The notes: generated from the sequence alone by a model not told the origin. Numbered from the stretch's first letter, positions 1-64,000 are shown. The stretch: 64,000 nt of DNA from Bdellovibrionales bacterium (GCA_965197425.1 CBDANC010000013.1:96001-160000); one strand, 5' to 3'. Translations and numbers: made by a program.

Positions 1-284
1 TAGTTTTTAGCAAGTAGAACTAATCTTGTATTGGGTTTAGTTATTGATCCTGTTTTACCTTTGATATGCCGTCCATCTGGAGCAATATATACATCCATTC
101 CTATTATTGGTTTTACTCCTTTTTCTTTACAAGAATGGTACCAATCAACTACTCCAAACATGTTGCCATTGTCTGTTATTGCACAAGCTGGCATTTTATA
201 TTTTACACAAAGGTTAATTAGGTCCGGGATCCTACAGCTGCTCTCCAAGAGAGAATAATGAGTATGTGTATGTAAGTGTACCAC
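1..284 (-). CDS. dnaE: DNA polymerase III alpha subunit, 5' part (PHP domain), runs off window start
   Basis: Not in ORF track; manual translation from GTG at 284 gives VVHLHTHTHYSLLESSCRIPDLI...PACAITDNGNMFG...KGVKPIIGMDVYIAP, the DnaE N-terminal signature; directly downstream of guaA. Confidence 0.93.
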   Translation of the reverse strand, partial: MVHLHTHTHYSLLESSCRIPDLINLCVKYKMPACAITDNGNMFGVVDWYHSCKEKGVKPIIGMDVYIAPDGRHIKGKTGSITKPNTRLVLLAKN

Positions 285-290
285 AGTTGC

Positions 291-1802
291 CTACTCCCAT
301 TCTATTGTGCTAGGGGGTTTAGAAGTAATATCATACAAAACCCTATTTATACCAGATACATTATTTGTAATTAAATTAGAAACTTTTTTTAAAAATTTAT
401 GGTCAAATTCAAACCAATCAACTGTCATTCCATCAGTAGATACAACCGCTCTTAGGCTAAGGGCATATCTATATGTCCTTTCATCACCTTGGACTCCTAC
501 TGTCTTGATGGGGATTAAAACACAGAATGCTTGCCATATTTTGTTATACAATCCTTGATCTTTTAGAGTTTTTGTAAATATGCTGTCGGCTTCTCTTAAG
601 ATTTCTAACTTTTCTAAAGTTACTTCTCCTGGAATCCTTATGGCAAGGCCTGGGCCTGGAAATGGGTGTCTTCCCAAAACTGATTCTGGAATACCAAGTT
701 CTCTTCCTAAAGCACGCACTTCATCTTTAAACAAAGATTTTAAAGGTTCTATTAGTTTAAGGTCTAAATTTTTAGGTAAGCCTCCAACATTATGATGACT
801 TTTAATTCGCGTACTTTCTATTACATCAGGATAAACCGTCCCTTGGGATAGCCATTTAAAATTTTTCCCTTTTATAAAATTTTTGAACACATCTATAAAT
901 GTAGACCCTATAACTTTTCTTTTTTGCTCAGGGTCTGTTATACCCTTTAGGGCTTTCATAAACTTATCTTTTGCATCTATTAAATTTATATCTATGTTCA
1001 GGCTTTTATAAATATCCAAAACCTCTTCTACCTCGGAATCTCTTAATAGCCCGTTATCTACAAATGCAAAAGTAGCTGACAGGCCTATTTTCTTTAGCAC
1101 TAAGGCTGCTACTGTGGAATCTACACCACCACTTACAGCACATAGTATTTTTTCATTTGGCTTAATAGCTTGTATGATTTCACTTTGAATTTTTTGTGCT
1201 ATTTTATTTTTGGAAAATTCTATTTTTGCTGTTTGCAAAAAATGTTTTAGTACCTCTGTACCATATTCTGTGTGGGTAACTTCTGGATGAAATTGTAGAG
1301 CCATTATTTTGTTGTTTGCAATTCCTGCAGCAACTCCACAATCACTTTTAGCTAAAATTTGAAATCCATCTGGTACTTTTGTCACGCTATCTTGGTGACT
1401 CATCCAAACAATATGTTCTTTTGGAATATTTTTAAGTTTAGTGTTCCAGGTAATTTTTTTTTGTCCAAATTCTGAGTCAATATCAGAACACACTTCTCCT
1501 CCAAACTCATTTACTATTAATTGCATTCCATAGCAAATACCAAGTACATAAGTTTTTTCACACAAGTTTTTTAAAGATATGGAAGTATTTGCCGCTAATC
1601 CAGGACCGCCGCTTAAGATAACCGCTTGGGGATTTAGCTTATCTAGTTCTTTTGATAAACTGGCAACGCCAGCGGTACTGGCAACGCCAGCGGTACTGGC
1701 AACGCCAGTGGTACTGGTAACTTCAAAACTCACACCAAGTTCTCTAAGTCTTCTTTCTATGAGTTTTGTGTACTGTGAACCAAAATCCAAAACCACAACC
1801 AA
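291..1802 (-). CDS. guaA: GMP synthase (glutamine-hydrolysing)
   Basis: LDFGSQYT, LGICYGMQ, QFHPEV, SGGVDS, IKSHHNVGGLP, KPPSTIEWE motifs. Confidence 0.98.
   Translation of the reverse strand: MVVVLDFGSQYTKLIERRLRELGVSFEVTSTTGVASTAGVASTAGVASLSKELDKLNPQAVILSGGPGLAANTSISLKNLCEKTYVLGICYGMQLIVNEFGGEVCSDIDSEFGQKKITWNTKLKNIPKEHIVWMSHQDSVTKVPDGFQILAKSDCGVAAGIANNKIMALQFHPEVTHTEYGTEVLKHFLQTAKIEFSKNKIAQKIQSEIIQAIKPNEKILCAVSGGVDSTVAALVLKKIGLSATFAFVDNGLLRDSEVEEVLDIYKSLNIDINLIDAKDKFMKALKGITDPEQKRKVIGSTFIDVFKNFIKGKNFKWLSQGTVYPDVIESTRIKSHHNVGGLPKNLDLKLIEPLKSLFKDEVRALGRELGIPESVLGRHPFPGPGLAIRIPGEVTLEKLEILREADSIFTKTLKDQGLYNKIWQAFCVLIPIKTVGVQGDERTYRYALSLRAVVSTDGMTVDWFEFDHKFLKKVSNLITNNVSGINRVLYDITSKPPSTIEWE
1669..1721. 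repeat. In-frame 18-bp tandem repeat (about 3 copies) inside guaA
   Basis: ACTGGCAACGCCAGCGGT x3 encoding STAGVA repeats. Confidence 0.95.
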
Positions 1803-1815
1803 AAAAACCTCCCTT

Positions 1816-3339
1816 CTAAGTTCTCAGTCTGTAGTTTGGAGCTTCTTTGGTTATCATTACATCGTGTACATGAGATTCTACTAAGCCTGGAGGACTTATC
1901 TTTACGAACTGAGCCTTCTTTTGTAGTTCTTCGATTGTACTTGCACCCAGATAACCCATACCAGACTTTAAGCCTCCCACTAACTGATAAATTACACTGC
2001 TAGCAGAGCCTCTGTAAGGGACCTGACTTTCGATACCTTCTGGTATTAAATCTCTTGTATCTTTGGAGTCTTGGTTGTAGCGATTACCACCTCCAACTTT
2101 CATAGCACCCACACTACCCATGCCACGATATATTTTGTATGTTCTGCCTTGATATAAAACTGTTTCTCCCAGTGCTTCATCAGTACCCGCTAGCAAACTA
2201 CCGATCATTACTACACTAGCTCCAAGAGCAAGGGCTTTGGTTATATCGCCAGAATACTTAATTCCACCGTCAGCAATGATAGAAACCCTGTGTTTTTTAG
2301 CTAACCTAGCACAGTCATTTACAGCAGATATTTGAGGAACTCCCACTCCTGCTACAACTCTGGTAGTACAAACACTTCCAGGGCCTACCCCAACTTTTAT
2401 AACATCAGCTCCTGCTTCTATTAGAGTTTTTGTGGCCTCTTCAGTTACAACATTGCCTGCAACAATGATCACATTTTTACTTTTACCTTTTATATATTTG
2501 ATCATTTTGATCACATTTTTGGAATGCCCATGTGCAGTATCAATAACTAATATGTCACTACCTATCGAAATAAGTTCATCAACTCTGTCATAAGACTCAG
2601 AGTCGGTACCAACTGCAGCAGCAGACAATAGTCGTCCATGAGAGTCCTTAGAAGAGTGAGGATATTTTCTGGCTTTTTCAATGTCCTTTACAGTGATAAG
2701 TCCTTTTAATTCTCCCTTATTATCTACTACAGGAAGTTTTTCTATTCTGTATTTTCTAAGTTCTGCTTCTGCTTCAAAAAGAGTAGTACCTAATTTTGCT
2801 GTTATTAAACCTTCCTTAGTCATTACATTTGAGATAGGTTGGTTTATATCTGTCTCGAATCTCAAATCTCTGTTAGTGAGTATACCAACCAATTTTCTTT
2901 TTACGGTTATTGGAACACCACTTATTTTATATTCTTTCATTAAGTCTAAGGCTTCTGAAACTGGAGCATCAGGAGGTAAGGTTAAAGGATCTTGTATCAT
3001 ACCACTTTCATATTTTTTTACCTTAGAAACTTCTGCGGCCTGATCTATCACATTTAGGTTTTTGTGGATAACTCCAAAACCACCATTTTGAGCCATTACA
3101 ATTGCAATTTTATGATCAGTCACAGTATCCATAGCAGAAGATATTATGGGAACATTTAAACTTATATCCTTTGCAAAATGCACTTTGGTAGTAGCCTGCG
3201 AAGGAAGTACATCGGAGTATTGAGGTACTAATAAGATATCATCAAATGTTAGGGTGTTTTTTAAAGTATCCAATTTCTTGTTGCTATCTTTTTTTGTGTA
3301 TAGAGTCAAGTTTTGTATTTTTCGTTGCACACTTGTCAT
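1816..3339 (-). CDS. guaB: IMP dehydrogenase with CBS pair
   Basis: [41 protein letters not shown]. Confidence 0.98.
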
Positions 3340-3417
3340 GCTACAGGTTTAAGCCGCCCTGACACCCTTAAATTATCTGGCTTAAGCCCGGCATTACACC
3401 AGAAAGCACTTTTTAGG

Positions 3418-4056
3418 TTATGGAAAGGAAAGGATATTGTTGATATATCTCAAAAGGCCCTTTAGCCCCGTTTCTTTTTGACAATCTGGAAAGGGAAAAA
3501 TGTTTTTTTCTCTTTTTTTGAAAATTTCAGATTTTTTATCAACCGGTTCTTCTTCCCCCATTTTGGGCTCATTATCAAATGTCCATCTTCTCTTTGAAAC
3601 TTTTCTGGGTGAAAAGTCATAGAAATATGTAAGAGTAAGGCTTGGTGAATTCAGGTCAAATACTAGTTCCTCAACGACTGGGAATATACGGTGATATACA
3701 TCTATAAATTCATACTTTCCATCGTACATATCGTACCAAACTTCTTTTTCATCTTTAACAATTTCTCCTGATGGTAACCCTATTGACCTCCCGGCTCTGT
3801 CTTGGATATAACGAAGAGTAATTTTATCTTCGTTTTTCTTTAGATTATACGAGCCACCTGGCATGTTTTCTGTCAACGAATCATGATGATTTTTTGACCA
3901 TGTGCTCCAAGCAAAACTCATGTGATCAACAACAACTTTCCCACCATCATGGCCAAAACTTATATGATTAGTTTTTTCCTCATTTGCACAAAGATACCAC
4001 GCAGCCCTCGCATCAAATGCAAAAAGAAGAATCAATAGTGATAACCTAAAATTCAT
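3418..4056 (-). CDS. Hypothetical exported protein
   Basis: 212 aa ORF, signal peptide ending ARA, GG-rich RBS upstream. Confidence 0.75.
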   Translation of the reverse strand: MNFRLSLLILLFAFDARAAWYLCANEEKTNHISFGHDGGKVVVDHMSFAWSTWSKNHHDSLTENMPGGSYNLKKNEDKITLRYIQDRAGRSIGLPSGEIVKDEKEVWYDMYDGKYEFIDVYHRIFPVVEELVFDLNSPSLTLTYFYDFSPRKVSKRRWTFDNEPKMGEEEPVDKKSEIFKKREKNIFPFPDCQKETGLKGLLRYINNILSFP

Positions 4057-4082
4057 GCCCCCTACCCTTATAACTATTCCTA

Positions 4083-4598
4083 CTATATCTCTTTTCTATA
4101 TCTCTCTATTTTGTTCTGTTTGTACCATGAAGAGTACATTATATAGTTGTCTTTTGATTTATCTAGAAAATCTAACTCCTTTTTATTTAGATCTCTTACC
4201 ACTTTAGCAGGGCGTCCCAGTATCAAAACCCCTTCATCAAATTGACTTCCCCCAGTAACTAAGCTCCCAGCCCCTACAATAGAGTTTTTATTTATAACAA
4301 CATTGTCCATCAAAATACTTCCCATGCCAATTAAGCATGTGTCCTTAACTTCACAGCCATGTAGTATAACTGAGTGACCTATGGTTATATTGTTACCTAA
4401 GATTACACCACATTTTTGATATGTGCCATGTAACACACAGTTGTCTTGAATATTTGTTTTATTTCCGATCACTATAGGAAATACATCGCCCCTTAAAACT
4501 GCTCCAAACCAAACAGAAGACTGACTTCCAATTGTTACATCTCCTACTATGGTAGCTGTGTTGGCAATGAAAGCATTTTTCGCTATATTAGCTTGCAA
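4083..4598 (-). CDS. Gamma carbonic anhydrase family (YrdA/PaaY-like) hexapeptide repeat protein
   Basis: SSVWFGAVLRGD, TNIQDNCVLH, TIGHSVILHGC. Confidence 0.95.
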   Translation of the reverse strand: MQANIAKNAFIANTATIVGDVTIGSQSSVWFGAVLRGDVFPIVIGNKTNIQDNCVLHGTYQKCGVILGNNITIGHSVILHGCEVKDTCLIGMGSILMDNVVINKNSIVGAGSLVTGGSQFDEGVLILGRPAKVVRDLNKKELDFLDKSKDNYIMYSSWYKQNKIERYRKEI

Positions 4599-5937
4599 TC
4601 AAAGCTCCTTTACAATTATGTGAATGAGACTTTTCAATTTTTACGCTCACAGTTTGGCCTGTTAGACTTTTATCACTTTGAAAGTGTACAAGTTTATTTT
4701 TGGTAGTTCTACCAAAATAATTGCCTTTCTTATCTACACCCTCTACTAAGACATCTTCTGTTTTATCTAGATGGTTTAGAGCAAGCTTTTCTGCAATTTT
4801 ATCATGTTTTTCAAAAAGCTTTGAGAGTCTTTCTGATTTTTGAGCCTCTGTTAATTGATCTTCATATTTTAAAGCTTTAGTAAATGGTCTTGGGCTATAC
4901 TTGAACGCAAACAGTGTTTCATAGGGGACCTCGTCTAACAAACTCAAAGTATCTTCAAACTGTTTTTCTGTCTCCCCAGGAAATCCAACAATTATGTCAG
5001 TGGACAAAGATGCTTCAGGAAGCTTTTCTAAGATCATATCCACCTTTTTTATATAGTCCTCCCTACTATAACCTCTGTTCATTCTGTCTAAAATTTTTGA
5101 ATTTCCAGATTGTACAGGTAGGTGTATATAATCACAAACTCTAGGTCTATATTTAGCCATTACTTCTACCAAATCTATGTCAAAATCTTTTGGGTGACTG
5201 GTTGTATACCTAATTCTCTCAATGTTAGTTTTTTCGCACACCAATTCCAAAAGTTTAGAAAAGTTTATACCATTTGTAGATAGATAAGAGTTTACATTTT
5301 GTCCTAGTAGAGTAACCTCTTTAACTCCTCTTTTGTTTAAAGAGTTTATATCTTCCACAATTTCCATTTCACTTCTGCTTCTAAGTCTTCCTCTCGTAAA
5401 TGGCACAACACAAAATGTGCAGAAATTGTCACACCCTTTAGTAATGTTCACAAATGCACCGACCCCTGGATTTCTTATAAGGGTAGATGTGCTATAAACT
5501 TCTCTATTATGAAGTTTTGCCTTCGATACTCTTGATTTTTTAGCATCATTTATGATCTGTGGTAGTTCATCAATGTTATCAGGTCCAAAAACAAAGTCTA
5601 ATAGAGAAATATCCTTTAAAAGTTTGGCTTTTTCTTGCTGACCAACACAGCCCCCAACACCAATCAAAAGGTTAGAGTTGGACTTTAAATCTTTGTACCT
5701 ACCAATTTCGCTATGAATTTTATGAACAGGTTTTTCTCTAACACTACAAGAATTTAGTATAATTAAGCTAGCAAACTTAGGGGCTACTACAGGTACATAA
5801 TTTTCCATCTCTAAGATAGAGTACATCCTTTCGGTATCAGCCACATTCATCTGACAACCATAAGTGGAGATATACACACCTTTGGGATCAACTAAAACAT
5901 CTTTACCTGTTTTCGAAATACCATATCCTTCTAACAT
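4588..5937 (-). CDS. miaB: tRNA methylthiotransferase MiaB
   Basis: TYGCQMN, CSVRE, radical SAM CDNFCTFC, RYTTSHP, C-terminal TRAM domain. Confidence 0.97.
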   Translation of the reverse strand: MLEGYGISKTGKDVLVDPKGVYISTYGCQMNVADTERMYSILEMENYVPVVAPKFASLIILNSCSVREKPVHKIHSEIGRYKDLKSNSNLLIGVGGCVGQQEKAKLLKDISLLDFVFGPDNIDELPQIINDAKKSRVSKAKLHNREVYSTSTLIRNPGVGAFVNITKGCDNFCTFCVVPFTRGRLRSRSEMEIVEDINSLNKRGVKEVTLLGQNVNSYLSTNGINFSKLLELVCEKTNIERIRYTTSHPKDFDIDLVEVMAKYRPRVCDYIHLPVQSGNSKILDRMNRGYSREDYIKKVDMILEKLPEASLSTDIIVGFPGETEKQFEDTLSLLDEVPYETLFAFKYSPRPFTKALKYEDQLTEAQKSERLSKLFEKHDKIAEKLALNHLDKTEDVLVEGVDKKGNYFGRTTKNKLVHFQSDKSLTGQTVSVKIEKSHSHNCKGALIAS

Positions 5938-6130
5938 AACAAAGACTTAACACCACAACTAAATATTATCAACCCAACACTGACTAAAACTCGCTTTATT
6001 GGCCTAGTCAGGCTCAACTTCAACAACAACCTCAGCCGCGGAGTTCACTAAACAGAGCTATTCTGCAAGCTTTTTGCTCCGTAGAAAGATCCTGCGAATC
6101 TTCGTGGGCAAATATCTTTAAAGATTTGCA

Positions 6131-6163
6131 TTGCAGATTTAACATAAAATGTTAAATCTGCAA
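6131..6163. repeat. Perfect 15-bp inverted repeat
   Basis: TTGCAGATTTAACAT-AAA-ATGTTAAATCTGCAA. Confidence 0.9.
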
Positions 6164-6293
6164 GGATAAAACCGGAAATCTTATGTGAGTAAGGTATCTC
6201 TGGCGTCTTTTGTAAATGAAATAAATAAGTGCCTGAAAAAACATCTAAAATAGTTGCCGCAAAGACTACTACGATTGCTAACTAAAGCCTTTA

Positions 6294-6791
6294 CTATTCT
6301 GAGTCTGAAGCAAAAAAATCTGTTATCATGTCAACCGGATAAAAAAGTATCATAAATGTTTCAATAAGAATGTATTTAGAGATAGATCTATTCTTTCTTA
6401 TATACACTCTTTCTACACCATATCTGCCGGTTATAAATGTAAGTGTCCAAGCCCTTCTTTTATTCGAAAGCCTATATGTATAATTTGTATCATGAGTATA
6501 GTACTCCCCAGTGGGTTCTCCTAACTGATCCCTCACTTCCTCCAATTCCTTTCCCATAAACCTCGTGCTTTTAATAATGTCGACAACCATCGAGGCTTGC
6601 TCTGATGGAGTACCCTCTTTGAACTCTTCTGAATTAAAAGGTTTTTGTGGCCAAAGTAAGCTGGCCTGCCATAAAAACAATCTGTTATCAAAACAATAAA
6701 TTAATGAGAGTGATAAACAAAGCACAAAGCCATACAAAACCACAACCTTAACGACCTTTACAATTTTTCTAACTATATAAGCATATTTCAT
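6294..6791 (-). CDS. Hypothetical membrane-anchored protein (SmpA/OmlA-like segment)
   Basis: N-terminal TM helix; FMGKELEEVRDQLGEP resembles the G-x-T-x-x-E-V-x-x-x-L-G-x-P motif. Confidence 0.7.
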   Translation of the reverse strand: MKYAYIVRKIVKVVKVVVLYGFVLCLSLSLIYCFDNRLFLWQASLLWPQKPFNSEEFKEGTPSEQASMVVDIIKSTRFMGKELEEVRDQLGEPTGEYYTHDTNYTYRLSNKRRAWTLTFITGRYGVERVYIRKNRSISKYILIETFMILFYPVDMITDFFASDSE

Positions 6792-6851
6792 TCATTCACC
6801 TAATGTACACAAAGCCTACAGTATAGCAGGATTTTACCTACTATTGAATGA

Positions 6852-6883
6852 CTAGAATTCTAGAATTCTAGAATTCTAGAATT
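6852..6883. repeat. Self-complementary 8-bp tandem repeat x4
   Basis: CTAGAATT repeated four times. Confidence 0.9.
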
Positions 6884-6907
6884 TTCTTTAAGTTAAAAAT
6901 AACAAAA

Positions 6908-8068
6908 TTAATTTTTCAGTACTTGATAGGATTTCGACCAGGGAAGCACTTTAACATGTGTCCTTAACTGAGTTTTGTCCCCACCGTACACAAGAGTTGA
7001 TTTGGCATGTTTGTCTTTTACATATTTTTTAAACCCAATTAAGTTTTTGAAAAAAGCTGGCTGGACTGTTTTTCCTGATTTTATTTCAATTGAATATATT
7101 TTTTGCGCTTTTTCAAAAAGCAAATCAATTTCCAGTCCCTTCTTGTCTCTCCAAAAATAAAAATCTATTCCCAAATATTGATTAAAATTATGTTTTATAA
7201 GTTCACTTAAAATCATAGATTCAAAAATAGAACCTTTATAAAAAGAAAGGGCAAGGTCTTCTTTTTTAATTCGAAGTAGTGAACATAAAAGGCCAGTGTC
7301 GTAAAAATATATCTTAGGTGTTTTAATCAACTTTTTAGAAAAATTTTTATAAAAAGGCTTTAACAAAAACAAAATATAACTTGCCTCAAGGACTGAAATC
7401 CAATTCTTTACCGTCCTTACATCAACCCCAGCAGCACCACTCAGTTCAGAAAAATTAACAAGCTGACCATTTCTAGCTGCACATAATCCCAGAAATTTTT
7501 GGAACTGACTAAGCTCTTTGATGTTGATTAGATATCTCACATCTCTTTCAATATAAGTCTTAATGTACTCCTTGTACCAAATAAATGGCCGCACCTTCCG
7601 GCTATATAGAGGTGGGTAAAAACCACGGAAGATTTGATTGTCTAAATCGCTTAAATCTTCTTTAAGTTCCAATATAGAAAATGGCAAAAGCTCCAAGCAA
7701 CCAACTCGTCCAGCCAGAGATTGTGTTATTTTAGAAAACAATCCAAATTGCTGGGAGCCAGTTAGTATAAACTGACCCATCTTTTCAGGTGACTCATCCA
7801 CGATTGTTTGAATATAAGAAAAAAGTGAGGGGCATCTTTGAGCCTCATCAATTATCAACCCTTTATTGGACTGATTTAAAAAATCGATCGGGTCTTTTTT
7901 TGCATACTCAAGCTGATCTAAAACCTCCAAAGAAACATAAGATTTATTGCTAAACACTTTTTTTGCTAATGTGGTTTTGCCCGACTGCCTAGGCCCCGTG
8001 ACAGACACAACAGGAAAACCCCTAGATAGCTCACGAAGCAAATTTTCCGCTTTTCTTCTTATGTACAT
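6908..8068 (-). CDS. AAA family ATPase with C-terminal DUF4143 (PD-(D/E)XK-like)
   Basis: GPRQSGKTT, IIDEAQ, LTGSQ, SLAGR, PKIYFYDTGL, EIDLL..IEIKS. Confidence 0.95.
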   Translation of the reverse strand: MYIRRKAENLLRELSRGFPVVSVTGPRQSGKTTLAKKVFSNKSYVSLEVLDQLEYAKKDPIDFLNQSNKGLIIDEAQRCPSLFSYIQTIVDESPEKMGQFILTGSQQFGLFSKITQSLAGRVGCLELLPFSILELKEDLSDLDNQIFRGFYPPLYSRKVRPFIWYKEYIKTYIERDVRYLINIKELSQFQKFLGLCAARNGQLVNFSELSGAAGVDVRTVKNWISVLEASYILFLLKPFYKNFSKKLIKTPKIYFYDTGLLCSLLRIKKEDLALSFYKGSIFESMILSELIKHNFNQYLGIDFYFWRDKKGLEIDLLFEKAQKIYSIEIKSGKTVQPAFFKNLIGFKKYVKDKHAKSTLVYGGDKTQLRTHVKVLPWSKSYQVLKN

Positions 8069-8172
8069 GTACTATAAGTGTATCGTAAATGTGGGGCCAA
8101 TTCAACATATATATGCATGATTGGCACCCTAATTTGAACTAATATGCCCCAAAAGAAAGGGTTAAGAAAAGA

Positions 8173-8589
8173 TTAGCGTTTAGAGTATTGGAATCTTTTT
8201 CTAGCCCCTCTGAGGCCATATTTTTTTCGTTCTACCATTCTGGCGTCTCTGGTCAAAAACCCTTGTTTTTTAAAGGATGCCCTCAGTTCTGGGTCTAACT
8301 CTAGCAGTGCTCTGGATAAGCCATGTCTTATAGCACCAGCCTGGCCAGATTCACCTCCACCAGACACTGTGATTTTTAGATCTACTTTGCCCATTAGTTT
8401 TGAGAAAACTAATGGCTCTAACGCCTGATAAACAGATGTTTTTCTTTTGAGATATTCATCCATTGGCTTTTTATTCACGATCACCTGACCAGGGTTTGCT
8501 CTTAAAAATACTCTAGCGGAGCTGGTTTTTCTCCTTCCCGTTGCATAATAGATTTTTTGAGCTTCTTTTACTGGCTTTCTGGTGGTCAT
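8173..8589 (-). CDS. rpsI: 30S ribosomal protein S9
   Basis: ATGRRKTSSARV, GGGESGQAGAIRHG, ERKKYG..QYSKR. Confidence 0.99.
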   Translation of the reverse strand: MTTRKPVKEAQKIYYATGRRKTSSARVFLRANPGQVIVNKKPMDEYLKRKTSVYQALEPLVFSKLMGKVDLKITVSGGGESGQAGAIRHGLSRALLELDPELRASFKKQGFLTRDARMVERKKYGLRGARKRFQYSKR

Positions 8590-8604
8590 GTTATACCTTT
8601 GTTT

Positions 8605-9054
8605 CTAAAATGTTAGTGCTTCTGGTTTTTGTGCTTTATGGGGGTGTTCCCCTTCAGCATATACTTTTAGCTTTCCTATAACCTTTTCATTAAGTTTATT
8701 TTTAGGTAGCATGCCTTTTACTGCCTTATAGATCACTTGCTCTGGCTTTGATTCCAACATTTTTTTTGCAAGCTTTTGCTTAACAGAGCCTATAAATCTA
8801 GAGCTTGTGTAGTAGATTTTTTTATCTTGCTTGTCACCGGTAAGCTTGACCTTACCTGCATTTATTACAACCAAAAAATCGCCGGTGTCTACATGTGGTG
8901 TGTAGGTTGGTTTATCTTTGCCTCTCAAAACATCTGCAATTTTGCAAGCAAGCCTACCCAGTGTTTTGCCACTTGCATCCACTAAAAACCACTTTCTAGC
9001 CTGCACATAATCAGCAGGCTTAGCAGTCCATGTATTGGTATTGGCATTTCTCAT
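8605..9054 (-). CDS. rplM: 50S ribosomal protein L13
   Basis: [31 protein letters not shown]. Confidence 0.99.
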
Positions 9055-9088
9055 AACCCAAGATTTCTACCTATTGTTATACCCAATG

Positions 9089-9523
9089 TCAATAATAAAT
9101 GCCCTTTTTGAGTATTAACGAAAAGGCCTTATTCTGAATATCAAACATTATTTTTTCTTTTTCTCCTCCACACTCATGTTCGAAACCTAACAAGTGCAAA
9201 ATTCCATGTAATATCAAAAACACTGTCTCATTCATAAATTTTCCTCTACTTTCAATAACATCTACACAAAGGACAATTTCTCCTAACGAATTTTTATCTA
9301 CACCCTCAAAGCTCAATACATCAGTAGGTCCGTCCTTTCCTCTAAACTTCTTATTAAGCTGGGACATTTCATTTGAGTTATTAAATACCACGGTTAAATT
9401 TTTAAATTGCTCAGGTATTTCAATGGCCAGTTTATCTAAAGCTTCTAATATTAAATTCACATTTTTATAAATTACATCATATGAGATGCTAGATTTGCTC
9501 AAATCAACGACACACACTTCCAT
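9089..9523 (-). CDS. ybeY: rRNA maturation RNase YbeY
   Basis: LNKKFRGKDGPTDVLSF, LGEIVLC, HGILHLLGFEH. Confidence 0.96.
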   Translation of the reverse strand: MEVCVVDLSKSSISYDVIYKNVNLILEALDKLAIEIPEQFKNLTVVFNNSNEMSQLNKKFRGKDGPTDVLSFEGVDKNSLGEIVLCVDVIESRGKFMNETVFLILHGILHLLGFEHECGGEKEKIMFDIQNKAFSLILKKGIYY

Positions 9524-9543
9524 TTGTCTAAGGTACCTCTTGC

Positions 9544-9966
9544 ATGATCTTAGGTGAAGTTATTATGCTAGGCCCTCGAATGCAAAGGCCACCTAAAAAT
9601 TTAAGAAGTTTTGATTCCTTGGTTGAAATTTTTCAAACTCTACAAGGTCCGGATGGATGTCCTTGGGATAGAGCTCAAACCCACAAAAGCATAGTAAAGC
9701 ATATTGAGGAAGAATCAACAGAGTTAGTAGAGGCCATAGAGTCGGGTCAAAAAGACAAAATCATAGAGGAGTTAGGGGATGTACTGTTGCTTGTAATGTT
9801 AAATGCAGCAATAGCCAAAAGGGATGGAACATTTGAAATATTAGATGTAGTGGAGGCATTGGCCAAAAAACTTATTCACAGACACCCACATGTTTTCTCA
9901 GGCCAAAAAATATCAACTGCAAAAGAAGCTTTGGATATTTGGAATAATCAAAAAAAGTCGGAATAA
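9544..9966 (+). CDS. mazG: MazG-family nucleotide pyrophosphohydrolase (single domain; start may be 9565)
   Basis: GCPWDRAQT, EELGDVLL, KLIHRHPHVF. Confidence 0.9.
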   Translation: MILGEVIMLGPRMQRPPKNLRSFDSLVEIFQTLQGPDGCPWDRAQTHKSIVKHIEEESTELVEAIESGQKDKIIEELGDVLLLVMLNAAIAKRDGTFEILDVVEALAKKLIHRHPHVFSGQKISTAKEALDIWNNQKKSE

Positions 9967-9969
9967 TAA

Positions 9970-10587
9970 ATGCTAACCTCTATTGTGAACTCAAAAGCAA
10001 AGGGCGTTAAGCTAATAATAGCGGTTAATGTTCTGATATTTTTTGCCTGGCTTGTAGGTTTTGATTCACTCTTTATGAGAGCACATTTTTTAATAAGTCC
10101 TATGCACCTCAAAGATGGCATGTGGCTAAATCTGTTGAGTGCCGCTTTTTCTCACAATCTATTGTGGCATTTGTTAATAAATATGCTTGTGCTACTTAGT
10201 TTTGGACCTGTTATTGAGTTTATTATGGGAACAAAAAAGTTTTTGTTCTTCTATATGATGACAGCTGTTGTAAGCTCCCTCACTCATTGTGCAGTGTCGT
10301 ATTATTTGTTAGGTGCACCAGATGCTATGGCACTGGGTGCATCTGGGGCAATATCTGGTTTGGTACTCTTATTTTCACTAACCTACCCCAGAGAAAAACT
10401 TTACATACTGGGCATCATACCTGTTCCTGCAATAGTAGGTGCAATAGCTTTTGTGGGCATTGATATGTGGGGGCTTATGTTCCAAATTCAGGGAAGTGGC
10501 CATCTAATAGGACACGGAGCTCATCTGGGTGGAGCTATATTTGGTGCTATGTATTTTGTGGTGCTAAAGTCGCTCAAAAAAGTCTAA
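9970..10587 (+). CDS. Rhomboid family intramembrane serine protease
   Basis: FSH..WHLLINM, GASG catalytic Ser, AHLGG catalytic His. Confidence 0.96.
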   Translation: MLTSIVNSKAKGVKLIIAVNVLIFFAWLVGFDSLFMRAHFLISPMHLKDGMWLNLLSAAFSHNLLWHLLINMLVLLSFGPVIEFIMGTKKFLFFYMMTAVVSSLTHCAVSYYLLGAPDAMALGASGAISGLVLLFSLTYPREKLYILGIIPVPAIVGAIAFVGIDMWGLMFQIQGSGHLIGHGAHLGGAIFGAMYFVVLKSLKKV

Positions 10588-10662
10588 CCCCATATTCTCT
10601 TAAAATCACTTTTGGTTCAAAACTTTCCGACTTTTCTATAAAACAAATAGAATCTCCATATT

Positions 10663-11616
10663 CTAGTGTGAGTTTTTAATTTTCTCTATCTCTTCTTTAG
10701 AAAGACCAGATACCTCGGAAATAAAATCAAGATCAGCGTTCTTTTTTAACATATTCAACACCATATCCCTTACACCTTGTTCTCTACCTTGTTCTTTACC
10801 TTCTTCTAACATGGAACTCATTTGAGATCTTCTTTTCATTTCTGCAAACTCTAGCCACTCGGCAACTTCACCTTCTGCAAACTTCTTCATTTTACCTACC
10901 ATTTCACCCATAACACCTCCTTTGACAATAAAATCATCAAATTCAACTTTTGACATTCTACCAGAATTCTTCAATAAATAACACAACTTTTCTCTACTAT
11001 CTAAAAGCTCATCAAATGACTTAGTAAACTTATTTAACTCAACTAACACTATGCTCTGCCCTTTGGCTTCACAAAACCTAATATGCGGTTGTTTAACCCT
11101 TAAAAACTCAAACCTATGATAATAATCACTTATACCTTTTAAGCCAGAAATAGAAGCACCTTTTGTAACAAATGCTATTAAAACTGTGTGTACTGCATCT
11201 CTAAAATCACCGCCTACTTTTATTTGATTAGAATATCTTCTACATAAATAAGCTAACATCCTAGGTGCAAAGAACCTCTCATTAGTAGTCTGCATCTCTA
11301 CTATTACATTTTGACTAGATTTGTTACCTTTAATTTTATAATCCACAGAGGCTATCAAATCCAAAATAGATTTTTTGGGAAACTCACTCTTTGACTCAAC
11401 TTGGGTAGGTAATTGATCGGAGTCTAATAATGACACGCTTTCTATAACTGCATTATCAGGAAGCGGTAGAAAATGTTGTAATAGTAATTTAAGCTCATTA
11501 ATATTTGACTTAAAAAATGCTCTAAACAAAGTATCTGATGTAAAGTCGGGTAAAGGATTTTTGTCTTTATTTTTCACTGTTACAAATAATAAACTATAAT
11601 AAAAATTAAATTGCAA
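10663..11616 (-). CDS. Rpn / PD-(D/E)XK nuclease family protein (probable start GTG 11577)
   Basis: SDTLFRAFF, ILDL...VIVEMQ, RMLAYL, IVLVELNKF, EEGKEQGREQG, ISEVSGLSKEEIEKIK tail. Confidence 0.9.
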   Translation of the reverse strand: MQFNFYYSLLFVTVKNKDKNPLPDFTSDTLFRAFFKSNINELKLLLQHFLPLPDNAVIESVSLLDSDQLPTQVESKSEFPKKSILDLIASVDYKIKGNKSSQNVIVEMQTTNERFFAPRMLAYLCRRYSNQIKVGGDFRDAVHTVLIAFVTKGASISGLKGISDYYHRFEFLRVKQPHIRFCEAKGQSIVLVELNKFTKSFDELLDSREKLCYLLKNSGRMSKVEFDDFIVKGGVMGEMVGKMKKFAEGEVAEWLEFAEMKRRSQMSSMLEEGKEQGREQGVRDMVLNMLKKNADLDFISEVSGLSKEEIEKIKNSH

Positions 11617-11725
11617 ATAACAAAAATAAACTTGTAAAACATTCTTAATAGAAAAGAGGATTAGCTTTGATATTTAAAAAAATTTAATTTAAAACGAAAC
11701 AAAGACAATACAAAATTCTATCTTA

Positions 11726-12871
11726 TTGTCATTGTTTAGAAAAAAATTTGCTAAAGTGCAAAAGGTACTAAGCATGAGTGCAAATAAACCTGTTATGTAT
11801 CTAGACAGCAATGTCTTTGGTTGCTTTAGCCAAAAACACAATTGTTCCGGACATAAATACTATTTATTTAAAAACAACATCAACTTAAATCCAAAACTTC
11901 CAAATACAGATGGTTTTTTAGTAAGTAATACAGCGTTTTCAGAATTTGAAAAGATGGGTTTGAAGAGGAAAGACTTCATAGATCTAAATAAATTAGACAC
12001 TATTACAGCTAAATGTGAATGCACTAAAAAAGATGTGGGTAAAAAAGATAATGGGTACGATGAGTATGATATTGAATTTATTAATTGTTTGTACGAAGCT
12101 ATTAAAACTGAAATAAATAATAGTGGCAAACTCAACCTAGATTTTTTTAATAAAAAATATTTGGAGCGTATAAAATCCTTAAATCATTTACCCAACAAGC
12201 TTCGTTCAGAATTAGAGCAATTCTACCATCATAAAGATTCTGAAACTCCTATCGATGATCATGTAGTAGAACAATGGGAGAATGTACTAATACTTGACAT
12301 TCTGGCTTCATTAAAACCTAAAGAGAGTAAAAAAAATTACTACGACCTATTATTGGATATGGCACACACCCTAAAAAAACGTGTTAATTTTCCTTTCCCC
12401 GTTACTAGAGTGGCGTATAACATGATGAAATTTGGAAACCTGGATAAAAGATTATACCAAGATAAAAGCTCAAGAGAGCTGGAGAAGGCTCTGAAACTAA
12501 TAACATATCGCCAAAATGAGGATATGGTCGATGCAGAGCTAGTACATGTTGCTGTGGTTGAAAATTGTTTGCCACCAACTGAGGGGAATATTCCATATCT
12601 TTTTACATGTGATCCTATCAAAACAGTTTTAACCAGAATTAGTTACTATAAATCATGTGTAAAAGGATGGAATGATAATTTCAGCAAACTTTATAACAAA
12701 ACTTTTATGGATGAATGTAAAGAAAGTTGGCTAATATTTTTAGATAAGGATAATTTTGGAATTACACACATTATAAATGTGCAAAGCATACCATGTTTGT
12801 TTGAATGGATTGGTGAAAGTAAAACCTTGGATGATATGTATGAATTTGTGGGGATTGATGTTTCAGATTAG
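11726..12871 (+). CDS. Hypothetical protein with PIN-like motifs (probable start ATG 11774)
   Basis: 381 aa ORF; MYLDSNVF, MVDAELVHVAV, LFTCD resemble PIN acidic motifs separated by a large insert. Confidence 0.6.
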   Translation: MSLFRKKFAKVQKVLSMSANKPVMYLDSNVFGCFSQKHNCSGHKYYLFKNNINLNPKLPNTDGFLVSNTAFSEFEKMGLKRKDFIDLNKLDTITAKCECTKKDVGKKDNGYDEYDIEFINCLYEAIKTEINNSGKLNLDFFNKKYLERIKSLNHLPNKLRSELEQFYHHKDSETPIDDHVVEQWENVLILDILASLKPKESKKNYYDLLLDMAHTLKKRVNFPFPVTRVAYNMMKFGNLDKRLYQDKSSRELEKALKLITYRQNEDMVDAELVHVAVVENCLPPTEGNIPYLFTCDPIKTVLTRISYYKSCVKGWNDNFSKLYNKTFMDECKESWLIFLDKDNFGITHIINVQSIPCLFEWIGESKTLDDMYEFVGIDVSD

Positions 12872-12962
12872 GGGAAGTGGCCATCTAATAGGGCACGGAG
12901 CTCATCTGGGTGGAGCTATGTTTGGTGCTGTGTATTTTACGATGCTTAGACTAACAAAATAA
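12847..12962 (+). pseudogene. Orphan diverged copy of rhomboid 3' end
   Basis: WGLMFQIRGSGHLIGHGAHLGGAMFGAVYF matches 10466-10587. Confidence 0.92.
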
Positions 12963-13008
12963 ATTAGGCAAAATTAAAGCAGGCACATTAAGATGAAGAT
13001 ATTGGATC

Positions 13009-13038
13009 AAAAAAGGCTCGGATTCCCAAGCCTTTTTT
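13009..13038. terminator. Intrinsic terminator downstream of pilin copy 1 (bidirectional)
   Basis: AAAAAAGGCTCGG-ATTC-CCAAGCCTTTTTT. Confidence 0.85.
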
Positions 13039-13067
13039 GTATTAACAACTTTTAATCAAGCTGTAGT

Positions 13068-13799
13068 TTATACCCCACTGAGGTGGTTCGTTAAAATTTT
13101 GTCTTGGGTAATTGTCCATACATCGTCGCGTGTCTCACCAGCGTTGGAGCCAATTACACCGATGTTTCCATACGCAATACCTACAAAATTAGACGTGTTG
13201 CACGGAGCACTAAGTGTAGAAGGAGTAGTAGCTGGTGTCATCAAAGCTGTCAAGCCTGCCGGAACAGCATCAGAATGAGAAATATTCGTAGCATTCGGTA
13301 TGTTGACCACGGGTATCGGAACGTTTGGTATGTCTGTCTTACCCGAAAGGTTAACACAAGTGGCGGTACCAGCCAAAGTAGATCCTGGAGCATCACAAAC
13401 GCCAGCACCTCCTTCTCCTGTATGTCTCCTAGCTAAAGACAATCCAGCCCCAGTGTATCTGATTGGACTACTACCAGGACCGCATATAGGGGCCGTACCA
13501 ACGATGGCAGAATCATTCGAGAATCCAGCAATGTAACCAAGCTGTCCTTCTGGATAAAACCCAATGCCCTGAAGGTCGGTAGTTCCCGCACCCCATTCGG
13601 CTATAAACGATTTTTCAGCGGTGAATATTCCACTTAGCAAGCCCCTGGCTTCTGCCTGTCTAGCTCTTCTTTGGAAGGCCTGATAGTTTGGTATTGCTAT
13701 TGCCGCCAATATCCCTATGATCGCAACCGCAACCATAAGCTCAATTAACGAGAAACCCTTTTGTTTGCTGTTGTCAGCTTTTGTTGAAACCCTAAGCAT
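13068..13799 (-). CDS. Type IV pilin (PilA-like), copy 1
   Basis: Prepilin site KG|FSLIELMVAVAIIGILAAIAIP, C-terminal cysteines, AGGAGG RBS. Confidence 0.95.
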   Translation of the reverse strand: MLRVSTKADNSKQKGFSLIELMVAVAIIGILAAIAIPNYQAFQRRARQAEARGLLSGIFTAEKSFIAEWGAGTTDLQGIGFYPEGQLGYIAGFSNDSAIVGTAPICGPGSSPIRYTGAGLSLARRHTGEGGAGVCDAPGSTLAGTATCVNLSGKTDIPNVPIPVVNIPNATNISHSDAVPAGLTALMTPATTPSTLSAPCNTSNFVGIAYGNIGVIGSNAGETRDDVWTITQDKILTNHLSGV

Positions 13800-13876
13800 G
13801 CGTGAAACCTCCTAATGATCGTTAATCACGTGTCCCATTCTTGACATCAATTCAAGTTTATCTACAAGATGTTAGG

Positions 13877-13903
13877 TCATCGGAAGAAACTTTGTCAAAT
13901 TAA
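13877..13903 (-). promoter_or_regulatory. Sigma-28 (FliA)-like promoter of pilin copy 1
   Basis: TTAA-N15-TCCGATGA on minus strand, close to TAAA-N15-GCCGATAA. Confidence 0.55.
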
Positions 13904-14133
13904 ATGGATTTAATACCTCAAACATTACAGCCTTTTGTCTTAATTTGTATTGAAACTGATCACAAAGCCTAAATAACACAACTATCACAGGGGGGCTTGC
14001 TCCCTTTATCATGCGATTGTGTAATAACATTGGCCCTGGAAACCAACAGTGGTGGCATGTAAAATGACTTTGGACATAATGTGAGTGCTAATACATCCAA
14101 ACTTATAACATAATGCAAAAGGAATGATTGACC

Positions 14134-14403
14134 TCAGCCCTGTAACGCTTTGAAAACTCTGGAAGAAATGCGACTTATTTTTCTGGATGCGGTTTCTTTT
14201 TTTATCACACCTTTGGATGTTGCCTTGGAAATCTTGCTGCTATAGGCCCTTAAAAGCTCCTTCAAAGAGTCTTTGGAATCAGAGCCCAACGCCTTTAAGA
14301 TCTTCTTTTCCAAAGTTCTGACCAAACTTTGGATACTTTTATTACGAACTCTTCTTTTTATATTCTGCCTGGCTCTTTTTTTTGCAGATTCTATGTTAGG
14401 CAT
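14134..14403 (-). CDS. rpsT: 30S ribosomal protein S20
   Basis: MPNIESAKKRARQ..RNKS, KGVIKKETASRKISR; start moved to ATG 14403. Confidence 0.97.
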   Translation of the reverse strand: MPNIESAKKRARQNIKRRVRNKSIQSLVRTLEKKILKALGSDSKDSLKELLRAYSSKISKATSKGVIKKETASRKISRISSRVFKALQG

Positions 14404-14546
14404 AATAAGCTCCCAATAATTCCTATAAAAAATAATCCCTGCAACTCCAAACATCACATAAATTCAAACCAAACAACATGAACATCTGAAGACTTTCAGG
14501 TATATTCTAATACAACATCCAATGTTGTGACGCAAGGACTTAAATA

Positions 14547-16094
14547 GTGGAAAGAAAGAACATAGCCAGTTTTGCCATCGTAGTGGGCCTGGGAACTTTT
14601 TGTAGTCGCATATTTGGCCTAATTAGAGATGTACTCCTGGCCTCATTTTTCTCCAGATTTACCACAGATGCATGGCTTGTGGCCTTTCGCATACCTAATA
14701 TGTTTAGAAGACTTTTTGGAGAGGGTTCTCTTTCAGCTAGTTTCATCCCTGTATTTGTAGGTCTTACTGAAAGTGGAAACATCAAAGATGCAAAAAAACT
14801 AGCTTCAGTAGTATTCAGCTTACTACTTACTATCCTTACAGCATTTGCAATTTTAGGGGTAATATTTGCCCCAGAAATCATAGGCTTCCTTACCCATGGC
14901 AAAAACTACTCTGAAATCCCAGGTAAGGTTGAACTTACCATAGAACTTACCAGAATCATGCTTAGCTTTGTAGTGCTGGTATGTATGTATGCATTTTTTA
15001 TGGCCATACAAAATAGTTTTCGAAAATTCCTAATTCCAGCCTTTGCTCCAACCCTATTAAACCTGTCAATCATAGCTTCTGTATTTCTACCAACAAATTG
15101 GTTTGATGTAGAGGGAAAGAACTTGGCATGGGGAGTACTAGTAGGAGGACTACTACAACTTATCATAGTAATTCCTGGTGTGTATAAACTTGGTTTTTTG
15201 CCAAAACTAAATTTTGACCTTGGTTTTAAACACTGCAGATCAGTTGTTAGAAAATTTGTTCCAAGTGTTATTGGAGTAGGAATATTACAACTAACTGTGC
15301 TTATAAATACTCGCTTTGCAAGTCACCTGCCCGAGGGGGCTAATTCATGGCTCTTCTGGGCTGATAGACTTTTAGAATTTCCCTTATCTCTCTTCGCAGT
15401 AAGCATGGGTACAGCACTTCTACCAGTACTATCCATCCACTATGCACAAAAAAATATGGACAAGTTTTCCAAAACTTTGCAAGAAGGATTAAGGCAAGTG
15501 TTGTTTTTAGCCATACCTTCTGGTGTTGGATTGTTGATGCTTTCTGATCTACTGATCACCACAATTTTTATGAGAGGTGCTTTTGTAGAAAGTGATGTCC
15601 ACTATACAAGCTCAATACTACAAGTTTATGGTGTATCCATAATTTTTTATGCAAGTATTAGAGTATTACAACCTGTATTTTATGCCATACACAATACATG
15701 GCTCCCTGCAATTGTATCAGCAATATGCCTTGGTATTCATATAATGATGGCAGGGCATTTTATTAAATTAGCCGGGGTTCAAGGACTAGTAATATCAGCA
15801 GCAATTTCCGCTTTCATAAATGTTACAACTTTGGTTATAGCCTATAGAATTTTAATAGGAAAATTTCATTTAACTTTGTTCTTTTTAAAAAGTGTTACAT
15901 CCGCCACTTTTATGGGAATACTTTTGTTTTTTATTAAAAATAATTTTACTACAGATAATTTTTTAGAAAGACTATTGCTTCTTACTTTTTGTATTACTAT
16001 GGGAGCTGTTATTTACTTCATAATATCATGGTTAATTAAAATCGAAGAAGTCAATTACTACAAAAACAAATTGAAAGAAAAATTATTCCACTAA
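14547..16094 (+). CDS. murJ: Lipid II flippase MurJ (MviN)
   Basis: SRIFGLIRD, AFRIPNMFRRLFGEG, ADRLLEFP; divergent from rpsT as is typical. Confidence 0.97.
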   Translation: MERKNIASFAIVVGLGTFCSRIFGLIRDVLLASFFSRFTTDAWLVAFRIPNMFRRLFGEGSLSASFIPVFVGLTESGNIKDAKKLASVVFSLLLTILTAFAILGVIFAPEIIGFLTHGKNYSEIPGKVELTIELTRIMLSFVVLVCMYAFFMAIQNSFRKFLIPAFAPTLLNLSIIASVFLPTNWFDVEGKNLAWGVLVGGLLQLIIVIPGVYKLGFLPKLNFDLGFKHCRSVVRKFVPSVIGVGILQLTVLINTRFASHLPEGANSWLFWADRLLEFPLSLFAVSMGTALLPVLSIHYAQKNMDKFSKTLQEGLRQVLFLAIPSGVGLLMLSDLLITTIFMRGAFVESDVHYTSSILQVYGVSIIFYASIRVLQPVFYAIHNTWLPAIVSAICLGIHIMMAGHFIKLAGVQGLVISAAISAFINVTTLVIAYRILIGKFHLTLFFLKSVTSATFMGILLFFIKNNFTTDNFLERLLLLTFCITMGAVIYFIISWLIKIEEVNYYKNKLKEKLFH

Positions 16095-16269
16095 TGATAC
16101 TTTCAAACACTCAGATTGAGATCACAAACCACGCTTTGTGAATAACTTTGGTCTGGCAAACCAAAAGTCCTGTTTCAGGCCTTAAGTTATAATTTTGTTT
16201 CATAGATAAAAGTATGGCCCCTCTGGCTAAATGTGACACCTGGTTAACGATTGTTAAAAGGAGTCACAA

Positions 16270-17118
16270 ATGTTAAGGTTTAATACAAAAGTCGGTGCTG
16301 TCAAGAAGGATGCTTACAGCACGAGTGTTTTACAAACACATGTAGCAAAAAGAAATGTAGGGCGCAATAAGCTACAAAAAAAATGCCTCCAACCGCAGGT
16401 TGGTTTCTCGTTAATTGAGTTGATGGTTGCGGTTGCAATCATTGGTATATTGGCAGCGATTGCGATACCAAACTATCAAGCCTTCCAAAGAAGAGCTAGA
16501 CAGGCAGAGGCGAGGACAATGTTAAGTGGTATATTCACCGCTGAAAAATCGTTTATAGCCGAATGGGGTGCTGGAACTACCGACCTTCAGGGCATTGGGT
16601 TTTATCCAGAAGGACAACTTGGTTACATTGCTGGGTTTGATGAAGATTCAGTTCAAGTGGGTACGGCTCCCATATGCAATGATGGTACTCCTGGTGGGGC
16701 GGGGCCAGGTAATTCTGGTACTCCAATTAGATACACTGGGGCTGGGTTGAATTTTGCTAGGAGACATACAGGTAATCTTGCTACTGGTGTGTGTGATGGT
16801 CCAGGATCTACTTTGGCTGGTACCGCTACTTGTATTAATCTTTCGGGTAAGACAAACATACCATCTGGTGTTGAAGGAATAATTAATGGGACTAGTGCTA
16901 CACAGATTGTACATTCTGATGCTGCTCCGACAAGCTTGACAAATGTAGGGACAGCTGCTGATAGTAATGGCATTAGTGCTGCATGCAATAACGGCAATTT
17001 TATAGCCATTGCATATGGAAACATAGGCGCAATTAGTTCTGCTACTGGTGAAACGCGGGATGATGTGTGGACAATTACCCATGATAAAATTTTAACAAAC
17101 CATCTTAGTGGTGTATAA
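16270..17118 (+). CDS. Type IV pilin (PilA-like), copy 2, long leader
   Basis: VG|FSLIELMVAVAIIGILAAIAIP; close paralogue of 13068-13799; AAGGAG RBS. Confidence 0.93.
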   Translation: MLRFNTKVGAVKKDAYSTSVLQTHVAKRNVGRNKLQKKCLQPQVGFSLIELMVAVAIIGILAAIAIPNYQAFQRRARQAEARTMLSGIFTAEKSFIAEWGAGTTDLQGIGFYPEGQLGYIAGFDEDSVQVGTAPICNDGTPGGAGPGNSGTPIRYTGAGLNFARRHTGNLATGVCDGPGSTLAGTATCINLSGKTNIPSGVEGIINGTSATQIVHSDAAPTSLTNVGTAADSNGISAACNNGNFIAIAYGNIGAISSATGETRDDVWTITHDKILTNHLSGV

Positions 17119-17152
17119 ATCATATCTTAATTAAGGGTTGTTAATACAAAAG

Positions 17153-17183
17153 AAAAAGGCTTGGTATCCCCAAGCCTTTTTTT
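17153..17183 (+). terminator. Intrinsic terminator downstream of pilin copy 2
   Basis: AAAAAGGCTTGG-TATCC-CCAAGCCTTTTTTT. Confidence 0.9.
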
Positions 17184-17291
17184 ATTCCCACAATCACTTT
17201 CTATTCAAGCTACATCCCTTACTCTAACAGAAATATTTTTTCCAAGAGATGATAATGAGTCAAAAATACTATTGCAAAGATTGATGCCATT

Positions 17292-18080
17292 TTGGACATG
17301 ATTACAAAGGTTGTTAAGATAAAATCGCTGTGTTACAAGGACACAATGATTGAAGTAAAAAACATAACAAAAGAATATTCACAAGAAAACATAAAAGCAG
17401 TAAATAATGTTTCTTTTAAAATAGACAAAGGTGAAGTTGGCTCCATCATTGGTACAAGTGGGTGTGGAAAAACCACAACGCTTAAAATGATAAACAGATT
17501 AATTGAACCTACATCAGGCAGTGTTATTGTCAATGGACAAGACTCTAGCACAGGCAGCGCTGTTGCATGGAGAAGAAGGATTGGCTACGTAATACAAAAA
17601 GCCGGGTTACTCCCTCACTTAACTGTTGGCCAAAATATTTCACTATTGTCTAAAATTCTAAAAAGAAAAAAAAGTTTTATTACAAAAAGAGTACAAGAGC
17701 TAATGGATGACACAATAAACATGTCTTATAGTAAGTACTCCTCCAGGTATCCTGCACAGCTTTCTGGCGGGCAACAACAAAGGGTAGGCATAGCCCGTGC
17801 ATTGATGGAAGACCCTTCTGTTATGTTGATGGATGAGCCATTCGGAGCACTTGATCCAATTACAAAAAATACTCTTCATGAAGAGTTTATTCATCTAAAC
17901 AAAAAACTGAATAAAACTATATTGATGGTTACTCACGATGTGGAAGAGGCATTTAAGCTAGGAGACAAAGTCATTCTAATGAATAAAGGAAATATTATTC
18001 AAGTAGGTACAAAAGAGGATTTTATTAAAAATCCAAGAAATGAATTTGTAACTGATTTTGTCAGTAAGAAGATTGCATGA
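17292..18080 (+). CDS. Osmoprotectant (OpuCA/ProV-like) ABC transporter ATP-binding protein (probable start 17346)
   Basis: GTSGCGKTTTLKMINRLIEP, LSGGQQQRVG, LMDEPFGALDPIT. Confidence 0.95.
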   Translation: MDMITKVVKIKSLCYKDTMIEVKNITKEYSQENIKAVNNVSFKIDKGEVGSIIGTSGCGKTTTLKMINRLIEPTSGSVIVNGQDSSTGSAVAWRRRIGYVIQKAGLLPHLTVGQNISLLSKILKRKKSFITKRVQELMDDTINMSYSKYSSRYPAQLSGGQQQRVGIARALMEDPSVMLMDEPFGALDPITKNTLHEEFIHLNKKLNKTILMVTHDVEEAFKLGDKVILMNKGNIIQVGTKEDFIKNPRNEFVTDFVSKKIA

Positions 18081-19627
18081 AAAAAATATTGCTTTTAATT
18101 TTTCTGATTTTTATAGGAAATATATCTCAAGCTGAAGATAAGATCACTATAGGCTCCAAAAAATTTAGTGAATCCATAATTTTATCTGAAATGCTCTCAA
18201 TACTATTGGAAGAAAAATACAACATACCTGTTGAAAGAAAAATGGGTTTTGGAGGTACATCGATCACTTTGGATGCCTTAAAAGCTGGTGATATAGATGT
18301 TTATCCTGATTATACAGGAACAGGCTATATCATGATCCTGAAGTTGAGTGGAGAAAAGGATAAAGACAAAGTTTATGACATTGTGAAGGCTGAATTTTTT
18401 GAACGTTGGAACATAGTGTGGTCTAAACCAATAGGGTTTAATAATACCTACGCTTTAGCTGTTAAAAAAGATGATCCTGTATTTGAGGGTATAGAAAATA
18501 TATCTGATCTGGAAGGAAAGTTGGATGATGTAAGATATGCCGCTGGCCATGAGTTTATGGAAAGAGCGGATGGACATGAGAGTTTTGTGAATACTTACAA
18601 TTTAGATTTTAACTCTGGTAATGTTTTCTCAATGGAGGTTGGCCTGATATATTCTGCAATTAGAGATGATCAGGTAGATATGATTGTTGCTTATTCTACT
18701 GATGGAAGGATTGATGCTTATGATTTGCGTTTATTAAATGATGATCTAGGCTTTTTCCCTTATTACTATGCTGCATTTTTATCTAGAAGTGACACTTTAG
18801 AAAAATATCCAGAGCTTGGAGAAGCTATAAAACTTTTGGAAGGCACGATAAACGAGCCTGAGATGGTGAAGATGAATGATGCTGTAGATCGCCTCAAAGA
18901 ATCTCCTTATCATGTTGCTAAAAACTTTTTAATAGAAAGAGATTTAATTGAAGGAGAAGTTTTAGTTTCACAGGGTGGTGTTGGATTTTTTGGATACTTA
19001 ATGCAAAGAAGAGATTATTTATTAAAGCTTTTATATGAGCACTTATTGATATCTCTTGGAGCATTAGGATTTGCTCTTATTGTATCTATTCCAACTGGAA
19101 TACTTCTTACTCGTTATCCGTTACTTGGGAATGTTGTATTTCCGGTCATAAATACTCTACAAACCATACCTAGCCTGGCTTTGTTAGGTTTTTTGGTTCC
19201 TATTATGGGCATAGGAGTTGCACCAGCGATAGTAGCGTTGTTTTTGTATTCACTTTTACCTTTGGTTAGAAACACATATGCTGGAATGCTTAGTGTAGAC
19301 AAAAGTTTCATCGAAGTTTCAAAAGGTATTGGTTTGACCGGAATGCAGGTTCTACTAAAGGTAGAAATTCCAATGGCTTTACCAGTGATAATTGCTGGAT
19401 TAAGAACTGCTGCTGTAATTGTGATTGGTACAGCAACCTTAGCTGCTTTAATTGGGGCTGGAGGTTTTGGTGATCCTATCTTTAGAGGAATTTCAACTGT
19501 TGACTCACGCCTTATCTTACTTGGTGCAATCCCAGCTGCTTTGTTAGCTGTTGTATTTGATAAGATTATAGGTTTCCTAGAAAAGTCGGTAGTATCAAAA
19601 GGCCTAGTGCTTCAAAGCAAAAGATAA
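18077..19627 (+). CDS. Fused glycine betaine-type substrate-binding protein plus ABC permease
   Basis: IGSKKFSE, DVYPDYTGT, GFNNTYALAV, YSTDGRI, then QTIPSLALLG permease. Confidence 0.93.
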   Translation: MKKILLLIFLIFIGNISQAEDKITIGSKKFSESIILSEMLSILLEEKYNIPVERKMGFGGTSITLDALKAGDIDVYPDYTGTGYIMILKLSGEKDKDKVYDIVKAEFFERWNIVWSKPIGFNNTYALAVKKDDPVFEGIENISDLEGKLDDVRYAAGHEFMERADGHESFVNTYNLDFNSGNVFSMEVGLIYSAIRDDQVDMIVAYSTDGRIDAYDLRLLNDDLGFFPYYYAAFLSRSDTLEKYPELGEAIKLLEGTINEPEMVKMNDAVDRLKESPYHVAKNFLIERDLIEGEVLVSQGGVGFFGYLMQRRDYLLKLLYEHLLISLGALGFALIVSIPTGILLTRYPLLGNVVFPVINTLQTIPSLALLGFLVPIMGIGVAPAIVALFLYSLLPLVRNTYAGMLSVDKSFIEVSKGIGLTGMQVLLKVEIPMALPVIIAGLRTAAVIVIGTATLAALIGAGGFGDPIFRGISTVDSRLILLGAIPAALLAVVFDKIIGFLEKSVVSKGLVLQSKR

Positions 19628-19865
19628 TAAAACACCTTACACTTAACTCTTATTCCAGATTTTATTCATGAACTGCAGAAAAACAAAAGCTTTGAAACTA
19701 CTAAAAAGATGAATAATTTATTCATCAAAATAATAGTTGAAATACAAACCCTAGAGCCAGAACTAGAAAATTCTTTTTATTGTTAGAAAATGTTACAATG
19801 GCCTAAACTCTTGCTACCAAACTCACGAAGTTTGCAGTACATCCTTTTAAATAAAAGGTTCTTTT

Positions 19866-20675
19866 TTGGGATTTAAATTGTTCAAATTTAAAGGTGAGCT
19901 TAATGAAGCAAAAAACAAGGAGGCTTCGCCTTCTTTTTTTTGCCGATTGGCTGTTTCCTGGTATTTATTTTTAATAATATTTTTTGTTGTTTTAGAATCA
20001 AAAAGCTTAGACAAAGAAGGGTGTATTAACTCTTTATCACAATTTGAACAGCTTGAAAAATCTGAGTCTTCATTAGAAGCAAACGAAAGTTTAAAGCTTT
20101 TCATAGAGCGAGGTAATGTTCGAGAAATAATGAAAGTTATTGAGAACAACATGATAAATATAAATACACAAGATGCCAAAGAAAACACCGCTCTTATGAA
20201 AGTGGTCCAATTTGGCAATTTAGATGATATTCTTATTATTTTTGATCAACCTTTCTTGAATGTAAATTCACAAAATTCCCTAGGTAAAACTGCTTTAATG
20301 CTGGCAATTGAATGGGAAAGGATTGACATGGTTAAACTTCTTTTGATGCATCCATTTACAAGACTAGATTTGGTAGATACAAATGATAAAACTGCCTTAA
20401 TACTAGCAATTGAACTATATAAGCAGTCACCACAATTTTATTATCAAGTTGTTAAACTACTTTTAAACCCAAAACTTGCAGCTGAGTTTTGGGGAACTGC
20501 CGATAAAAGAATTAGGGAAGTTTTTGATCGAAAATCTATTAAATTAACAAAAGATGTAAACAGAAATAATGCATTAAATTTTCAAGATAACCTAAATGAA
20601 ACTGCAACAATGAAGGCTATTACAATTGCCCAAGACACCAAACTTGTAGAGCTATTGTTAAGCTATGAACATTAG
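19866..20675 (+). CDS. Exported ankyrin repeat protein, probably 3'-truncated; start uncertain
   Basis: NTALMK, GKTALMLA, KTALILA repeats; next repeat (LDLQAK) continues out of frame. Confidence 0.85.
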   Translation: MGFKLFKFKGELNEAKNKEASPSFFCRLAVSWYLFLIIFFVVLESKSLDKEGCINSLSQFEQLEKSESSLEANESLKLFIERGNVREIMKVIENNMININTQDAKENTALMKVVQFGNLDDILIIFDQPFLNVNSQNSLGKTALMLAIEWERIDMVKLLLMHPFTRLDLVDTNDKTALILAIELYKQSPQFYYQVVKLLLNPKLAAEFWGTADKRIREVFDRKSIKLTKDVNRNNALNFQDNLNETATMKAITIAQDTKLVELLLSYEH

Positions 20676-20751
20676 ACTTACAGGCAAAAGAATAAATGTT
20701 TGAAGACATACCTTTGGTGCAGACTTTAGAAACACCCGTAGTCTCAAAAGG

Positions 20752-20820
20752 CCTATTGTAATTGGATCTAATGTACCAAAGGGTTCGTCCACGAACACAA
20801 CCGTAGGATCTTCTATGCAA
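20752..20820 (-). pseudogene. Fragment of ABC ATPase Walker B/D-loop
   Basis: IEDPTVVFVDEPFGTLDPIT versus MEDPSVMLMDEPFGALDPIT in 17292-18080. Confidence 0.8.
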
Positions 20821-20914
20821 ACATTATGATTTGCTGTTAGAGTGACCTCCATTTTTTACCACAGATCCTAGGTAAACACAAGTTTGCCACCCACAGTGAT
20901 CTGTTGAAAAAGTC

Positions 20915-21658
20915 TTATTTTAGATTATTACTGTTGTGTTCCCTTATCATGCTAATTATCTCTGCATAACCTTGTTCTAAAGCAATATCAAGAGCTGTCT
21001 CTCCAGCTCTGTTTTGGATAGTCACATCGATGTTGGGGTGAGAAAGAAGAAGTGACACCACATCCACATAATTATAAAAAACCGCCCCAATCAAAGCAGT
21101 CCAACCAGTTTGATAATTTCTAATGTTAACATCAATATCTGGGTGTAGGAGGAGCATTTCCACAACCTCAGTGTGACCATGCGTAGATGCTAAAGTGAAA
21201 GCTGTTGAACCTGAAATACCCCGTAAGTTAATACCAACTTCTCCAGCACATCTAAAAGTAAAAAAACTAGGACAATTACTGTCTAGGATCAATTTCACTA
21301 CCTCTGAATGACCATTTTTGGCGGCTAACATAAGTGCCGTATAGCTATTTGCATCCCGTTCGTTTATATAAATACGAGCTAGGTAGCTAGAGATGGCAAG
21401 AGACTTCAGGTACCACTTAACAGTATCCAGGTCGCCATTTTTTGCTGCTTCTAAAAACTCTCTATGATGTTGAAACATAACGATCTCAGATTTGTATCCA
21501 GAACCGGACAGTACATTTCTATTTGTATCTGTTATGCTATGTTTATTCTGATTATTACCTGCATTGTTGCAAGCTATGCTTGTCAGAGTGACAAAACTTA
21601 TACTGATTAAAAACAAAACTTTCACAACAGTCCCATGCCACGTCAGGGTAACACACAT
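20915..21658 (-). CDS. Ankyrin repeat lipoprotein
   Basis: Lipobox SIAC; YTALMLAAKNGH, TAFTLASTHGH, GETALDIA. Confidence 0.92.
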   Translation of the reverse strand: MCVTLTWHGTVVKVLFLISISFVTLTSIACNNAGNNQNKHSITDTNRNVLSGSGYKSEIVMFQHHREFLEAAKNGDLDTVKWYLKSLAISSYLARIYINERDANSYTALMLAAKNGHSEVVKLILDSNCPSFFTFRCAGEVGINLRGISGSTAFTLASTHGHTEVVEMLLLHPDIDVNIRNYQTGWTALIGAVFYNYVDVVSLLLSHPNIDVTIQNRAGETALDIALEQGYAEIISMIREHNSNNLK

Positions 21659-21975
21659 GCGGTGTAGATGCCAGTTATCTTACTGTGTTTTGTATTGACT
21701 TCAAAAATCTAAATTAGGTTGATAGATGATAAGTCCCTGTAAAACATTTGATGTTTAATTTTTATTCCCCGGCATCTCGTTATTGGTTCACCCCCCTGGT
21801 ATGAAATGGACATCGTCACAAATAAGTGTTGGTTCATCAAACTTTCAAAACACCAAAAACCATCAGTTAGAGGTCTTGATATGTAAATATTTACAGGTCG
21901 TTGGTTTTTACACCCTCCAATATGATACTTGCTGTATAGTGTCAACCAACGTATTTCAAAGTTTGAGGAATTACA

Positions 21976-22818
21976 GTGGAATGTTTTCGCATTATTGTGG
22001 CAGGGGTTTTTGCCCTTACTTGCTCTAAAACAGCGGTTGCTGGGAGTAATAACCTACTCTCAATATCGGCACCTGGTGGCTGTCAGATCATGCCCTTGGT
22101 TGATGATATAAATAAACTGAATTTAGAAGATCCTGAGTTCGAAATAGAGCTCTTGGAAGCACTAGCTCAAAGGGATCGCAAGGGCAGGTACTATATAGCA
22201 AACTCTGAATGCAAAGATGAAATAATGCATTTTTTAAATAGAGCTTGCGATAGCAATGACCACAAACCCCAGGTGGTTTGTGAAGTTACTTATTTGCTAA
22301 CAAAAAAAGGAGCTATTTTAGAAAAGTATAAAAGTCTTTCACCTTATCAACAAAGACAAGTGCAAAGGTATTTTGACGAGCTGTATATGGATATTCTCTC
22401 AAAAGATGAAGAGACTGTCCTAGACATAACCAAAATTGATGAAGAGGAGCTGGAACCCACAAAAGAAAAATATGAAGATCAAATGACCAGCGGGATTGGC
22501 GTGTCGATTCTCGGAATAATAACGGGCCTTACATCGGGCTCTGGCCTGTATGTACTGTGGCCTGCTGAACCAATTACGATAGCATTACTTTCTCCATTTT
22601 TTATCGGCGGTTTCCTGTCACTTATATTTGGACCCTCAATCTTTTTAGAAGCTAAGAAGAGGCTGAAAACTGCAAAGGTTGAATTAAAAAAGATAGACTC
22701 TAACACCGGCCTTAAGAGTTCTGAAATGACACTTCTAATGCGGTCATTTGTAGAAAATATTAAGTTAGAATATGCCCACAAAAACAAAGAAGAGGGCTGC
22801 ATTCGTGCATTAAAATAG
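21976..22818 (+). CDS. Hypothetical exported protein, Cys-containing N domain plus two C-terminal TM helices
   Basis: Signal peptide, paralogy with 49456-49920, hydrophobic Gly-rich hairpin. Confidence 0.8.
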   Translation: MECFRIIVAGVFALTCSKTAVAGSNNLLSISAPGGCQIMPLVDDINKLNLEDPEFEIELLEALAQRDRKGRYYIANSECKDEIMHFLNRACDSNDHKPQVVCEVTYLLTKKGAILEKYKSLSPYQQRQVQRYFDELYMDILSKDEETVLDITKIDEEELEPTKEKYEDQMTSGIGVSILGIITGLTSGSGLYVLWPAEPITIALLSPFFIGGFLSLIFGPSIFLEAKKRLKTAKVELKKIDSNTGLKSSEMTLLMRSFVENIKLEYAHKNKEEGCIRALK

Positions 22819-23021
22819 AACTTGATAATTTTTGTTTGTGACTAGTTCACTTGAACCGCAAAAATTTAAAAGTTTCAACAAAATCTGCTGAACTTAGACT
22901 TTCAAAGGCAGTATATAACCATAGGAATAGATTAATACGACAGTAAACCCAAATTACGCCATATGGAAGATAAAAATGAATAAGAAAGCTGATATTAATT
23001 AAACCAAAGGACAACAATTAA

Positions 23022-23984
23022 TTGGACGACAAAGAGTTTAAAATTTTGAGTATCGATGGAGGTGGAGTAAAGGGTATCTTCGCTGTTAAAATACTGTCTC
23101 TCATAGAAAGAGAGTTGGGTATAAAAACTTATGACACATTTGACCTTATTGTTGGCACAAGCACTGGAAGTATCATAGCAGGGGCCGTGGCAACAAAATA
23201 TGACCTAACTCAACTGGTTGATGATTATTCAGACCTTGCGTTTAAAATTTTTAAGAGACGATGGTCTTCATTTGGTGGGTTTGTTAGATCAAAATACAGC
23301 AGCAAGCCTTTAGAAGCATTTGTTCGCCAAAAATTTGGAGACATCAAATTAAGACAAATTGAAAAACCTCTTATTATCAATGCTACAAATGCCAGTGCAG
23401 GAGATGTCCATGTTTTCAAAACAATCTATCAAAAAACACAAAGAAGTGGTGACTACATAAGAGATGGTGAAGTTCCATTGTTTAAAGCAATTTTGGCCTC
23501 CTGTGCAGCACCAACTTATTTTGATCCAGTAGATGTCAATGGAGATCTTATTTGTGATGGAGGTATATGGGCAAACAACCCCTCTCTAGTAGGTTATACA
23601 GACGCAGTAAACAATTTTAAGCCAACAAATATAAAAATATTATCTTTAGGTACCGGAAAATCAAAGCAAATGTATAAAAAATCAAAAAATTGGGGGGCAT
23701 TATTTGGGTGGAAGAAAACTAAACTTGTAGACTTTTTTATGTCTTGCCAAACAACATTTCCAGAAAATGTTCTAGATTTAATCAATGGAGATAAAACTCT
23801 TAGGATCAACCCTGAGGTCGAAGATTGTAAACTAGACGAGTATAAATGTATACCCAACTTAAAAAAGTTAGCAAAGGATGAATTTAAATATCATAGGGAA
23901 AAACTTGATATGTTTTTAACAACCAAGGAGAATATAAAATGGAACACGAACAAGAATTTAAAAGATTTTTATCTAATCACGTGA
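23022..23984 (+). CDS. CBASS patatin-like phospholipase effector (CapV-like)
   Basis: DGGGVKG, GTSTG, ASCAAPTYF, DGGIWANNP; overlaps CD-NTase. Confidence 0.92.
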   Translation: MDDKEFKILSIDGGGVKGIFAVKILSLIERELGIKTYDTFDLIVGTSTGSIIAGAVATKYDLTQLVDDYSDLAFKIFKRRWSSFGGFVRSKYSSKPLEAFVRQKFGDIKLRQIEKPLIINATNASAGDVHVFKTIYQKTQRSGDYIRDGEVPLFKAILASCAAPTYFDPVDVNGDLICDGGIWANNPSLVGYTDAVNNFKPTNIKILSLGTGKSKQMYKKSKNWGALFGWKKTKLVDFFMSCQTTFPENVLDLINGDKTLRINPEVEDCKLDEYKCIPNLKKLAKDEFKYHREKLDMFLTTKENIKWNTNKNLKDFYLIT

Positions 23985-24925
23985 ATCTAAATCAGGATCG
24001 GCTTGATAAGTTGAGAAGTCGTGTAGATACAATCACAGATATATCTAAAGCACATTTACCTGGTTATGTTGGATATAGTGAACAAGGCTCCTACGCTCAT
24101 GGCACCATTATTAAACCTGTGAAAGATAATGACGAATTCGATGCTGATATATTAGTGTTTATTCGAGACCATGATTTCGATCCAAATAGCTTCAAAAAAA
24201 ATTATGTAGATGAAATTTATAAAGTTTTTAAAGAGCATAAGACATACGAAGACAAAGTCACAAGAAACACCAGGTGTATAGTCATTGACTATGCTGGTGA
24301 TTTTAAATTAGATGTTGTACCTTGTGTACAGCATGATGGTATGGATTATATCACTAATAAAATAGCCAAACAGTATGAGCCAACAGATGGTGATGGGTAT
24401 AAAGGGTGGTTAAAACAGAAAAATGAAATTGTTGGTGGTAACAACTTTAAAAAAACCACTAGGCTTCTAAAATTTTTAAGAGATCATAAAAGTAATTTTT
24501 CTGTTAAGTCAATATTACTCACAACCCTCCTAGGTAACATGGTACAAGATAATGAAGATAGTAGCACTTTTGAAGATTTACCAACAACCTTGCTAGTACT
24601 CTCATGTAGGCTTGATGAGTTTCTACAAAACCGTAGTTCAATGCCAACTATTTATAATCCAGTTTTACCCAATGAGAACTTTAACAGACATTGGGACGAA
24701 ACAAAATATGATAATTTTAGAGACAAATTTGAATCTTATAGTAAACAAATCAACCAGGCTTTTCATGAAAAAGATTACAACAAAAGCATCATAAAGTGGC
24801 GTGGGTTATTTGGTGATAATTTTGGAAAGTTAATGGATATTTCATCTTCCAAAAAAATAGACGCTGTTCCTCCAATAGTGAGGGCCACTAAACCATTTGC
24901 TCATGATGATCAAATACTCAAGTGA
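23939..24925 (+). CDS. CBASS CD-NTase (SMODS nucleotidyltransferase)
   Basis: QGSYAHGTIIKP..EFDADI, RCIVIDYAGDFKLDVVP, RLLKFLRD, WRGLFGDNF; AAGGAG RBS. Confidence 0.92.
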   Translation: MEHEQEFKRFLSNHVNLNQDRLDKLRSRVDTITDISKAHLPGYVGYSEQGSYAHGTIIKPVKDNDEFDADILVFIRDHDFDPNSFKKNYVDEIYKVFKEHKTYEDKVTRNTRCIVIDYAGDFKLDVVPCVQHDGMDYITNKIAKQYEPTDGDGYKGWLKQKNEIVGGNNFKKTTRLLKFLRDHKSNFSVKSILLTTLLGNMVQDNEDSSTFEDLPTTLLVLSCRLDEFLQNRSSMPTIYNPVLPNENFNRHWDETKYDNFRDKFESYSKQINQAFHEKDYNKSIIKWRGLFGDNFGKLMDISSSKKIDAVPPIVRATKPFAHDDQILK

Positions 24926-25045
24926 TGAATTACAAAACATTAATGAATACTTTCCTCACTTATCTTGTTGATAAAAAGATCCTTTAGGTTGACCGAAGGT
25001 GTATGAAGTTAGCGAAAAAATTGAGGGGCTAGAAAAACAAATTAT
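24903..25045 (+). pseudogene. Decayed third CBASS gene (possibly E2-like)
   Basis: Overlapping start MMIKYSSDELQNINEYFPHLSC* followed by fragment PKVYEVSEKIE. Confidence 0.5.
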
Positions 25046-25351
25046 AAAAATCTATTAAATCTATAGGAAAAAATGTACGGCCCATTTGAACAAAAAGTTA
25101 GCATCATATATCTTATCGTAGCTAGAAACTTTCTTGAGATAAAAAACTATCTAAAATTACTAAATAACATGATAAATGAAAATAATATAAAAAATACAGT
25201 CGAAGAAGACACAGTTACAAAAAGTGTTGAATTTGGTAAGAAAAATGTAACTGGATCAAAAAATATAATAAGATCTATATTCTTAGAATTTGTAAAAAAG
25301 TACATATAGTCTCTGTTAATTTGAAAACTTGTCTTTTTTGACATAAGTTTT

Positions 25352-26023
25352 GTGGTACTAATGTGTAGAAGAATTGGCTTTGTAATTTTGATTACTACAA
25401 TTTCACAGACACCTTTCGCATATCCTTGCAAAAAATCTTTAACTGAAAATGGATTGCATGAGGTTTTTTATCCTGATATTTCATCAACACTCCAGGTGAA
25501 ATTTCCTACCAACAACCACAGAAACGTAGACAAGTATAATAGACTTACCAAAGCTGCCTATGAAGGAGATTTAAAAAGAGTTAAGCACTTAGTGGAAGCT
25601 AGAGGCTTCAGCGTTAACCAGCAGCATAATGTGTTAGGTTATACCTCCTTGATGTTTTCTGTGGGTTCTGGTCATACAAGTGTCGTGGAGTATTTGCTAG
25701 AAAATGATGAAATAGATGTAAACCAGGTAAATGATTTAGGGGCCACTGCCCTGATGGAGGCTTTGGGCGAAGACATCACAATTTTTAAACTTATTCTAAA
25801 TCACCCAAAAATTGATGTGAATAAAAAAGATACAATTGGCATGACTGCCTTAATACTTGCAAGCAGGTTTGGGGCTTTACACTATGTGAGGTTGCTTCTA
25901 CAAAAGCCAGGTGTTGATATCACTCTTTATGACGATGAAAGAAATACAGCGCTAGTATGGGCATCAAGAGAAGGACATTTTGATGTGACAAAAGCTATTT
26001 TAGGAAAATATAAGAGCTTTTAA
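25352..26023 (+). CDS. Exported ankyrin repeat protein
   Basis: Signal peptide; GYTSLM, GATALM, GMTALILASRFG, NTALVWASREGH. Confidence 0.92.
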   Translation: MVLMCRRIGFVILITTISQTPFAYPCKKSLTENGLHEVFYPDISSTLQVKFPTNNHRNVDKYNRLTKAAYEGDLKRVKHLVEARGFSVNQQHNVLGYTSLMFSVGSGHTSVVEYLLENDEIDVNQVNDLGATALMEALGEDITIFKLILNHPKIDVNKKDTIGMTALILASRFGALHYVRLLLQKPGVDITLYDDERNTALVWASREGHFDVTKAILGKYKSF

Positions 26024-26083
26024 CAAAAATCTCCTAGTATATTTTTCCCAAAAATCACCTAGGTTTGAAAAATTTTGCTATAG

Positions 26084-26713
26084 GTGCTACAGCTTGGGAC
26101 CGTGAAAAAAACCTGCTTTATTACTTTTCTTTTTTTAGTGCTTCAAGCATTGCCAGCATATGTTACTGCTGAATGTTTAGATGCTTTAACACCTCCGCTT
26201 GTTTTGAACGAATATAGAGTCACAATAGAGCAAGATGAGCTTAGACACGATCTCTTCAAACGTCTCGGAAACAGAAGAGTAAGTTTATTGATAAATGATA
26301 GAAACGAAGATGCTATATTAAGGTGGGCGAGTTATGAGGGTAGCGTAGATATCGTTAACTTATTAGTAAATAGCAATGGAGTTAGTGTAAATGAAAAAAG
26401 CAGCTCGGGTATGAACCCTCTTTTATTGGCAAGTTTTGCAGGCAATAGTGAAGTGGTTGAAGTGTTGGTAGGTGTACATAAAATCAATTTAAATGTAGTA
26501 GATGAGAACGGAATGACACCTCTTATGTGGGCAAGTTACAAAGGTCATCACAAGATAGTCGACATCCTGCTAAATCGTAATGTAGATTTAAGTATTACAG
26601 TCGTTGGTTTAAATGCGTCGGATCTTGCGAACAGAGCAGGACACTCTGATATAGCAGAAAAAATAGATCAAATGATGAATGGTAACCATAGCTCTAAAGT
26701 TTCATATTTATAA
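26084..26713 (+). CDS. Exported ankyrin repeat protein
   Basis: Signal peptide; GMNPLLLAS, GMTPLMWASYKGH. Confidence 0.92.
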   Translation: MLQLGTVKKTCFITFLFLVLQALPAYVTAECLDALTPPLVLNEYRVTIEQDELRHDLFKRLGNRRVSLLINDRNEDAILRWASYEGSVDIVNLLVNSNGVSVNEKSSSGMNPLLLASFAGNSEVVEVLVGVHKINLNVVDENGMTPLMWASYKGHHKIVDILLNRNVDLSITVVGLNASDLANRAGHSDIAEKIDQMMNGNHSSKVSYL

Positions 26714-26893
26714 CAGTTTCGTTTTATTCTAAATGCACTATAATAAAATGAAACTGTGATTCCTCCGTATTTCATCGATCATTAAGATATATTTAACCCT
26801 CAATAGGGTATAGGTTTTGAGGACAACAAGACAGCTTGAAATCTAAATCTCTAATAAGGTGTATGGATTTTATGAATTTAAAGGACAGGTCAT

Positions 26894-27787
26894 TTACTCC
26901 AAAAAAGTGCGGGGAGTTAGTAGTTCAACTACATCTCCGTGGCCTCCCTTTTGGGCAAGTTGGAGTGCTGTCATGCCTTCACTGTTTGTTAAATTTGGAT
27001 CAGCATTATGCATAAGAAGAAGAGAGGCTATCTCAAAACAACCATGGCGGGCTACACTCATTAGAGGTGTGTTTTCTTGATGGTCTTTAAGATTTATTAA
27101 ATCAATTCCTCTATTTTTGATAGTATCAAGCACACGTTTGACCATCATTTCATGAACTTGCCTTCTTAAATGTGACTCATGATTTACATGGTTGTCTAAA
27201 TCAGTTGCTATGGCAAGAACAGTTCTATTTTCGTTATCTCTTAACTGAAGATCAATATTTAGACGATTAAGAAGATAGTCCACTATTCCAAGGCGAAGTG
27301 TGATGTCGCTATCAAGACTAGGATCAGGTAAAAATACACCAATGAGCGCCAACATCAAGGCGGTACGTCCTTCGTTGTCCTGAATGTTCAGGTCAAGTTT
27401 TTCCGCACATCTGTGCGTGGTCCTTTTTTCGCACCTACTATTTAAAATTGCAGTTACTACGTCAAAGTGGGAGTTAAGAGAGGCCAGCATAAGTGCTGTT
27501 CTGCCATTTTGATCCTGATAGTTAATGTCAACTCGAGCAAGCCCCCCTGTAAAACTCCAAGTTTTAAGCTGCCACTTAACATAATCCACGTCACCACTTT
27601 CTGCTGCCTTTAAAAATTGTTCGTGATGACTTTGTACCGGGTTGCCAGATGCAACATCCCTATTAGACATCCTGCCATCTGCTTTCTTGTTGAAAGAGCT
27701 ACACGAAATAGAGAAAACAAAAGTTGCAAGGACAACAGTCCTAAAAAGAAACGTTAGCTTCATTACTCCCCCTCCCCCTCTTGACAT
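26894..27787 (-). CDS. Ankyrin repeat lipoprotein (probable start ATG 27763)
   Basis: Lipobox SISC; GRTALMLA x2, NTPLMSVARHG, GMTALQLA; paralogue of 20915-21658. Confidence 0.92.
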   Translation of the reverse strand: MSRGGGGVMKLTFLFRTVVLATFVFSISCSSFNKKADGRMSNRDVASGNPVQSHHEQFLKAAESGDVDYVKWQLKTWSFTGGLARVDINYQDQNGRTALMLASLNSHFDVVTAILNSRCEKRTTHRCAEKLDLNIQDNEGRTALMLALIGVFLPDPSLDSDITLRLGIVDYLLNRLNIDLQLRDNENRTVLAIATDLDNHVNHESHLRRQVHEMMVKRVLDTIKNRGIDLINLKDHQENTPLMSVARHGCFEIASLLLMHNADPNLTNSEGMTALQLAQKGGHGDVVELLTPRTFLE

Positions 27788-27820
27788 GGTCCGAGCCAGG
27801 CCAAAATCAATGAAAATAAA

Positions 27821-27937
27821 AGCTGGTATCGTGCTACTCTCCCACAGTTAATACTGCAGTACTATCGCCGCTGGCGGGCTTAACTTCTGAATTCGAAAAT
27901 GGGATCAGGTGTACCCCCACCGCTATAGAAACCAGCA
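27821..27937 (-). rRNA. rrf: 5S rRNA
   Basis: Minus strand GCTGGT...GTACACCTGATCCCATTTTCGAATTCAGAAGTTAAG...GATAGTACTG...TGGGAGAGTAG...ACCAGC. Confidence 0.95.
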
Positions 27938-28271
27938 TACTTGGTTAATTCAATGAGCCAATATAAAAATTTTTTAATACAAAAGCCCACCGAGACAACC
28001 AATTATCAAGCCGGTTCATTCAACTGGAAAACACAAGGACTTAATCCCGTGAGCCAATTGAATAAACCAGCAAAACAGTTCTAACTAATATGAAACAATT
28101 TGTCAATAAACATAGGTGCAATTATTCGCACTCAAATTCAATCTGATGGCTCTTTGCTAAAAAGTAAATCAGCCATGTAATTTCCTAGCCTTAGTCAGGC
28201 CAGGAAGAAGCCACTTAGCAAAAAAGTAGGCAGAACCTCATATTTTTTGCCTCATAAGGCTTACCTTTAAT

Positions 28272-31261
<2,990 letters not shown>

Positions 31262-31494
31262 TTTAAGATGCTTGATTTACCTCAGCAAAGAAACCATCAA
31301 ATTGAATTTGATTGTTTCATATGCAATACAGAATATTATTTCTATATTCTGTATCTTTCAAAAAAAGTTTTAAAAAACTTTTGCTTCTATTCTCAATTTT
31401 CACAGAGCAATATGGGTTGCCGGTCAATTTTCCCAGCACCAATTAAGTCTCACATTTTCAAAACATAACATAATAAAAATTGGACCCGCCACGG

Positions 31495-31523
31495 ATACTA
31501 GATAAAGTTTACTGGGATTTCAA
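31495..31523 (-). promoter_or_regulatory. Sigma-70 promoter dedicated to 23S-5S
   Basis: TTGAAA-N17-TAGTAT, GC-rich discriminator CCGTGGCGG, boxA-like TGCTCTGTGAAAA near 31397-31409. Confidence 0.7.
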
Positions 31524-31712
31524 GCTTTTATTTTGGAATTTTCACAAGGTTAAATCCTGGTTTACAGCTCGAACCAGCCTTTTACTATTTTGAAAGGCAA
31601 AAAGAGATATTAAGTGCCAAGGCAAATTGGCCTTTTTTAAAAACTAAGACCCCTTTTGATCATGATGAGTCACGAATCATTTTTTAGTACTCAGATCATA
31701 TATTTTTTATTT

Positions 31713-31729
31713 ACACTATATAATAGTGT
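31713..31729. promoter_or_regulatory. Probable TA operator palindrome over -10 element
   Basis: ACACTAT-ATA-ATAGTGT overlapping TATAAT just upstream of BrnT. Confidence 0.65.
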
Positions 31730-31742
31730 GATATAGTGTCTT

Positions 31743-32099
31743 ATGGCCAAATTTAGGTTCGTTACGTGGCTCCTGGATTGGATACTTGAAAGTGAGTCAT
31801 TTGAGTTTGTTTGGGATGTAGGTAATAGAACAAAAAACAAGACAAAACATGGCGTTGAAACAAGAGAAATTGAAGAGGTATTCCAAAAAAGATTGGCAAT
31901 TCCTTTGGGTATTCAAACCTCACCTAAGGTTGATGAGGAACGGTTTGGAATTATCGGCCCTACAAATGAAGGAAAGATTCTACAAGTCGTATTTGTTATG
32001 AGAGACAAAAAAGTGCGACCCATAAGTGCTAGGGTTGCCCACAAAAAAGAGAGGGAACAATATGAAAAAATCGTACGCAAAATCTATGAAGGAATATGA
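31743..32099 (+). CDS. BrnT family toxin (DUF497)
   Basis: FEFVWD..N..KHGV..EIEEVF, EERFGIIG, VRPISAR.A.KKER..Y. Confidence 0.92.
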   Translation: MAKFRFVTWLLDWILESESFEFVWDVGNRTKNKTKHGVETREIEEVFQKRLAIPLGIQTSPKVDEERFGIIGPTNEGKILQVVFVMRDKKVRPISARVAHKKEREQYEKIVRKIYEGI

Positions 32100-32304
32100 A
32101 AAACCATCTTATTTTGATGAAAAGCAGTTTCTTAAAGCAATGAAAAGGGTTTCTGGTGGTAGGAAACCTACCAGTGTTGCTTTAGAGGATAAAACAATAA
32201 AGGAATTAAAAAAGATAGCACGAAATAAAAACATCCCATATCAGGTGTTAATGCGTATCCTTATCCAAGATGGTCTGAAAAAGATGAGTGATACTGATAT
32301 TTGA
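32062..32304 (+). CDS. BrnA/CopG-type antitoxin
   Basis: KPTSVALE..IKELKKIA..KNIPYQVLMR RHH motif; overlaps toxin. Confidence 0.88.
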   Translation: MKKSYAKSMKEYEKPSYFDEKQFLKAMKRVSGGRKPTSVALEDKTIKELKKIARNKNIPYQVLMRILIQDGLKKMSDTDI

Positions 32305-32422
32305 TGTAGTGTTAAGAAGCCGGCCATATTGCCAGTTATAAATAAAGGTTTATTTTTTAAAATTACAAATTATGTAGTTTTTTCTTGATACGAACATGAA
32401 GATGTGAAACCATTGCCTTCAG

Positions 32423-32698
32423 GTGGGAGTTTTTATGAAAAAGTTAAAATTTTGTAGTCTTCTTTTGATTTGTCTGCTCTTTGCTGCCTGCGGGTCCGGT
32501 GATAGTAGCTCTGCTGATGTTGCACAGTTGGAACAACGGCTTTATACCTTAATGGATGAAAAAGGGCTAGATGAAGAGACGCAAGAATCTATTAAGGCTG
32601 CTGTTAAAAGTATAAAAAGTGAAAGATCAAACGCACAAATTATCAAATATTTGAATAGTCAAATTGATTTTTATACAGAATACCAACCACAGAGCTAG
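32423..32698 (+). CDS. Small lipoprotein (probable start 32435)
   Basis: MKKLKF.. lipobox FAAC-G. Confidence 0.8.
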   Translation: MGVFMKKLKFCSLLLICLLFAACGSGDSSSADVAQLEQRLYTLMDEKGLDEETQESIKAAVKSIKSERSNAQIIKYLNSQIDFYTEYQPQS

Positions 32699-32704
32699 AC
32701 AAAA

Positions 32705-33310
32705 TTGGGAGTAATTATGAAGAAAATAGCAACATTGTCAGTGTTTTTTTGTTTTTTTGGCCTAAGCCAGGTTTCTTTGGCTAATCCAGAACTTGTGGGA
32801 GAATGGGAACAGATTTCTTATGCCTGCGTGGATGGAACGACAGCATTATCTGTCCATCCTTTTGGACGTGGACAAAAGACTTCACTTGATTTTACAAGCA
32901 CGGGAAGCACAACTGGAAACGCTACCTTGAAATGGACAGGACTAGCAGTGGGAAGCGTTTTAGAGGATCAAATGGAACATGTTAGATATTGTGATGATGA
33001 GAATTCTGATATTTTTACAGATGAGCAATGTGAAGAACACAGAAATAAGTTGGCACAGATGCAAGAAACTGGGGTTGATTGTACTATAACTCACGCGGCC
33101 ACATATTCTACATCATCAGGAAGTATCGATGTTACAATTAATTCTACTACTTCGGAAGGTTGCACCCCAGGTGGAAGCATTGACGGACAAACTATTAATT
33201 TCAGTTACTCTGTAGCATCTAACCGACTATATCTAGCTCCAAACAATGTTGGTAATGTTCCTTTCACATGTGATACGGGAAGCCCTACTGTTGTTCTTAC
33301 TAAAATGTAA
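32705..33310 (+). CDS. Exported lipocalin-like protein (probable start 32717)
   Basis: Signal peptide then LVGEW motif, beta-rich, multiple Cys. Confidence 0.7.
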   Translation: MGVIMKKIATLSVFFCFFGLSQVSLANPELVGEWEQISYACVDGTTALSVHPFGRGQKTSLDFTSTGSTTGNATLKWTGLAVGSVLEDQMEHVRYCDDENSDIFTDEQCEEHRNKLAQMQETGVDCTITHAATYSTSSGSIDVTINSTTSEGCTPGGSIDGQTINFSYSVASNRLYLAPNNVGNVPFTCDTGSPTVVLTKM

Positions 33311-33614
33311 AACTCTCAAAGTATGTGCTTTTCTATTTAACCAGACTTAAACGCTGGTAGAAAAGATTTGATAAAAAAGTTTAAATTACAACAGAGTTAA
33401 CGAAATAATCGATCGTTCTTTTCAATCCTTCTTTCGGCGAAATTTTATATTTCCGCCCCAGTTTGTTCAGCAATGAGTTACCCTACATTAAAAATGCTAG
33501 ATAACTTTAAGAACAAAAAAATTTATTTTTTTATAGATAATTTATCAGAAGAAGGAACTGAAAAAGTTATTATAAACCTGACAGAAGAACTATCTCTAAA
33601 AGAGATTTCAAATT

Positions 33615-33752
33615 GAACTAGATTTGCAAGATAAAGGTGTAAAAACTGCTCTATTGCTGACAGAAAAAAATGACCATCCAGAAGCTGTGGAACTGTTAGT
33701 TAAAATTGAGAAACAGTTACAGGCTAGTAAAAATAAGTTTGGAGTTCTTTAG
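33615..33752 (+). pseudogene. Orphan 3' end of an ankyrin gene
   Basis: ELDLQDKGVKTALLL..HPEAVELLVKIEKQLQ..FGVL* parallels C-terminus of 33791-34795. Confidence 0.7.
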
Positions 33753-33790
33753 TTCTTTAAGCTACATACTTGTATGCGTGAATAAAATAT

Positions 33791-34795
33791 ATGAAAGATA
33801 AAGCTAAAAGCCTGATAATTTTAATCATAATTATGTATACTCCACCAGTATTTGCAAACCCTTGCCTGGATTCCTTAATGAAATCTAGTAACGATCATCA
33901 AATTTTTTCTGCAATTCACAAAAATGACAAAGCCAGGCTTTCTTCGTTGTTGGAGTCTGGGGCTAAAGTGAATATAAGAGAAGGTGGCTTTACACCGTTA
34001 ACGCTGGCTATATATTCGAATAATATAAGTCTTGTAAATACATTACTTGATAACTCAGGTACAGACATAAATCTTCCAAATATTTATGGAGAAACACCTC
34101 TTATATTAGCCGTCAGTTATCTTGATAACATTGAAACAATCAAGAGATTTATAAAACATCCATCAATTGATATAAATAATGCCAAAAATCGACACGGACA
34201 AACCGCTCTGATATTGGCTTCAAGAAATGGAAGGGCAGATATTGTGCGACTACTTCTAGATCATCCTGAAATAGATGTGAATGCTAGTGATAACTATGGG
34301 TTTACATCTTTAATAATGTCAATTACTGGTGGAATAAAGTTCGAATATTTAGTAGAGAGTGACACAGGATACTTAGAAGTTCTAAAGTTATTGTTGGATC
34401 GTGAAGATATAGACGTCAATTATATAGATCATGATAGTCAGTATGATAGATCAGCTCTAATGTGGACAGTGCTTTTAAATCGTTCTTCTGCTTTTTTTAT
34501 AGAATTGCTTAGTGTACCTAACATGGATATAAATGTAAGAAATAACTTTGGCAGAACTGCTCTAATGATGGCCGTCATTCATGGTCAGACAGATACAATC
34601 TTTATAATGTTCCAATTTAAACGGACGCAATTTAGATTACATTTGAAAGACAGAGATAGAAAAACTGTTTTAGATCTGGCGTTTGAAGATCGAAAGCCAG
34701 GGGTTCTGGAATTGTTGGTGGATATTAATAAAAAGCTACAACGTCAATATAGAAAAGAGTTGGGAGTCGTTACCATAAGCCCTCATAGTAAATAA
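33791..34795 (+). CDS. Exported ankyrin repeat protein
   Basis: Signal peptide VFA; GFTPLTLA, GETPLILA, GQTALILASRNG, GRTALMMA. Confidence 0.94.
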   Translation: MKDKAKSLIILIIIMYTPPVFANPCLDSLMKSSNDHQIFSAIHKNDKARLSSLLESGAKVNIREGGFTPLTLAIYSNNISLVNTLLDNSGTDINLPNIYGETPLILAVSYLDNIETIKRFIKHPSIDINNAKNRHGQTALILASRNGRADIVRLLLDHPEIDVNASDNYGFTSLIMSITGGIKFEYLVESDTGYLEVLKLLLDREDIDVNYIDHDSQYDRSALMWTVLLNRSSAFFIELLSVPNMDINVRNNFGRTALMMAVIHGQTDTIFIMFQFKRTQFRLHLKDRDRKTVLDLAFEDRKPGVLELLVDINKKLQRQYRKELGVVTISPHSK

Positions 34796-35080
34796 AGAAG
34801 ATTTCATAACGAAAATATATCAACTCAGGTAATAAAAGATCAAGGCAGTGTTGCTCTACCTATTGTAAAAAACAATTTATCTAACCTTGGCATCGTTGTG
34901 GAATCACAGTCAATACTATTACTTTTAGGTCGTCCTTTACTAGTGTTTTTATCAATAAAAAGGAGTTTGATAAATTTATCCTGAAAAATAAAAAAGTTAT
35001 TTTGAACATCGACATATAAGACAAAGTATAGTGGAAATCATTTTTTTCAGATTTTTAACCTCAAACTAATTGCTGGAGAA

Positions 35081-35226
35081 ACTGACGGACAAACTGTTAG
35101 GTTCAGCTACTCCATAACATCTAACCGACTATATCTATCTTCAGATAATACTACTGGCGCTCCTTTTACATGTGATACGGGAAGTCCTACCATCGTTCTT
35201 GCTAAAATATAGAGTTCTCAAAGTAT
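35081..35226 (+). pseudogene. Orphan diverged 3' end of gene 32705-33310
   Basis: DGQTVRFSYSITSNRLYL..PFTCDTGSPTIVLAKI* plus shared downstream CTCAAAGTATG. Confidence 0.92.
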
Positions 35227-35305
35227 GATTTTCTCTCTTTGTACTTTTTCTAGCATCGCCTGCTAGGAACTTGACTATGTACAATTCACCTGTACACTGC
35301 TCGGC

Positions 35306-35944
35306 GTGAGAATCGTTATAGTACTGCTGTCATGTGTTTTTCTTGCTTCTTGCATCACGCCGCAGACTTCTACGCCTAAGACTGCAAGAACCTTGGGTAA
35401 GGGTAATTGGGAGTTAGACTTAGGTAGTTATATTCCCACTCTCAATCTTTCTGTTTCTAGGGGTTTTAGCGAAAACTTTGATTTAAGACTTGCCGGCGAA
35501 CATGGCCATTCTCTTTTCGTTGTGGGCCTCAATGGTACCTATGCTTTTTTAAATCAACCGGAAGGATTTTCAATTTCAGCAACTGGGGGAATTGCAATCG
35601 GTATTCCTGTAAAAGAAGTCACCACAATAAGCACCTTTCTTGGACCCATTGCCAGTTATAAATTTGGCAAACTAGAGACTTATTTTGTCACAAAAATAGG
35701 CTGGGCAAGTGTTAATGAAGGAAGAGAGGAAGACAGTGACAAAGTAGAAAGTTATTTTGAAAGTTGGGCAGGTGATAACAATGCAACTTACGTGCAATCT
35801 TCTCTCGGATTGAACTTCTGGTTCAACGATAATCATGCGCTTAATGTAAATGCTAATCACTTTTATAGAATTGATATTAATACAGCGAGAGCTGACGATC
35901 CTCATTTTCTTATAGGTGGACTGTCTTACATCTGGAGATTCTAA
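35306..35944 (+). CDS. Putative outer-membrane beta-barrel with lipoprotein-type signal
   Basis: LASC lipobox, TARTLGKG, amphipathic strands, terminal YIWRF. Confidence 0.75.
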   Translation: MRIVIVLLSCVFLASCITPQTSTPKTARTLGKGNWELDLGSYIPTLNLSVSRGFSENFDLRLAGEHGHSLFVVGLNGTYAFLNQPEGFSISATGGIAIGIPVKEVTTISTFLGPIASYKFGKLETYFVTKIGWASVNEGREEDSDKVESYFESWAGDNNATYVQSSLGLNFWFNDNHALNVNANHFYRIDINTARADDPHFLIGGLSYIWRF

Positions 35945-35945
35945 A

Positions 35946-36119
35946 GATAAAAAAACCTGTTTTAGATCTGGCGTTTGAAGATCGAAAGCCAGGGATTCTG
36001 GAATTGTTGGTGGATATTAATAAAAAGCTACAACATCAATATAGAAAAGAGTTGAGAGTTGTTACTATAGGCTCTCATAGTAGATAAAGAAGATTTCATA
36101 ACGAAAATATACAACTCAG
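35946..36119 (+). pseudogene. Orphan near-identical copy of 3' end and trailer of ankyrin gene 33791-34795
   Basis: About 170 bp matching 34657-34828 with scattered substitutions. Confidence 0.93.
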
Positions 36120-36478
36120 CAGGCCCAGTCTCTTTTAGTGCAGTTCCTGATGACTTGGGTATATACATTACCACCTCTCTTCTTAAGACCAAACACAACT
36201 GTTTTACCAAAAGCACCTCTACCTTTTCTTCCACGAACTCGTCTTGCACCAAAGTAACTCTCGTCTAATTCTACTTCTCCAGATTCAAACAAGCCTTTAT
36301 TTTCACAATACTTTGCTATCCTTAGACGAATCTTTTTTAAAATTGAGTTGATTGTATGTATGTTTAAGCTAGTTGCTTGGGCTATTTGAGTGGCAGTTAG
36401 ATCTATGCAAAAATACTTAATAATTTCCCTAAATTTAGCCTCAAAAATGTGGGAGCGTACAAAATACCTGTTGTTCAT
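36116..36478 (-). mobile_element. Truncated IS1595-family (ISXO2/IS1016-like) transposase
   Basis: FCIDLTA, GEVELDESYFG..RGRGAFGKTVVFG; ends before the rest of the DDE core. Confidence 0.88.
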
Positions 36479-36623
36479 AGTTATAACAATAAGTTAACCT
36501 ACATAAAAGTCAACTCAACTAGCTATGAATCTAAATATTCCGATCCTAGATCTTAAGATGTCGTACATTTACTTTTAAGTTGTGTTTTTTGATTATGTAT
36601 TATAGTTTAGCTTCCCTCAAGAA

Positions 36624-37319
36624 TTGAATATTAAAGGAGTTCTTTTTATGAAAAAGTATGTCTTAATGTTGTTTGTAACGAACCTATTATGCAACCCAGC
36701 ACACTCGCAGGATGATAACGATCCGGCAAAGTTGCAGGGTGATGAAGAAGTGGCTTATGAGACTCAAAAGAAGTACAGCGTTTACGGTTTTTTTGGCCAT
36801 GATTTTTCAGGTACTTCTGACTTTAGCCCTCATTCTATTTTAGGAATTGAAAGTTATAGTAAGAGTCAACAGTGGTCAGTTAATGCAGAACTTACCCACC
36901 ACTTCAAATCTTCAACCTGTTCTGAATTGTATGGGTGTGGACCTGATCCTTGGGAAAATGAGGAAGGTTCTGAAGATCAAGATGGTGACCTGCCTTACAA
37001 GACCAATTCTTTTTCCCTGCTCTTAGGTGGCACTCGTTATCTGGGCAATCCAAATGAATCTGCTGTTTATTTCTTGATGAGATTCGGAATATCCTTCAGT
37101 TCCGGAAGAGTTGATGGGTTTTTAGATGATTCAGCTATTTCCCCTGCATTCCAGATGGGATTGGGTGTAAGTCACACATTTAGCAATATTGTAAATATTG
37201 GTGCAGAATATAGATTTGGTGGCGGTCCGGGAGCTAAATATGAAACCAATGGTGGAACTGAAGTACGAGATTCACTCGAATTGGCAACATTTGGCTTGGT
37301 CTTAGGAATAAAATTTTAG
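36624..37319 (+). CDS. Outer-membrane beta-barrel protein (probable start 36648)
   Basis: Signal peptide, AFQMGLGVS, IGAEYRF, terminal LGIKF. Confidence 0.8.
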   Translation: MNIKGVLFMKKYVLMLFVTNLLCNPAHSQDDNDPAKLQGDEEVAYETQKKYSVYGFFGHDFSGTSDFSPHSILGIESYSKSQQWSVNAELTHHFKSSTCSELYGCGPDPWENEEGSEDQDGDLPYKTNSFSLLLGGTRYLGNPNESAVYFLMRFGISFSSGRVDGFLDDSAISPAFQMGLGVSHTFSNIVNIGAEYRFGGGPGAKYETNGGTEVRDSLELATFGLVLGIKF

Positions 37320-37332
37320 TAGTGGTTTAAGC

Positions 37333-37614
37333 TTAGAAGAATTTATAAATGTCTTTTCTGTGACCTAACCTAATAATTCTAATTACAAGAACCGACTCCT
37401 GTGGTGTGTAAACAATTCTGTAGTCCCCTACTCTAATTCTATAGTGATTAGTATGGCCTCGAATCTTCTTAAAATTTAAAATGTTATTAAATGGTGAAAT
37501 GCTAAGGATTTTTAGAGATTCATCAATTCTTTCTCGAGATCTCTTTGGTATTTTCCTGTATTCTTTGTAAGCCGATTTTTGAAAAACAATTGACCATCTA
37601 GTGGGCCTAGGCAT
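37333..37614 (-). CDS. RelE/ParE family toxin
   Basis: SAYKEYRKIP, KKIRG..YRIRVGDYRIVY, LGHRKDIYK. Confidence 0.93.
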   Translation of the reverse strand: MPRPTRWSIVFQKSAYKEYRKIPKRSRERIDESLKILSISPFNNILNFKKIRGHTNHYRIRVGDYRIVYTPQESVLVIRIIRLGHRKDIYKFF

Positions 37615-37837
37615 TTGCTTTCCACTTAATAACTTCTTCTAATTCTCTTTCAGAAATTATAGCCTTATCCATTTCGTCTTCTATATACTCCAAAACAGCC
37701 TGTTCAATCAGGTGATTGATTTTGATTCCTCTAGCTTTTGAAAACCTAACAATCAAATCCTTTGTCTCTTTGGTCAAACTAGTTGAAAAAGCTACCGTCC
37801 CACTATCTTTGCCTTTAGTGTCTTTGGTTTTAATAAT
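37607..37837 (-). CDS. RHH-type antitoxin with probable ATT start
   Basis: Not in ORF track; TVAFSTSLTKETKDLIVRFSKARGIKINHLIEQAVLEYIEDEMD; GAGG RBS before ATT ATT; overlaps toxin start. Confidence 0.8.
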   Translation of the reverse strand: MIKTKDTKGKDSGTVAFSTSLTKETKDLIVRFSKARGIKINHLIEQAVLEYIEDEMDKAIISERELEEVIKWKANA

Positions 37838-38021
37838 CCACCTCGTAAATCAATTTAAAAAAATAAATATCAATTTTTTTCTTTAAAATCAAGAATTACT
37901 TTTGTGCGAAAAGGTCCGGAACAACCTAATTGGAAACTTATTTTCTTAAACAAGTATTTTGATACATGGGAAAAATGGTGTTTGATCCATCTGAGGTCAG
38001 GTCTACCGAAAATCTGGTAAG

Positions 38022-38098
<77 letters not shown>

Positions 38099-38345
38099 AA
38101 TCTTTTTTATTGACCTCGCTCCAAAAAATCTAAATAGCTTGCTTGATAGTTAATCCAAACTGCCAAGCCATATGATCGTAAAATCACATGGATTGACCTG
38201 AAATGAGCTTAGAACTTTTATTTCTCTCTAACAAACCCTCCTTAAGTCTAATGACCGGAAAGTCCAGTGAGTGACAAATTTTGTCACACCCAATTTTATG
38301 GGTGACAAATTTTGTCCATAAAAAGTTTAAGCTAAAGGTTCCTTA

Positions 38346-39865
<1,520 letters not shown>

Positions 39866-40090
39866 AAAAGTTTGCTAGATAACTTCATGCTACATATACG
39901 CAAAAGCACACACACAACAACGAAGTCTCTGGCTATTAAAATAAATTGACAGTTCTTCTTAACTATCTATTACAAGCTATTTAGATTTTGCAGAACGAAG
40001 CTCCAAGGAACAAAAAACCCCAACCTTAAAAGCCAGTTAAAGCCCTCCCTCAGAAACCCATCTTGTCCGTAGACAGAATGGCCAACGGCT

Positions 40091-40119
40091 AAGCTACAAC
40101 CCTCCCACATCAAGGTCAA
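40091..40119 (-). promoter_or_regulatory. Sigma-70 promoter of 16S-tRNA-Ile unit
   Basis: TTGACC-N17-TAGCTT followed by GC-rich discriminator. Confidence 0.65.
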
Positions 40120-40271
40120 TAGTATTTTGTCTTTTTTATAAACCCTCTTTTGTAAAAGTTATTTTTTTCCCGTATATGGCTACCCGGAATAAGAACACGG
40201 TCGTCTGCAATTTCCAAATAAATGCGAATAAATTGACAGGTTGTAAATAGTTTATTACCCCCCCCCCATGT

Positions 40272-41063
40272 GTGTTAAGATTTTTTTCATCCACATGCTG
40301 TGGAGAGGTAACTAGGTTGCTGTTAATGGAATACAAAAAATCAATTTTTAATGTTGTTTTAGCGAGTGTTTTATTTCTGGTTTTTTTGAAAACCGCTGCT
40401 GCTGAAAATGGGGATATAAAATATAGACTTGCTTTGGATATGACCCGGCCTAAGCCCGTAAACGTTGATCAGCCAATTGATCAAAATGAAAGACTTGCCT
40501 TCGAAAGTGTGGAGATTGGTGAAGAGACGGTGAGCTTGAAAGAAATTTCTAAGACTAGATATATTGTTGGAGGTCTAGTAGCAACCCTACCACTTAGTGG
40601 AATGATCTTGTTTGATCATCTTAGAAGTAGTAGAGAACATCAGGTTTTTGCAAAACTGGAGAGTTTTAGTACTTATTCCACTATGCTATCACCAGGGCTT
40701 GGTCATATCATTCAAGGTAGGTGGAAAGGTAAAGGGCAGATTTTTACCTTTGGTCAGCTTGCTGCCCTTGCTGCAATGAGAATAGATCGCAATTTATGTT
40801 TAAATGAGAGAAAAAACAAGGAGTCTGACGGTCTTTTTGGTTGGCTTGACTGCGTCTTTCCGAAACTCTCATCTGTTTCATTTCTCTTTGGTATGGCGTT
40901 TGCAGCTCTAAAAACTTGGGAAATTATAGATATTTGGTTTCCTAGTAGGAGCAAATATACTATTGGATCAAAAAATAACAAAAAAGTGGGCTTTGCAATT
41001 TTGCCGTTTAAAAATACAGCAAATGGCTCAGGTTTGAGGTTAGCTTTCTCCCTCTCTTACTGA
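40272..41063 (+). CDS. Hypothetical exported/membrane protein (probable start 40326)
   Basis: Signal peptide, PGLGHIIQGRW motif, hydrophobic segments, terminal beta-strand. Confidence 0.75.
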   Translation: MLRFFSSTCCGEVTRLLLMEYKKSIFNVVLASVLFLVFLKTAAAENGDIKYRLALDMTRPKPVNVDQPIDQNERLAFESVEIGEETVSLKEISKTRYIVGGLVATLPLSGMILFDHLRSSREHQVFAKLESFSTYSTMLSPGLGHIIQGRWKGKGQIFTFGQLAALAAMRIDRNLCLNERKNKESDGLFGWLDCVFPKLSSVSFLFGMAFAALKTWEIIDIWFPSRSKYTIGSKNNKKVGFAILPFKNTANGSGLRLAFSLSY

Positions 41064-41193
41064 TTTAAAAATAAAACTTTAGATACTTTTTTCATTGCTT
41101 TGATAAATTTCTTTTCGTTAAAAAATGATGGCTTTTTGTCATTTTTCCCTCTTCGAAGACCTCCTAAATTTCTCTAATTTCAACTACAAGTGG

Positions 41194-41209
41194 TGGCATT
41201 ACAATTGCA
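41194..41209 (+). promoter_or_regulatory. Sigma-54 (-24/-12) promoter candidate
   Basis: TGGCAT-N5-TTGCA upstream of ankyrin gene 41335. Confidence 0.6.
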
Positions 41210-41307
41210 AAATCAATTTTTTTGTTGTATAATGGGTACTCAGTCGTGCTCTTCTGGCATAGCACGTTCCTTCGGGTAATCTAAAAACATATTTTTTAAT
41301 TATCCAA
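41207..41307. repeat. Diverged copy of 61873-61973 (5' end and upstream of Ppx/GppA gene)
   Basis: Shared GCAAAA.CAATTTTTTTGTTGTA and TAAAAACATATTTTTTAATTATCCAA at identical spacing. Confidence 0.85.
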
Positions 41308-41334
41308 TAAGTTAGCATATCAATTTTATAAACA

Positions 41335-42474
41335 ATGGAATTTCTAATGACTAAATTTTTTAAAAAAATAGCTATTTTAATAACAATATCTTTACCGTTA
41401 AGTGGCCTGGCTCAAACTAACGGACTGATAGGTGCTATAGAAGAAGGTGATATAGAAAAAGTAAGCTCTATTCTTAGCGAAGGGGTGGATGTTAATGCCG
41501 CAGAGGAAAGATCTGATTTTGATACCCCATTAATAAAGGCTGTTCAGAATAATGCGGTAGAAATAGTAAAGTTGCTTTTGGAAAACCCAGCTATACAAGT
41601 GAACAAACAAAACAAGTGGAAACAATCTCCACTTATTTTTGCAAACATGGAAGGCAACATAGAAATTGTAAAACTACTACTCGAGGTACCAAGCTTAGAT
41701 ACTGAAGTAAGGGATGTTTTTCAAAACAATATTTTAATGGTCGCAAGTTCGTATGGCCATGCCGAACTGGTCAGATTATATTTAGGTTTGCCAGAACTAA
41801 AGCTCAATATTAATGAACAAAATTATGCAGAAAATACTGCTCTAATGTTGGCCTCTCGCTATGGACATTCGGATGTTGCAGCTCTTTTGCTAAAAGATCC
41901 AGATATAGATGTTAATTTAACCAATGATTCCGAGGAAACCGCCCTGATAGTTGCAAGCACTAATGCAAGCGCAGACATTGTAAGACAGCTTGTTAATATG
42001 CCTGATACCAAATTAGATGCTGTAGACAAGGATGGAAATACTGCTTTAATTTATGCAAGCAGATATGGATATGCCCATACGTTAAATTATCTTTTAAGTG
42101 CTGAGAATAAAGATCATTTAAACTTAAGGGATGAGCGTAGCTTTACTCCTCTGATGTGGGCGATAAAAAATGATTATCTGGACGCTGCTATAGTTCTTGT
42201 AAGATATGGTGTGGATGCAAATTTACAGGATGCTGAGGGAAATACTGCACTAATGTTAGCGTGTTACAAGAACGATTTTACCATGGTAGATCTGTTATTG
42301 GGTATAGAAAACATTAATGTAGATATAAGAAATAACCTTGGCCTCACTGCACTTGAGGTAGCCGGAAGAACAATTAATCCCAGACACGGAATTTCATTAT
42401 ATGAATTTATGTCCACTAGAATAGAATTTATCGAACATCAACGTCAAATTGGCATCTCTAAACCAAAAAAGTAA
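41335..42474 (+). CDS. Exported ankyrin repeat protein
   Basis: Signal peptide; about 10 repeats such as NTALMLASRYGH, GNTALIYAS. Confidence 0.95.
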   Translation: MEFLMTKFFKKIAILITISLPLSGLAQTNGLIGAIEEGDIEKVSSILSEGVDVNAAEERSDFDTPLIKAVQNNAVEIVKLLLENPAIQVNKQNKWKQSPLIFANMEGNIEIVKLLLEVPSLDTEVRDVFQNNILMVASSYGHAELVRLYLGLPELKLNINEQNYAENTALMLASRYGHSDVAALLLKDPDIDVNLTNDSEETALIVASTNASADIVRQLVNMPDTKLDAVDKDGNTALIYASRYGYAHTLNYLLSAENKDHLNLRDERSFTPLMWAIKNDYLDAAIVLVRYGVDANLQDAEGNTALMLACYKNDFTMVDLLLGIENINVDIRNNLGLTALEVAGRTINPRHGISLYEFMSTRIEFIEHQRQIGISKPKK

Positions 42475-42564
42475 AATCCCTTTCATTAGAATAGTTGAAT
42501 GGCACCGAAGCTTGGTGGAACACAGGATGGACATTCTCTTTTTTGATAAAATTACAGCTAGTTA

Positions 42565-44142
42565 CTACTGCTTATTCACTCTGTGCAGCTCACTGTAGTT
42601 AGAAGCATCTTTTATTGTGTATTGTAGTGCATCTGACGAATTAGATCTATAACTACCTAATCCAATTAGCATATCATTACTTTCTGATACATTATCACAA
42701 AAGTTATATAACAGATACAGATGTTCAAACACATCATCTTCGCATACATCAGATTTCGATATAACCTCATTTGAGCTGAAAAAAGGTAGTCTAATATGAT
42801 TTCCATCACACATGATGGTGCCGTATAAAAACATATCATCATCAATCCCTCCATACCCATAGCCAGTAAAGTTCCGTGAACTACCAGTTGCATAGTTTGC
42901 ATAGTTATGATTGAGGCTTAAATTGTGGCCAATTTCATGTGCTAGGGTGGATGAAAATTCTTCCATTTCAACAGAAGTTTGGGGTTCTGCTTGAGGCCAA
43001 AATTTTAGCACATACCTACTAACAGCGTTAAAATCTAAACTGCCAACTGAACTCCAACGTGATGAAAAATGTGCATCATAACGGATTTGTCTCGTATCTG
43101 AGATTCCGAATACCCATTCACTATCGTTGTTGTAAGCATAGTCGTGTAGTCCATATATCAAATCTGCACCAGTGTCATTTTGAATTCTTGGCACTAACTC
43201 TTTAAGAACATGAAGACCATCATCACCAGACAGGCCATCTAAATCTACAGGACAGTTTAGGTAGTTTTTATACTCCGAAAATGCTTTCACGGCTTTAGCA
43301 TTAAACCGCACATTTACACCAGAGTTTTGATAAATCTTATTAACTTTGGGTAAGATTCTTTCATTTAAGAGTTGTTCCCAAGTTTCTAGGTCATGGTAAT
43401 TCAAGTGGTTTTCAGAAATGACAAATGCAATATCTATGTTATAGGTTATCTTAGGATCAGCTTTGGGTGTTTTAGGGGTAAAATTTATGATCATTTCCTG
43501 GCTATAAGGATCAATATTATATTCCACCGCATTAGTTGCATCAAAGGCAGAACAGGAGTCTGGATAATAAGTTACAAAAAACTCTGTATATATTATTTCA
43601 CGGAGAGAAAATCCACCGTCACCAACAATATTGTCAACTTCATCTTTTGAAGTAAAATTTTTTATAGTAATACTATGTGGTGCCATCAAACTCCATTCAG
43701 CATAGTAGTACGCTTTTGTGTCGGGTGGATTTATTGTAATAGTTGTTTTGTTTCCTGAATTGCTAAATTCTACTTTAGACAAATCAACAGGACCAGATTG
43801 AGTTGCTAAATCGGTGTCATAGGATCTCCTAAAATGTGGCCGTATTTCAATCATTTTCAGAAGATTTTCTTTAGTTAAATCAAAATATTCACCTTCATCT
43901 GTTACATATACTACTTCAGAATCAAAATATATCTTTATGACAGTTGTTGGATCACCATTTGGATGTAATAACTCAGCTCCTCCTTTTGGAGTAAAAGTAA
44001 AAAGATGATCTGGCGTTGGATCAAGTTGACTGTCTATCTCATCTTCATCCTCAAAAACATAATATTCGTTTTCAAGTGAAAAAGATTGAACTGATAACAA
44101 TAAGGACGCTAGAAAAATAAAAGTTTTCGATAAAGTATTCAT
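42565..44142 (-). CDS. Exported metzincin (reprolysin-like) zinc metalloprotease
   Basis: HEIGHNLSLNH zinc motif and YGTIM Met-turn; GADL motif. Confidence 0.85.
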   Translation of the reverse strand: MNTLSKTFIFLASLLLSVQSFSLENEYYVFEDEDEIDSQLDPTPDHLFTFTPKGGAELLHPNGDPTTVIKIYFDSEVVYVTDEGEYFDLTKENLLKMIEIRPHFRRSYDTDLATQSGPVDLSKVEFSNSGNKTTITINPPDTKAYYYAEWSLMAPHSITIKNFTSKDEVDNIVGDGGFSLREIIYTEFFVTYYPDSCSAFDATNAVEYNIDPYSQEMIINFTPKTPKADPKITYNIDIAFVISENHLNYHDLETWEQLLNERILPKVNKIYQNSGVNVRFNAKAVKAFSEYKNYLNCPVDLDGLSGDDGLHVLKELVPRIQNDTGADLIYGLHDYAYNNDSEWVFGISDTRQIRYDAHFSSRWSSVGSLDFNAVSRYVLKFWPQAEPQTSVEMEEFSSTLAHEIGHNLSLNHNYANYATGSSRNFTGYGYGGIDDDMFLYGTIMCDGNHIRLPFFSSNEVISKSDVCEDDVFEHLYLLYNFCDNVSESNDMLIGLGSYRSNSSDALQYTIKDASNYSELHRVNKQ

Positions 44143-44277
44143 AGTGAAAATAGGTTTTTTGGTCTGTCATTTAAGATAACCTACTCAGGTTATTGTACCA
44201 AAAAATACAAACTATATCCACAGTAATATTTACATTTTTTATTCCATCTTTTGTCAATTTCAACAATATTAAAAATA

Positions 44278-45273
44278 TCAACTAGTTAAATTTTGGGTGG
44301 AGGAAGTGGCCTTTAATACAAGGTTAGTTAAAAATATATCATCAGGTACATAAGAAGACTTCATCTTAACATCAGTCTCAAATAATAAATCATAAATCCC
44401 CTTCAAATCATCCATATCCCAACTATCACTTTCTCTAATATAATCCCTTAGAAAATAACGGGGTACTCCTACCAAAGACGACAACTCAGCATCAGTTGCA
44501 TTCTTTTCCTCTTTTAAGAGAATAAGAATTCTAAAGTGTCTTTTTATAAGTGCTAGGATACCTATAGGGTTTGAATCGGAATTAAGTAAAATTTCATTCA
44601 ACATATGTAAAGCCTTGCGTCTATTTTTCGAAACCAGATATTTTGAAAAATTAAATATACTATCAGTGGTTAGTTTAGAACAAGCCATATGTATATCTTG
44701 GATTTCTATGGTCTCCTTTGTCCCTACGAAGTTGACCAACTTCATTATTTCATTATCTAGGCAATACATATTATTCCCAACCACCCTTAGTAAGCTTTTG
44801 GATGCGTCTAATTCTACCCTTTTATGCTCATTAAATTTTTTGTGTACCCAAGTTAGCAGTTTATCTTCTTTTAAGTAACTAAACTCTACAACCAATCCAT
44901 GTTTAATTACCGATTTAAAAAAGTTTTTTCTTAAATCAATTTTATAACCTGTCAATACCAACACTGTTGTGGAACTTATGTTTTCTAGCTCATCTTTTAA
45001 TTCATTCAAATAAGTACATGACTCTATATCCTTAATTACCACCACTCTTTTGTGGGACATAATAGGCAAGGTATTGATACTTGATATAACCTTTTGGTTG
45101 TCTGCATCAGAGTAAAAAGCATCCACATTAAAATCACTCGAACTTGTTCCAAGTGCATTCTCTATAATTAACCTGATACTTTTATGGACTAGGTATCTTT
45201 CCTCTCCATAAATGCAAAAAAGGTTAGCACTTTTTATTTTGTTGAAAAATTCTTTACTACTTACTTTGGGCAT
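44278..45273 (-). CDS. holA: DNA polymerase III delta subunit
   Basis: IYGEERYL, NTLPIMSHKRVVVIKD, LDNEIMKL, SIFNF, TDVKMKSS. Confidence 0.9.
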   Translation of the reverse strand: MPKVSSKEFFNKIKSANLFCIYGEERYLVHKSIRLIIENALGTSSSDFNVDAFYSDADNQKVISSINTLPIMSHKRVVVIKDIESCTYLNELKDELENISSTTVLVLTGYKIDLRKNFFKSVIKHGLVVEFSYLKEDKLLTWVHKKFNEHKRVELDASKSLLRVVGNNMYCLDNEIMKLVNFVGTKETIEIQDIHMACSKLTTDSIFNFSKYLVSKNRRKALHMLNEILLNSDSNPIGILALIKRHFRILILLKEEKNATDAELSSLVGVPRYFLRDYIRESDSWDMDDLKGIYDLLFETDVKMKSSYVPDDIFLTNLVLKATSSTQNLTS

Positions 45274-45436
45274 AAAAACTCACAATTGCGATTTATATAA
45301 ACACCTAACTTAAATAAATAAGTTTTTCAAGTGAGAGATTCTGTATTTAAATCCAAAACTTGCTTTGTAGAGGTATCAGTGTTGAGGACAAAATTATGGT
45401 GTTGACAGGGTTAAAATACAGTTTAATATTTAGATC

Positions 45437-45760
45437 ATGATAGCTTGCGATATAAGGGTAAGCTCACCACTTGCTCTTGTTTTATTTTCCTTCATACTTC
45501 AATCTTGCAGCTCTACTAATAAAACTTTTAGTACAAACACATTATCAGATAGAAAAGTCGCATTCGCTAATATCTCAGGACCAACAGATATCGCAGAAAA
45601 GATATTAGATGGTTCAAAAGGGGGTGATCTACAAACTATCCAAAATATTTTCAGCAGGAACAACCGTGGGAAAATAAAACTAATTTTCAAAATATTTAAA
45701 TACAAATTGCTAACTAAAAAAAATTGCGATATTGAAGTCTGTTGCCTGAATTCTATCTAA
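45437..45760 (+). pseudogene. Truncated ankyrin-lipoprotein 5' fragment
   Basis: Lipobox LQSC, RKVA, then ILDGSKGGDLQTIQNIF (first ankyrin-like repeat) before degenerating. Confidence 0.55.
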
Positions 45761-45780
45761 AAACATAAGGGGCCGTTGAC

Positions 45781-47646
45781 TTGTTTTCTCACGCTAATAC
45801 TATAACAAAAAAATACATCCTGCTTTTTACTCTTTTGGCTTTCTTCACAGCAACTAGTCCAATTGAAACTCATGGTTTTAATAGAGCCAATATATGCAAA
45901 GAAGCTTTAACAAACCCTGCATTATTCCCAGAACCATACAACACCAAAAATACAAAACACACTGAGGAATTATTCTCATATTTTACTAAAAACCTTGTGC
46001 CTGACATACAAAATTCTTTCCAAATACTAGCTTTTGAAATGTATCGTATTTATAAATTTGGGACAAACAACATCAAATTGAGACCAGACACACTTGGCAG
46101 AATTTTGAACACACTAAGCGAGTATCCAGAGCTTAAAAAACGACCCTTTCGAAATTATAATATTATAGTTCAGGAAAGCAGGTACCCGGTTACAGAAAGA
46201 CTTTCAAACTTTTTAAACTCACATCTAAAAAGCAGTGGGCAGATTAAAGCCAACTTATTCAAAATAGAGGATAATATAGGATATTGGAAAAAAATATTAG
46301 ACTACAAAGAACCACCCCAATTTAAACAATATACAGATAAAGAAACAAAAAAACTACTTAGAGAGCAATCTAGAAGACATTTTGAAAACTATTTAAACAC
46401 TGAATTACCTGTATCATTTCGAATTTCACTAGTAGACAAGGTTCCTTCTATAAATTCAAAATCCAAAGCACTTTATTATTATTTGCTAAGCAAAAGAAAA
46501 CATTTGCTAGAAAGAAACCAAAATATAATACCCATATCTCAAGCTATCGTTGATCTTATTCACACTATAGGTTTTCACAACAAAGCCTTTACAGAAACGC
46601 TTAAAAGTGGAGACGGATTAGATAGAATAGATGCTTTTAAAAAGATTTTAGAAAAAAGAGAAGATCTTGCACAACAACTTAATTATAAAAGCTTTGATGA
46701 TGTTTTAGATTTTTTGGGGATTTATGGACCAACAGGTGTAGGAAATCAAAAAAGATTTGTAGAAGAATTAGATGAGCTTGAAAATGAAGTAAAAACTAGC
46801 TCTGATGTTAACGAATATAGTAGTTTAAAGACAGTTCGCCATTTATCGATAATGGAATCACCTTATAGATCATGTATTGGAGGATACGACTGCTCTTCAA
46901 ACATTTACTTACTTAAAGCGCTTGATCCAAATTATCACTACTTCACACTAACTGAGGGACAGGGTTTTTCCAATGGACATGTAACAATAGTTTTAGGGGA
47001 AGCTGAACATAACAACCAAACAATCAAAGTTGCCTTCATAGATAAAGTTCAAAATATTGATAATTCAAAACTTGCACCTATGCTAGAAGCCATCAGAAGA
47101 AGTGTTTCAGAGCAAGGCTATACACTAGCAATGCCTACACACCTGGATTCATTTGCTGTCGGAATAATAAACGGGATAACAAATTCTCTGCTTATTAGTA
47201 ATTATCTAGAGAATTCTATCAAAACAGATGATATGGTTTTCAAAAATTTTAAACCTCATCCAAATTCCTATGATTTCTATTCTGGCGCATCTAGAGCTGA
47301 AACAAAACCTGATCTAAAACCTGTGTCTTACTTGTCAACATTGGAACAGGATAATATACAACCTGGAAATATTAACTATCCTTGGCAACTAGATTCAACT
47401 TTTGATGTAGAACAAGTGGTAGAGGAACTTTCATCTCCAAATAATCTAAGCCTAGAAGCTAAATTAGCTTTCATATCAGCTACTGAATACTTAATCAAAA
47501 ATGAATTATATAATAACATTAAGTGGACCAAAGATATTATACAATCATGGAAACAAAATAAAAACGAACCACTGGAGCTAAGAAGAAAGGCAGCTATCCA
47601 TCTTAACATATTAGATCTGTTAGAAAGTTTCCAAGATGAGACTTAG
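45781..47646 (+). CDS. Large hypothetical exported protein
   Basis: 621 aa ORF, signal peptide, ICKEALT motif, ESPYRSCIGGYDCSS conserved-looking block. Confidence 0.85.
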   Translation: MFSHANTITKKYILLFTLLAFFTATSPIETHGFNRANICKEALTNPALFPEPYNTKNTKHTEELFSYFTKNLVPDIQNSFQILAFEMYRIYKFGTNNIKLRPDTLGRILNTLSEYPELKKRPFRNYNIIVQESRYPVTERLSNFLNSHLKSSGQIKANLFKIEDNIGYWKKILDYKEPPQFKQYTDKETKKLLREQSRRHFENYLNTELPVSFRISLVDKVPSINSKSKALYYYLLSKRKHLLERNQNIIPISQAIVDLIHTIGFHNKAFTETLKSGDGLDRIDAFKKILEKREDLAQQLNYKSFDDVLDFLGIYGPTGVGNQKRFVEELDELENEVKTSSDVNEYSSLKTVRHLSIMESPYRSCIGGYDCSSNIYLLKALDPNYHYFTLTEGQGFSNGHVTIVLGEAEHNNQTIKVAFIDKVQNIDNSKLAPMLEAIRRSVSEQGYTLAMPTHLDSFAVGIINGITNSLLISNYLENSIKTDDMVFKNFKPHPNSYDFYSGASRAETKPDLKPVSYLSTLEQDNIQPGNINYPWQLDSTFDVEQVVEELSSPNNLSLEAKLAFISATEYLIKNELYNNIKWTKDIIQSWKQNKNEPLELRRKAAIHLNILDLLESFQDET

Positions 47647-47853
47647 TGACCCTATGTTTTTATTTGTGGTACGCTTAGGTTACATGATTACTTTTTTATG
47701 CCCAAGTTTGAACATCAAGTTATACAAGAATTTATTGATAATATCATATGTTCAAGGGATGAAAGATTAGAACTAACACTAGTACACACCAAATACAAGC
47801 GTGCATATTCTGACGTTTCAAAATGAAAATTAAATTTTTATTTTGCATCTCCA

Positions 47854-49245
47854 CTAGTCTGTAATTATTCTACCAGTACTTCTGAGTATTTTAGCAATTT
47901 CAACATAATCACTCGAATATAAATATGCCCCAAAATATGCATACGCTAACGCCGCAATTCCATATCTGTCCTCAACATTAATATCCACTTCTGTTTTATT
48001 TGCCAAATATTCAACAACCTCTGTGTGACCACCTATAACCGCTAAAGTTAGTGCATTTCTTCTATCTATATCCCTAATATTGGCATTTCTCTTTAACCAA
48101 TTGTCATTGTACATTTTGACAATGTCCAAATGCCCATTTTTACAGGCGATCATGAATGCATTTTGCTTATTCAAGTTTACATAGCTTATTCCAATATAAG
48201 GTGTTTTTAATAAAATATCTGTAATTGTAACATCTCCTTTAGTGGACGCCCACATTAAAGCGGTCATACCAAGGCTATCTCTTGCATTTATATCAGTATC
48301 CCTCTTTGCAAACATAGACTCAAACACATCAATATAACCTGAAGCACTCGCTTGAAGTAAATTGTCGATTTTAGCTTTGTCCATCAAATTAGGGTCTACA
48401 ACAACATCTTCATCTAATTTGGTTGTAACATCTAAATCAATATTGGGAATGCCTTGCAAAATATCCATCACCTTAGTGTGTCCATTCATAACAGCCAAAT
48501 TATAAGCAGGCTGTCCCCAGGAGTTTTTAGCATTTATATCTACATTGTCTGTTGAAACATCAAGTATGGTTTGAACAACTTGCATGTGATTGTTCATACT
48601 TGCAAACATCAAAGCCGTATAGCCAAATAAGTTGTCTGCATTTACATCTGCCCTTCCACTAGTAAGAAGAGAGCTGATTACATCGGTATGTCCATTTATG
48701 CTCGCTAACATTAAAGCTGTATAGCCATCTGTGTCTTTTTTATCCGCATCAACGCCAGGGTGTTGTAATAACAGATCAACAATATCCTGTCTTCCCTCAG
48801 AACTTGCTAGCATCAAAGCCGTGGTATTATAATTATCAACAGCACGAACATCCAAATTCTGGTATGTCGCCATTAAAGTATATACAGAATTATATGTTCC
48901 CTTAGAACTTGCTATCATCAAGGCATTTCTGCCCCTCATATCTTGAACATTTGGATCAATCTCGTCAATTTGAAGATCTGGCTGAAAATCAGAAATCTTG
49001 GATAAATACGAAATAAGCTCAGAGTCACTATTTCCAGCAGCAGACATCAGGACTGTTTGACCATGCTTGTCTTGATAGTTTATATCTATACCTGATTCTA
49101 ACAGTTCTACAACCCTATCTATATCACCATTCTTTGATGCTTGTATTATGTCTACTTCATTAGTATCTACAGCTAAAGTATTCTCTTGTGCAAAACTATG
49201 ATTAAAACAAAAGAACAAAATAGTAATAGCTAGCTTTATTATCAT
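47854..49245 (-). CDS. Exported ankyrin repeat protein
   Basis: Signal peptide SFA; multiple GYTALMLAS-type repeats. Confidence 0.95.
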   Translation of the reverse strand: MIIKLAITILFFCFNHSFAQENTLAVDTNEVDIIQASKNGDIDRVVELLESGIDINYQDKHGQTVLMSAAGNSDSELISYLSKISDFQPDLQIDEIDPNVQDMRGRNALMIASSKGTYNSVYTLMATYQNLDVRAVDNYNTTALMLASSEGRQDIVDLLLQHPGVDADKKDTDGYTALMLASINGHTDVISSLLTSGRADVNADNLFGYTALMFASMNNHMQVVQTILDVSTDNVDINAKNSWGQPAYNLAVMNGHTKVMDILQGIPNIDLDVTTKLDEDVVVDPNLMDKAKIDNLLQASASGYIDVFESMFAKRDTDINARDSLGMTALMWASTKGDVTITDILLKTPYIGISYVNLNKQNAFMIACKNGHLDIVKMYNDNWLKRNANIRDIDRRNALTLAVIGGHTEVVEYLANKTEVDINVEDRYGIAALAYAYFGAYLYSSDYVEIAKILRSTGRIITD

Positions 49246-49455
49246 AACTTACTCCATTTTTTTTAATCGTTTTTTATTGCTGTTATATTGCAAACATACA
49301 GATGTGTTTCAATCAAGAATATTTTTAAACGATCTGTTTTTTATACAGTTATCTCGTACATTACTTTTTCACCATTTAAATGATTATGGCCTGGTATTAG
49401 TTTCATTAACTCTAAAGTTTGTTGATCTTGTCTACACTTTTTTGTAATACTCCTA

Positions 49456-49920
49456 ATGAGGTTCTTTATGAGACATGTTCATGTTACTGTAGCTGTTTTG
49501 TTTTTTGTGTCCAACGTAGGATTTACTAATACACAAACAACCAGAATGCCTAACCCTAGGCACATAGCTAAACTTAATGCCTCTTATAAATCTGTGACGG
49601 GTAACTGTGAATTTGTAAAAGGTATCATGGATGATGCCACAAGGCTTGGTATGGATAATCCTGAGTTTGAAGAAAAGCTCTGGGATAAACTTTCTTCGAA
49701 GAATGAAACAGGTAGATATTATATAAAAGACACTAATTGTAAGAAGGAGCTTCAGGCTTTTTTAGGAACTAGTTGTGAGTACGGTGGTATTAAAGGTGAA
49801 GTTGCGTGTGAGATGATGCACTTGGCTTCTAGTAGTTATGATGCACTGGAGAAGTATAAGAGCCTGACACCTGATCAAAAGCAGTTAGTGAGGAGTTCTT
49901 TGCTAGTCATGAACTGTTAA
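49456..49920 (+). CDS. Exported protein, short or truncated paralogue of 21976-22818
   Basis: Shared PEFE, GRYYI, LEKYKSL motifs and four Cys. Confidence 0.75.
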   Translation: MRFFMRHVHVTVAVLFFVSNVGFTNTQTTRMPNPRHIAKLNASYKSVTGNCEFVKGIMDDATRLGMDNPEFEEKLWDKLSSKNETGRYYIKDTNCKKELQAFLGTSCEYGGIKGEVACEMMHLASSSYDALEKYKSLTPDQKQLVRSSLLVMNC

Positions 49921-49997
49921 ACCGTGAACTATTCAACGTTGACCACCATCTAAAATTTGAACACATAGCGAACAAAATATTTAAACAAAGAATACAA

Positions 49998-50384
49998 ATG
50001 GCCGACAAGTTACGCATGTATAAGTATGTGTTTTATCCTATCATGACAAAATATGGAACTATGGCTGGAAGAGCTTCTAGAGCCGAGTATTGGTCAATTA
50101 CGGTATTTTTAACTATACTTGCCTTGGTTATATATGCAGTTGCAGACAATATACCTCCTACACAATCCGTAGGTAATATCTTTTTTTTGGTATCCGAAGT
50201 TATACTTATCATTCCCTGGATATGTGTATCAATAAGAAGGCTTCATGACACAAACCGTAGTGGATGGTATTACTTTACTTATCTTATACCTATCATTGGT
50301 ATAATAATTCTATTAATATTTATGTGCTATCAAGGAACTCATGGAAAAAATAGATATGGATCTGATCCACTCGGGAAGCTATAG
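49998..50384 (+). CDS. DUF805 (YhaH-like) membrane protein
   Basis: GRASRAEYW, RRLHDTNRSGW, GKNRYGSDP. Confidence 0.93.
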   Translation: MADKLRMYKYVFYPIMTKYGTMAGRASRAEYWSITVFLTILALVIYAVADNIPPTQSVGNIFFLVSEVILIIPWICVSIRRLHDTNRSGWYYFTYLIPIIGIIILLIFMCYQGTHGKNRYGSDPLGKL

Positions 50385-50511
50385 GAGGTTTAAGATTTAC
50401 AAAAACTATCATGTCTTGTTGCATGCTACTTTAGGCTCAAAAGTTTATTTAAACACCACATTTATAGGCTTACACTAGACTTAGCTGTCACATGGGGTTA
50501 AAACAACCTCA

Positions 50512-51624
50512 ATGTCTAAAATTATATCAACATCTAAAATTATACTAACACCTGGGCCTGTAGCTATACCCCCAGAAATAAAAAGTATATTATCGGACCA
50601 GACAATACATCATCGCTCTTCTGAATTTAAAAATATTCTTTTACGAGTATTGAAAAAACTTCCAGAATTTTTTGGATCAAAAAATCCTGTAATATTACAA
50701 CCTGTCACAGGAAGTGGTGCTATGGAGTCATCCCTGGTAAACACACTTTCTCCAAAAGATAAGGTGTTTATCATAAACTCAGGCAAATTTGGAAATAGAT
50801 GGGTTGAAATAGCAAGTAAGTTAGATCTAAATATTACAGAGCTAAAAATTCCGTGGGGAAAAAGTTTTCAAGTAGAAAATGTATTGGAAAATTTAAAAGA
50901 TAAAAAAGCAATCCTAACCCAACTGTCAGAGACTAGCACCGGAGCAATACACTCAATAAAAGAATTGGCCTTGCATACAAAAAATAAAGATATCTTACTA
51001 ATAGTTGATGCCATATCTGCCCTGGGATCAATGGATTTTGAAATGGACTGGGGTATCGATGTGGCATTCGCAACCTCACACAAAACTTTTATGTCGCCCC
51101 CAGGAATAAGCACAATTTGTTTAAGTGACAAAGCATGGAATTTTTATAAAGAAAGCAAATTTAATAAATACTACCTAGATCTAAAAGCAGATCTTGAAAG
51201 TGGCAAAACAGGACAAACCAGATTTACTTCCTTTGTATCGATTATAAGAGGCATAGACTGGGTACTAAATAACATAGACAAACAACAACAAATAAAACGT
51301 GTAAATAAAATTTCACAAACTCTTAATTTAATTTCTAATTTGGGATTTAAAATTTTCCCTGAAAACCCAAGTCCAACATTAACAGTGGCCACACTACCTA
51401 CTACAAAACTTAATGCAGAAGAATTAAAGACGGAATTAGACAAGAAATATAGTATATCAGTTGCCAGTGGACAAGGACCACTAAAAAATAAAGCTATAAG
51501 AATTGGTCACATGGGATATATCCAAAACCAGGACATAATCTTGCTGATAGAATCACTAGCAGAAATTTTAAACTATAAAAAAGCAGATGATTTGCTTTTT
51601 GAAGTTAAAAAAATTATGGAGTAG
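50512..51624 (+). CDS. Class V PLP aminotransferase (serine-pyruvate/alanine-glyoxylate type)
   Basis: LTPGP, HHRS, TGSGAME, ETSTG, VDAIS, SHK, IRIGHMG. Confidence 0.93.
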   Translation: MSKIISTSKIILTPGPVAIPPEIKSILSDQTIHHRSSEFKNILLRVLKKLPEFFGSKNPVILQPVTGSGAMESSLVNTLSPKDKVFIINSGKFGNRWVEIASKLDLNITELKIPWGKSFQVENVLENLKDKKAILTQLSETSTGAIHSIKELALHTKNKDILLIVDAISALGSMDFEMDWGIDVAFATSHKTFMSPPGISTICLSDKAWNFYKESKFNKYYLDLKADLESGKTGQTRFTSFVSIIRGIDWVLNNIDKQQQIKRVNKISQTLNLISNLGFKIFPENPSPTLTVATLPTTKLNAEELKTELDKKYSISVASGQGPLKNKAIRIGHMGYIQNQDIILLIESLAEILNYKKADDLLFEVKKIME

Positions 51625-51627
51625 AGC

Positions 51628-52536
51628 TTGAATATTTTTATCACAGATTATTTTTTTGATATAAAAGGCTTAAGAGAAGATAGTCACACAGTAGCTACAA
51701 AGGAAAACCAGACCTTTGAGCTAAAAGAAACCGAAATTATAATTACAAGATCCAAGACAAACATAGATAGCGATTTTTTAGATAAGTTTCCAAAATTAAA
51801 ATTGGTAATAACTACCACTTCTGGCTTTGAACATATAGATTTAGCGGAGTGTAAAAAAAGAAACATTGTATGTGCCTATACCCCGGATGCTAATGCACCT
51901 TCTGCTGCTGAACTCACCTTGACCTCAGCACTTATTGCACTAAAAGACATTAAAAAAGCTTTTTCAAATATAGAGGGAAATTGCTGGAGAGAAAATTTAA
52001 ATTCTAGGGAGCTTTCGAATAAAACTTGGGGAATCGTAGGTTTTGGTAGAGTGGGAAAGAGGCTTTATAAACTACTAGATGCATTTCAACTAAAAATTTT
52101 AATCTATGATCCTTATGTTAAAGTTCCCACAAAAAATGTGACTTTAGATGAGATTTTCTCAAACTCAGATATTGTAAGTCTGCATGTGCCCAACACAAAA
52201 AAAACCCGTAAAATGGTGACTGAAAATTTAGTTTCAAAAATGAAAAAAAACTCAGTGCTAATGAACATGTCCAGAGCAAGTGTAATAGATGAAGAAGTCA
52301 TAAAACATGCGTTAGACAATGAAATAAAGGTATGTTTGGATGTGTTTGAATCTGAGCCTTTAACACAGTCTAATCAATTTAAAGGTGCAATTTTAACTCC
52401 TCATATAGGTGGATTTACTAAAGAAGCACAAAGAAGAGCATCTGAGGATACATTAAATATTATCCGAGAGTTTATATCCAAAGGTTTGATTACAAAAAAC
52501 CAACTGCCCCCTAAGGCCTCTTGGTATGACGGATAA
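51628..52536 (+). CDS. D-isomer 2-hydroxyacid dehydrogenase (SerA-like, no ACT domain)
   Basis: GIVGFGRVG, VSLHVP, LDVFESEP, LTPHIGG. Confidence 0.92.
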   Translation: MNIFITDYFFDIKGLREDSHTVATKENQTFELKETEIIITRSKTNIDSDFLDKFPKLKLVITTTSGFEHIDLAECKKRNIVCAYTPDANAPSAAELTLTSALIALKDIKKAFSNIEGNCWRENLNSRELSNKTWGIVGFGRVGKRLYKLLDAFQLKILIYDPYVKVPTKNVTLDEIFSNSDIVSLHVPNTKKTRKMVTENLVSKMKKNSVLMNMSRASVIDEEVIKHALDNEIKVCLDVFESEPLTQSNQFKGAILTPHIGGFTKEAQRRASEDTLNIIREFISKGLITKNQLPPKASWYDG

Positions 52537-52578
52537 ATAAAAAAATTAAATTTGATGGCTTTTAGTTGGCCATTACAA

Positions 52579-53949
52579 TTATTTTTGTTGTTTAGAATTT
52601 AATGCTCTAAACTCATTACAAGCAGAACTATAGTTCGTATAGGAGCTACCCCGGACACCACAGTATATTCTTAACAGCATCGATCCTTTTGTTTTATTCC
52701 CTCTTCTATATTCTAAATGTCCTAGGGATTCACATCCTTTTATAGAAGCCCAATTATCAGGTTTCTTCTTCATTGCCTCATCAACATCACCACAAACTTT
52801 CTCATACATTTTTCTAGCAGCGGCAATGTTTCCTCTTTTTTCCTCCAAATTTCCTAGGCTCGAGCATCCTTCTATTTTTCCATTATCGCATTTTGCCTTG
52901 TGCAGCTCGTATAGTTTGTTACTATTACATTCGGGGGAGTTTTGAAATCCCCGCTCTGTTCTGTAACAGGCTTCCTCGTGTATTTTTATAGCGGAGGCAA
53001 TATTCCCACTCTTTTGTTCCAAATTTCTAAGACTCCAGCACCCTTCTGCCAGCCTTTTACATGCCTCCGAGTAAAGTTTTTTAGCGGAGGCAGTGTTTCC
53101 TTCCCTCTCCTCCAAATGTCCCAAACCAAGGCATCCTTCTGCCGACCAATCTTTACATGCTTTCGAATAAGCTTTTTTAGCTTCAGTGGTGTTTCCCCTC
53201 TTTTCTTCTAAAGAACCAAGGGAATAACACGTTCCACCATCCAAGTCATGATAACAATCTTTCTTATATGCTTTTATAGCCAGTGGAATATTCCCACTCT
53301 TTTGCTCTAAAGCTCCGAGCCAGTAGCAATAAGAAGAGCTTTTGTCACACACTTTTTGGTACACTCTCCGAGCTTCATTTATGTGACCATTTTCTTCTTC
53401 CAGCTTCCCTATTTCAAAGCAGTAGGACAGCTCAGCAGAGTTAGGAGAGTATTTACTCAGATCACAAACTTTTGTTTTTCTGAAAGTCTCTCTAGCCTTG
53501 GCAATATTATTTCTTTCATATTCCAATCTCCCAAGATCGAAGCAAGCTTCAATAAAACTTCCATTACATGCTTTTTCATACGATTTTTTAGCTTGAGCAA
53601 TATTATTCTTGTATTCTTCTATTTCTCCAAGCAACAAACATCCCCTCATTTCTCCACCTTCACAGGCTTTTTTGGACGCTCTCTTAGACAAATCAAAATT
53701 ATCAGTCAGGCTACAATTACGAAGAGCAACCTTCATGCACATTGATACATCTCCTTTGTCACAAATTAACATATCCCCCTTCCCACAAGATGTCATTCTC
53801 CCGGTTTTTGGATCTGCACAGTCAGCAATGATCCCGTGGCAACTTGGATACTTTTTTGTCTCTTTTTTTTCTTGTTTTAAGTTTATGGACCTACCTACAA
53901 CAACATTGAACAGTAAAAAAACAAGACAATATACAACAAACACCCTCAT
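52579..53949 (-). CDS. Exported cysteine-rich Sel1-like (Hcp-type) repeat protein
   Basis: Repeated A..Y.KAC......C..LG.LE...GN units. Confidence 0.9.
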   Translation of the reverse strand: MRVFVVYCLVFLLFNVVVGRSINLKQEKKETKKYPSCHGIIADCADPKTGRMTSCGKGDMLICDKGDVSMCMKVALRNCSLTDNFDLSKRASKKACEGGEMRGCLLLGEIEEYKNNIAQAKKSYEKACNGSFIEACFDLGRLEYERNNIAKARETFRKTKVCDLSKYSPNSAELSYCFEIGKLEEENGHINEARRVYQKVCDKSSSYCYWLGALEQKSGNIPLAIKAYKKDCYHDLDGGTCYSLGSLEEKRGNTTEAKKAYSKACKDWSAEGCLGLGHLEEREGNTASAKKLYSEACKRLAEGCWSLRNLEQKSGNIASAIKIHEEACYRTERGFQNSPECNSNKLYELHKAKCDNGKIEGCSSLGNLEEKRGNIAAARKMYEKVCGDVDEAMKKKPDNWASIKGCESLGHLEYRRGNKTKGSMLLRIYCGVRGSSYTNYSSACNEFRALNSKQQK

Positions 53950-54233
53950 ATAGTATTCACTACCATTTGATATTTCCTTGGTTCTCGCCCTTACTTATAG
54001 CTCCTTGCCAGTATCCCACACCATAACTTAAAGATATAGACAAAAACATTACTTTAAACACGCAGGCTTTGGGGACATTAGAAATGTAAACCAAAAAGAA
54101 TAAGGTTAGGCTACTATTTATTATATCGATTGCTTATGGCATGTAGCAAGAGAATTTACACCCAAAGGAAGCTTTCTTAACCAATCAAAATTGCTGGCAA
54201 AGTAAATCTAAGTTAATGATTTACAACCCCACA

Positions 54234-54255
54234 AACTACTACTATAATAGTAGTT
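54234..54255. promoter_or_regulatory. Probable operator palindrome of hipBA-like operon
   Basis: AACTACTA-N6-TAGTAGTT overlapping TATAAT. Confidence 0.6.
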
Positions 54256-54284
54256 ATATTAAATAATAGAGGTTTACTAATATT

Positions 54285-54593
54285 ATGGTAGTAGTTTTTA
54301 ACAACACTAACGCCGGGGAACTTTTGAAGCAATACTTAAAAGAGAAGCGGCTTCAAACGGGCTTATCTCAAGAAGGTTTAGCAAATCGTTCTGGTGTTAA
54401 GCTTGCTACCTTACGCAAGTTTGAGCAAAGTGGAATGATATCTCTAAAGTCGTTCCTTAAGCTTCTTTCTATTTTAGGTGGGTTGGATAAAGTAATGGAT
54501 GTTCTAAAGCCAACTGATCCCATTTTTCACTCCATAGACGAAGTAATTAAACTTGCAAAAAAGCCAAGAAGAAAAAGGGGCAAGCTTAAGTGA
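54285..54593 (+). CDS. XRE/HipB-like HTH antitoxin
   Basis: GLSQEGLANRSGVKLATLRKFEQSG; GTGA overlap with HipA. Confidence 0.9.
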   Translation: MVVVFNNTNAGELLKQYLKEKRLQTGLSQEGLANRSGVKLATLRKFEQSGMISLKSFLKLLSILGGLDKVMDVLKPTDPIFHSIDEVIKLAKKPRRKRGKLK

Positions 54594-55810
54594 AGTACAC
54601 TCCTATAACCAACATAAAAGTATCTATTTGTTTTAATGCAGACAATAAACTTACTGTTGGAAGATTAGCAATTTTAAACAACACAATTTACTTTGAATAT
54701 GATCCTAAATTTATTGAAACCAAACTAGAAATTTCTCCGTTTAAACTCCCACTCACTAGAGAAACAAAAACATTTGATCTATATACAGAGGGCCTGCCGG
54801 GAGTTTTTAATGATAGCCTTCCTGATGGATGGGGACGTTCATTATTGGATAGAAAGCTAACAGAAGCCGGCATAGTCCCAGAACAATTGTCTCCACTAGA
54901 TAGGCTTGCTTATACAGGAGACAGGGGTATGGGTGCACTTACCTACGAACCCGATTTTGCACATAACTTTGATGAAATACGTTTAAACCTAGACACTTTA
55001 GCAAAGCAAGTAAATCAATTTCTATCGGGCAATTCTACTAAGGTATTAGAGCAATTAATTCAATTAAATGGATCTTCAGCAGGAGCGCGACCAAAAGTGA
55101 TGATTGCTTTAGATAAGGGAAGGAAAAATATTTTATTTAATTTAAATAAAGAAGGTTATGAACAGTGGATAGTTAAATTTCCAAACTACAATGATGGAAA
55201 AGATAAAGGTGCTATAGAATATGTTTATGCACTTATGGCAAAAGAGGCTGGTCTTAATGTTCAAGAGTGTCATCTATTTGAAGCTAAAAACTCTCCAGGA
55301 TATTTTGCAACCAAGCGATTTGATCGTTTTAATAATAACAAGATTCATGTTCATAGTGTAGCCGGATTAATAAATGCAACCACTGATACTTTCACAGACT
55401 ATGAATTTTTATTAAAGCTGACTTTGTCGTTGACTAAAGATATTATCGAAGTAGAACAAATATTTAAGTTAGCCGTGTTTAATGTTTTAAGCTATAATCG
55501 TGATGACCACCTCAAAAATTTTAGCTTTTTAATGCATGAGAATGGAAATTGGAAATTATCTCCCGCATATGATCTTACATTTTCATCAGGACCAGGAGGT
55601 CAGCACACTACGACAGTTTTGGGTGAAGGGCAAAACCCTACAACAAGTCATCTAATTGAATTAGGAAAAAGAGCAGAAATAACAAAGAAGAGAATCGATA
55701 CAATTATTGCTCAAACTAAAGCAGCACTTGCAAAATGGAATAAATATGCAAAAAAGTGTGGAGTAAATAAAGAGAACATAAAATTGATAAATTCTAGAAT
55801 ACAATCGTAA
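54590..55810 (+). CDS. HipA family kinase toxin
   Basis: DSLPDGWG, SSAGARPK, WIVKF, KRFDR, NRDDHLKNFSF, LSPAYDL. Confidence 0.95.
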   Translation: MKYTPITNIKVSICFNADNKLTVGRLAILNNTIYFEYDPKFIETKLEISPFKLPLTRETKTFDLYTEGLPGVFNDSLPDGWGRSLLDRKLTEAGIVPEQLSPLDRLAYTGDRGMGALTYEPDFAHNFDEIRLNLDTLAKQVNQFLSGNSTKVLEQLIQLNGSSAGARPKVMIALDKGRKNILFNLNKEGYEQWIVKFPNYNDGKDKGAIEYVYALMAKEAGLNVQECHLFEAKNSPGYFATKRFDRFNNNKIHVHSVAGLINATTDTFTDYEFLLKLTLSLTKDIIEVEQIFKLAVFNVLSYNRDDHLKNFSFLMHENGNWKLSPAYDLTFSSGPGGQHTTTVLGEGQNPTTSHLIELGKRAEITKKRIDTIIAQTKAALAKWNKYAKKCGVNKENIKLINSRIQS

Positions 55811-55928
55811 AAACTTTCAATAGTGTAACACACCCCAAAGCAACTGAAACTTTTTAGAAACATCACGAACTTAAGTTTAAAATCTATACACACAAACTCC
55901 TGTGCCATCGAAATTTTTATGATAGAGG

Positions 55929-55944
55929 TGGCACGGTTTTTGCT
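55929..55944 (+). promoter_or_regulatory. Sigma-54 (-24/-12) promoter
   Basis: TGGCACGGTTTTTGCT, exact consensus spacing, upstream of 56010. Confidence 0.75.
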
Positions 55945-56009
55945 GATTATGAGAAGAGAAATAGAATAACTTACATCAAGCTTTTAGAAAATTATTCAAG
56001 AATACAAAT

Positions 56010-57149
56010 TTGAGTAAAAACAAAAGGAAGCCAGAAATGGGAATTATTAAATTACTAGTTTGTTTATTAGGTTTAACTCATGCTGCGCTGTTTACACAAC
56101 ATGCCTATGCACAAAAAACAATGGTATTGCACGACAAATCGGAGCCAATATTACAAAAGAGAGAAAAGCAACGAGGTCCCAGGAACCCATCATTACGATG
56201 GTTACGTGTTATGGATGGATTTGATTGTAGATCTTTAGTAGTTCTTAGTAACGCTACTGAGATAGAGCCTTATGCTTACTGCGAAGATAAACCTTACCTT
56301 GTTTACAAATACACTACTATTTTGAACTACAGGGGCGTTCCAGTGCAAATAGGTGGAGCTGTACGATTAGCAGACGACATAATAAAAAGTGTTATATTGT
56401 ACGAACTTGCAAATAATTTACAACATTACAACAAAAAAAAGAAGTGTGATGATTCACATGGTGAAGCTTTTAAATGCGGTTTTAATGCTGTTGCATCTTT
56501 TCCATTTAAACTTTTAGGAGCTGTATTATCTCTTGGCGCTTATGATCCTTTTCCATATGTTGAAGAAGAAAGTGGTTTCATCAATTCTTATTTTTCCGAA
56601 CGAATTTTGGAAGTAATGAAAGCTCTTGCTCCTCATTTTAACGAAGATCATAAGGATTTTGTATGGGCAGATATAGGTACTAAATGTTTTAAAGATGGAG
56701 TTTGTGATGGGGAATTTGGAACCAATGCTCGTGGTAGTTGCGTCCATGCAGATGCTAAAAAGTATTTTTTGGAAGCAACTGAACAATTAAGGCAAGATGA
56801 AAAATTTTTAAAAGAGGCTATTGAGAGTCCTTTTTTTGATGTGGTTGGACTGAATAAGGCAGGACTTAGCACGCTTTCTAAACTTGATAGACAATTAGAA
56901 GATGAAAATGCAAAACTAACACCACAACAAAAATTTGAAAATTGTATGCGTAAAGCACAACCTTATATCGACAAAGGCGGAGATGTTGAATGGGTTAAGC
57001 AACAATGTAAAATGACCCCAGGAAAAATATTAGCTGGTGTAGGTGCTATTACAATTCCAGCAGCAGTAGCTACCGTCAACCCTGCAGCTGGAATAATTGT
57101 TGGTGTAGGTGTAGGCTTGTTTTATATAACTTTTAAATGGACATTTTAA
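56010..57149 (+). CDS. Hypothetical exported Cys-rich protein with C-terminal hydrophobic hairpin
   Basis: Signal peptide AYA, several Cys pairs, Gly/Ala-rich double hydrophobic segment at C-terminus. Confidence 0.85.
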   Translation: MSKNKRKPEMGIIKLLVCLLGLTHAALFTQHAYAQKTMVLHDKSEPILQKREKQRGPRNPSLRWLRVMDGFDCRSLVVLSNATEIEPYAYCEDKPYLVYKYTTILNYRGVPVQIGGAVRLADDIIKSVILYELANNLQHYNKKKKCDDSHGEAFKCGFNAVASFPFKLLGAVLSLGAYDPFPYVEEESGFINSYFSERILEVMKALAPHFNEDHKDFVWADIGTKCFKDGVCDGEFGTNARGSCVHADAKKYFLEATEQLRQDEKFLKEAIESPFFDVVGLNKAGLSTLSKLDRQLEDENAKLTPQQKFENCMRKAQPYIDKGGDVEWVKQQCKMTPGKILAGVGAITIPAAVATVNPAAGIIVGVGVGLFYITFKWTF

Positions 57150-57231
57150 TGAACAATTGCTTAAATCGATATACCTTAGGCTAAAAGTAAAATAGCTACA
57201 TAAAGTTGTTAGAGTTTTTTAGGAGGTAAGT

Positions 57232-57387
57232 TTGAATAAAGACAAAAAGAAACGGATAAGAAAAATTCTCAAATTACTAACTTATTTATTGTGTTTAACT
57301 TACGCTATACTGTTTTTGCGATACATCTATGCACAAGAAGTAGTGGTATTGCACCATGAACCAGAACCAATGGTGTTACAGAAATAG
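57232..57387 (+). pseudogene. Orphan 5' fragment (signal peptide region) of a 56010 paralogue
   Basis: AGGAGG RBS, TTG start, KLLTYLLCLTYAILF..YAQEVVVLHHEPEP.LQK* versus KLLVCLLGLTHAALF..YAQKTMVLHDKSEPILQK. Confidence 0.85.
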
Positions 57388-57414
57388 TGTAACACACCCC
57401 AAAGCTACTGATAC

Positions 57415-58725
57415 TTAGGTTTCGACGATATCAAAATATAGCAAGTTATATATCCTTCTTTGGTACCCTCGTATGCCTCTCTCAGATTCGCTAGTTATCA
57501 TTTGAAATGGATACAAACCATCATCATTCTTGATTTTATGATTAGCACCCTCTTTGAGAAGTAGTTTAACTGCTGAAAATACACCCTTGGAAGTGCCGGT
57601 GGCAGCAGCAAAGTGAAGTGGGGTATTTCCTCCCTTACCTCTAGCATTCAATGTAGCTCTTCCTTTAATTAATTCCTTTACCACCAATTCTGCTTTTACA
57701 ATGTTAGGATTAACCGCCAAGTGCAGAGGAGTATTTCCATCTTTGTCTACACTATTAACTACAATTCTGGCATCAACAAGGTATTTTATAATATTAGTTG
57801 AAACAATAACTCCCCACTCACTTAAAGATCTTAATTCATTGATCAGTATATGTAATAAACTATTTCCATCTTTGTCTTTAAAATTTACATCTGCTCCTGC
57901 ATCTATCAGTGTTCTTACTAGTCTTGATACATCACGATAGTTACTTGGATTAAGCTCAGATATAGCCATGCTAAGAGGAGTGTGACCATCTACAGCTACA
58001 GTATCTATAAAAACTCCTGTTTCAATAAGTTTCTCTACAAATGATAAAGAATACCTCTTACTTAAGTTTTTGACTGCTAAATGTAAGGGCGTATAACCCT
58101 CATTATTTTGTGTATTTAGTGCATCTAAACTAGCTATATTTTTAAATAACTTATTAAAGACCACCAAACTATGTCGATTACCAACATTGAGTGCCAATAA
58201 GTGTAACGGTGTATTGCCATCTTTGTTTTGAGCTTTGATGTCTGCTCCAGCATTTAAAATTCCTTCTACCAACATAAAAATAGGATAACGATCAGGTCTT
58301 AGTACAAAATGAAGAGGTGTATTGTCATTTACATCTTTAGCACTTACATCAGCACCATTTTCAATCAGAATTAAAGTAGAAGTTATTCTCCGACACCATG
58401 AAGCCCAGTGCAAAGGAGTGAGTCCCGAATCATCTGGAGCATCTACATCAGCACCATCTTTGATTGCTTTCCGTAACGAACCAAAGCCCATCTTAATAGC
58501 CAACCTATGTAAGTCTGTACCAACAGAAGTCTGATAACTCCTTTGCTCACAATTAAATCCAGATTCAAACAAGTATCTTGATTCTTCAGATGCAACCTTT
58601 CTTAAATTAAAATTTGCATGCCCATTAGTTTTATGGGGTGAGGAGCAAGACATGCAAAAAACAAGCACCATTAGAAAAAAACAAAAAAAATTTCCGTATT
58701 TAATCTTGTACATAGTTCTTAGCAT
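57415..58725 (-). CDS. Ankyrin repeat lipoprotein
   Basis: Lipobox CMSC; many G(N/L/Y)TPLH repeats. Confidence 0.95.
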   Translation of the reverse strand: MLRTMYKIKYGNFFCFFLMVLVFCMSCSSPHKTNGHANFNLRKVASEESRYLFESGFNCEQRSYQTSVGTDLHRLAIKMGFGSLRKAIKDGADVDAPDDSGLTPLHWASWCRRITSTLILIENGADVSAKDVNDNTPLHFVLRPDRYPIFMLVEGILNAGADIKAQNKDGNTPLHLLALNVGNRHSLVVFNKLFKNIASLDALNTQNNEGYTPLHLAVKNLSKRYSLSFVEKLIETGVFIDTVAVDGHTPLSMAISELNPSNYRDVSRLVRTLIDAGADVNFKDKDGNSLLHILINELRSLSEWGVIVSTNIIKYLVDARIVVNSVDKDGNTPLHLAVNPNIVKAELVVKELIKGRATLNARGKGGNTPLHFAAATGTSKGVFSAVKLLLKEGANHKIKNDDGLYPFQMITSESERGIRGYQRRIYNLLYFDIVET

Positions 58726-58993
58726 AAATTATTTTGTTCTAATTTTCTTCTAAAAAATTTTATACAAGATTCTAAAATAGTTTAAGTCCAGATCAACTTA
58801 TTAACTCAAATCTGAAAAATTAGAGCATGCCAGATTTTTAATCACCTTCAACTTTTTATGTGAAGTTAAACAAAGAGGCCAGACAAAAAGATCCTTAGAG
58901 TAAAAGGACAAACCAACAAAAAACTTATTAAGTTTACTCTGTTTCGAGAAACAATAGACCAAATGAAAACAACCCATTTATGCCAAATAATAA

Positions 58994-59060
58994 TATTACC
59001 GATCGGGAATTTTATTATAGTTATGGGTTGTTTTTTGCCAAATATTACCGTACGGTAATA
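58994..59060. promoter_or_regulatory. Two operator palindromes upstream of HipB-like gene
   Basis: ATTACCGATCGGGAAT and perfect TATTACCGTACGGTAATA. Confidence 0.75.
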
Positions 59061-59109
59061 CTATATTTGTTTTGTATTTTAAATAGGTTAGGTCTTTTAT
59101 GGTGAAATT

Positions 59110-59340
59110 GTGAGAACAAAGCTATCTATGTCAGAAATTGGCAAGCTTGTGAAGAGTACTAGGGTTAGTCAAGGGCTTACTCAAAAGCAACTGGCTCTGG
59201 CTGGTGGTACTGGAATTCGCTTTATCATAGATCTTGAAAGTGGCAAGCCTACCTGCCAGGCAGAAAAGGTTTTGCATGTATTAAACATGTTGGGTGTAAA
59301 GGTAGAGTTTAATGCTCCTAGAATAAAGGATAACAAGTGA
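59110..59340 (+). CDS. HipB/y4mF-family HTH antitoxin
   Basis: GLTQKQLALAGGTGIRFIIDLESGKPTCQ. Confidence 0.92.
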   Translation: MRTKLSMSEIGKLVKSTRVSQGLTQKQLALAGGTGIRFIIDLESGKPTCQAEKVLHVLNMLGVKVEFNAPRIKDNK

Positions 59341-59465
59341 AAAAAACAAAAAAACTAAATATATTTTTAAATAATGTTTCATTGTTAAAAGATAAGTATG
59401 AGAAAGTGAGTGACTTAGTGAATTTGATAGAAGAAAGGGCGGACATGGTTGGAAATATAATTTAG
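59337..59465 (+). pseudogene. Internally deleted HipA-like toxin remnant
   Basis: GTGA-coupled 42-aa frame MKKTKKLNIFLNN...LVNLIEERADMV*, resembling fused start and end of HipA. Confidence 0.55.
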
Positions 59466-59645
59466 TTTTGGAATTAAGGCAGTTAATTTTCCCAATAATT
59501 ATCAGACGCCACCACCACAGTATCTGGATTTAGACTTTCTATAACTTTCTTAAAAAAATCTAAATAACTACTTATAACAATGGTTTACTCCACAACTTAG
59601 AAAATAGTGACCTTAACTGGAACAAATCAGGTGGGAACTTAGGAA

Positions 59646-60863
59646 TTACTTTAAAAAAAGTTTTTGAAGAGCTTTTTGCCAGTGAAGGCAGGAGATACCT
59701 TGGATACTTTGGGCTTGAGTATCAAGCGACCAAACCTGTGCACTGTGGGGTAAATCCCAATCTGAAGAAAAATGTTTTACGGTTTTAATATGATCTTTTC
59801 TGATTTCGTTAGTAGATTTTATTTCTACAATCAATTCCCTTTTACCAGGTCTTTGTATAATCAGATCCATTTCTAAGCCATTTTTAGTTTTTAGATATGA
59901 AAACTTATAGCGTTTTCTAAAGTAGTGGTTTAACTTAAAACATTCCAGAATAACAAAATGTTCAAAAGCTCTCCCAAAGGAGAAGGTTTTGGGTTTAATG
60001 GGAAGTGTAAGAGTTTCGTCTAATGCTCTAGTAATTCCGGTATCAAATAGATAAAACTTAGGTGCCTTTTGCTGTTGCTTTCTAACAGATCTAGAGTAGG
60101 TGGGTAGGAAAAATCCTATAAGAGTGTCCTCCAAAATCGAAAAATAATTTTGAATAGTTTTATGATCAGATTTTACCTCTCTCGCAAATTTGGAATAATT
60201 GATTGTCTGACCATTTAACTGAGCAGTGATTTCTAAAAAATTTTTAAAAGGTTGTATCTTTCGGACAATCTGCTCTTGAAGAACTTCCTCTTTTAAATAG
60301 TTTTGCACATAACTTTCTAAAAACAATATCTTTTCTTTTTTTGATTTTAATTCTAAAAGTTTTGGAAGTGTTCCAAACTGTAAAGCATTTTTGATGCTAA
60401 ATTTAGATACAAGTTCAAAACAAGAAAATGGGTAAAGGTAGTAAGAAATAGCTCTTCCCGCCAAAAGATTTGCCTGGCCTCTTTTAAGTTTTCTGGCACT
60501 AGAACCTGTCATAATAAATTGTGTTTTTTTATTTTGTTCTATCTCCCTGTGAATAATATCCAGCAGTTTAGGAACTTTCTGAACCTCATCAATGACAACA
60601 AATTTGTACTGGTTTTTAGAAAGGATATTAGATAGCCTGTCGGGATTTTTTAAAAAAGCATTCTCTTGCTTGTAATCCAGAAAATCTATGTATAGCATTT
60701 TCTGAGAAGAGAACAGATGCTTAACCAGAGTTGACTTCCCAGTCCCTCTAGCTCCAAACAAAAACAGGTTTTGTTTAGTTTTTAGATTTTGAAATCTTGA
60801 GATCATACCCCTAAATTTATCGTCTAAATTGGTATTAAAGTCAAGTTTTTTCTCAGTTGACAA
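59646..60863 (-). CDS. AAA family ATPase with DUF4143 (probable start ATG 60806)
   Basis: GARGTGKST, VIDEVQK, TGSSARKL, LLAGRA, PKFYLFDTG, VEIKS. Confidence 0.95.
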   Translation of the reverse strand: MSTEKKLDFNTNLDDKFRGMISRFQNLKTKQNLFLFGARGTGKSTLVKHLFSSQKMLYIDFLDYKQENAFLKNPDRLSNILSKNQYKFVVIDEVQKVPKLLDIIHREIEQNKKTQFIMTGSSARKLKRGQANLLAGRAISYYLYPFSCFELVSKFSIKNALQFGTLPKLLELKSKKEKILFLESYVQNYLKEEVLQEQIVRKIQPFKNFLEITAQLNGQTINYSKFAREVKSDHKTIQNYFSILEDTLIGFFLPTYSRSVRKQQQKAPKFYLFDTGITRALDETLTLPIKPKTFSFGRAFEHFVILECFKLNHYFRKRYKFSYLKTKNGLEMDLIIQRPGKRELIVEIKSTNEIRKDHIKTVKHFSSDWDLPHSAQVWSLDTQAQSIQGISCLHWQKALQKLFLK

Positions 60864-60875
60864 AAATAAGGACAG

Positions 60876-61931
60876 CTAATTTTCCCAGTAATTATCAGAC
60901 ACCGCTAAGCCTTCAGTTAAGTTAACCTTTAATGCTTTAACTGAGTTAATTTCCATACCTGCCATCATTCCTTCAACCAAAATTAAATTGCTAACTGCTG
61001 TATTTACAAATTTACCTCCTCCAAGCTCATCATCAGTTTTGTCAAGTCTTCTCAAAATGCCAGATTTGATTTGCTCCTGGTTGTATTCTTCTAACTCAAG
61101 CTCTTTTGATACAGCGTAATAATGTACTCCTCCTATACCAAGAATTATGGAGTTTTTTAACAAATCTTCCATGTGAGTACGAACATTTTGAGCTTCATCC
61201 TTAGCAATTTCGAAGGCTTCATTATAAATAGATAACGATATAGGATTTGGGGATGATGTCCTGTTTTGTAGTTCAAGAATTTGTTCCATAAATCCAATAG
61301 AAGCCAGCTTACCTTGGTAAACCTTTGTACCGCTCCTGCCATTAGAACAAGTAATCTGAACACTGGAAGCTCCAATATCCCAGACGCACACTTTTTGTTT
61401 CTTCGAAATGCCTTCTTTAGTAATTGCTCCGCGAAAACCAAGTCTAGCTTCTTCATTTTGAGTTACTACTTTTATAGGGATTTTTACTAAGTTAGACAAT
61501 TCATGAGCAGCACTTATTCCATTGTTAGCTAATCTAAAAACAGAGGTAGCCACACCTGCAAACCCAGTTGCTTTACAATTTATTGCTGTATCTTTAAGAT
61601 TTTTTAAAGCAGTTTCACCTTGTTTCAAAATTTCCTGAGGTATAAGGTTTGAATTGGTAAGATTTTTTCTATATTGTACAGGCTCTTCCGCTTCACATTC
61701 TTTATCTTCTATTTGCTCTACGCTATTGGCACATTCATTATAGTGATACACTTTCATTTTTGTACTTCCACTACCCACATCAAATGCTGCACGAATGATA
61801 TTTTTTTTACAAAAACTAAAGTTGGATACTTTAAGTGTTAAGAACACCAAGAAAGGTATAGCAACTAGTATCGCAAAACCAATTTTTTTGTTGTAGGGTA
61901 AGCGTCTGAACATGCTCTCCCAATATAGCAT
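60876..61931 (-). CDS. Ppx/GppA-family phosphatase with N-terminal membrane anchor
   Basis: RAAFDVGSGSTK, ATSVFR, QNEEARLGF, VWDIGASSVQ. Confidence 0.88.
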   Translation of the reverse strand: MLYWESMFRRLPYNKKIGFAILVAIPFLVFLTLKVSNFSFCKKNIIRAAFDVGSGSTKMKVYHYNECANSVEQIEDKECEAEEPVQYRKNLTNSNLIPQEILKQGETALKNLKDTAINCKATGFAGVATSVFRLANNGISAAHELSNLVKIPIKVVTQNEEARLGFRGAITKEGISKKQKVCVWDIGASSVQITCSNGRSGTKVYQGKLASIGFMEQILELQNRTSSPNPISLSIYNEAFEIAKDEAQNVRTHMEDLLKNSIILGIGGVHYYAVSKELELEEYNQEQIKSGILRRLDKTDDELGGGKFVNTAVSNLILVEGMMAGMEINSVKALKVNLTEGLAVSDNYWEN

Positions 61932-62136
61932 GTTACTTTTGGTAAGTTAAAAACATATTTTTTAATTATCCAAAAATTAACAAGATAAAAGCGGATCAAA
62001 CAAACAGGAAGATTCTCAAGTAGCCAAAAGAACCATTCAAAAGGACGAAGGATTGGATGGACAAAAAGATCCTTATAACAGAGCAAAAATTTTGGTTATT
62101 CTGTTTTGAGAAACAATAAGTTGGGGCAGAAATCTG

Positions 62137-62556
62137 CTACCCTCCTTTAGCTAAGACATAGTAAAAGCCTAAAGCACATAAAAGGCCAAAGGTTGAACCA
62201 CTGAGTGCGCAGAGGATGATACCAGAAGCTCTGCTTTTGCTTCTCTTGCCAAGCCAAAAGAAAAAAAATGGCATAAAAAAGGGAGTAATTACTAAGACGC
62301 AGAGAATTGCAATAGCTATAGCAACCGCAGGGAACAAAAAAGATGCCATAAGCACGCCAGCCCAATAGAAAAGAAATAATCCAACCACATCCATTGATTC
62401 ACTATTAGTGCCTGGGGGCTCATGGAAGAGCAGATAAATAAAAAACAGAGTACCTGCTAAAAAGTAAGAAATAGTAAGTGCAATCAAGAGTTCTTTTTTA
62501 GTAGATCTAAAAATAGACTTCCATCTGATATCAACAATGTCCAGAAACTCTAGCAT
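62137..62556 (-). CDS. Hypothetical membrane protein
   Basis: Several hydrophobic helices; AGGAG RBS. Confidence 0.7.
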   Translation of the reverse strand: MLEFLDIVDIRWKSIFRSTKKELLIALTISYFLAGTLFFIYLLFHEPPGTNSESMDVVGLFLFYWAGVLMASFLFPAVAIAIAILCVLVITPFFMPFFFFWLGKRSKSRASGIILCALSGSTFGLLCALGFYYVLAKGG

Positions 62557-62785
62557 TATCTCCTACCCTATTTATTTTTATGTACTGCTCTTTGTTTTTT
62601 ACCTTAAATAGTATAGCACATCACTTAACAACTGAATCATCTTTTCTGTAGTGGAAACTAAAAAAAACTTTTCTCATGCGAGTGTAATTATACTAAAGTC
62701 AAAGAATTTACAAATGTAAAATCAAAGTCTCAAATACATATTTAATTTGACTAAAAACTAATATGAAGCTTAAAGGAATGGTGTA

Positions 62786-63073
62786 TTATGATGCATCGAT
62801 AAGTATACGGTGAAATCTATCTAATTCTGTTTTAACTCTTTTCTCAACATGATCATTTTCATAATTAACAAATTTTATAGTTGATAGATCTATGTTGTGC
62901 TTGTGAAAAGTTATAAGCAGTTCCGAAATAAAGGATTGTGCCATTGATTCAACGCCATCAAGATTAACATTAATATTATCACTAGGGTTGGGTTGAATTT
63001 CTTCTACAGCTTCAAAGGCTCTGCTTCTGCCAGACAGGAATCTTCCGATTTTTCCTAGTTCTATTGTTTTCAT
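62786..63073 (-). CDS. STAS-like (DUF4325-type) protein
   Basis: FLSGRSRA, VNLDGVESMAQSFISEL. Confidence 0.75.
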   Translation of the reverse strand: MKTIELGKIGRFLSGRSRAFEAVEEIQPNPSDNINVNLDGVESMAQSFISELLITFHKHNIDLSTIKFVNYENDHVEKRVKTELDRFHRILIDAS

Positions 63074-63117
63074 TTAACAGGAACCTCTATCTCGAATAAT
63101 ACACCACACACCGTATC
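63070..63117 (-). pseudogene. 3' remnant of a probable HATPase-like gene formerly coupled to the STAS-like gene
   Basis: CGVLFEIEVPVK* ends in ATGA overlap with the 63073 start. Confidence 0.45.
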
Positions 63118-63936
63118 TCAGAAAAGTTTTTGTTGCTTTTGAACAGGTGGATAAAAAACCCCAACAATAACAAATGGATTAGGAGCTATATTGTGAAATT
63201 TTAATGTTGTCCCAAGGAAAAAGTGAATATCTTTTTTAGCGATCTCTAAGCACTTGTCCTTTACTTTTTCTACAGCTATTTTCTCTGGATATTTTTTGAG
63301 GCAATTCCAATATAATGCTCCGATTTCCCAATCTTCAATCATTAAAGTAGATTTTTTATTTTTATCATCTCTAAAAATATATGAAAATTTATATGGAAGT
63401 TTTTTAACAATTTTGAAAATTTCGTGAGGTTTATCTGATTTAAATAGATCAATTTGTTTAGCTCGGTTTGCTATCGCTTTTAATTTTTTAGGATCCCAAT
63501 CTCTATCTTTTTCTACTTCGCATTTAATACCTATAATCTCTTTTGGTTTAAAAATAGCTAAGGATGTATATTTTTTTTTATTTTTTGCATCAGATATTAA
63601 ATTTTTCAAATTTTTATAAACTTTTGTTTTAGATAAAATGTCCCTTCTTCTATCCCAGCTTTTTACAAAATCTTTGGTTACTATAGATTTCCCCCTATTT
63701 ATTGGATTATAACTTTCTGGCCTAAAGTCCTTTTTGTTTTTAATAAGATCAGCTTCAATCCATTGGTACTTTTTGTATTGCTTTTCATATTTGAGCTTTC
63801 TAAAAGGAACAGGATAAATTCTAATCCACTCACCTTTTTCTGTAATACCTGCTGTACAAACTAATTCATCATATTTTGCAGATAATGTAGGATAGGCCTT
63901 TACAGTAATAAATACTCTTAGTTTTTTCGGTTTCAT
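63118..63936 (-). CDS. Conserved DUF488-associated hypothetical protein (possible OB-fold)
   Basis: ITVKAYP..KYDELVCTAG..WIRIYP, DFRPESY, IEDWEIGALY, FFLGT, FVIVGVFYPP. Confidence 0.8.
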   Translation of the reverse strand: MKPKKLRVFITVKAYPTLSAKYDELVCTAGITEKGEWIRIYPVPFRKLKYEKQYKKYQWIEADLIKNKKDFRPESYNPINRGKSIVTKDFVKSWDRRRDILSKTKVYKNLKNLISDAKNKKKYTSLAIFKPKEIIGIKCEVEKDRDWDPKKLKAIANRAKQIDLFKSDKPHEIFKIVKKLPYKFSYIFRDDKNKKSTLMIEDWEIGALYWNCLKKYPEKIAVEKVKDKCLEIAKKDIHFFLGTTLKFHNIAPNPFVIVGVFYPPVQKQQKLF

Positions 63937-64000
63937 ATATGTTCAATTAAGATTTTGGGGAATCTTCTCTTTAACTCAGAAGAAACACAATGCCTGTGGC
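63933..64000 (-). CDS. DUF488 family protein, 3' end (runs in from beyond window)
   Basis: Manual translation (C)HRHCVSSELKRRFPKILIEHI*; CHR..HI C-terminus, ATGA overlap with 63936. Confidence 0.7.
   Translation of the reverse strand, partial: HRHCVSSELKRRFPKILIEHI

Follow-up and report, generated by a model that had tools for sequence, protein, structure and literature searches.

The window, a stretch of 64,000 nucleotides from a Bdellovibrionales bacterium, a small relative of Bdellovibrio, belongs to a genome of 15 contigs (G000) that is 99% complete and probably a metagenome assembly. The second member of the genus, its sister genome G001, consists of one contig and is 93% complete. A first-pass annotation of the window had described at least eight cases of accessory genes (cargo) flanked by a diverged, in-frame copy of a neighbouring gene end (a scar). 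All eight fragments exist; four are clean cases, one is real but was misread, and three do not fit the pattern. The leftmost case lies at a rhomboid protease gene, and a further candidate lies at the nearby murJ:

9970..10587, plus strand: rhomboid protease, host gene (Pfam PF01694; G001 orthologue 65%)
10663..12871, both strands: rhomboid cargo, a PDDEXK_2 (Rpn-like) gene (minus) and an orphan gene of 365-381 aa (plus)
12844..12961, plus strand: 3′ orphan of the rhomboid gene, with the frame kept and the stop 2 codons early
14547..16094, plus strand: murJ, host gene (Pfam)
16270..17118, plus strand: type IV pilin, likely murJ cargo, a 76% inverted copy of the pilin at 13068-13799
17308..17322, plus strand: candidate displaced murJ end, 15 bp, reading RLLR-stop, 24 bp upstream of the likely start of an ABC ATPase

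The rhomboid tail (10463-10565) and its copy (12844-12946) are 86% identical over 103 bp, and the final 9 codons of the plus-strand cargo gene come from scar sequence. In G001, murJ comes directly after the rhomboid orthologue. Two read runs, X1 and X2, were compared with the window over positions 2001-22000 only. X1 contains a relative about 94-97% identical. Its depth is 0-0.29 across 10672-12672 and 0.71 over the rhomboid gene; in a run of such low coverage this is consistent with missing cargo, and low depth and uncovered bins alone are no proof. Same-species empty alleles were not found, and a metagenome scan with the rhomboid protein returned one weak, uninformative locus.

The X1 data also suggest a further scar, absent from the first-pass annotation, at murJ. 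A joint in X1 departs from murJ at 16076 and rejoins the window at 17308, skipping the pilin, and the last six murJ codons (16077-16094) have likely been replaced. This is the only base-level empty site. The candidate rests on one contig with a depth of 4.3 and a short side of 24 nt, and a stop at the same codon would occur by chance in 4.5% of cases. It replaces 3 nt, lacks homology to the intact murJ terminus and, at 15 bp, is not a repeat. A murJ remnant upstream of the pilin at 13068 would have dated the rpsT-murJ inversion, but none was seen.

The remaining window cases are formed by the following features:

32705..33310, plus strand: host gene, "lipocalin-like" in the first-pass annotation, 0 Pfam families
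33791..34795, plus strand: ankyrin gene, cargo in the 32705 case and host in the 35945 case, the two being interleaved
35083..35240, plus strand: 3′ orphan of gene 32705, with the frame kept and the stop at the same position
35306..35944, plus strand: ankyrin-scar cargo gene, its stop codon abutting the scar
35945..36119, plus strand: orphan ankyrin 3′ end with 33 bp beyond the stop, adjoining an IS1595 fragment (36116-36478)
55819..55852, plus strand: left copy of a 34-bp repeat, just past the hipA stop, 94% identical to the right copy
56010..57382, plus strand: hipA-locus cargo, gene 56010-57149 and a paralogue truncated at about 50 codons (57228-57382)
57383..57416, plus strand: right copy of the 34-bp repeat, where ankyrin gene 57415-58725 has its 3′ end
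59472..59510, minus strand: 3′ orphan of Ppx, made up of 8 codons, a stop and 11-12 bp
59646..60863, minus strand: Ppx cargo, an AAA_14/DUF4143 ATPase (Pfam)
60876..61931, minus strand: Ppx/GppA family gene, host (Pfam)

The tail of gene 32705 (33181-33338) matches 35083-35240 at 78% over 158 bp, that of the ankyrin gene (34654-34828) matches 35945-36119 at 94% over 176 bp, and that of Ppx (60864-60903) matches 59472-59510 at 87.5% over 40 bp. The orphans of these three genes and of the rhomboid gene are all open, with a stop no more than 2 codons from the intact one. The fragment at 35081 had been called a lipocalin-like tail; it is indeed a copy of the end of gene 32705, but the lipocalin label lacks Pfam support. 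The supposed leader copy of gene 56010 at 57232 is a real fragment (57228-57371) but a truncated paralogue, and the true repeat at this locus is the non-coding 34-bp pair. The paralogue ends exactly at the right repeat copy, and its reading frame closes at a stop created by the junction, with a 2-nt overlap with the repeat.

Three fragments were rejected as scars. The one at 20756..20816 (minus strand) is an inverted internal piece of the ABC ATPase (75% over 61 bp, residues 170-189 of 260). The ankyrin remnant at 33612..33762 (plus strand) has the wrong geometry, being upstream of ankyrin gene 33791; the two are 42.5% identical over 40 aa, and another ankyrin matches no worse (43% over 30 aa). 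The fragment at 41204..41310 (minus strand), read as a Ppx 5′ scar, copies the upstream region and first codons of Ppx with gaps, lies 20 kb from that gene and brackets no cargo.

A genome-wide search for orphan gene ends, which the first-pass annotation had proposed, found the pattern outside the window. Among low-copy genes, a copy of the 3′ end on the same strand and at most 10 kb downstream of the gene was found for 14 of 932 in G000, while other geometries gave 0-3 and the same class at 10-40 kb gave none. In G001 the count is 5 of 931, again against 0-3 in the other classes, and the pattern recurs in genome G002 at other genes. Gene calls beyond the window came from a custom hexamer-scored ORF caller, so start positions are approximate. 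Inserts hold one to a few genes and measure 0.5-7 kb (all below 20 kb), and the repeats align over 39-420 bp in 15/15 pairs and over 34 bp at hipA. Empty sites were scored at the level of gene order at six loci between G000 and G001, with flanking core genes kept: in G000 cargo fills the PBP1a-uvrA, dihydroorotase-peptidase M3 and exonuclease loci, whose flanks adjoin in G001, and the reverse holds for the tpiA-secG, maeB and pdxJ loci.

The first-pass annotation held that this route drives rapid gene turnover, which these counts do not bear out. Scars occur at 5/36 and 2/28 clean gain/loss sites; since only 7/64 are scarred, the capture route is a minority route here and contributes modestly to genome turnover. 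Nor is the rate significantly above that of a relative: scars more than 500 bp away number 11/932 in G000, 4/931 in G001, 2/381 in the sampled part of G002 (800 kb of 2.57 Mb) and 0/272 in that of G040 (400 kb of 3.73 Mb), and no genus-specific excess appears (Fisher p 0.12, 0.37, 0.24). Two of the matches beyond 500 bp, G000 C14:30613 and G001 889702, are doubtful. At syntenic sites alone the 3′ bias is weak (7/78 3′-facing against 2/50 5′-facing ends, of which one overlaps a 3′ scar).

The divergence of the paired ends was analysed in 15 pairs, kept from 22 listed cases after seven had been removed beforehand (two of the 5′ type, one from the middle of a gene, two whose coding part spans 26-33 bp, a tandem repeat of Rpn, and one with indels and a tRNA). 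Their 600 codons contain 0 stop codons, the orphan stop lies -4 to +2 codons from the intact stop, and dN/dS is 0.25 (0.20 in the 11 pairs having an orthologue above 50%). Neutral decay would give 5-7 stops and a dN/dS of 0.6-0.8, and duplication followed by decay with a selected intact copy would give 4.5-5 stops (P(0) ≤0.02). The orthologue agrees with the intact copy 29 times and with the orphan 24 times, so neither copy is the decayed one. The lack of stops and the dN/dS of 0.25 support the view that the paired ends diverged as working alleles of related lineages, as had been suggested for the window, and not as decaying duplicates; a dN/dS near 1 with random stops, named beforehand as the sign of simple duplication, is not seen in these pairs. 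The differences had also been called mostly synonymous, which is true of the pool but fails for three window cases when each is considered by itself (pN/pS 0.44 for rhomboid, 0.89 for gene 32705 and 0.86 for ankyrin 33791).

The pooled silent differences are unevenly distributed, with 28/249 in the junction-proximal halves against 60/258 in the distal halves (p=0.0004). The gradient is flat in 361 orthologue pairs, a control near saturation (0.44-0.49), and 0 of 150 uniform-divergence simulations reproduced the step. This halving beside the cargo junction points to a crossover inside the repeat. In 3/15 pairs, identical cores of 95, 80 and 44 bp beat shuffles at p≤0.0025; the other 12, taken singly, have no significant identical core. 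The pnp pair has a diverged-identical-diverged pattern.

On the presumed illegitimate side, the junction lies at a variable position, 28-380 bp upstream of the stop. Some cargo stops are borrowed from the scar or overlap it, and the 56010 paralogue is cut at 57382. That cargo stops at or inside the scar, as claimed in the first-pass annotation, holds for 4 of the 19 junctions examined, where a co-oriented cargo stop falls within -27 to +8 bp; at 8/19 the nearest cargo gene is antisense, with its 5′ end toward the junction. A shared junction motif, which had been proposed for checking, did not appear: no 5-mer is common to the 19 junctions above chance (top count 5-6, null mean 6.5). Overlaps at the joint are 2 nt at 57383 and 7/9 nt at G000:C13:165747; HFIR, a rival discussed below, would be expected to give 3-10 bp of microhomology there. 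The GC content of 15 cargo genes (0.351) is close to that of the core (0.352). The scanned cargo has no integrase domain, and most of it no transposase domain. Two G001 scars enclose full RM pairs, a type III pair behind maeB and a methylase with a BglII-like endonuclease behind rpoD/tRNA-Met, and one G001 repeat takes in a whole tRNA-Met. RM domains were absent from the window cargo and from the G000 cargo scanned.

As the first-pass annotation had noted for the window, no tyrosine or large serine recombinase was found; neither gave a match in G000 or G001. Both genomes have one small resolvase beside a dCTP deaminase, rejected as a driver since its neighbour is identical in both and the scars have no common site. 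A reverse-transcriptase route to the 3′ bias was likewise discarded (no RVT_1 match in 2/2 genomes). Duplication driven by IS elements was also set aside: rve and Y1 gave no match, and G000 has a single DDE_Tnp_1 gene, on C11, and a single IS1595 fragment. Competence genes, which had been proposed for checking, are present (comEC, dprA), along with RecA and pilin genes. Ku is absent.

The analysis shows the geometry, its genome-wide excess, the open frames with low dN/dS, the identity block beside the junction and, in the sister genome, flanking genes that adjoin each other; no integrase or shared junction motif was detected. Our leading account, which could equally well prove right or wrong, is that a circularised fragment from a relative, consisting of a gene tail and downstream genes, integrates by a RecA single crossover without an integrase. 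The donor would be a related lineage with a tail 2-23% diverged, and the circle would be closed by an illegitimate join at variable positions, sometimes within a cargo gene. A RecA single crossover inside the tail would make both copies identical across the exchange tract; the host gene would receive the donor distal end, and the resident distal end would be left behind the cargo. An intact gene with its own promoter would be restored only by circles that carry a tail, which would account for the bias towards 3′ ends and for mid-gene copies being nearly absent. Entry may be by competence or transduction. One homologous plus one illegitimate join, as the first-pass annotation had proposed, is likely what underlies the scars.

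Several observations speak against this account. No circle or donor sequence was seen, nor a same-species empty allele at a clear scar, and no joint of a circle was among the joints listed. The identical runs at Ppx (12 bp) and at a DegT-family gene (13 bp) are short for RecA, with its minimum homology of about 25 bp. The candidate murJ scar, having no homology, cannot arise from a single crossover. Gene conversion between the copies later on could also produce identity blocks. ComEC imports linear single strands. Competent species may disfavour circularisation, as suggested in PMC3240628. On the same side stand the absence of Ku, the 12 pairs lacking a significant identical core, the pN/pS of 0.44-0.89 in window cases and the near-saturated orthologue control. 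A rather unlikely extension is an integrase-free life cycle, in which RecA recombination between the tail copies frees a non-replicating circle (tail and cargo) that enters the orthologous tail of a relative. If true, in lineages that no longer have any tyrosine recombinase, every housekeeping gene end could act as an attachment site, and each round would repair the host gene with a foreign C-terminus.

The idea of the first-pass annotation, HFIR-like capture of linear DNA, ranks second to the single crossover of a circle and is a tentative possibility. Prudhomme 2002 and de Vries 2002 are cited for HFIR. Here, the DNA would be anchored in the gene, exchange would stall in the diverged tail, and an illegitimate join would fall in the remainder of the resident tail, confined there because larger deletions would be lethal. 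This would permit very short scars and agrees with the murJ candidate, where 3 nt are replaced, with the paralogue truncated at 57382 and with the presence of ComEC, DprA, RecA and pilins, although ComEC and DprA discriminate little (5/5 family genomes, 10-11/14 controls). HFIR has been invoked for orphaned 3′ regions in PMC5361080; however, its canonical outcome is deletions of about 1 kb, not duplications (PMC3240628), and a deletion of similar-size recipient DNA was not found here, the flanking core genes being kept. HFIR also predicts uniform divergence, yet silent differences are halved close to the junction. Duplications with an identity block at the junction fit the single crossover of a circle better. 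Relics of site-specific integration, with the pairs as attL/attR of a phage or island whose integrase acted in trans or has disappeared, are improbable and largely disfavoured. Some integrase islands target the 3′ ends of coding genes, giving the host gene a new end and displacing the old one behind the island. The scars have this geometry and the same rebuilt host end, a whole tRNA-Met in one G001 repeat fits, tyrosine recombinases occur in 3/3 other family genomes, and G000 is split into 15 contigs. Against this stand the lack of tyrosine or large serine recombinase matches in either genome and of integrase domains in the scanned cargo, the lack of a fixed target or of a motif shared by the junctions, the different gene hit each time and the tenfold variation in repeat length.

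Initiation by nucleases, either restriction enzymes (Kobayashi model) or Rpn/YhgA nucleases making the breaks, is quite improbable: the two RM pairs in G001, the 16-19 Rpn genes in each of G001, G002 and G004 and the Rpn-like cargo at the rhomboid scar agree with it, but most cargo is non-nuclease, G000 has most scars and only 2 Rpn-type matches, and the allele-level divergence is left unexplained. We hold it very unlikely that gene ends were duplicated in tandem and decayed, with cargo inserted independently. In three of the 14 G000 matches the copy does sit under 200 bp away with no cargo in between, and with the intact copy strongly selected the simulated dN/dS falls as low as 0.236, which reaches the observed value; yet 4.5-7 stops are expected against none seen and the 29:24 polarity is against decay, which refutes this for the pool unless the orphans are translated and selected; the pnp orphan comprises an entire S1 domain with an ATG. 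A strain-chimeric assembly is hardly credible. Despite the probable metagenomic origin of G000 (runs X2 and X3, a single sample, may be its source), one independently assembled X2 contig covers 2001-13572, including the rhomboid scar, with 0 differences, and the pattern repeats at different genes in G001 and G002.

The process had been put forward as undescribed, but the scars, which are real and extend beyond the window, are a variant of a process with precedents in PMC2853133, PMC3240628 and PMC5361080. Insertion with long target duplication (PMC2853133; Furuta, Abe, Kobayashi 2010, citing Nobusato et al. 2000), as characterised there, shares an insert below 20 kb, a variable repeat above 30 bp (with the murJ candidate as an exception), no integrase and an empty site in a relative. 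It is mostly known from competent species, with an RM double-strand break as proposed driver. Two G001 cases carry RM pairs; the window cargo lacks the R and M genes by which that class is defined, so the scars work like the class without RM membership. Its inserts should also be free of other mobile elements; most cargo here lacks integrase and transposase domains, but the rhomboid cargo includes an Rpn-like gene and an IS1595 fragment adjoins the ankyrin scar. The repeats among the listed rows of Table 2 in that paper match at 43-47 of 46-47 bp, whereas here they are in-frame host coding tails, 77-98% identical with an identity step. Amarir-Bouhram et al. 2011 (PMC3240628) describe an E. coli substrate with one-sided homology that undergoes partial degradation, ligation and single crossover, with gene-end duplication in 56/60 clones (109-950 bp among 14 sequenced). 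The variable gene-end duplication and the crossover tract in the repeat recur here; that system is laboratory conjugation with identical homology, whereas the alleles here are natural and diverged. The displaced 3′ ends of T6SS/Rhs loci (Kirchberger et al. 2017, PMC5361080) resemble the scars in having one homologous and one illegitimate join and in deriving from other strains, not from duplication. HFIR normally deletes recipient DNA, whereas duplications are found here, and the T6SS/Rhs arrays are limited to toxin loci, whereas the scars lie at unrelated housekeeping genes. Literature searches listed nothing on this pattern in Bdellovibrionales, which is not proof of absence, and no paper on natural competence in this order.

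How insertion with long target duplication comes about has been an unsettled question since 2000, and PMC2853133 gives only a restriction-enzyme hypothesis. The diverged repeats preserve a record of the event: with 0 stops and low dN/dS, they show the meeting of two working alleles, and the silent-identity step would mark the place of crossover, offering a sequence test of single crossover against HFIR, free of integrase confounding in a genus where no integrase was detected. Island finders keyed to integrases would overlook this class. Gene gain would, as a side effect, give the core proteins PBP1a, PNPase, TpiA, PdxJ and MurJ C-termini of foreign origin.

In the focal Bdellovibrionales genome (G000; 1.60 Mb, 15 contigs, 99% complete), the genome-wide search for orphan gene ends proposed by the first-pass annotation found 14 of 932 genes with a same-strand copy of their 3′ end at most 10 kb downstream. 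Its congener G001 (one contig of 1.6 Mb, covered nearly entire; mean identity to G000 68% over 1024 reciprocal best hits) has 5 of 931 genes in this class. The genes counted are at least 450 bp long, with at most one paralogue. At 10-40 kb, the 932 genes of G000 gave no copy of this class, and each other geometry gave 0-3. We call such a spare in-frame copy (orphan) behind cargo genes a scar, the host gene's own end being the intact copy. The host genes include those for PBP1a, PNPase, dihydroorotase, an exonuclease, TpiA, PdxJ, MaeB and RpoD; the cargo includes ankyrin, RhuM, HicB, Panacea, AAA_14 and Rpn-like genes and, in G001, also two restriction-modification (RM) pairs. At six loci the core flanks of the scar adjoin each other in the other of the two genomes. 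The claim that the process drives rapid turnover is not supported: only 5/36 and 2/28 clean gain/loss sites carry a detectable scar, in a count that short scars would escape. Moreover, scars more than 500 bp from their gene (11/932 in G000, 4/931 in G001, 2/381 in the same-family G002 and 0/272 in the same-order G040, the latter two being controls covered in part) are not significantly more frequent in G000 than in G001 or G002.

All eight fragments noted earlier in the window were recovered by self-alignment, and four show the order gene, cargo, same-strand 3′-end copy: rhomboid, gene 32705, ankyrin 33791 and Ppx. Successive events are implied by the interleaving of the 32705 and ankyrin units. 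What was noted as the "56010 leader" is a truncated paralogue: it breaks off after some 50 codons, precisely at a 34-bp repeat. The repeat has its other copy just behind the hipA stop, and it, not the leader, is the scar at this locus. The other three are genuine debris but do not follow this pattern: the ABC fragment comes from inside its gene and is inverted, the tail at 33612 is an unspecific ankyrin remnant lying upstream of its gene, and 20 kb separate the Ppx 5′ copy from Ppx. The observation is partly confirmed and reaches beyond the window, and its interpretation is partly supported. A contig of sequencing run X2 spans 2001-13572 with 0 differences from the window, so the rhomboid unit, within that span, is no strain chimera. 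That the pattern as a whole is an artefact is barely conceivable. Runs X2 and X3 are one sample, which may be the source of the G000 assembly. A relative with about 94-97% identity is present in run X1, where depth over the rhomboid cargo is nearly zero.

Divergence was measured in 15 pairs (12 from G000, 3 from G001), 7 of the 22 listed cases being excluded. Their 600 codons contain no stop, the orphan stop lies -4 to +2 codons from the intact stop, and differences by codon position are 59/40/99, with dN/dS 0.25. The proposed allelic, mostly synonymous character of the copies is therefore borne out by the pool, but window accessory cases taken singly are weaker (pN/pS 0.44-0.89). Duplication of a gene end followed by decay appears very improbable. 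Neutral decay would give 5-7 stops and dN/dS of 0.6-0.8, and a duplicate beside a selected gene 4.5-5 stops, with a probability of none of at most 0.02; the lowest dN/dS of the latter model (0.236) does reach the observed value. In 29 instances the orthologue agrees with the intact copy, and in 24 with the orphan, which also speaks against decay.

Silent differences are fewer in the junction-proximal halves (28/249) than in the distal halves (60/258; p=0.0004). This ratio, 0.48, was never attained in 150 uniform-divergence simulations with the same aligner (minimum 0.58), and an orthologue-pair control, itself near saturation, is flat across the last 100 codons (0.44-0.49). Identical cores of 95, 80 and 44 bp exceed shuffles in 3 of the 15 pairs, and none does in the other 12. 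A shared tract between the copies is expected from a single crossover. The reading we prefer, and give an even chance, is that a relative's fragment comprising a gene tail and the genes downstream of it would be closed by an illegitimate join and would integrate by a RecA single crossover within the tail. Gene conversion after insertion could mimic the junction-side identity. The route suggested earlier, HFIR (a homologous anchor at one end, an illegitimate join at the other), would act on the same substrates by joining inside the resident tail. The orphan would then be wholly resident and evenly diverged, contrary to the observed gradient; the murJ case was probably made this way, and as an origin of the scars HFIR-like joining is possible but doubtful. 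Single crossover and HFIR-like joining taken jointly are a likely explanation.

In the murJ case, a joint in X1 links 16076 in murJ to 17308 across three letters of its own and omits the pilin at 16270-17118. Window positions 17308-17322 read RLLR-stop; in X1 they close murJ at the codon position where the window's murJ itself ends (chance 4.5%). The segment looks like a displaced resident murJ end without homology, a candidate HFIR-type product. The joint comes from one X1 contig, of depth 4.3 and with 24 nt on its short side, and may instead be a deletion in X1, since the G001 MurJ end is more like the window's intact end. The pilin belongs to a type IV pair (13006-17185) forming a 76% inverted repeat around rpsT-murJ; this block is inverted relative to G001, and the second pilin is apparently absent in X1.

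On the illegitimate side, junctions lie 28-380 bp before the stop and have no 5-mer in common; the shared motif that was sought was not found at the 19 junctions examined. In the rhomboid unit, the alignment of cargo gene 11726-12871 to its sole homologue stops at residue 355 of 365, and its last 9 codons come from the scar. At G000:C13:165747 the cargo gene ends as its paralogue does, and its last 9 nt fit the target at 7 positions. Two full-length membrane-protein paralogues (62137-62556 and G000:C13:165739-166152; 57% amino acid identity) lie 7 kb apart, one being scar cargo.

That the scars are integrase relics is unlikely: G000 and G001 have no match to a tyrosine recombinase (XerC/D included) or large serine recombinase (the first reading had seen no recombinase in the window), nor to reverse transcriptase, rve, Y1 transposase or Ku. 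Tyrosine recombinases occur in 3/3 other family genomes. Both genomes encode one small serine resolvase of 230-240 aa, next to dCTP deaminase:

G000:C12:4669-5388, small serine resolvase
L075:15237-15929 (a separate DNA stretch), small serine resolvase

This lone enzyme could be a putative substitute for Xer in chromosome dimer resolution. Nuclease-driven insertion seems slightly less likely still than integrase relics; Rpn-type nucleases have 2 matches in G000 and 16 in G001, and the Rpn/YhgA family is expanded in G001, G002 and G004 (16-19 matches each) compared with 1 match in G000 and 0 in G040. Genes for RecA, MutS and the competence proteins ComEC and DprA, the last two looked for on the earlier suggestion, are present.

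Insertion with long target duplication has been described for RM genes, chiefly in competent species (PMC2853133). In E. coli, a substrate with one-sided homology gave gene-end duplications in 56/60 clones, which that report ascribes to degradation, ligation and single crossover, HFIR yielding deletions (PMC3240628). For orphan T6SS/Rhs ends, displacement by HFIR has been proposed (PMC5361080). To these systems the present loci contribute cargo other than RM genes, divergence between copies at the level of alleles in which a crossover step can be measured, and a genus without a detected tyrosine recombinase (G000, G001).

Several other loci deserve mention. The orphan pnp end (L167:3879-4130, on a separate stretch), 119 bp behind pnp, encodes a complete S1 domain and carries an ATG, shares a 95-bp identical core with pnp, and may be translated as a stand-alone S1 protein. 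In a mirror-type case (stretch L169:1599-5409), the 5′ end of etfB is copied upstream over 82 bp at 98.8%; the cargo is a truncated paralogue of the gene preceding etfB. In both G000 and G001 the rRNA operon spacer is a hotspot for cargo: the single operon, which lies in the window (31257-38347), is split between 16S/tRNA and 23S by accessory genes (BrnT, ParE, ankyrin, IS1595 fragment) that take up about 7 kb, and that of G001 by about 15 kb (G001:C1:1293340-1308524). Between the 23S and 5S genes an ankyrin leader sequence turns up again in inverted form (19888-19961 / 28200-28270), and many contigs in X1-X3 match this leader. Patatin phospholipase and SMODS nucleotidyltransferase genes form a CBASS-like pair at 23022-24925, the cyclase having no match in G001. 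Finally, G001 has two pairs of tRNA-Met genes, the members spaced 1.8 kb (C1:642638-644474) and 3.3 kb (1517211-1520588) apart, the first pair flanking a methylase and a BglII-like endonuclease behind rpoD.
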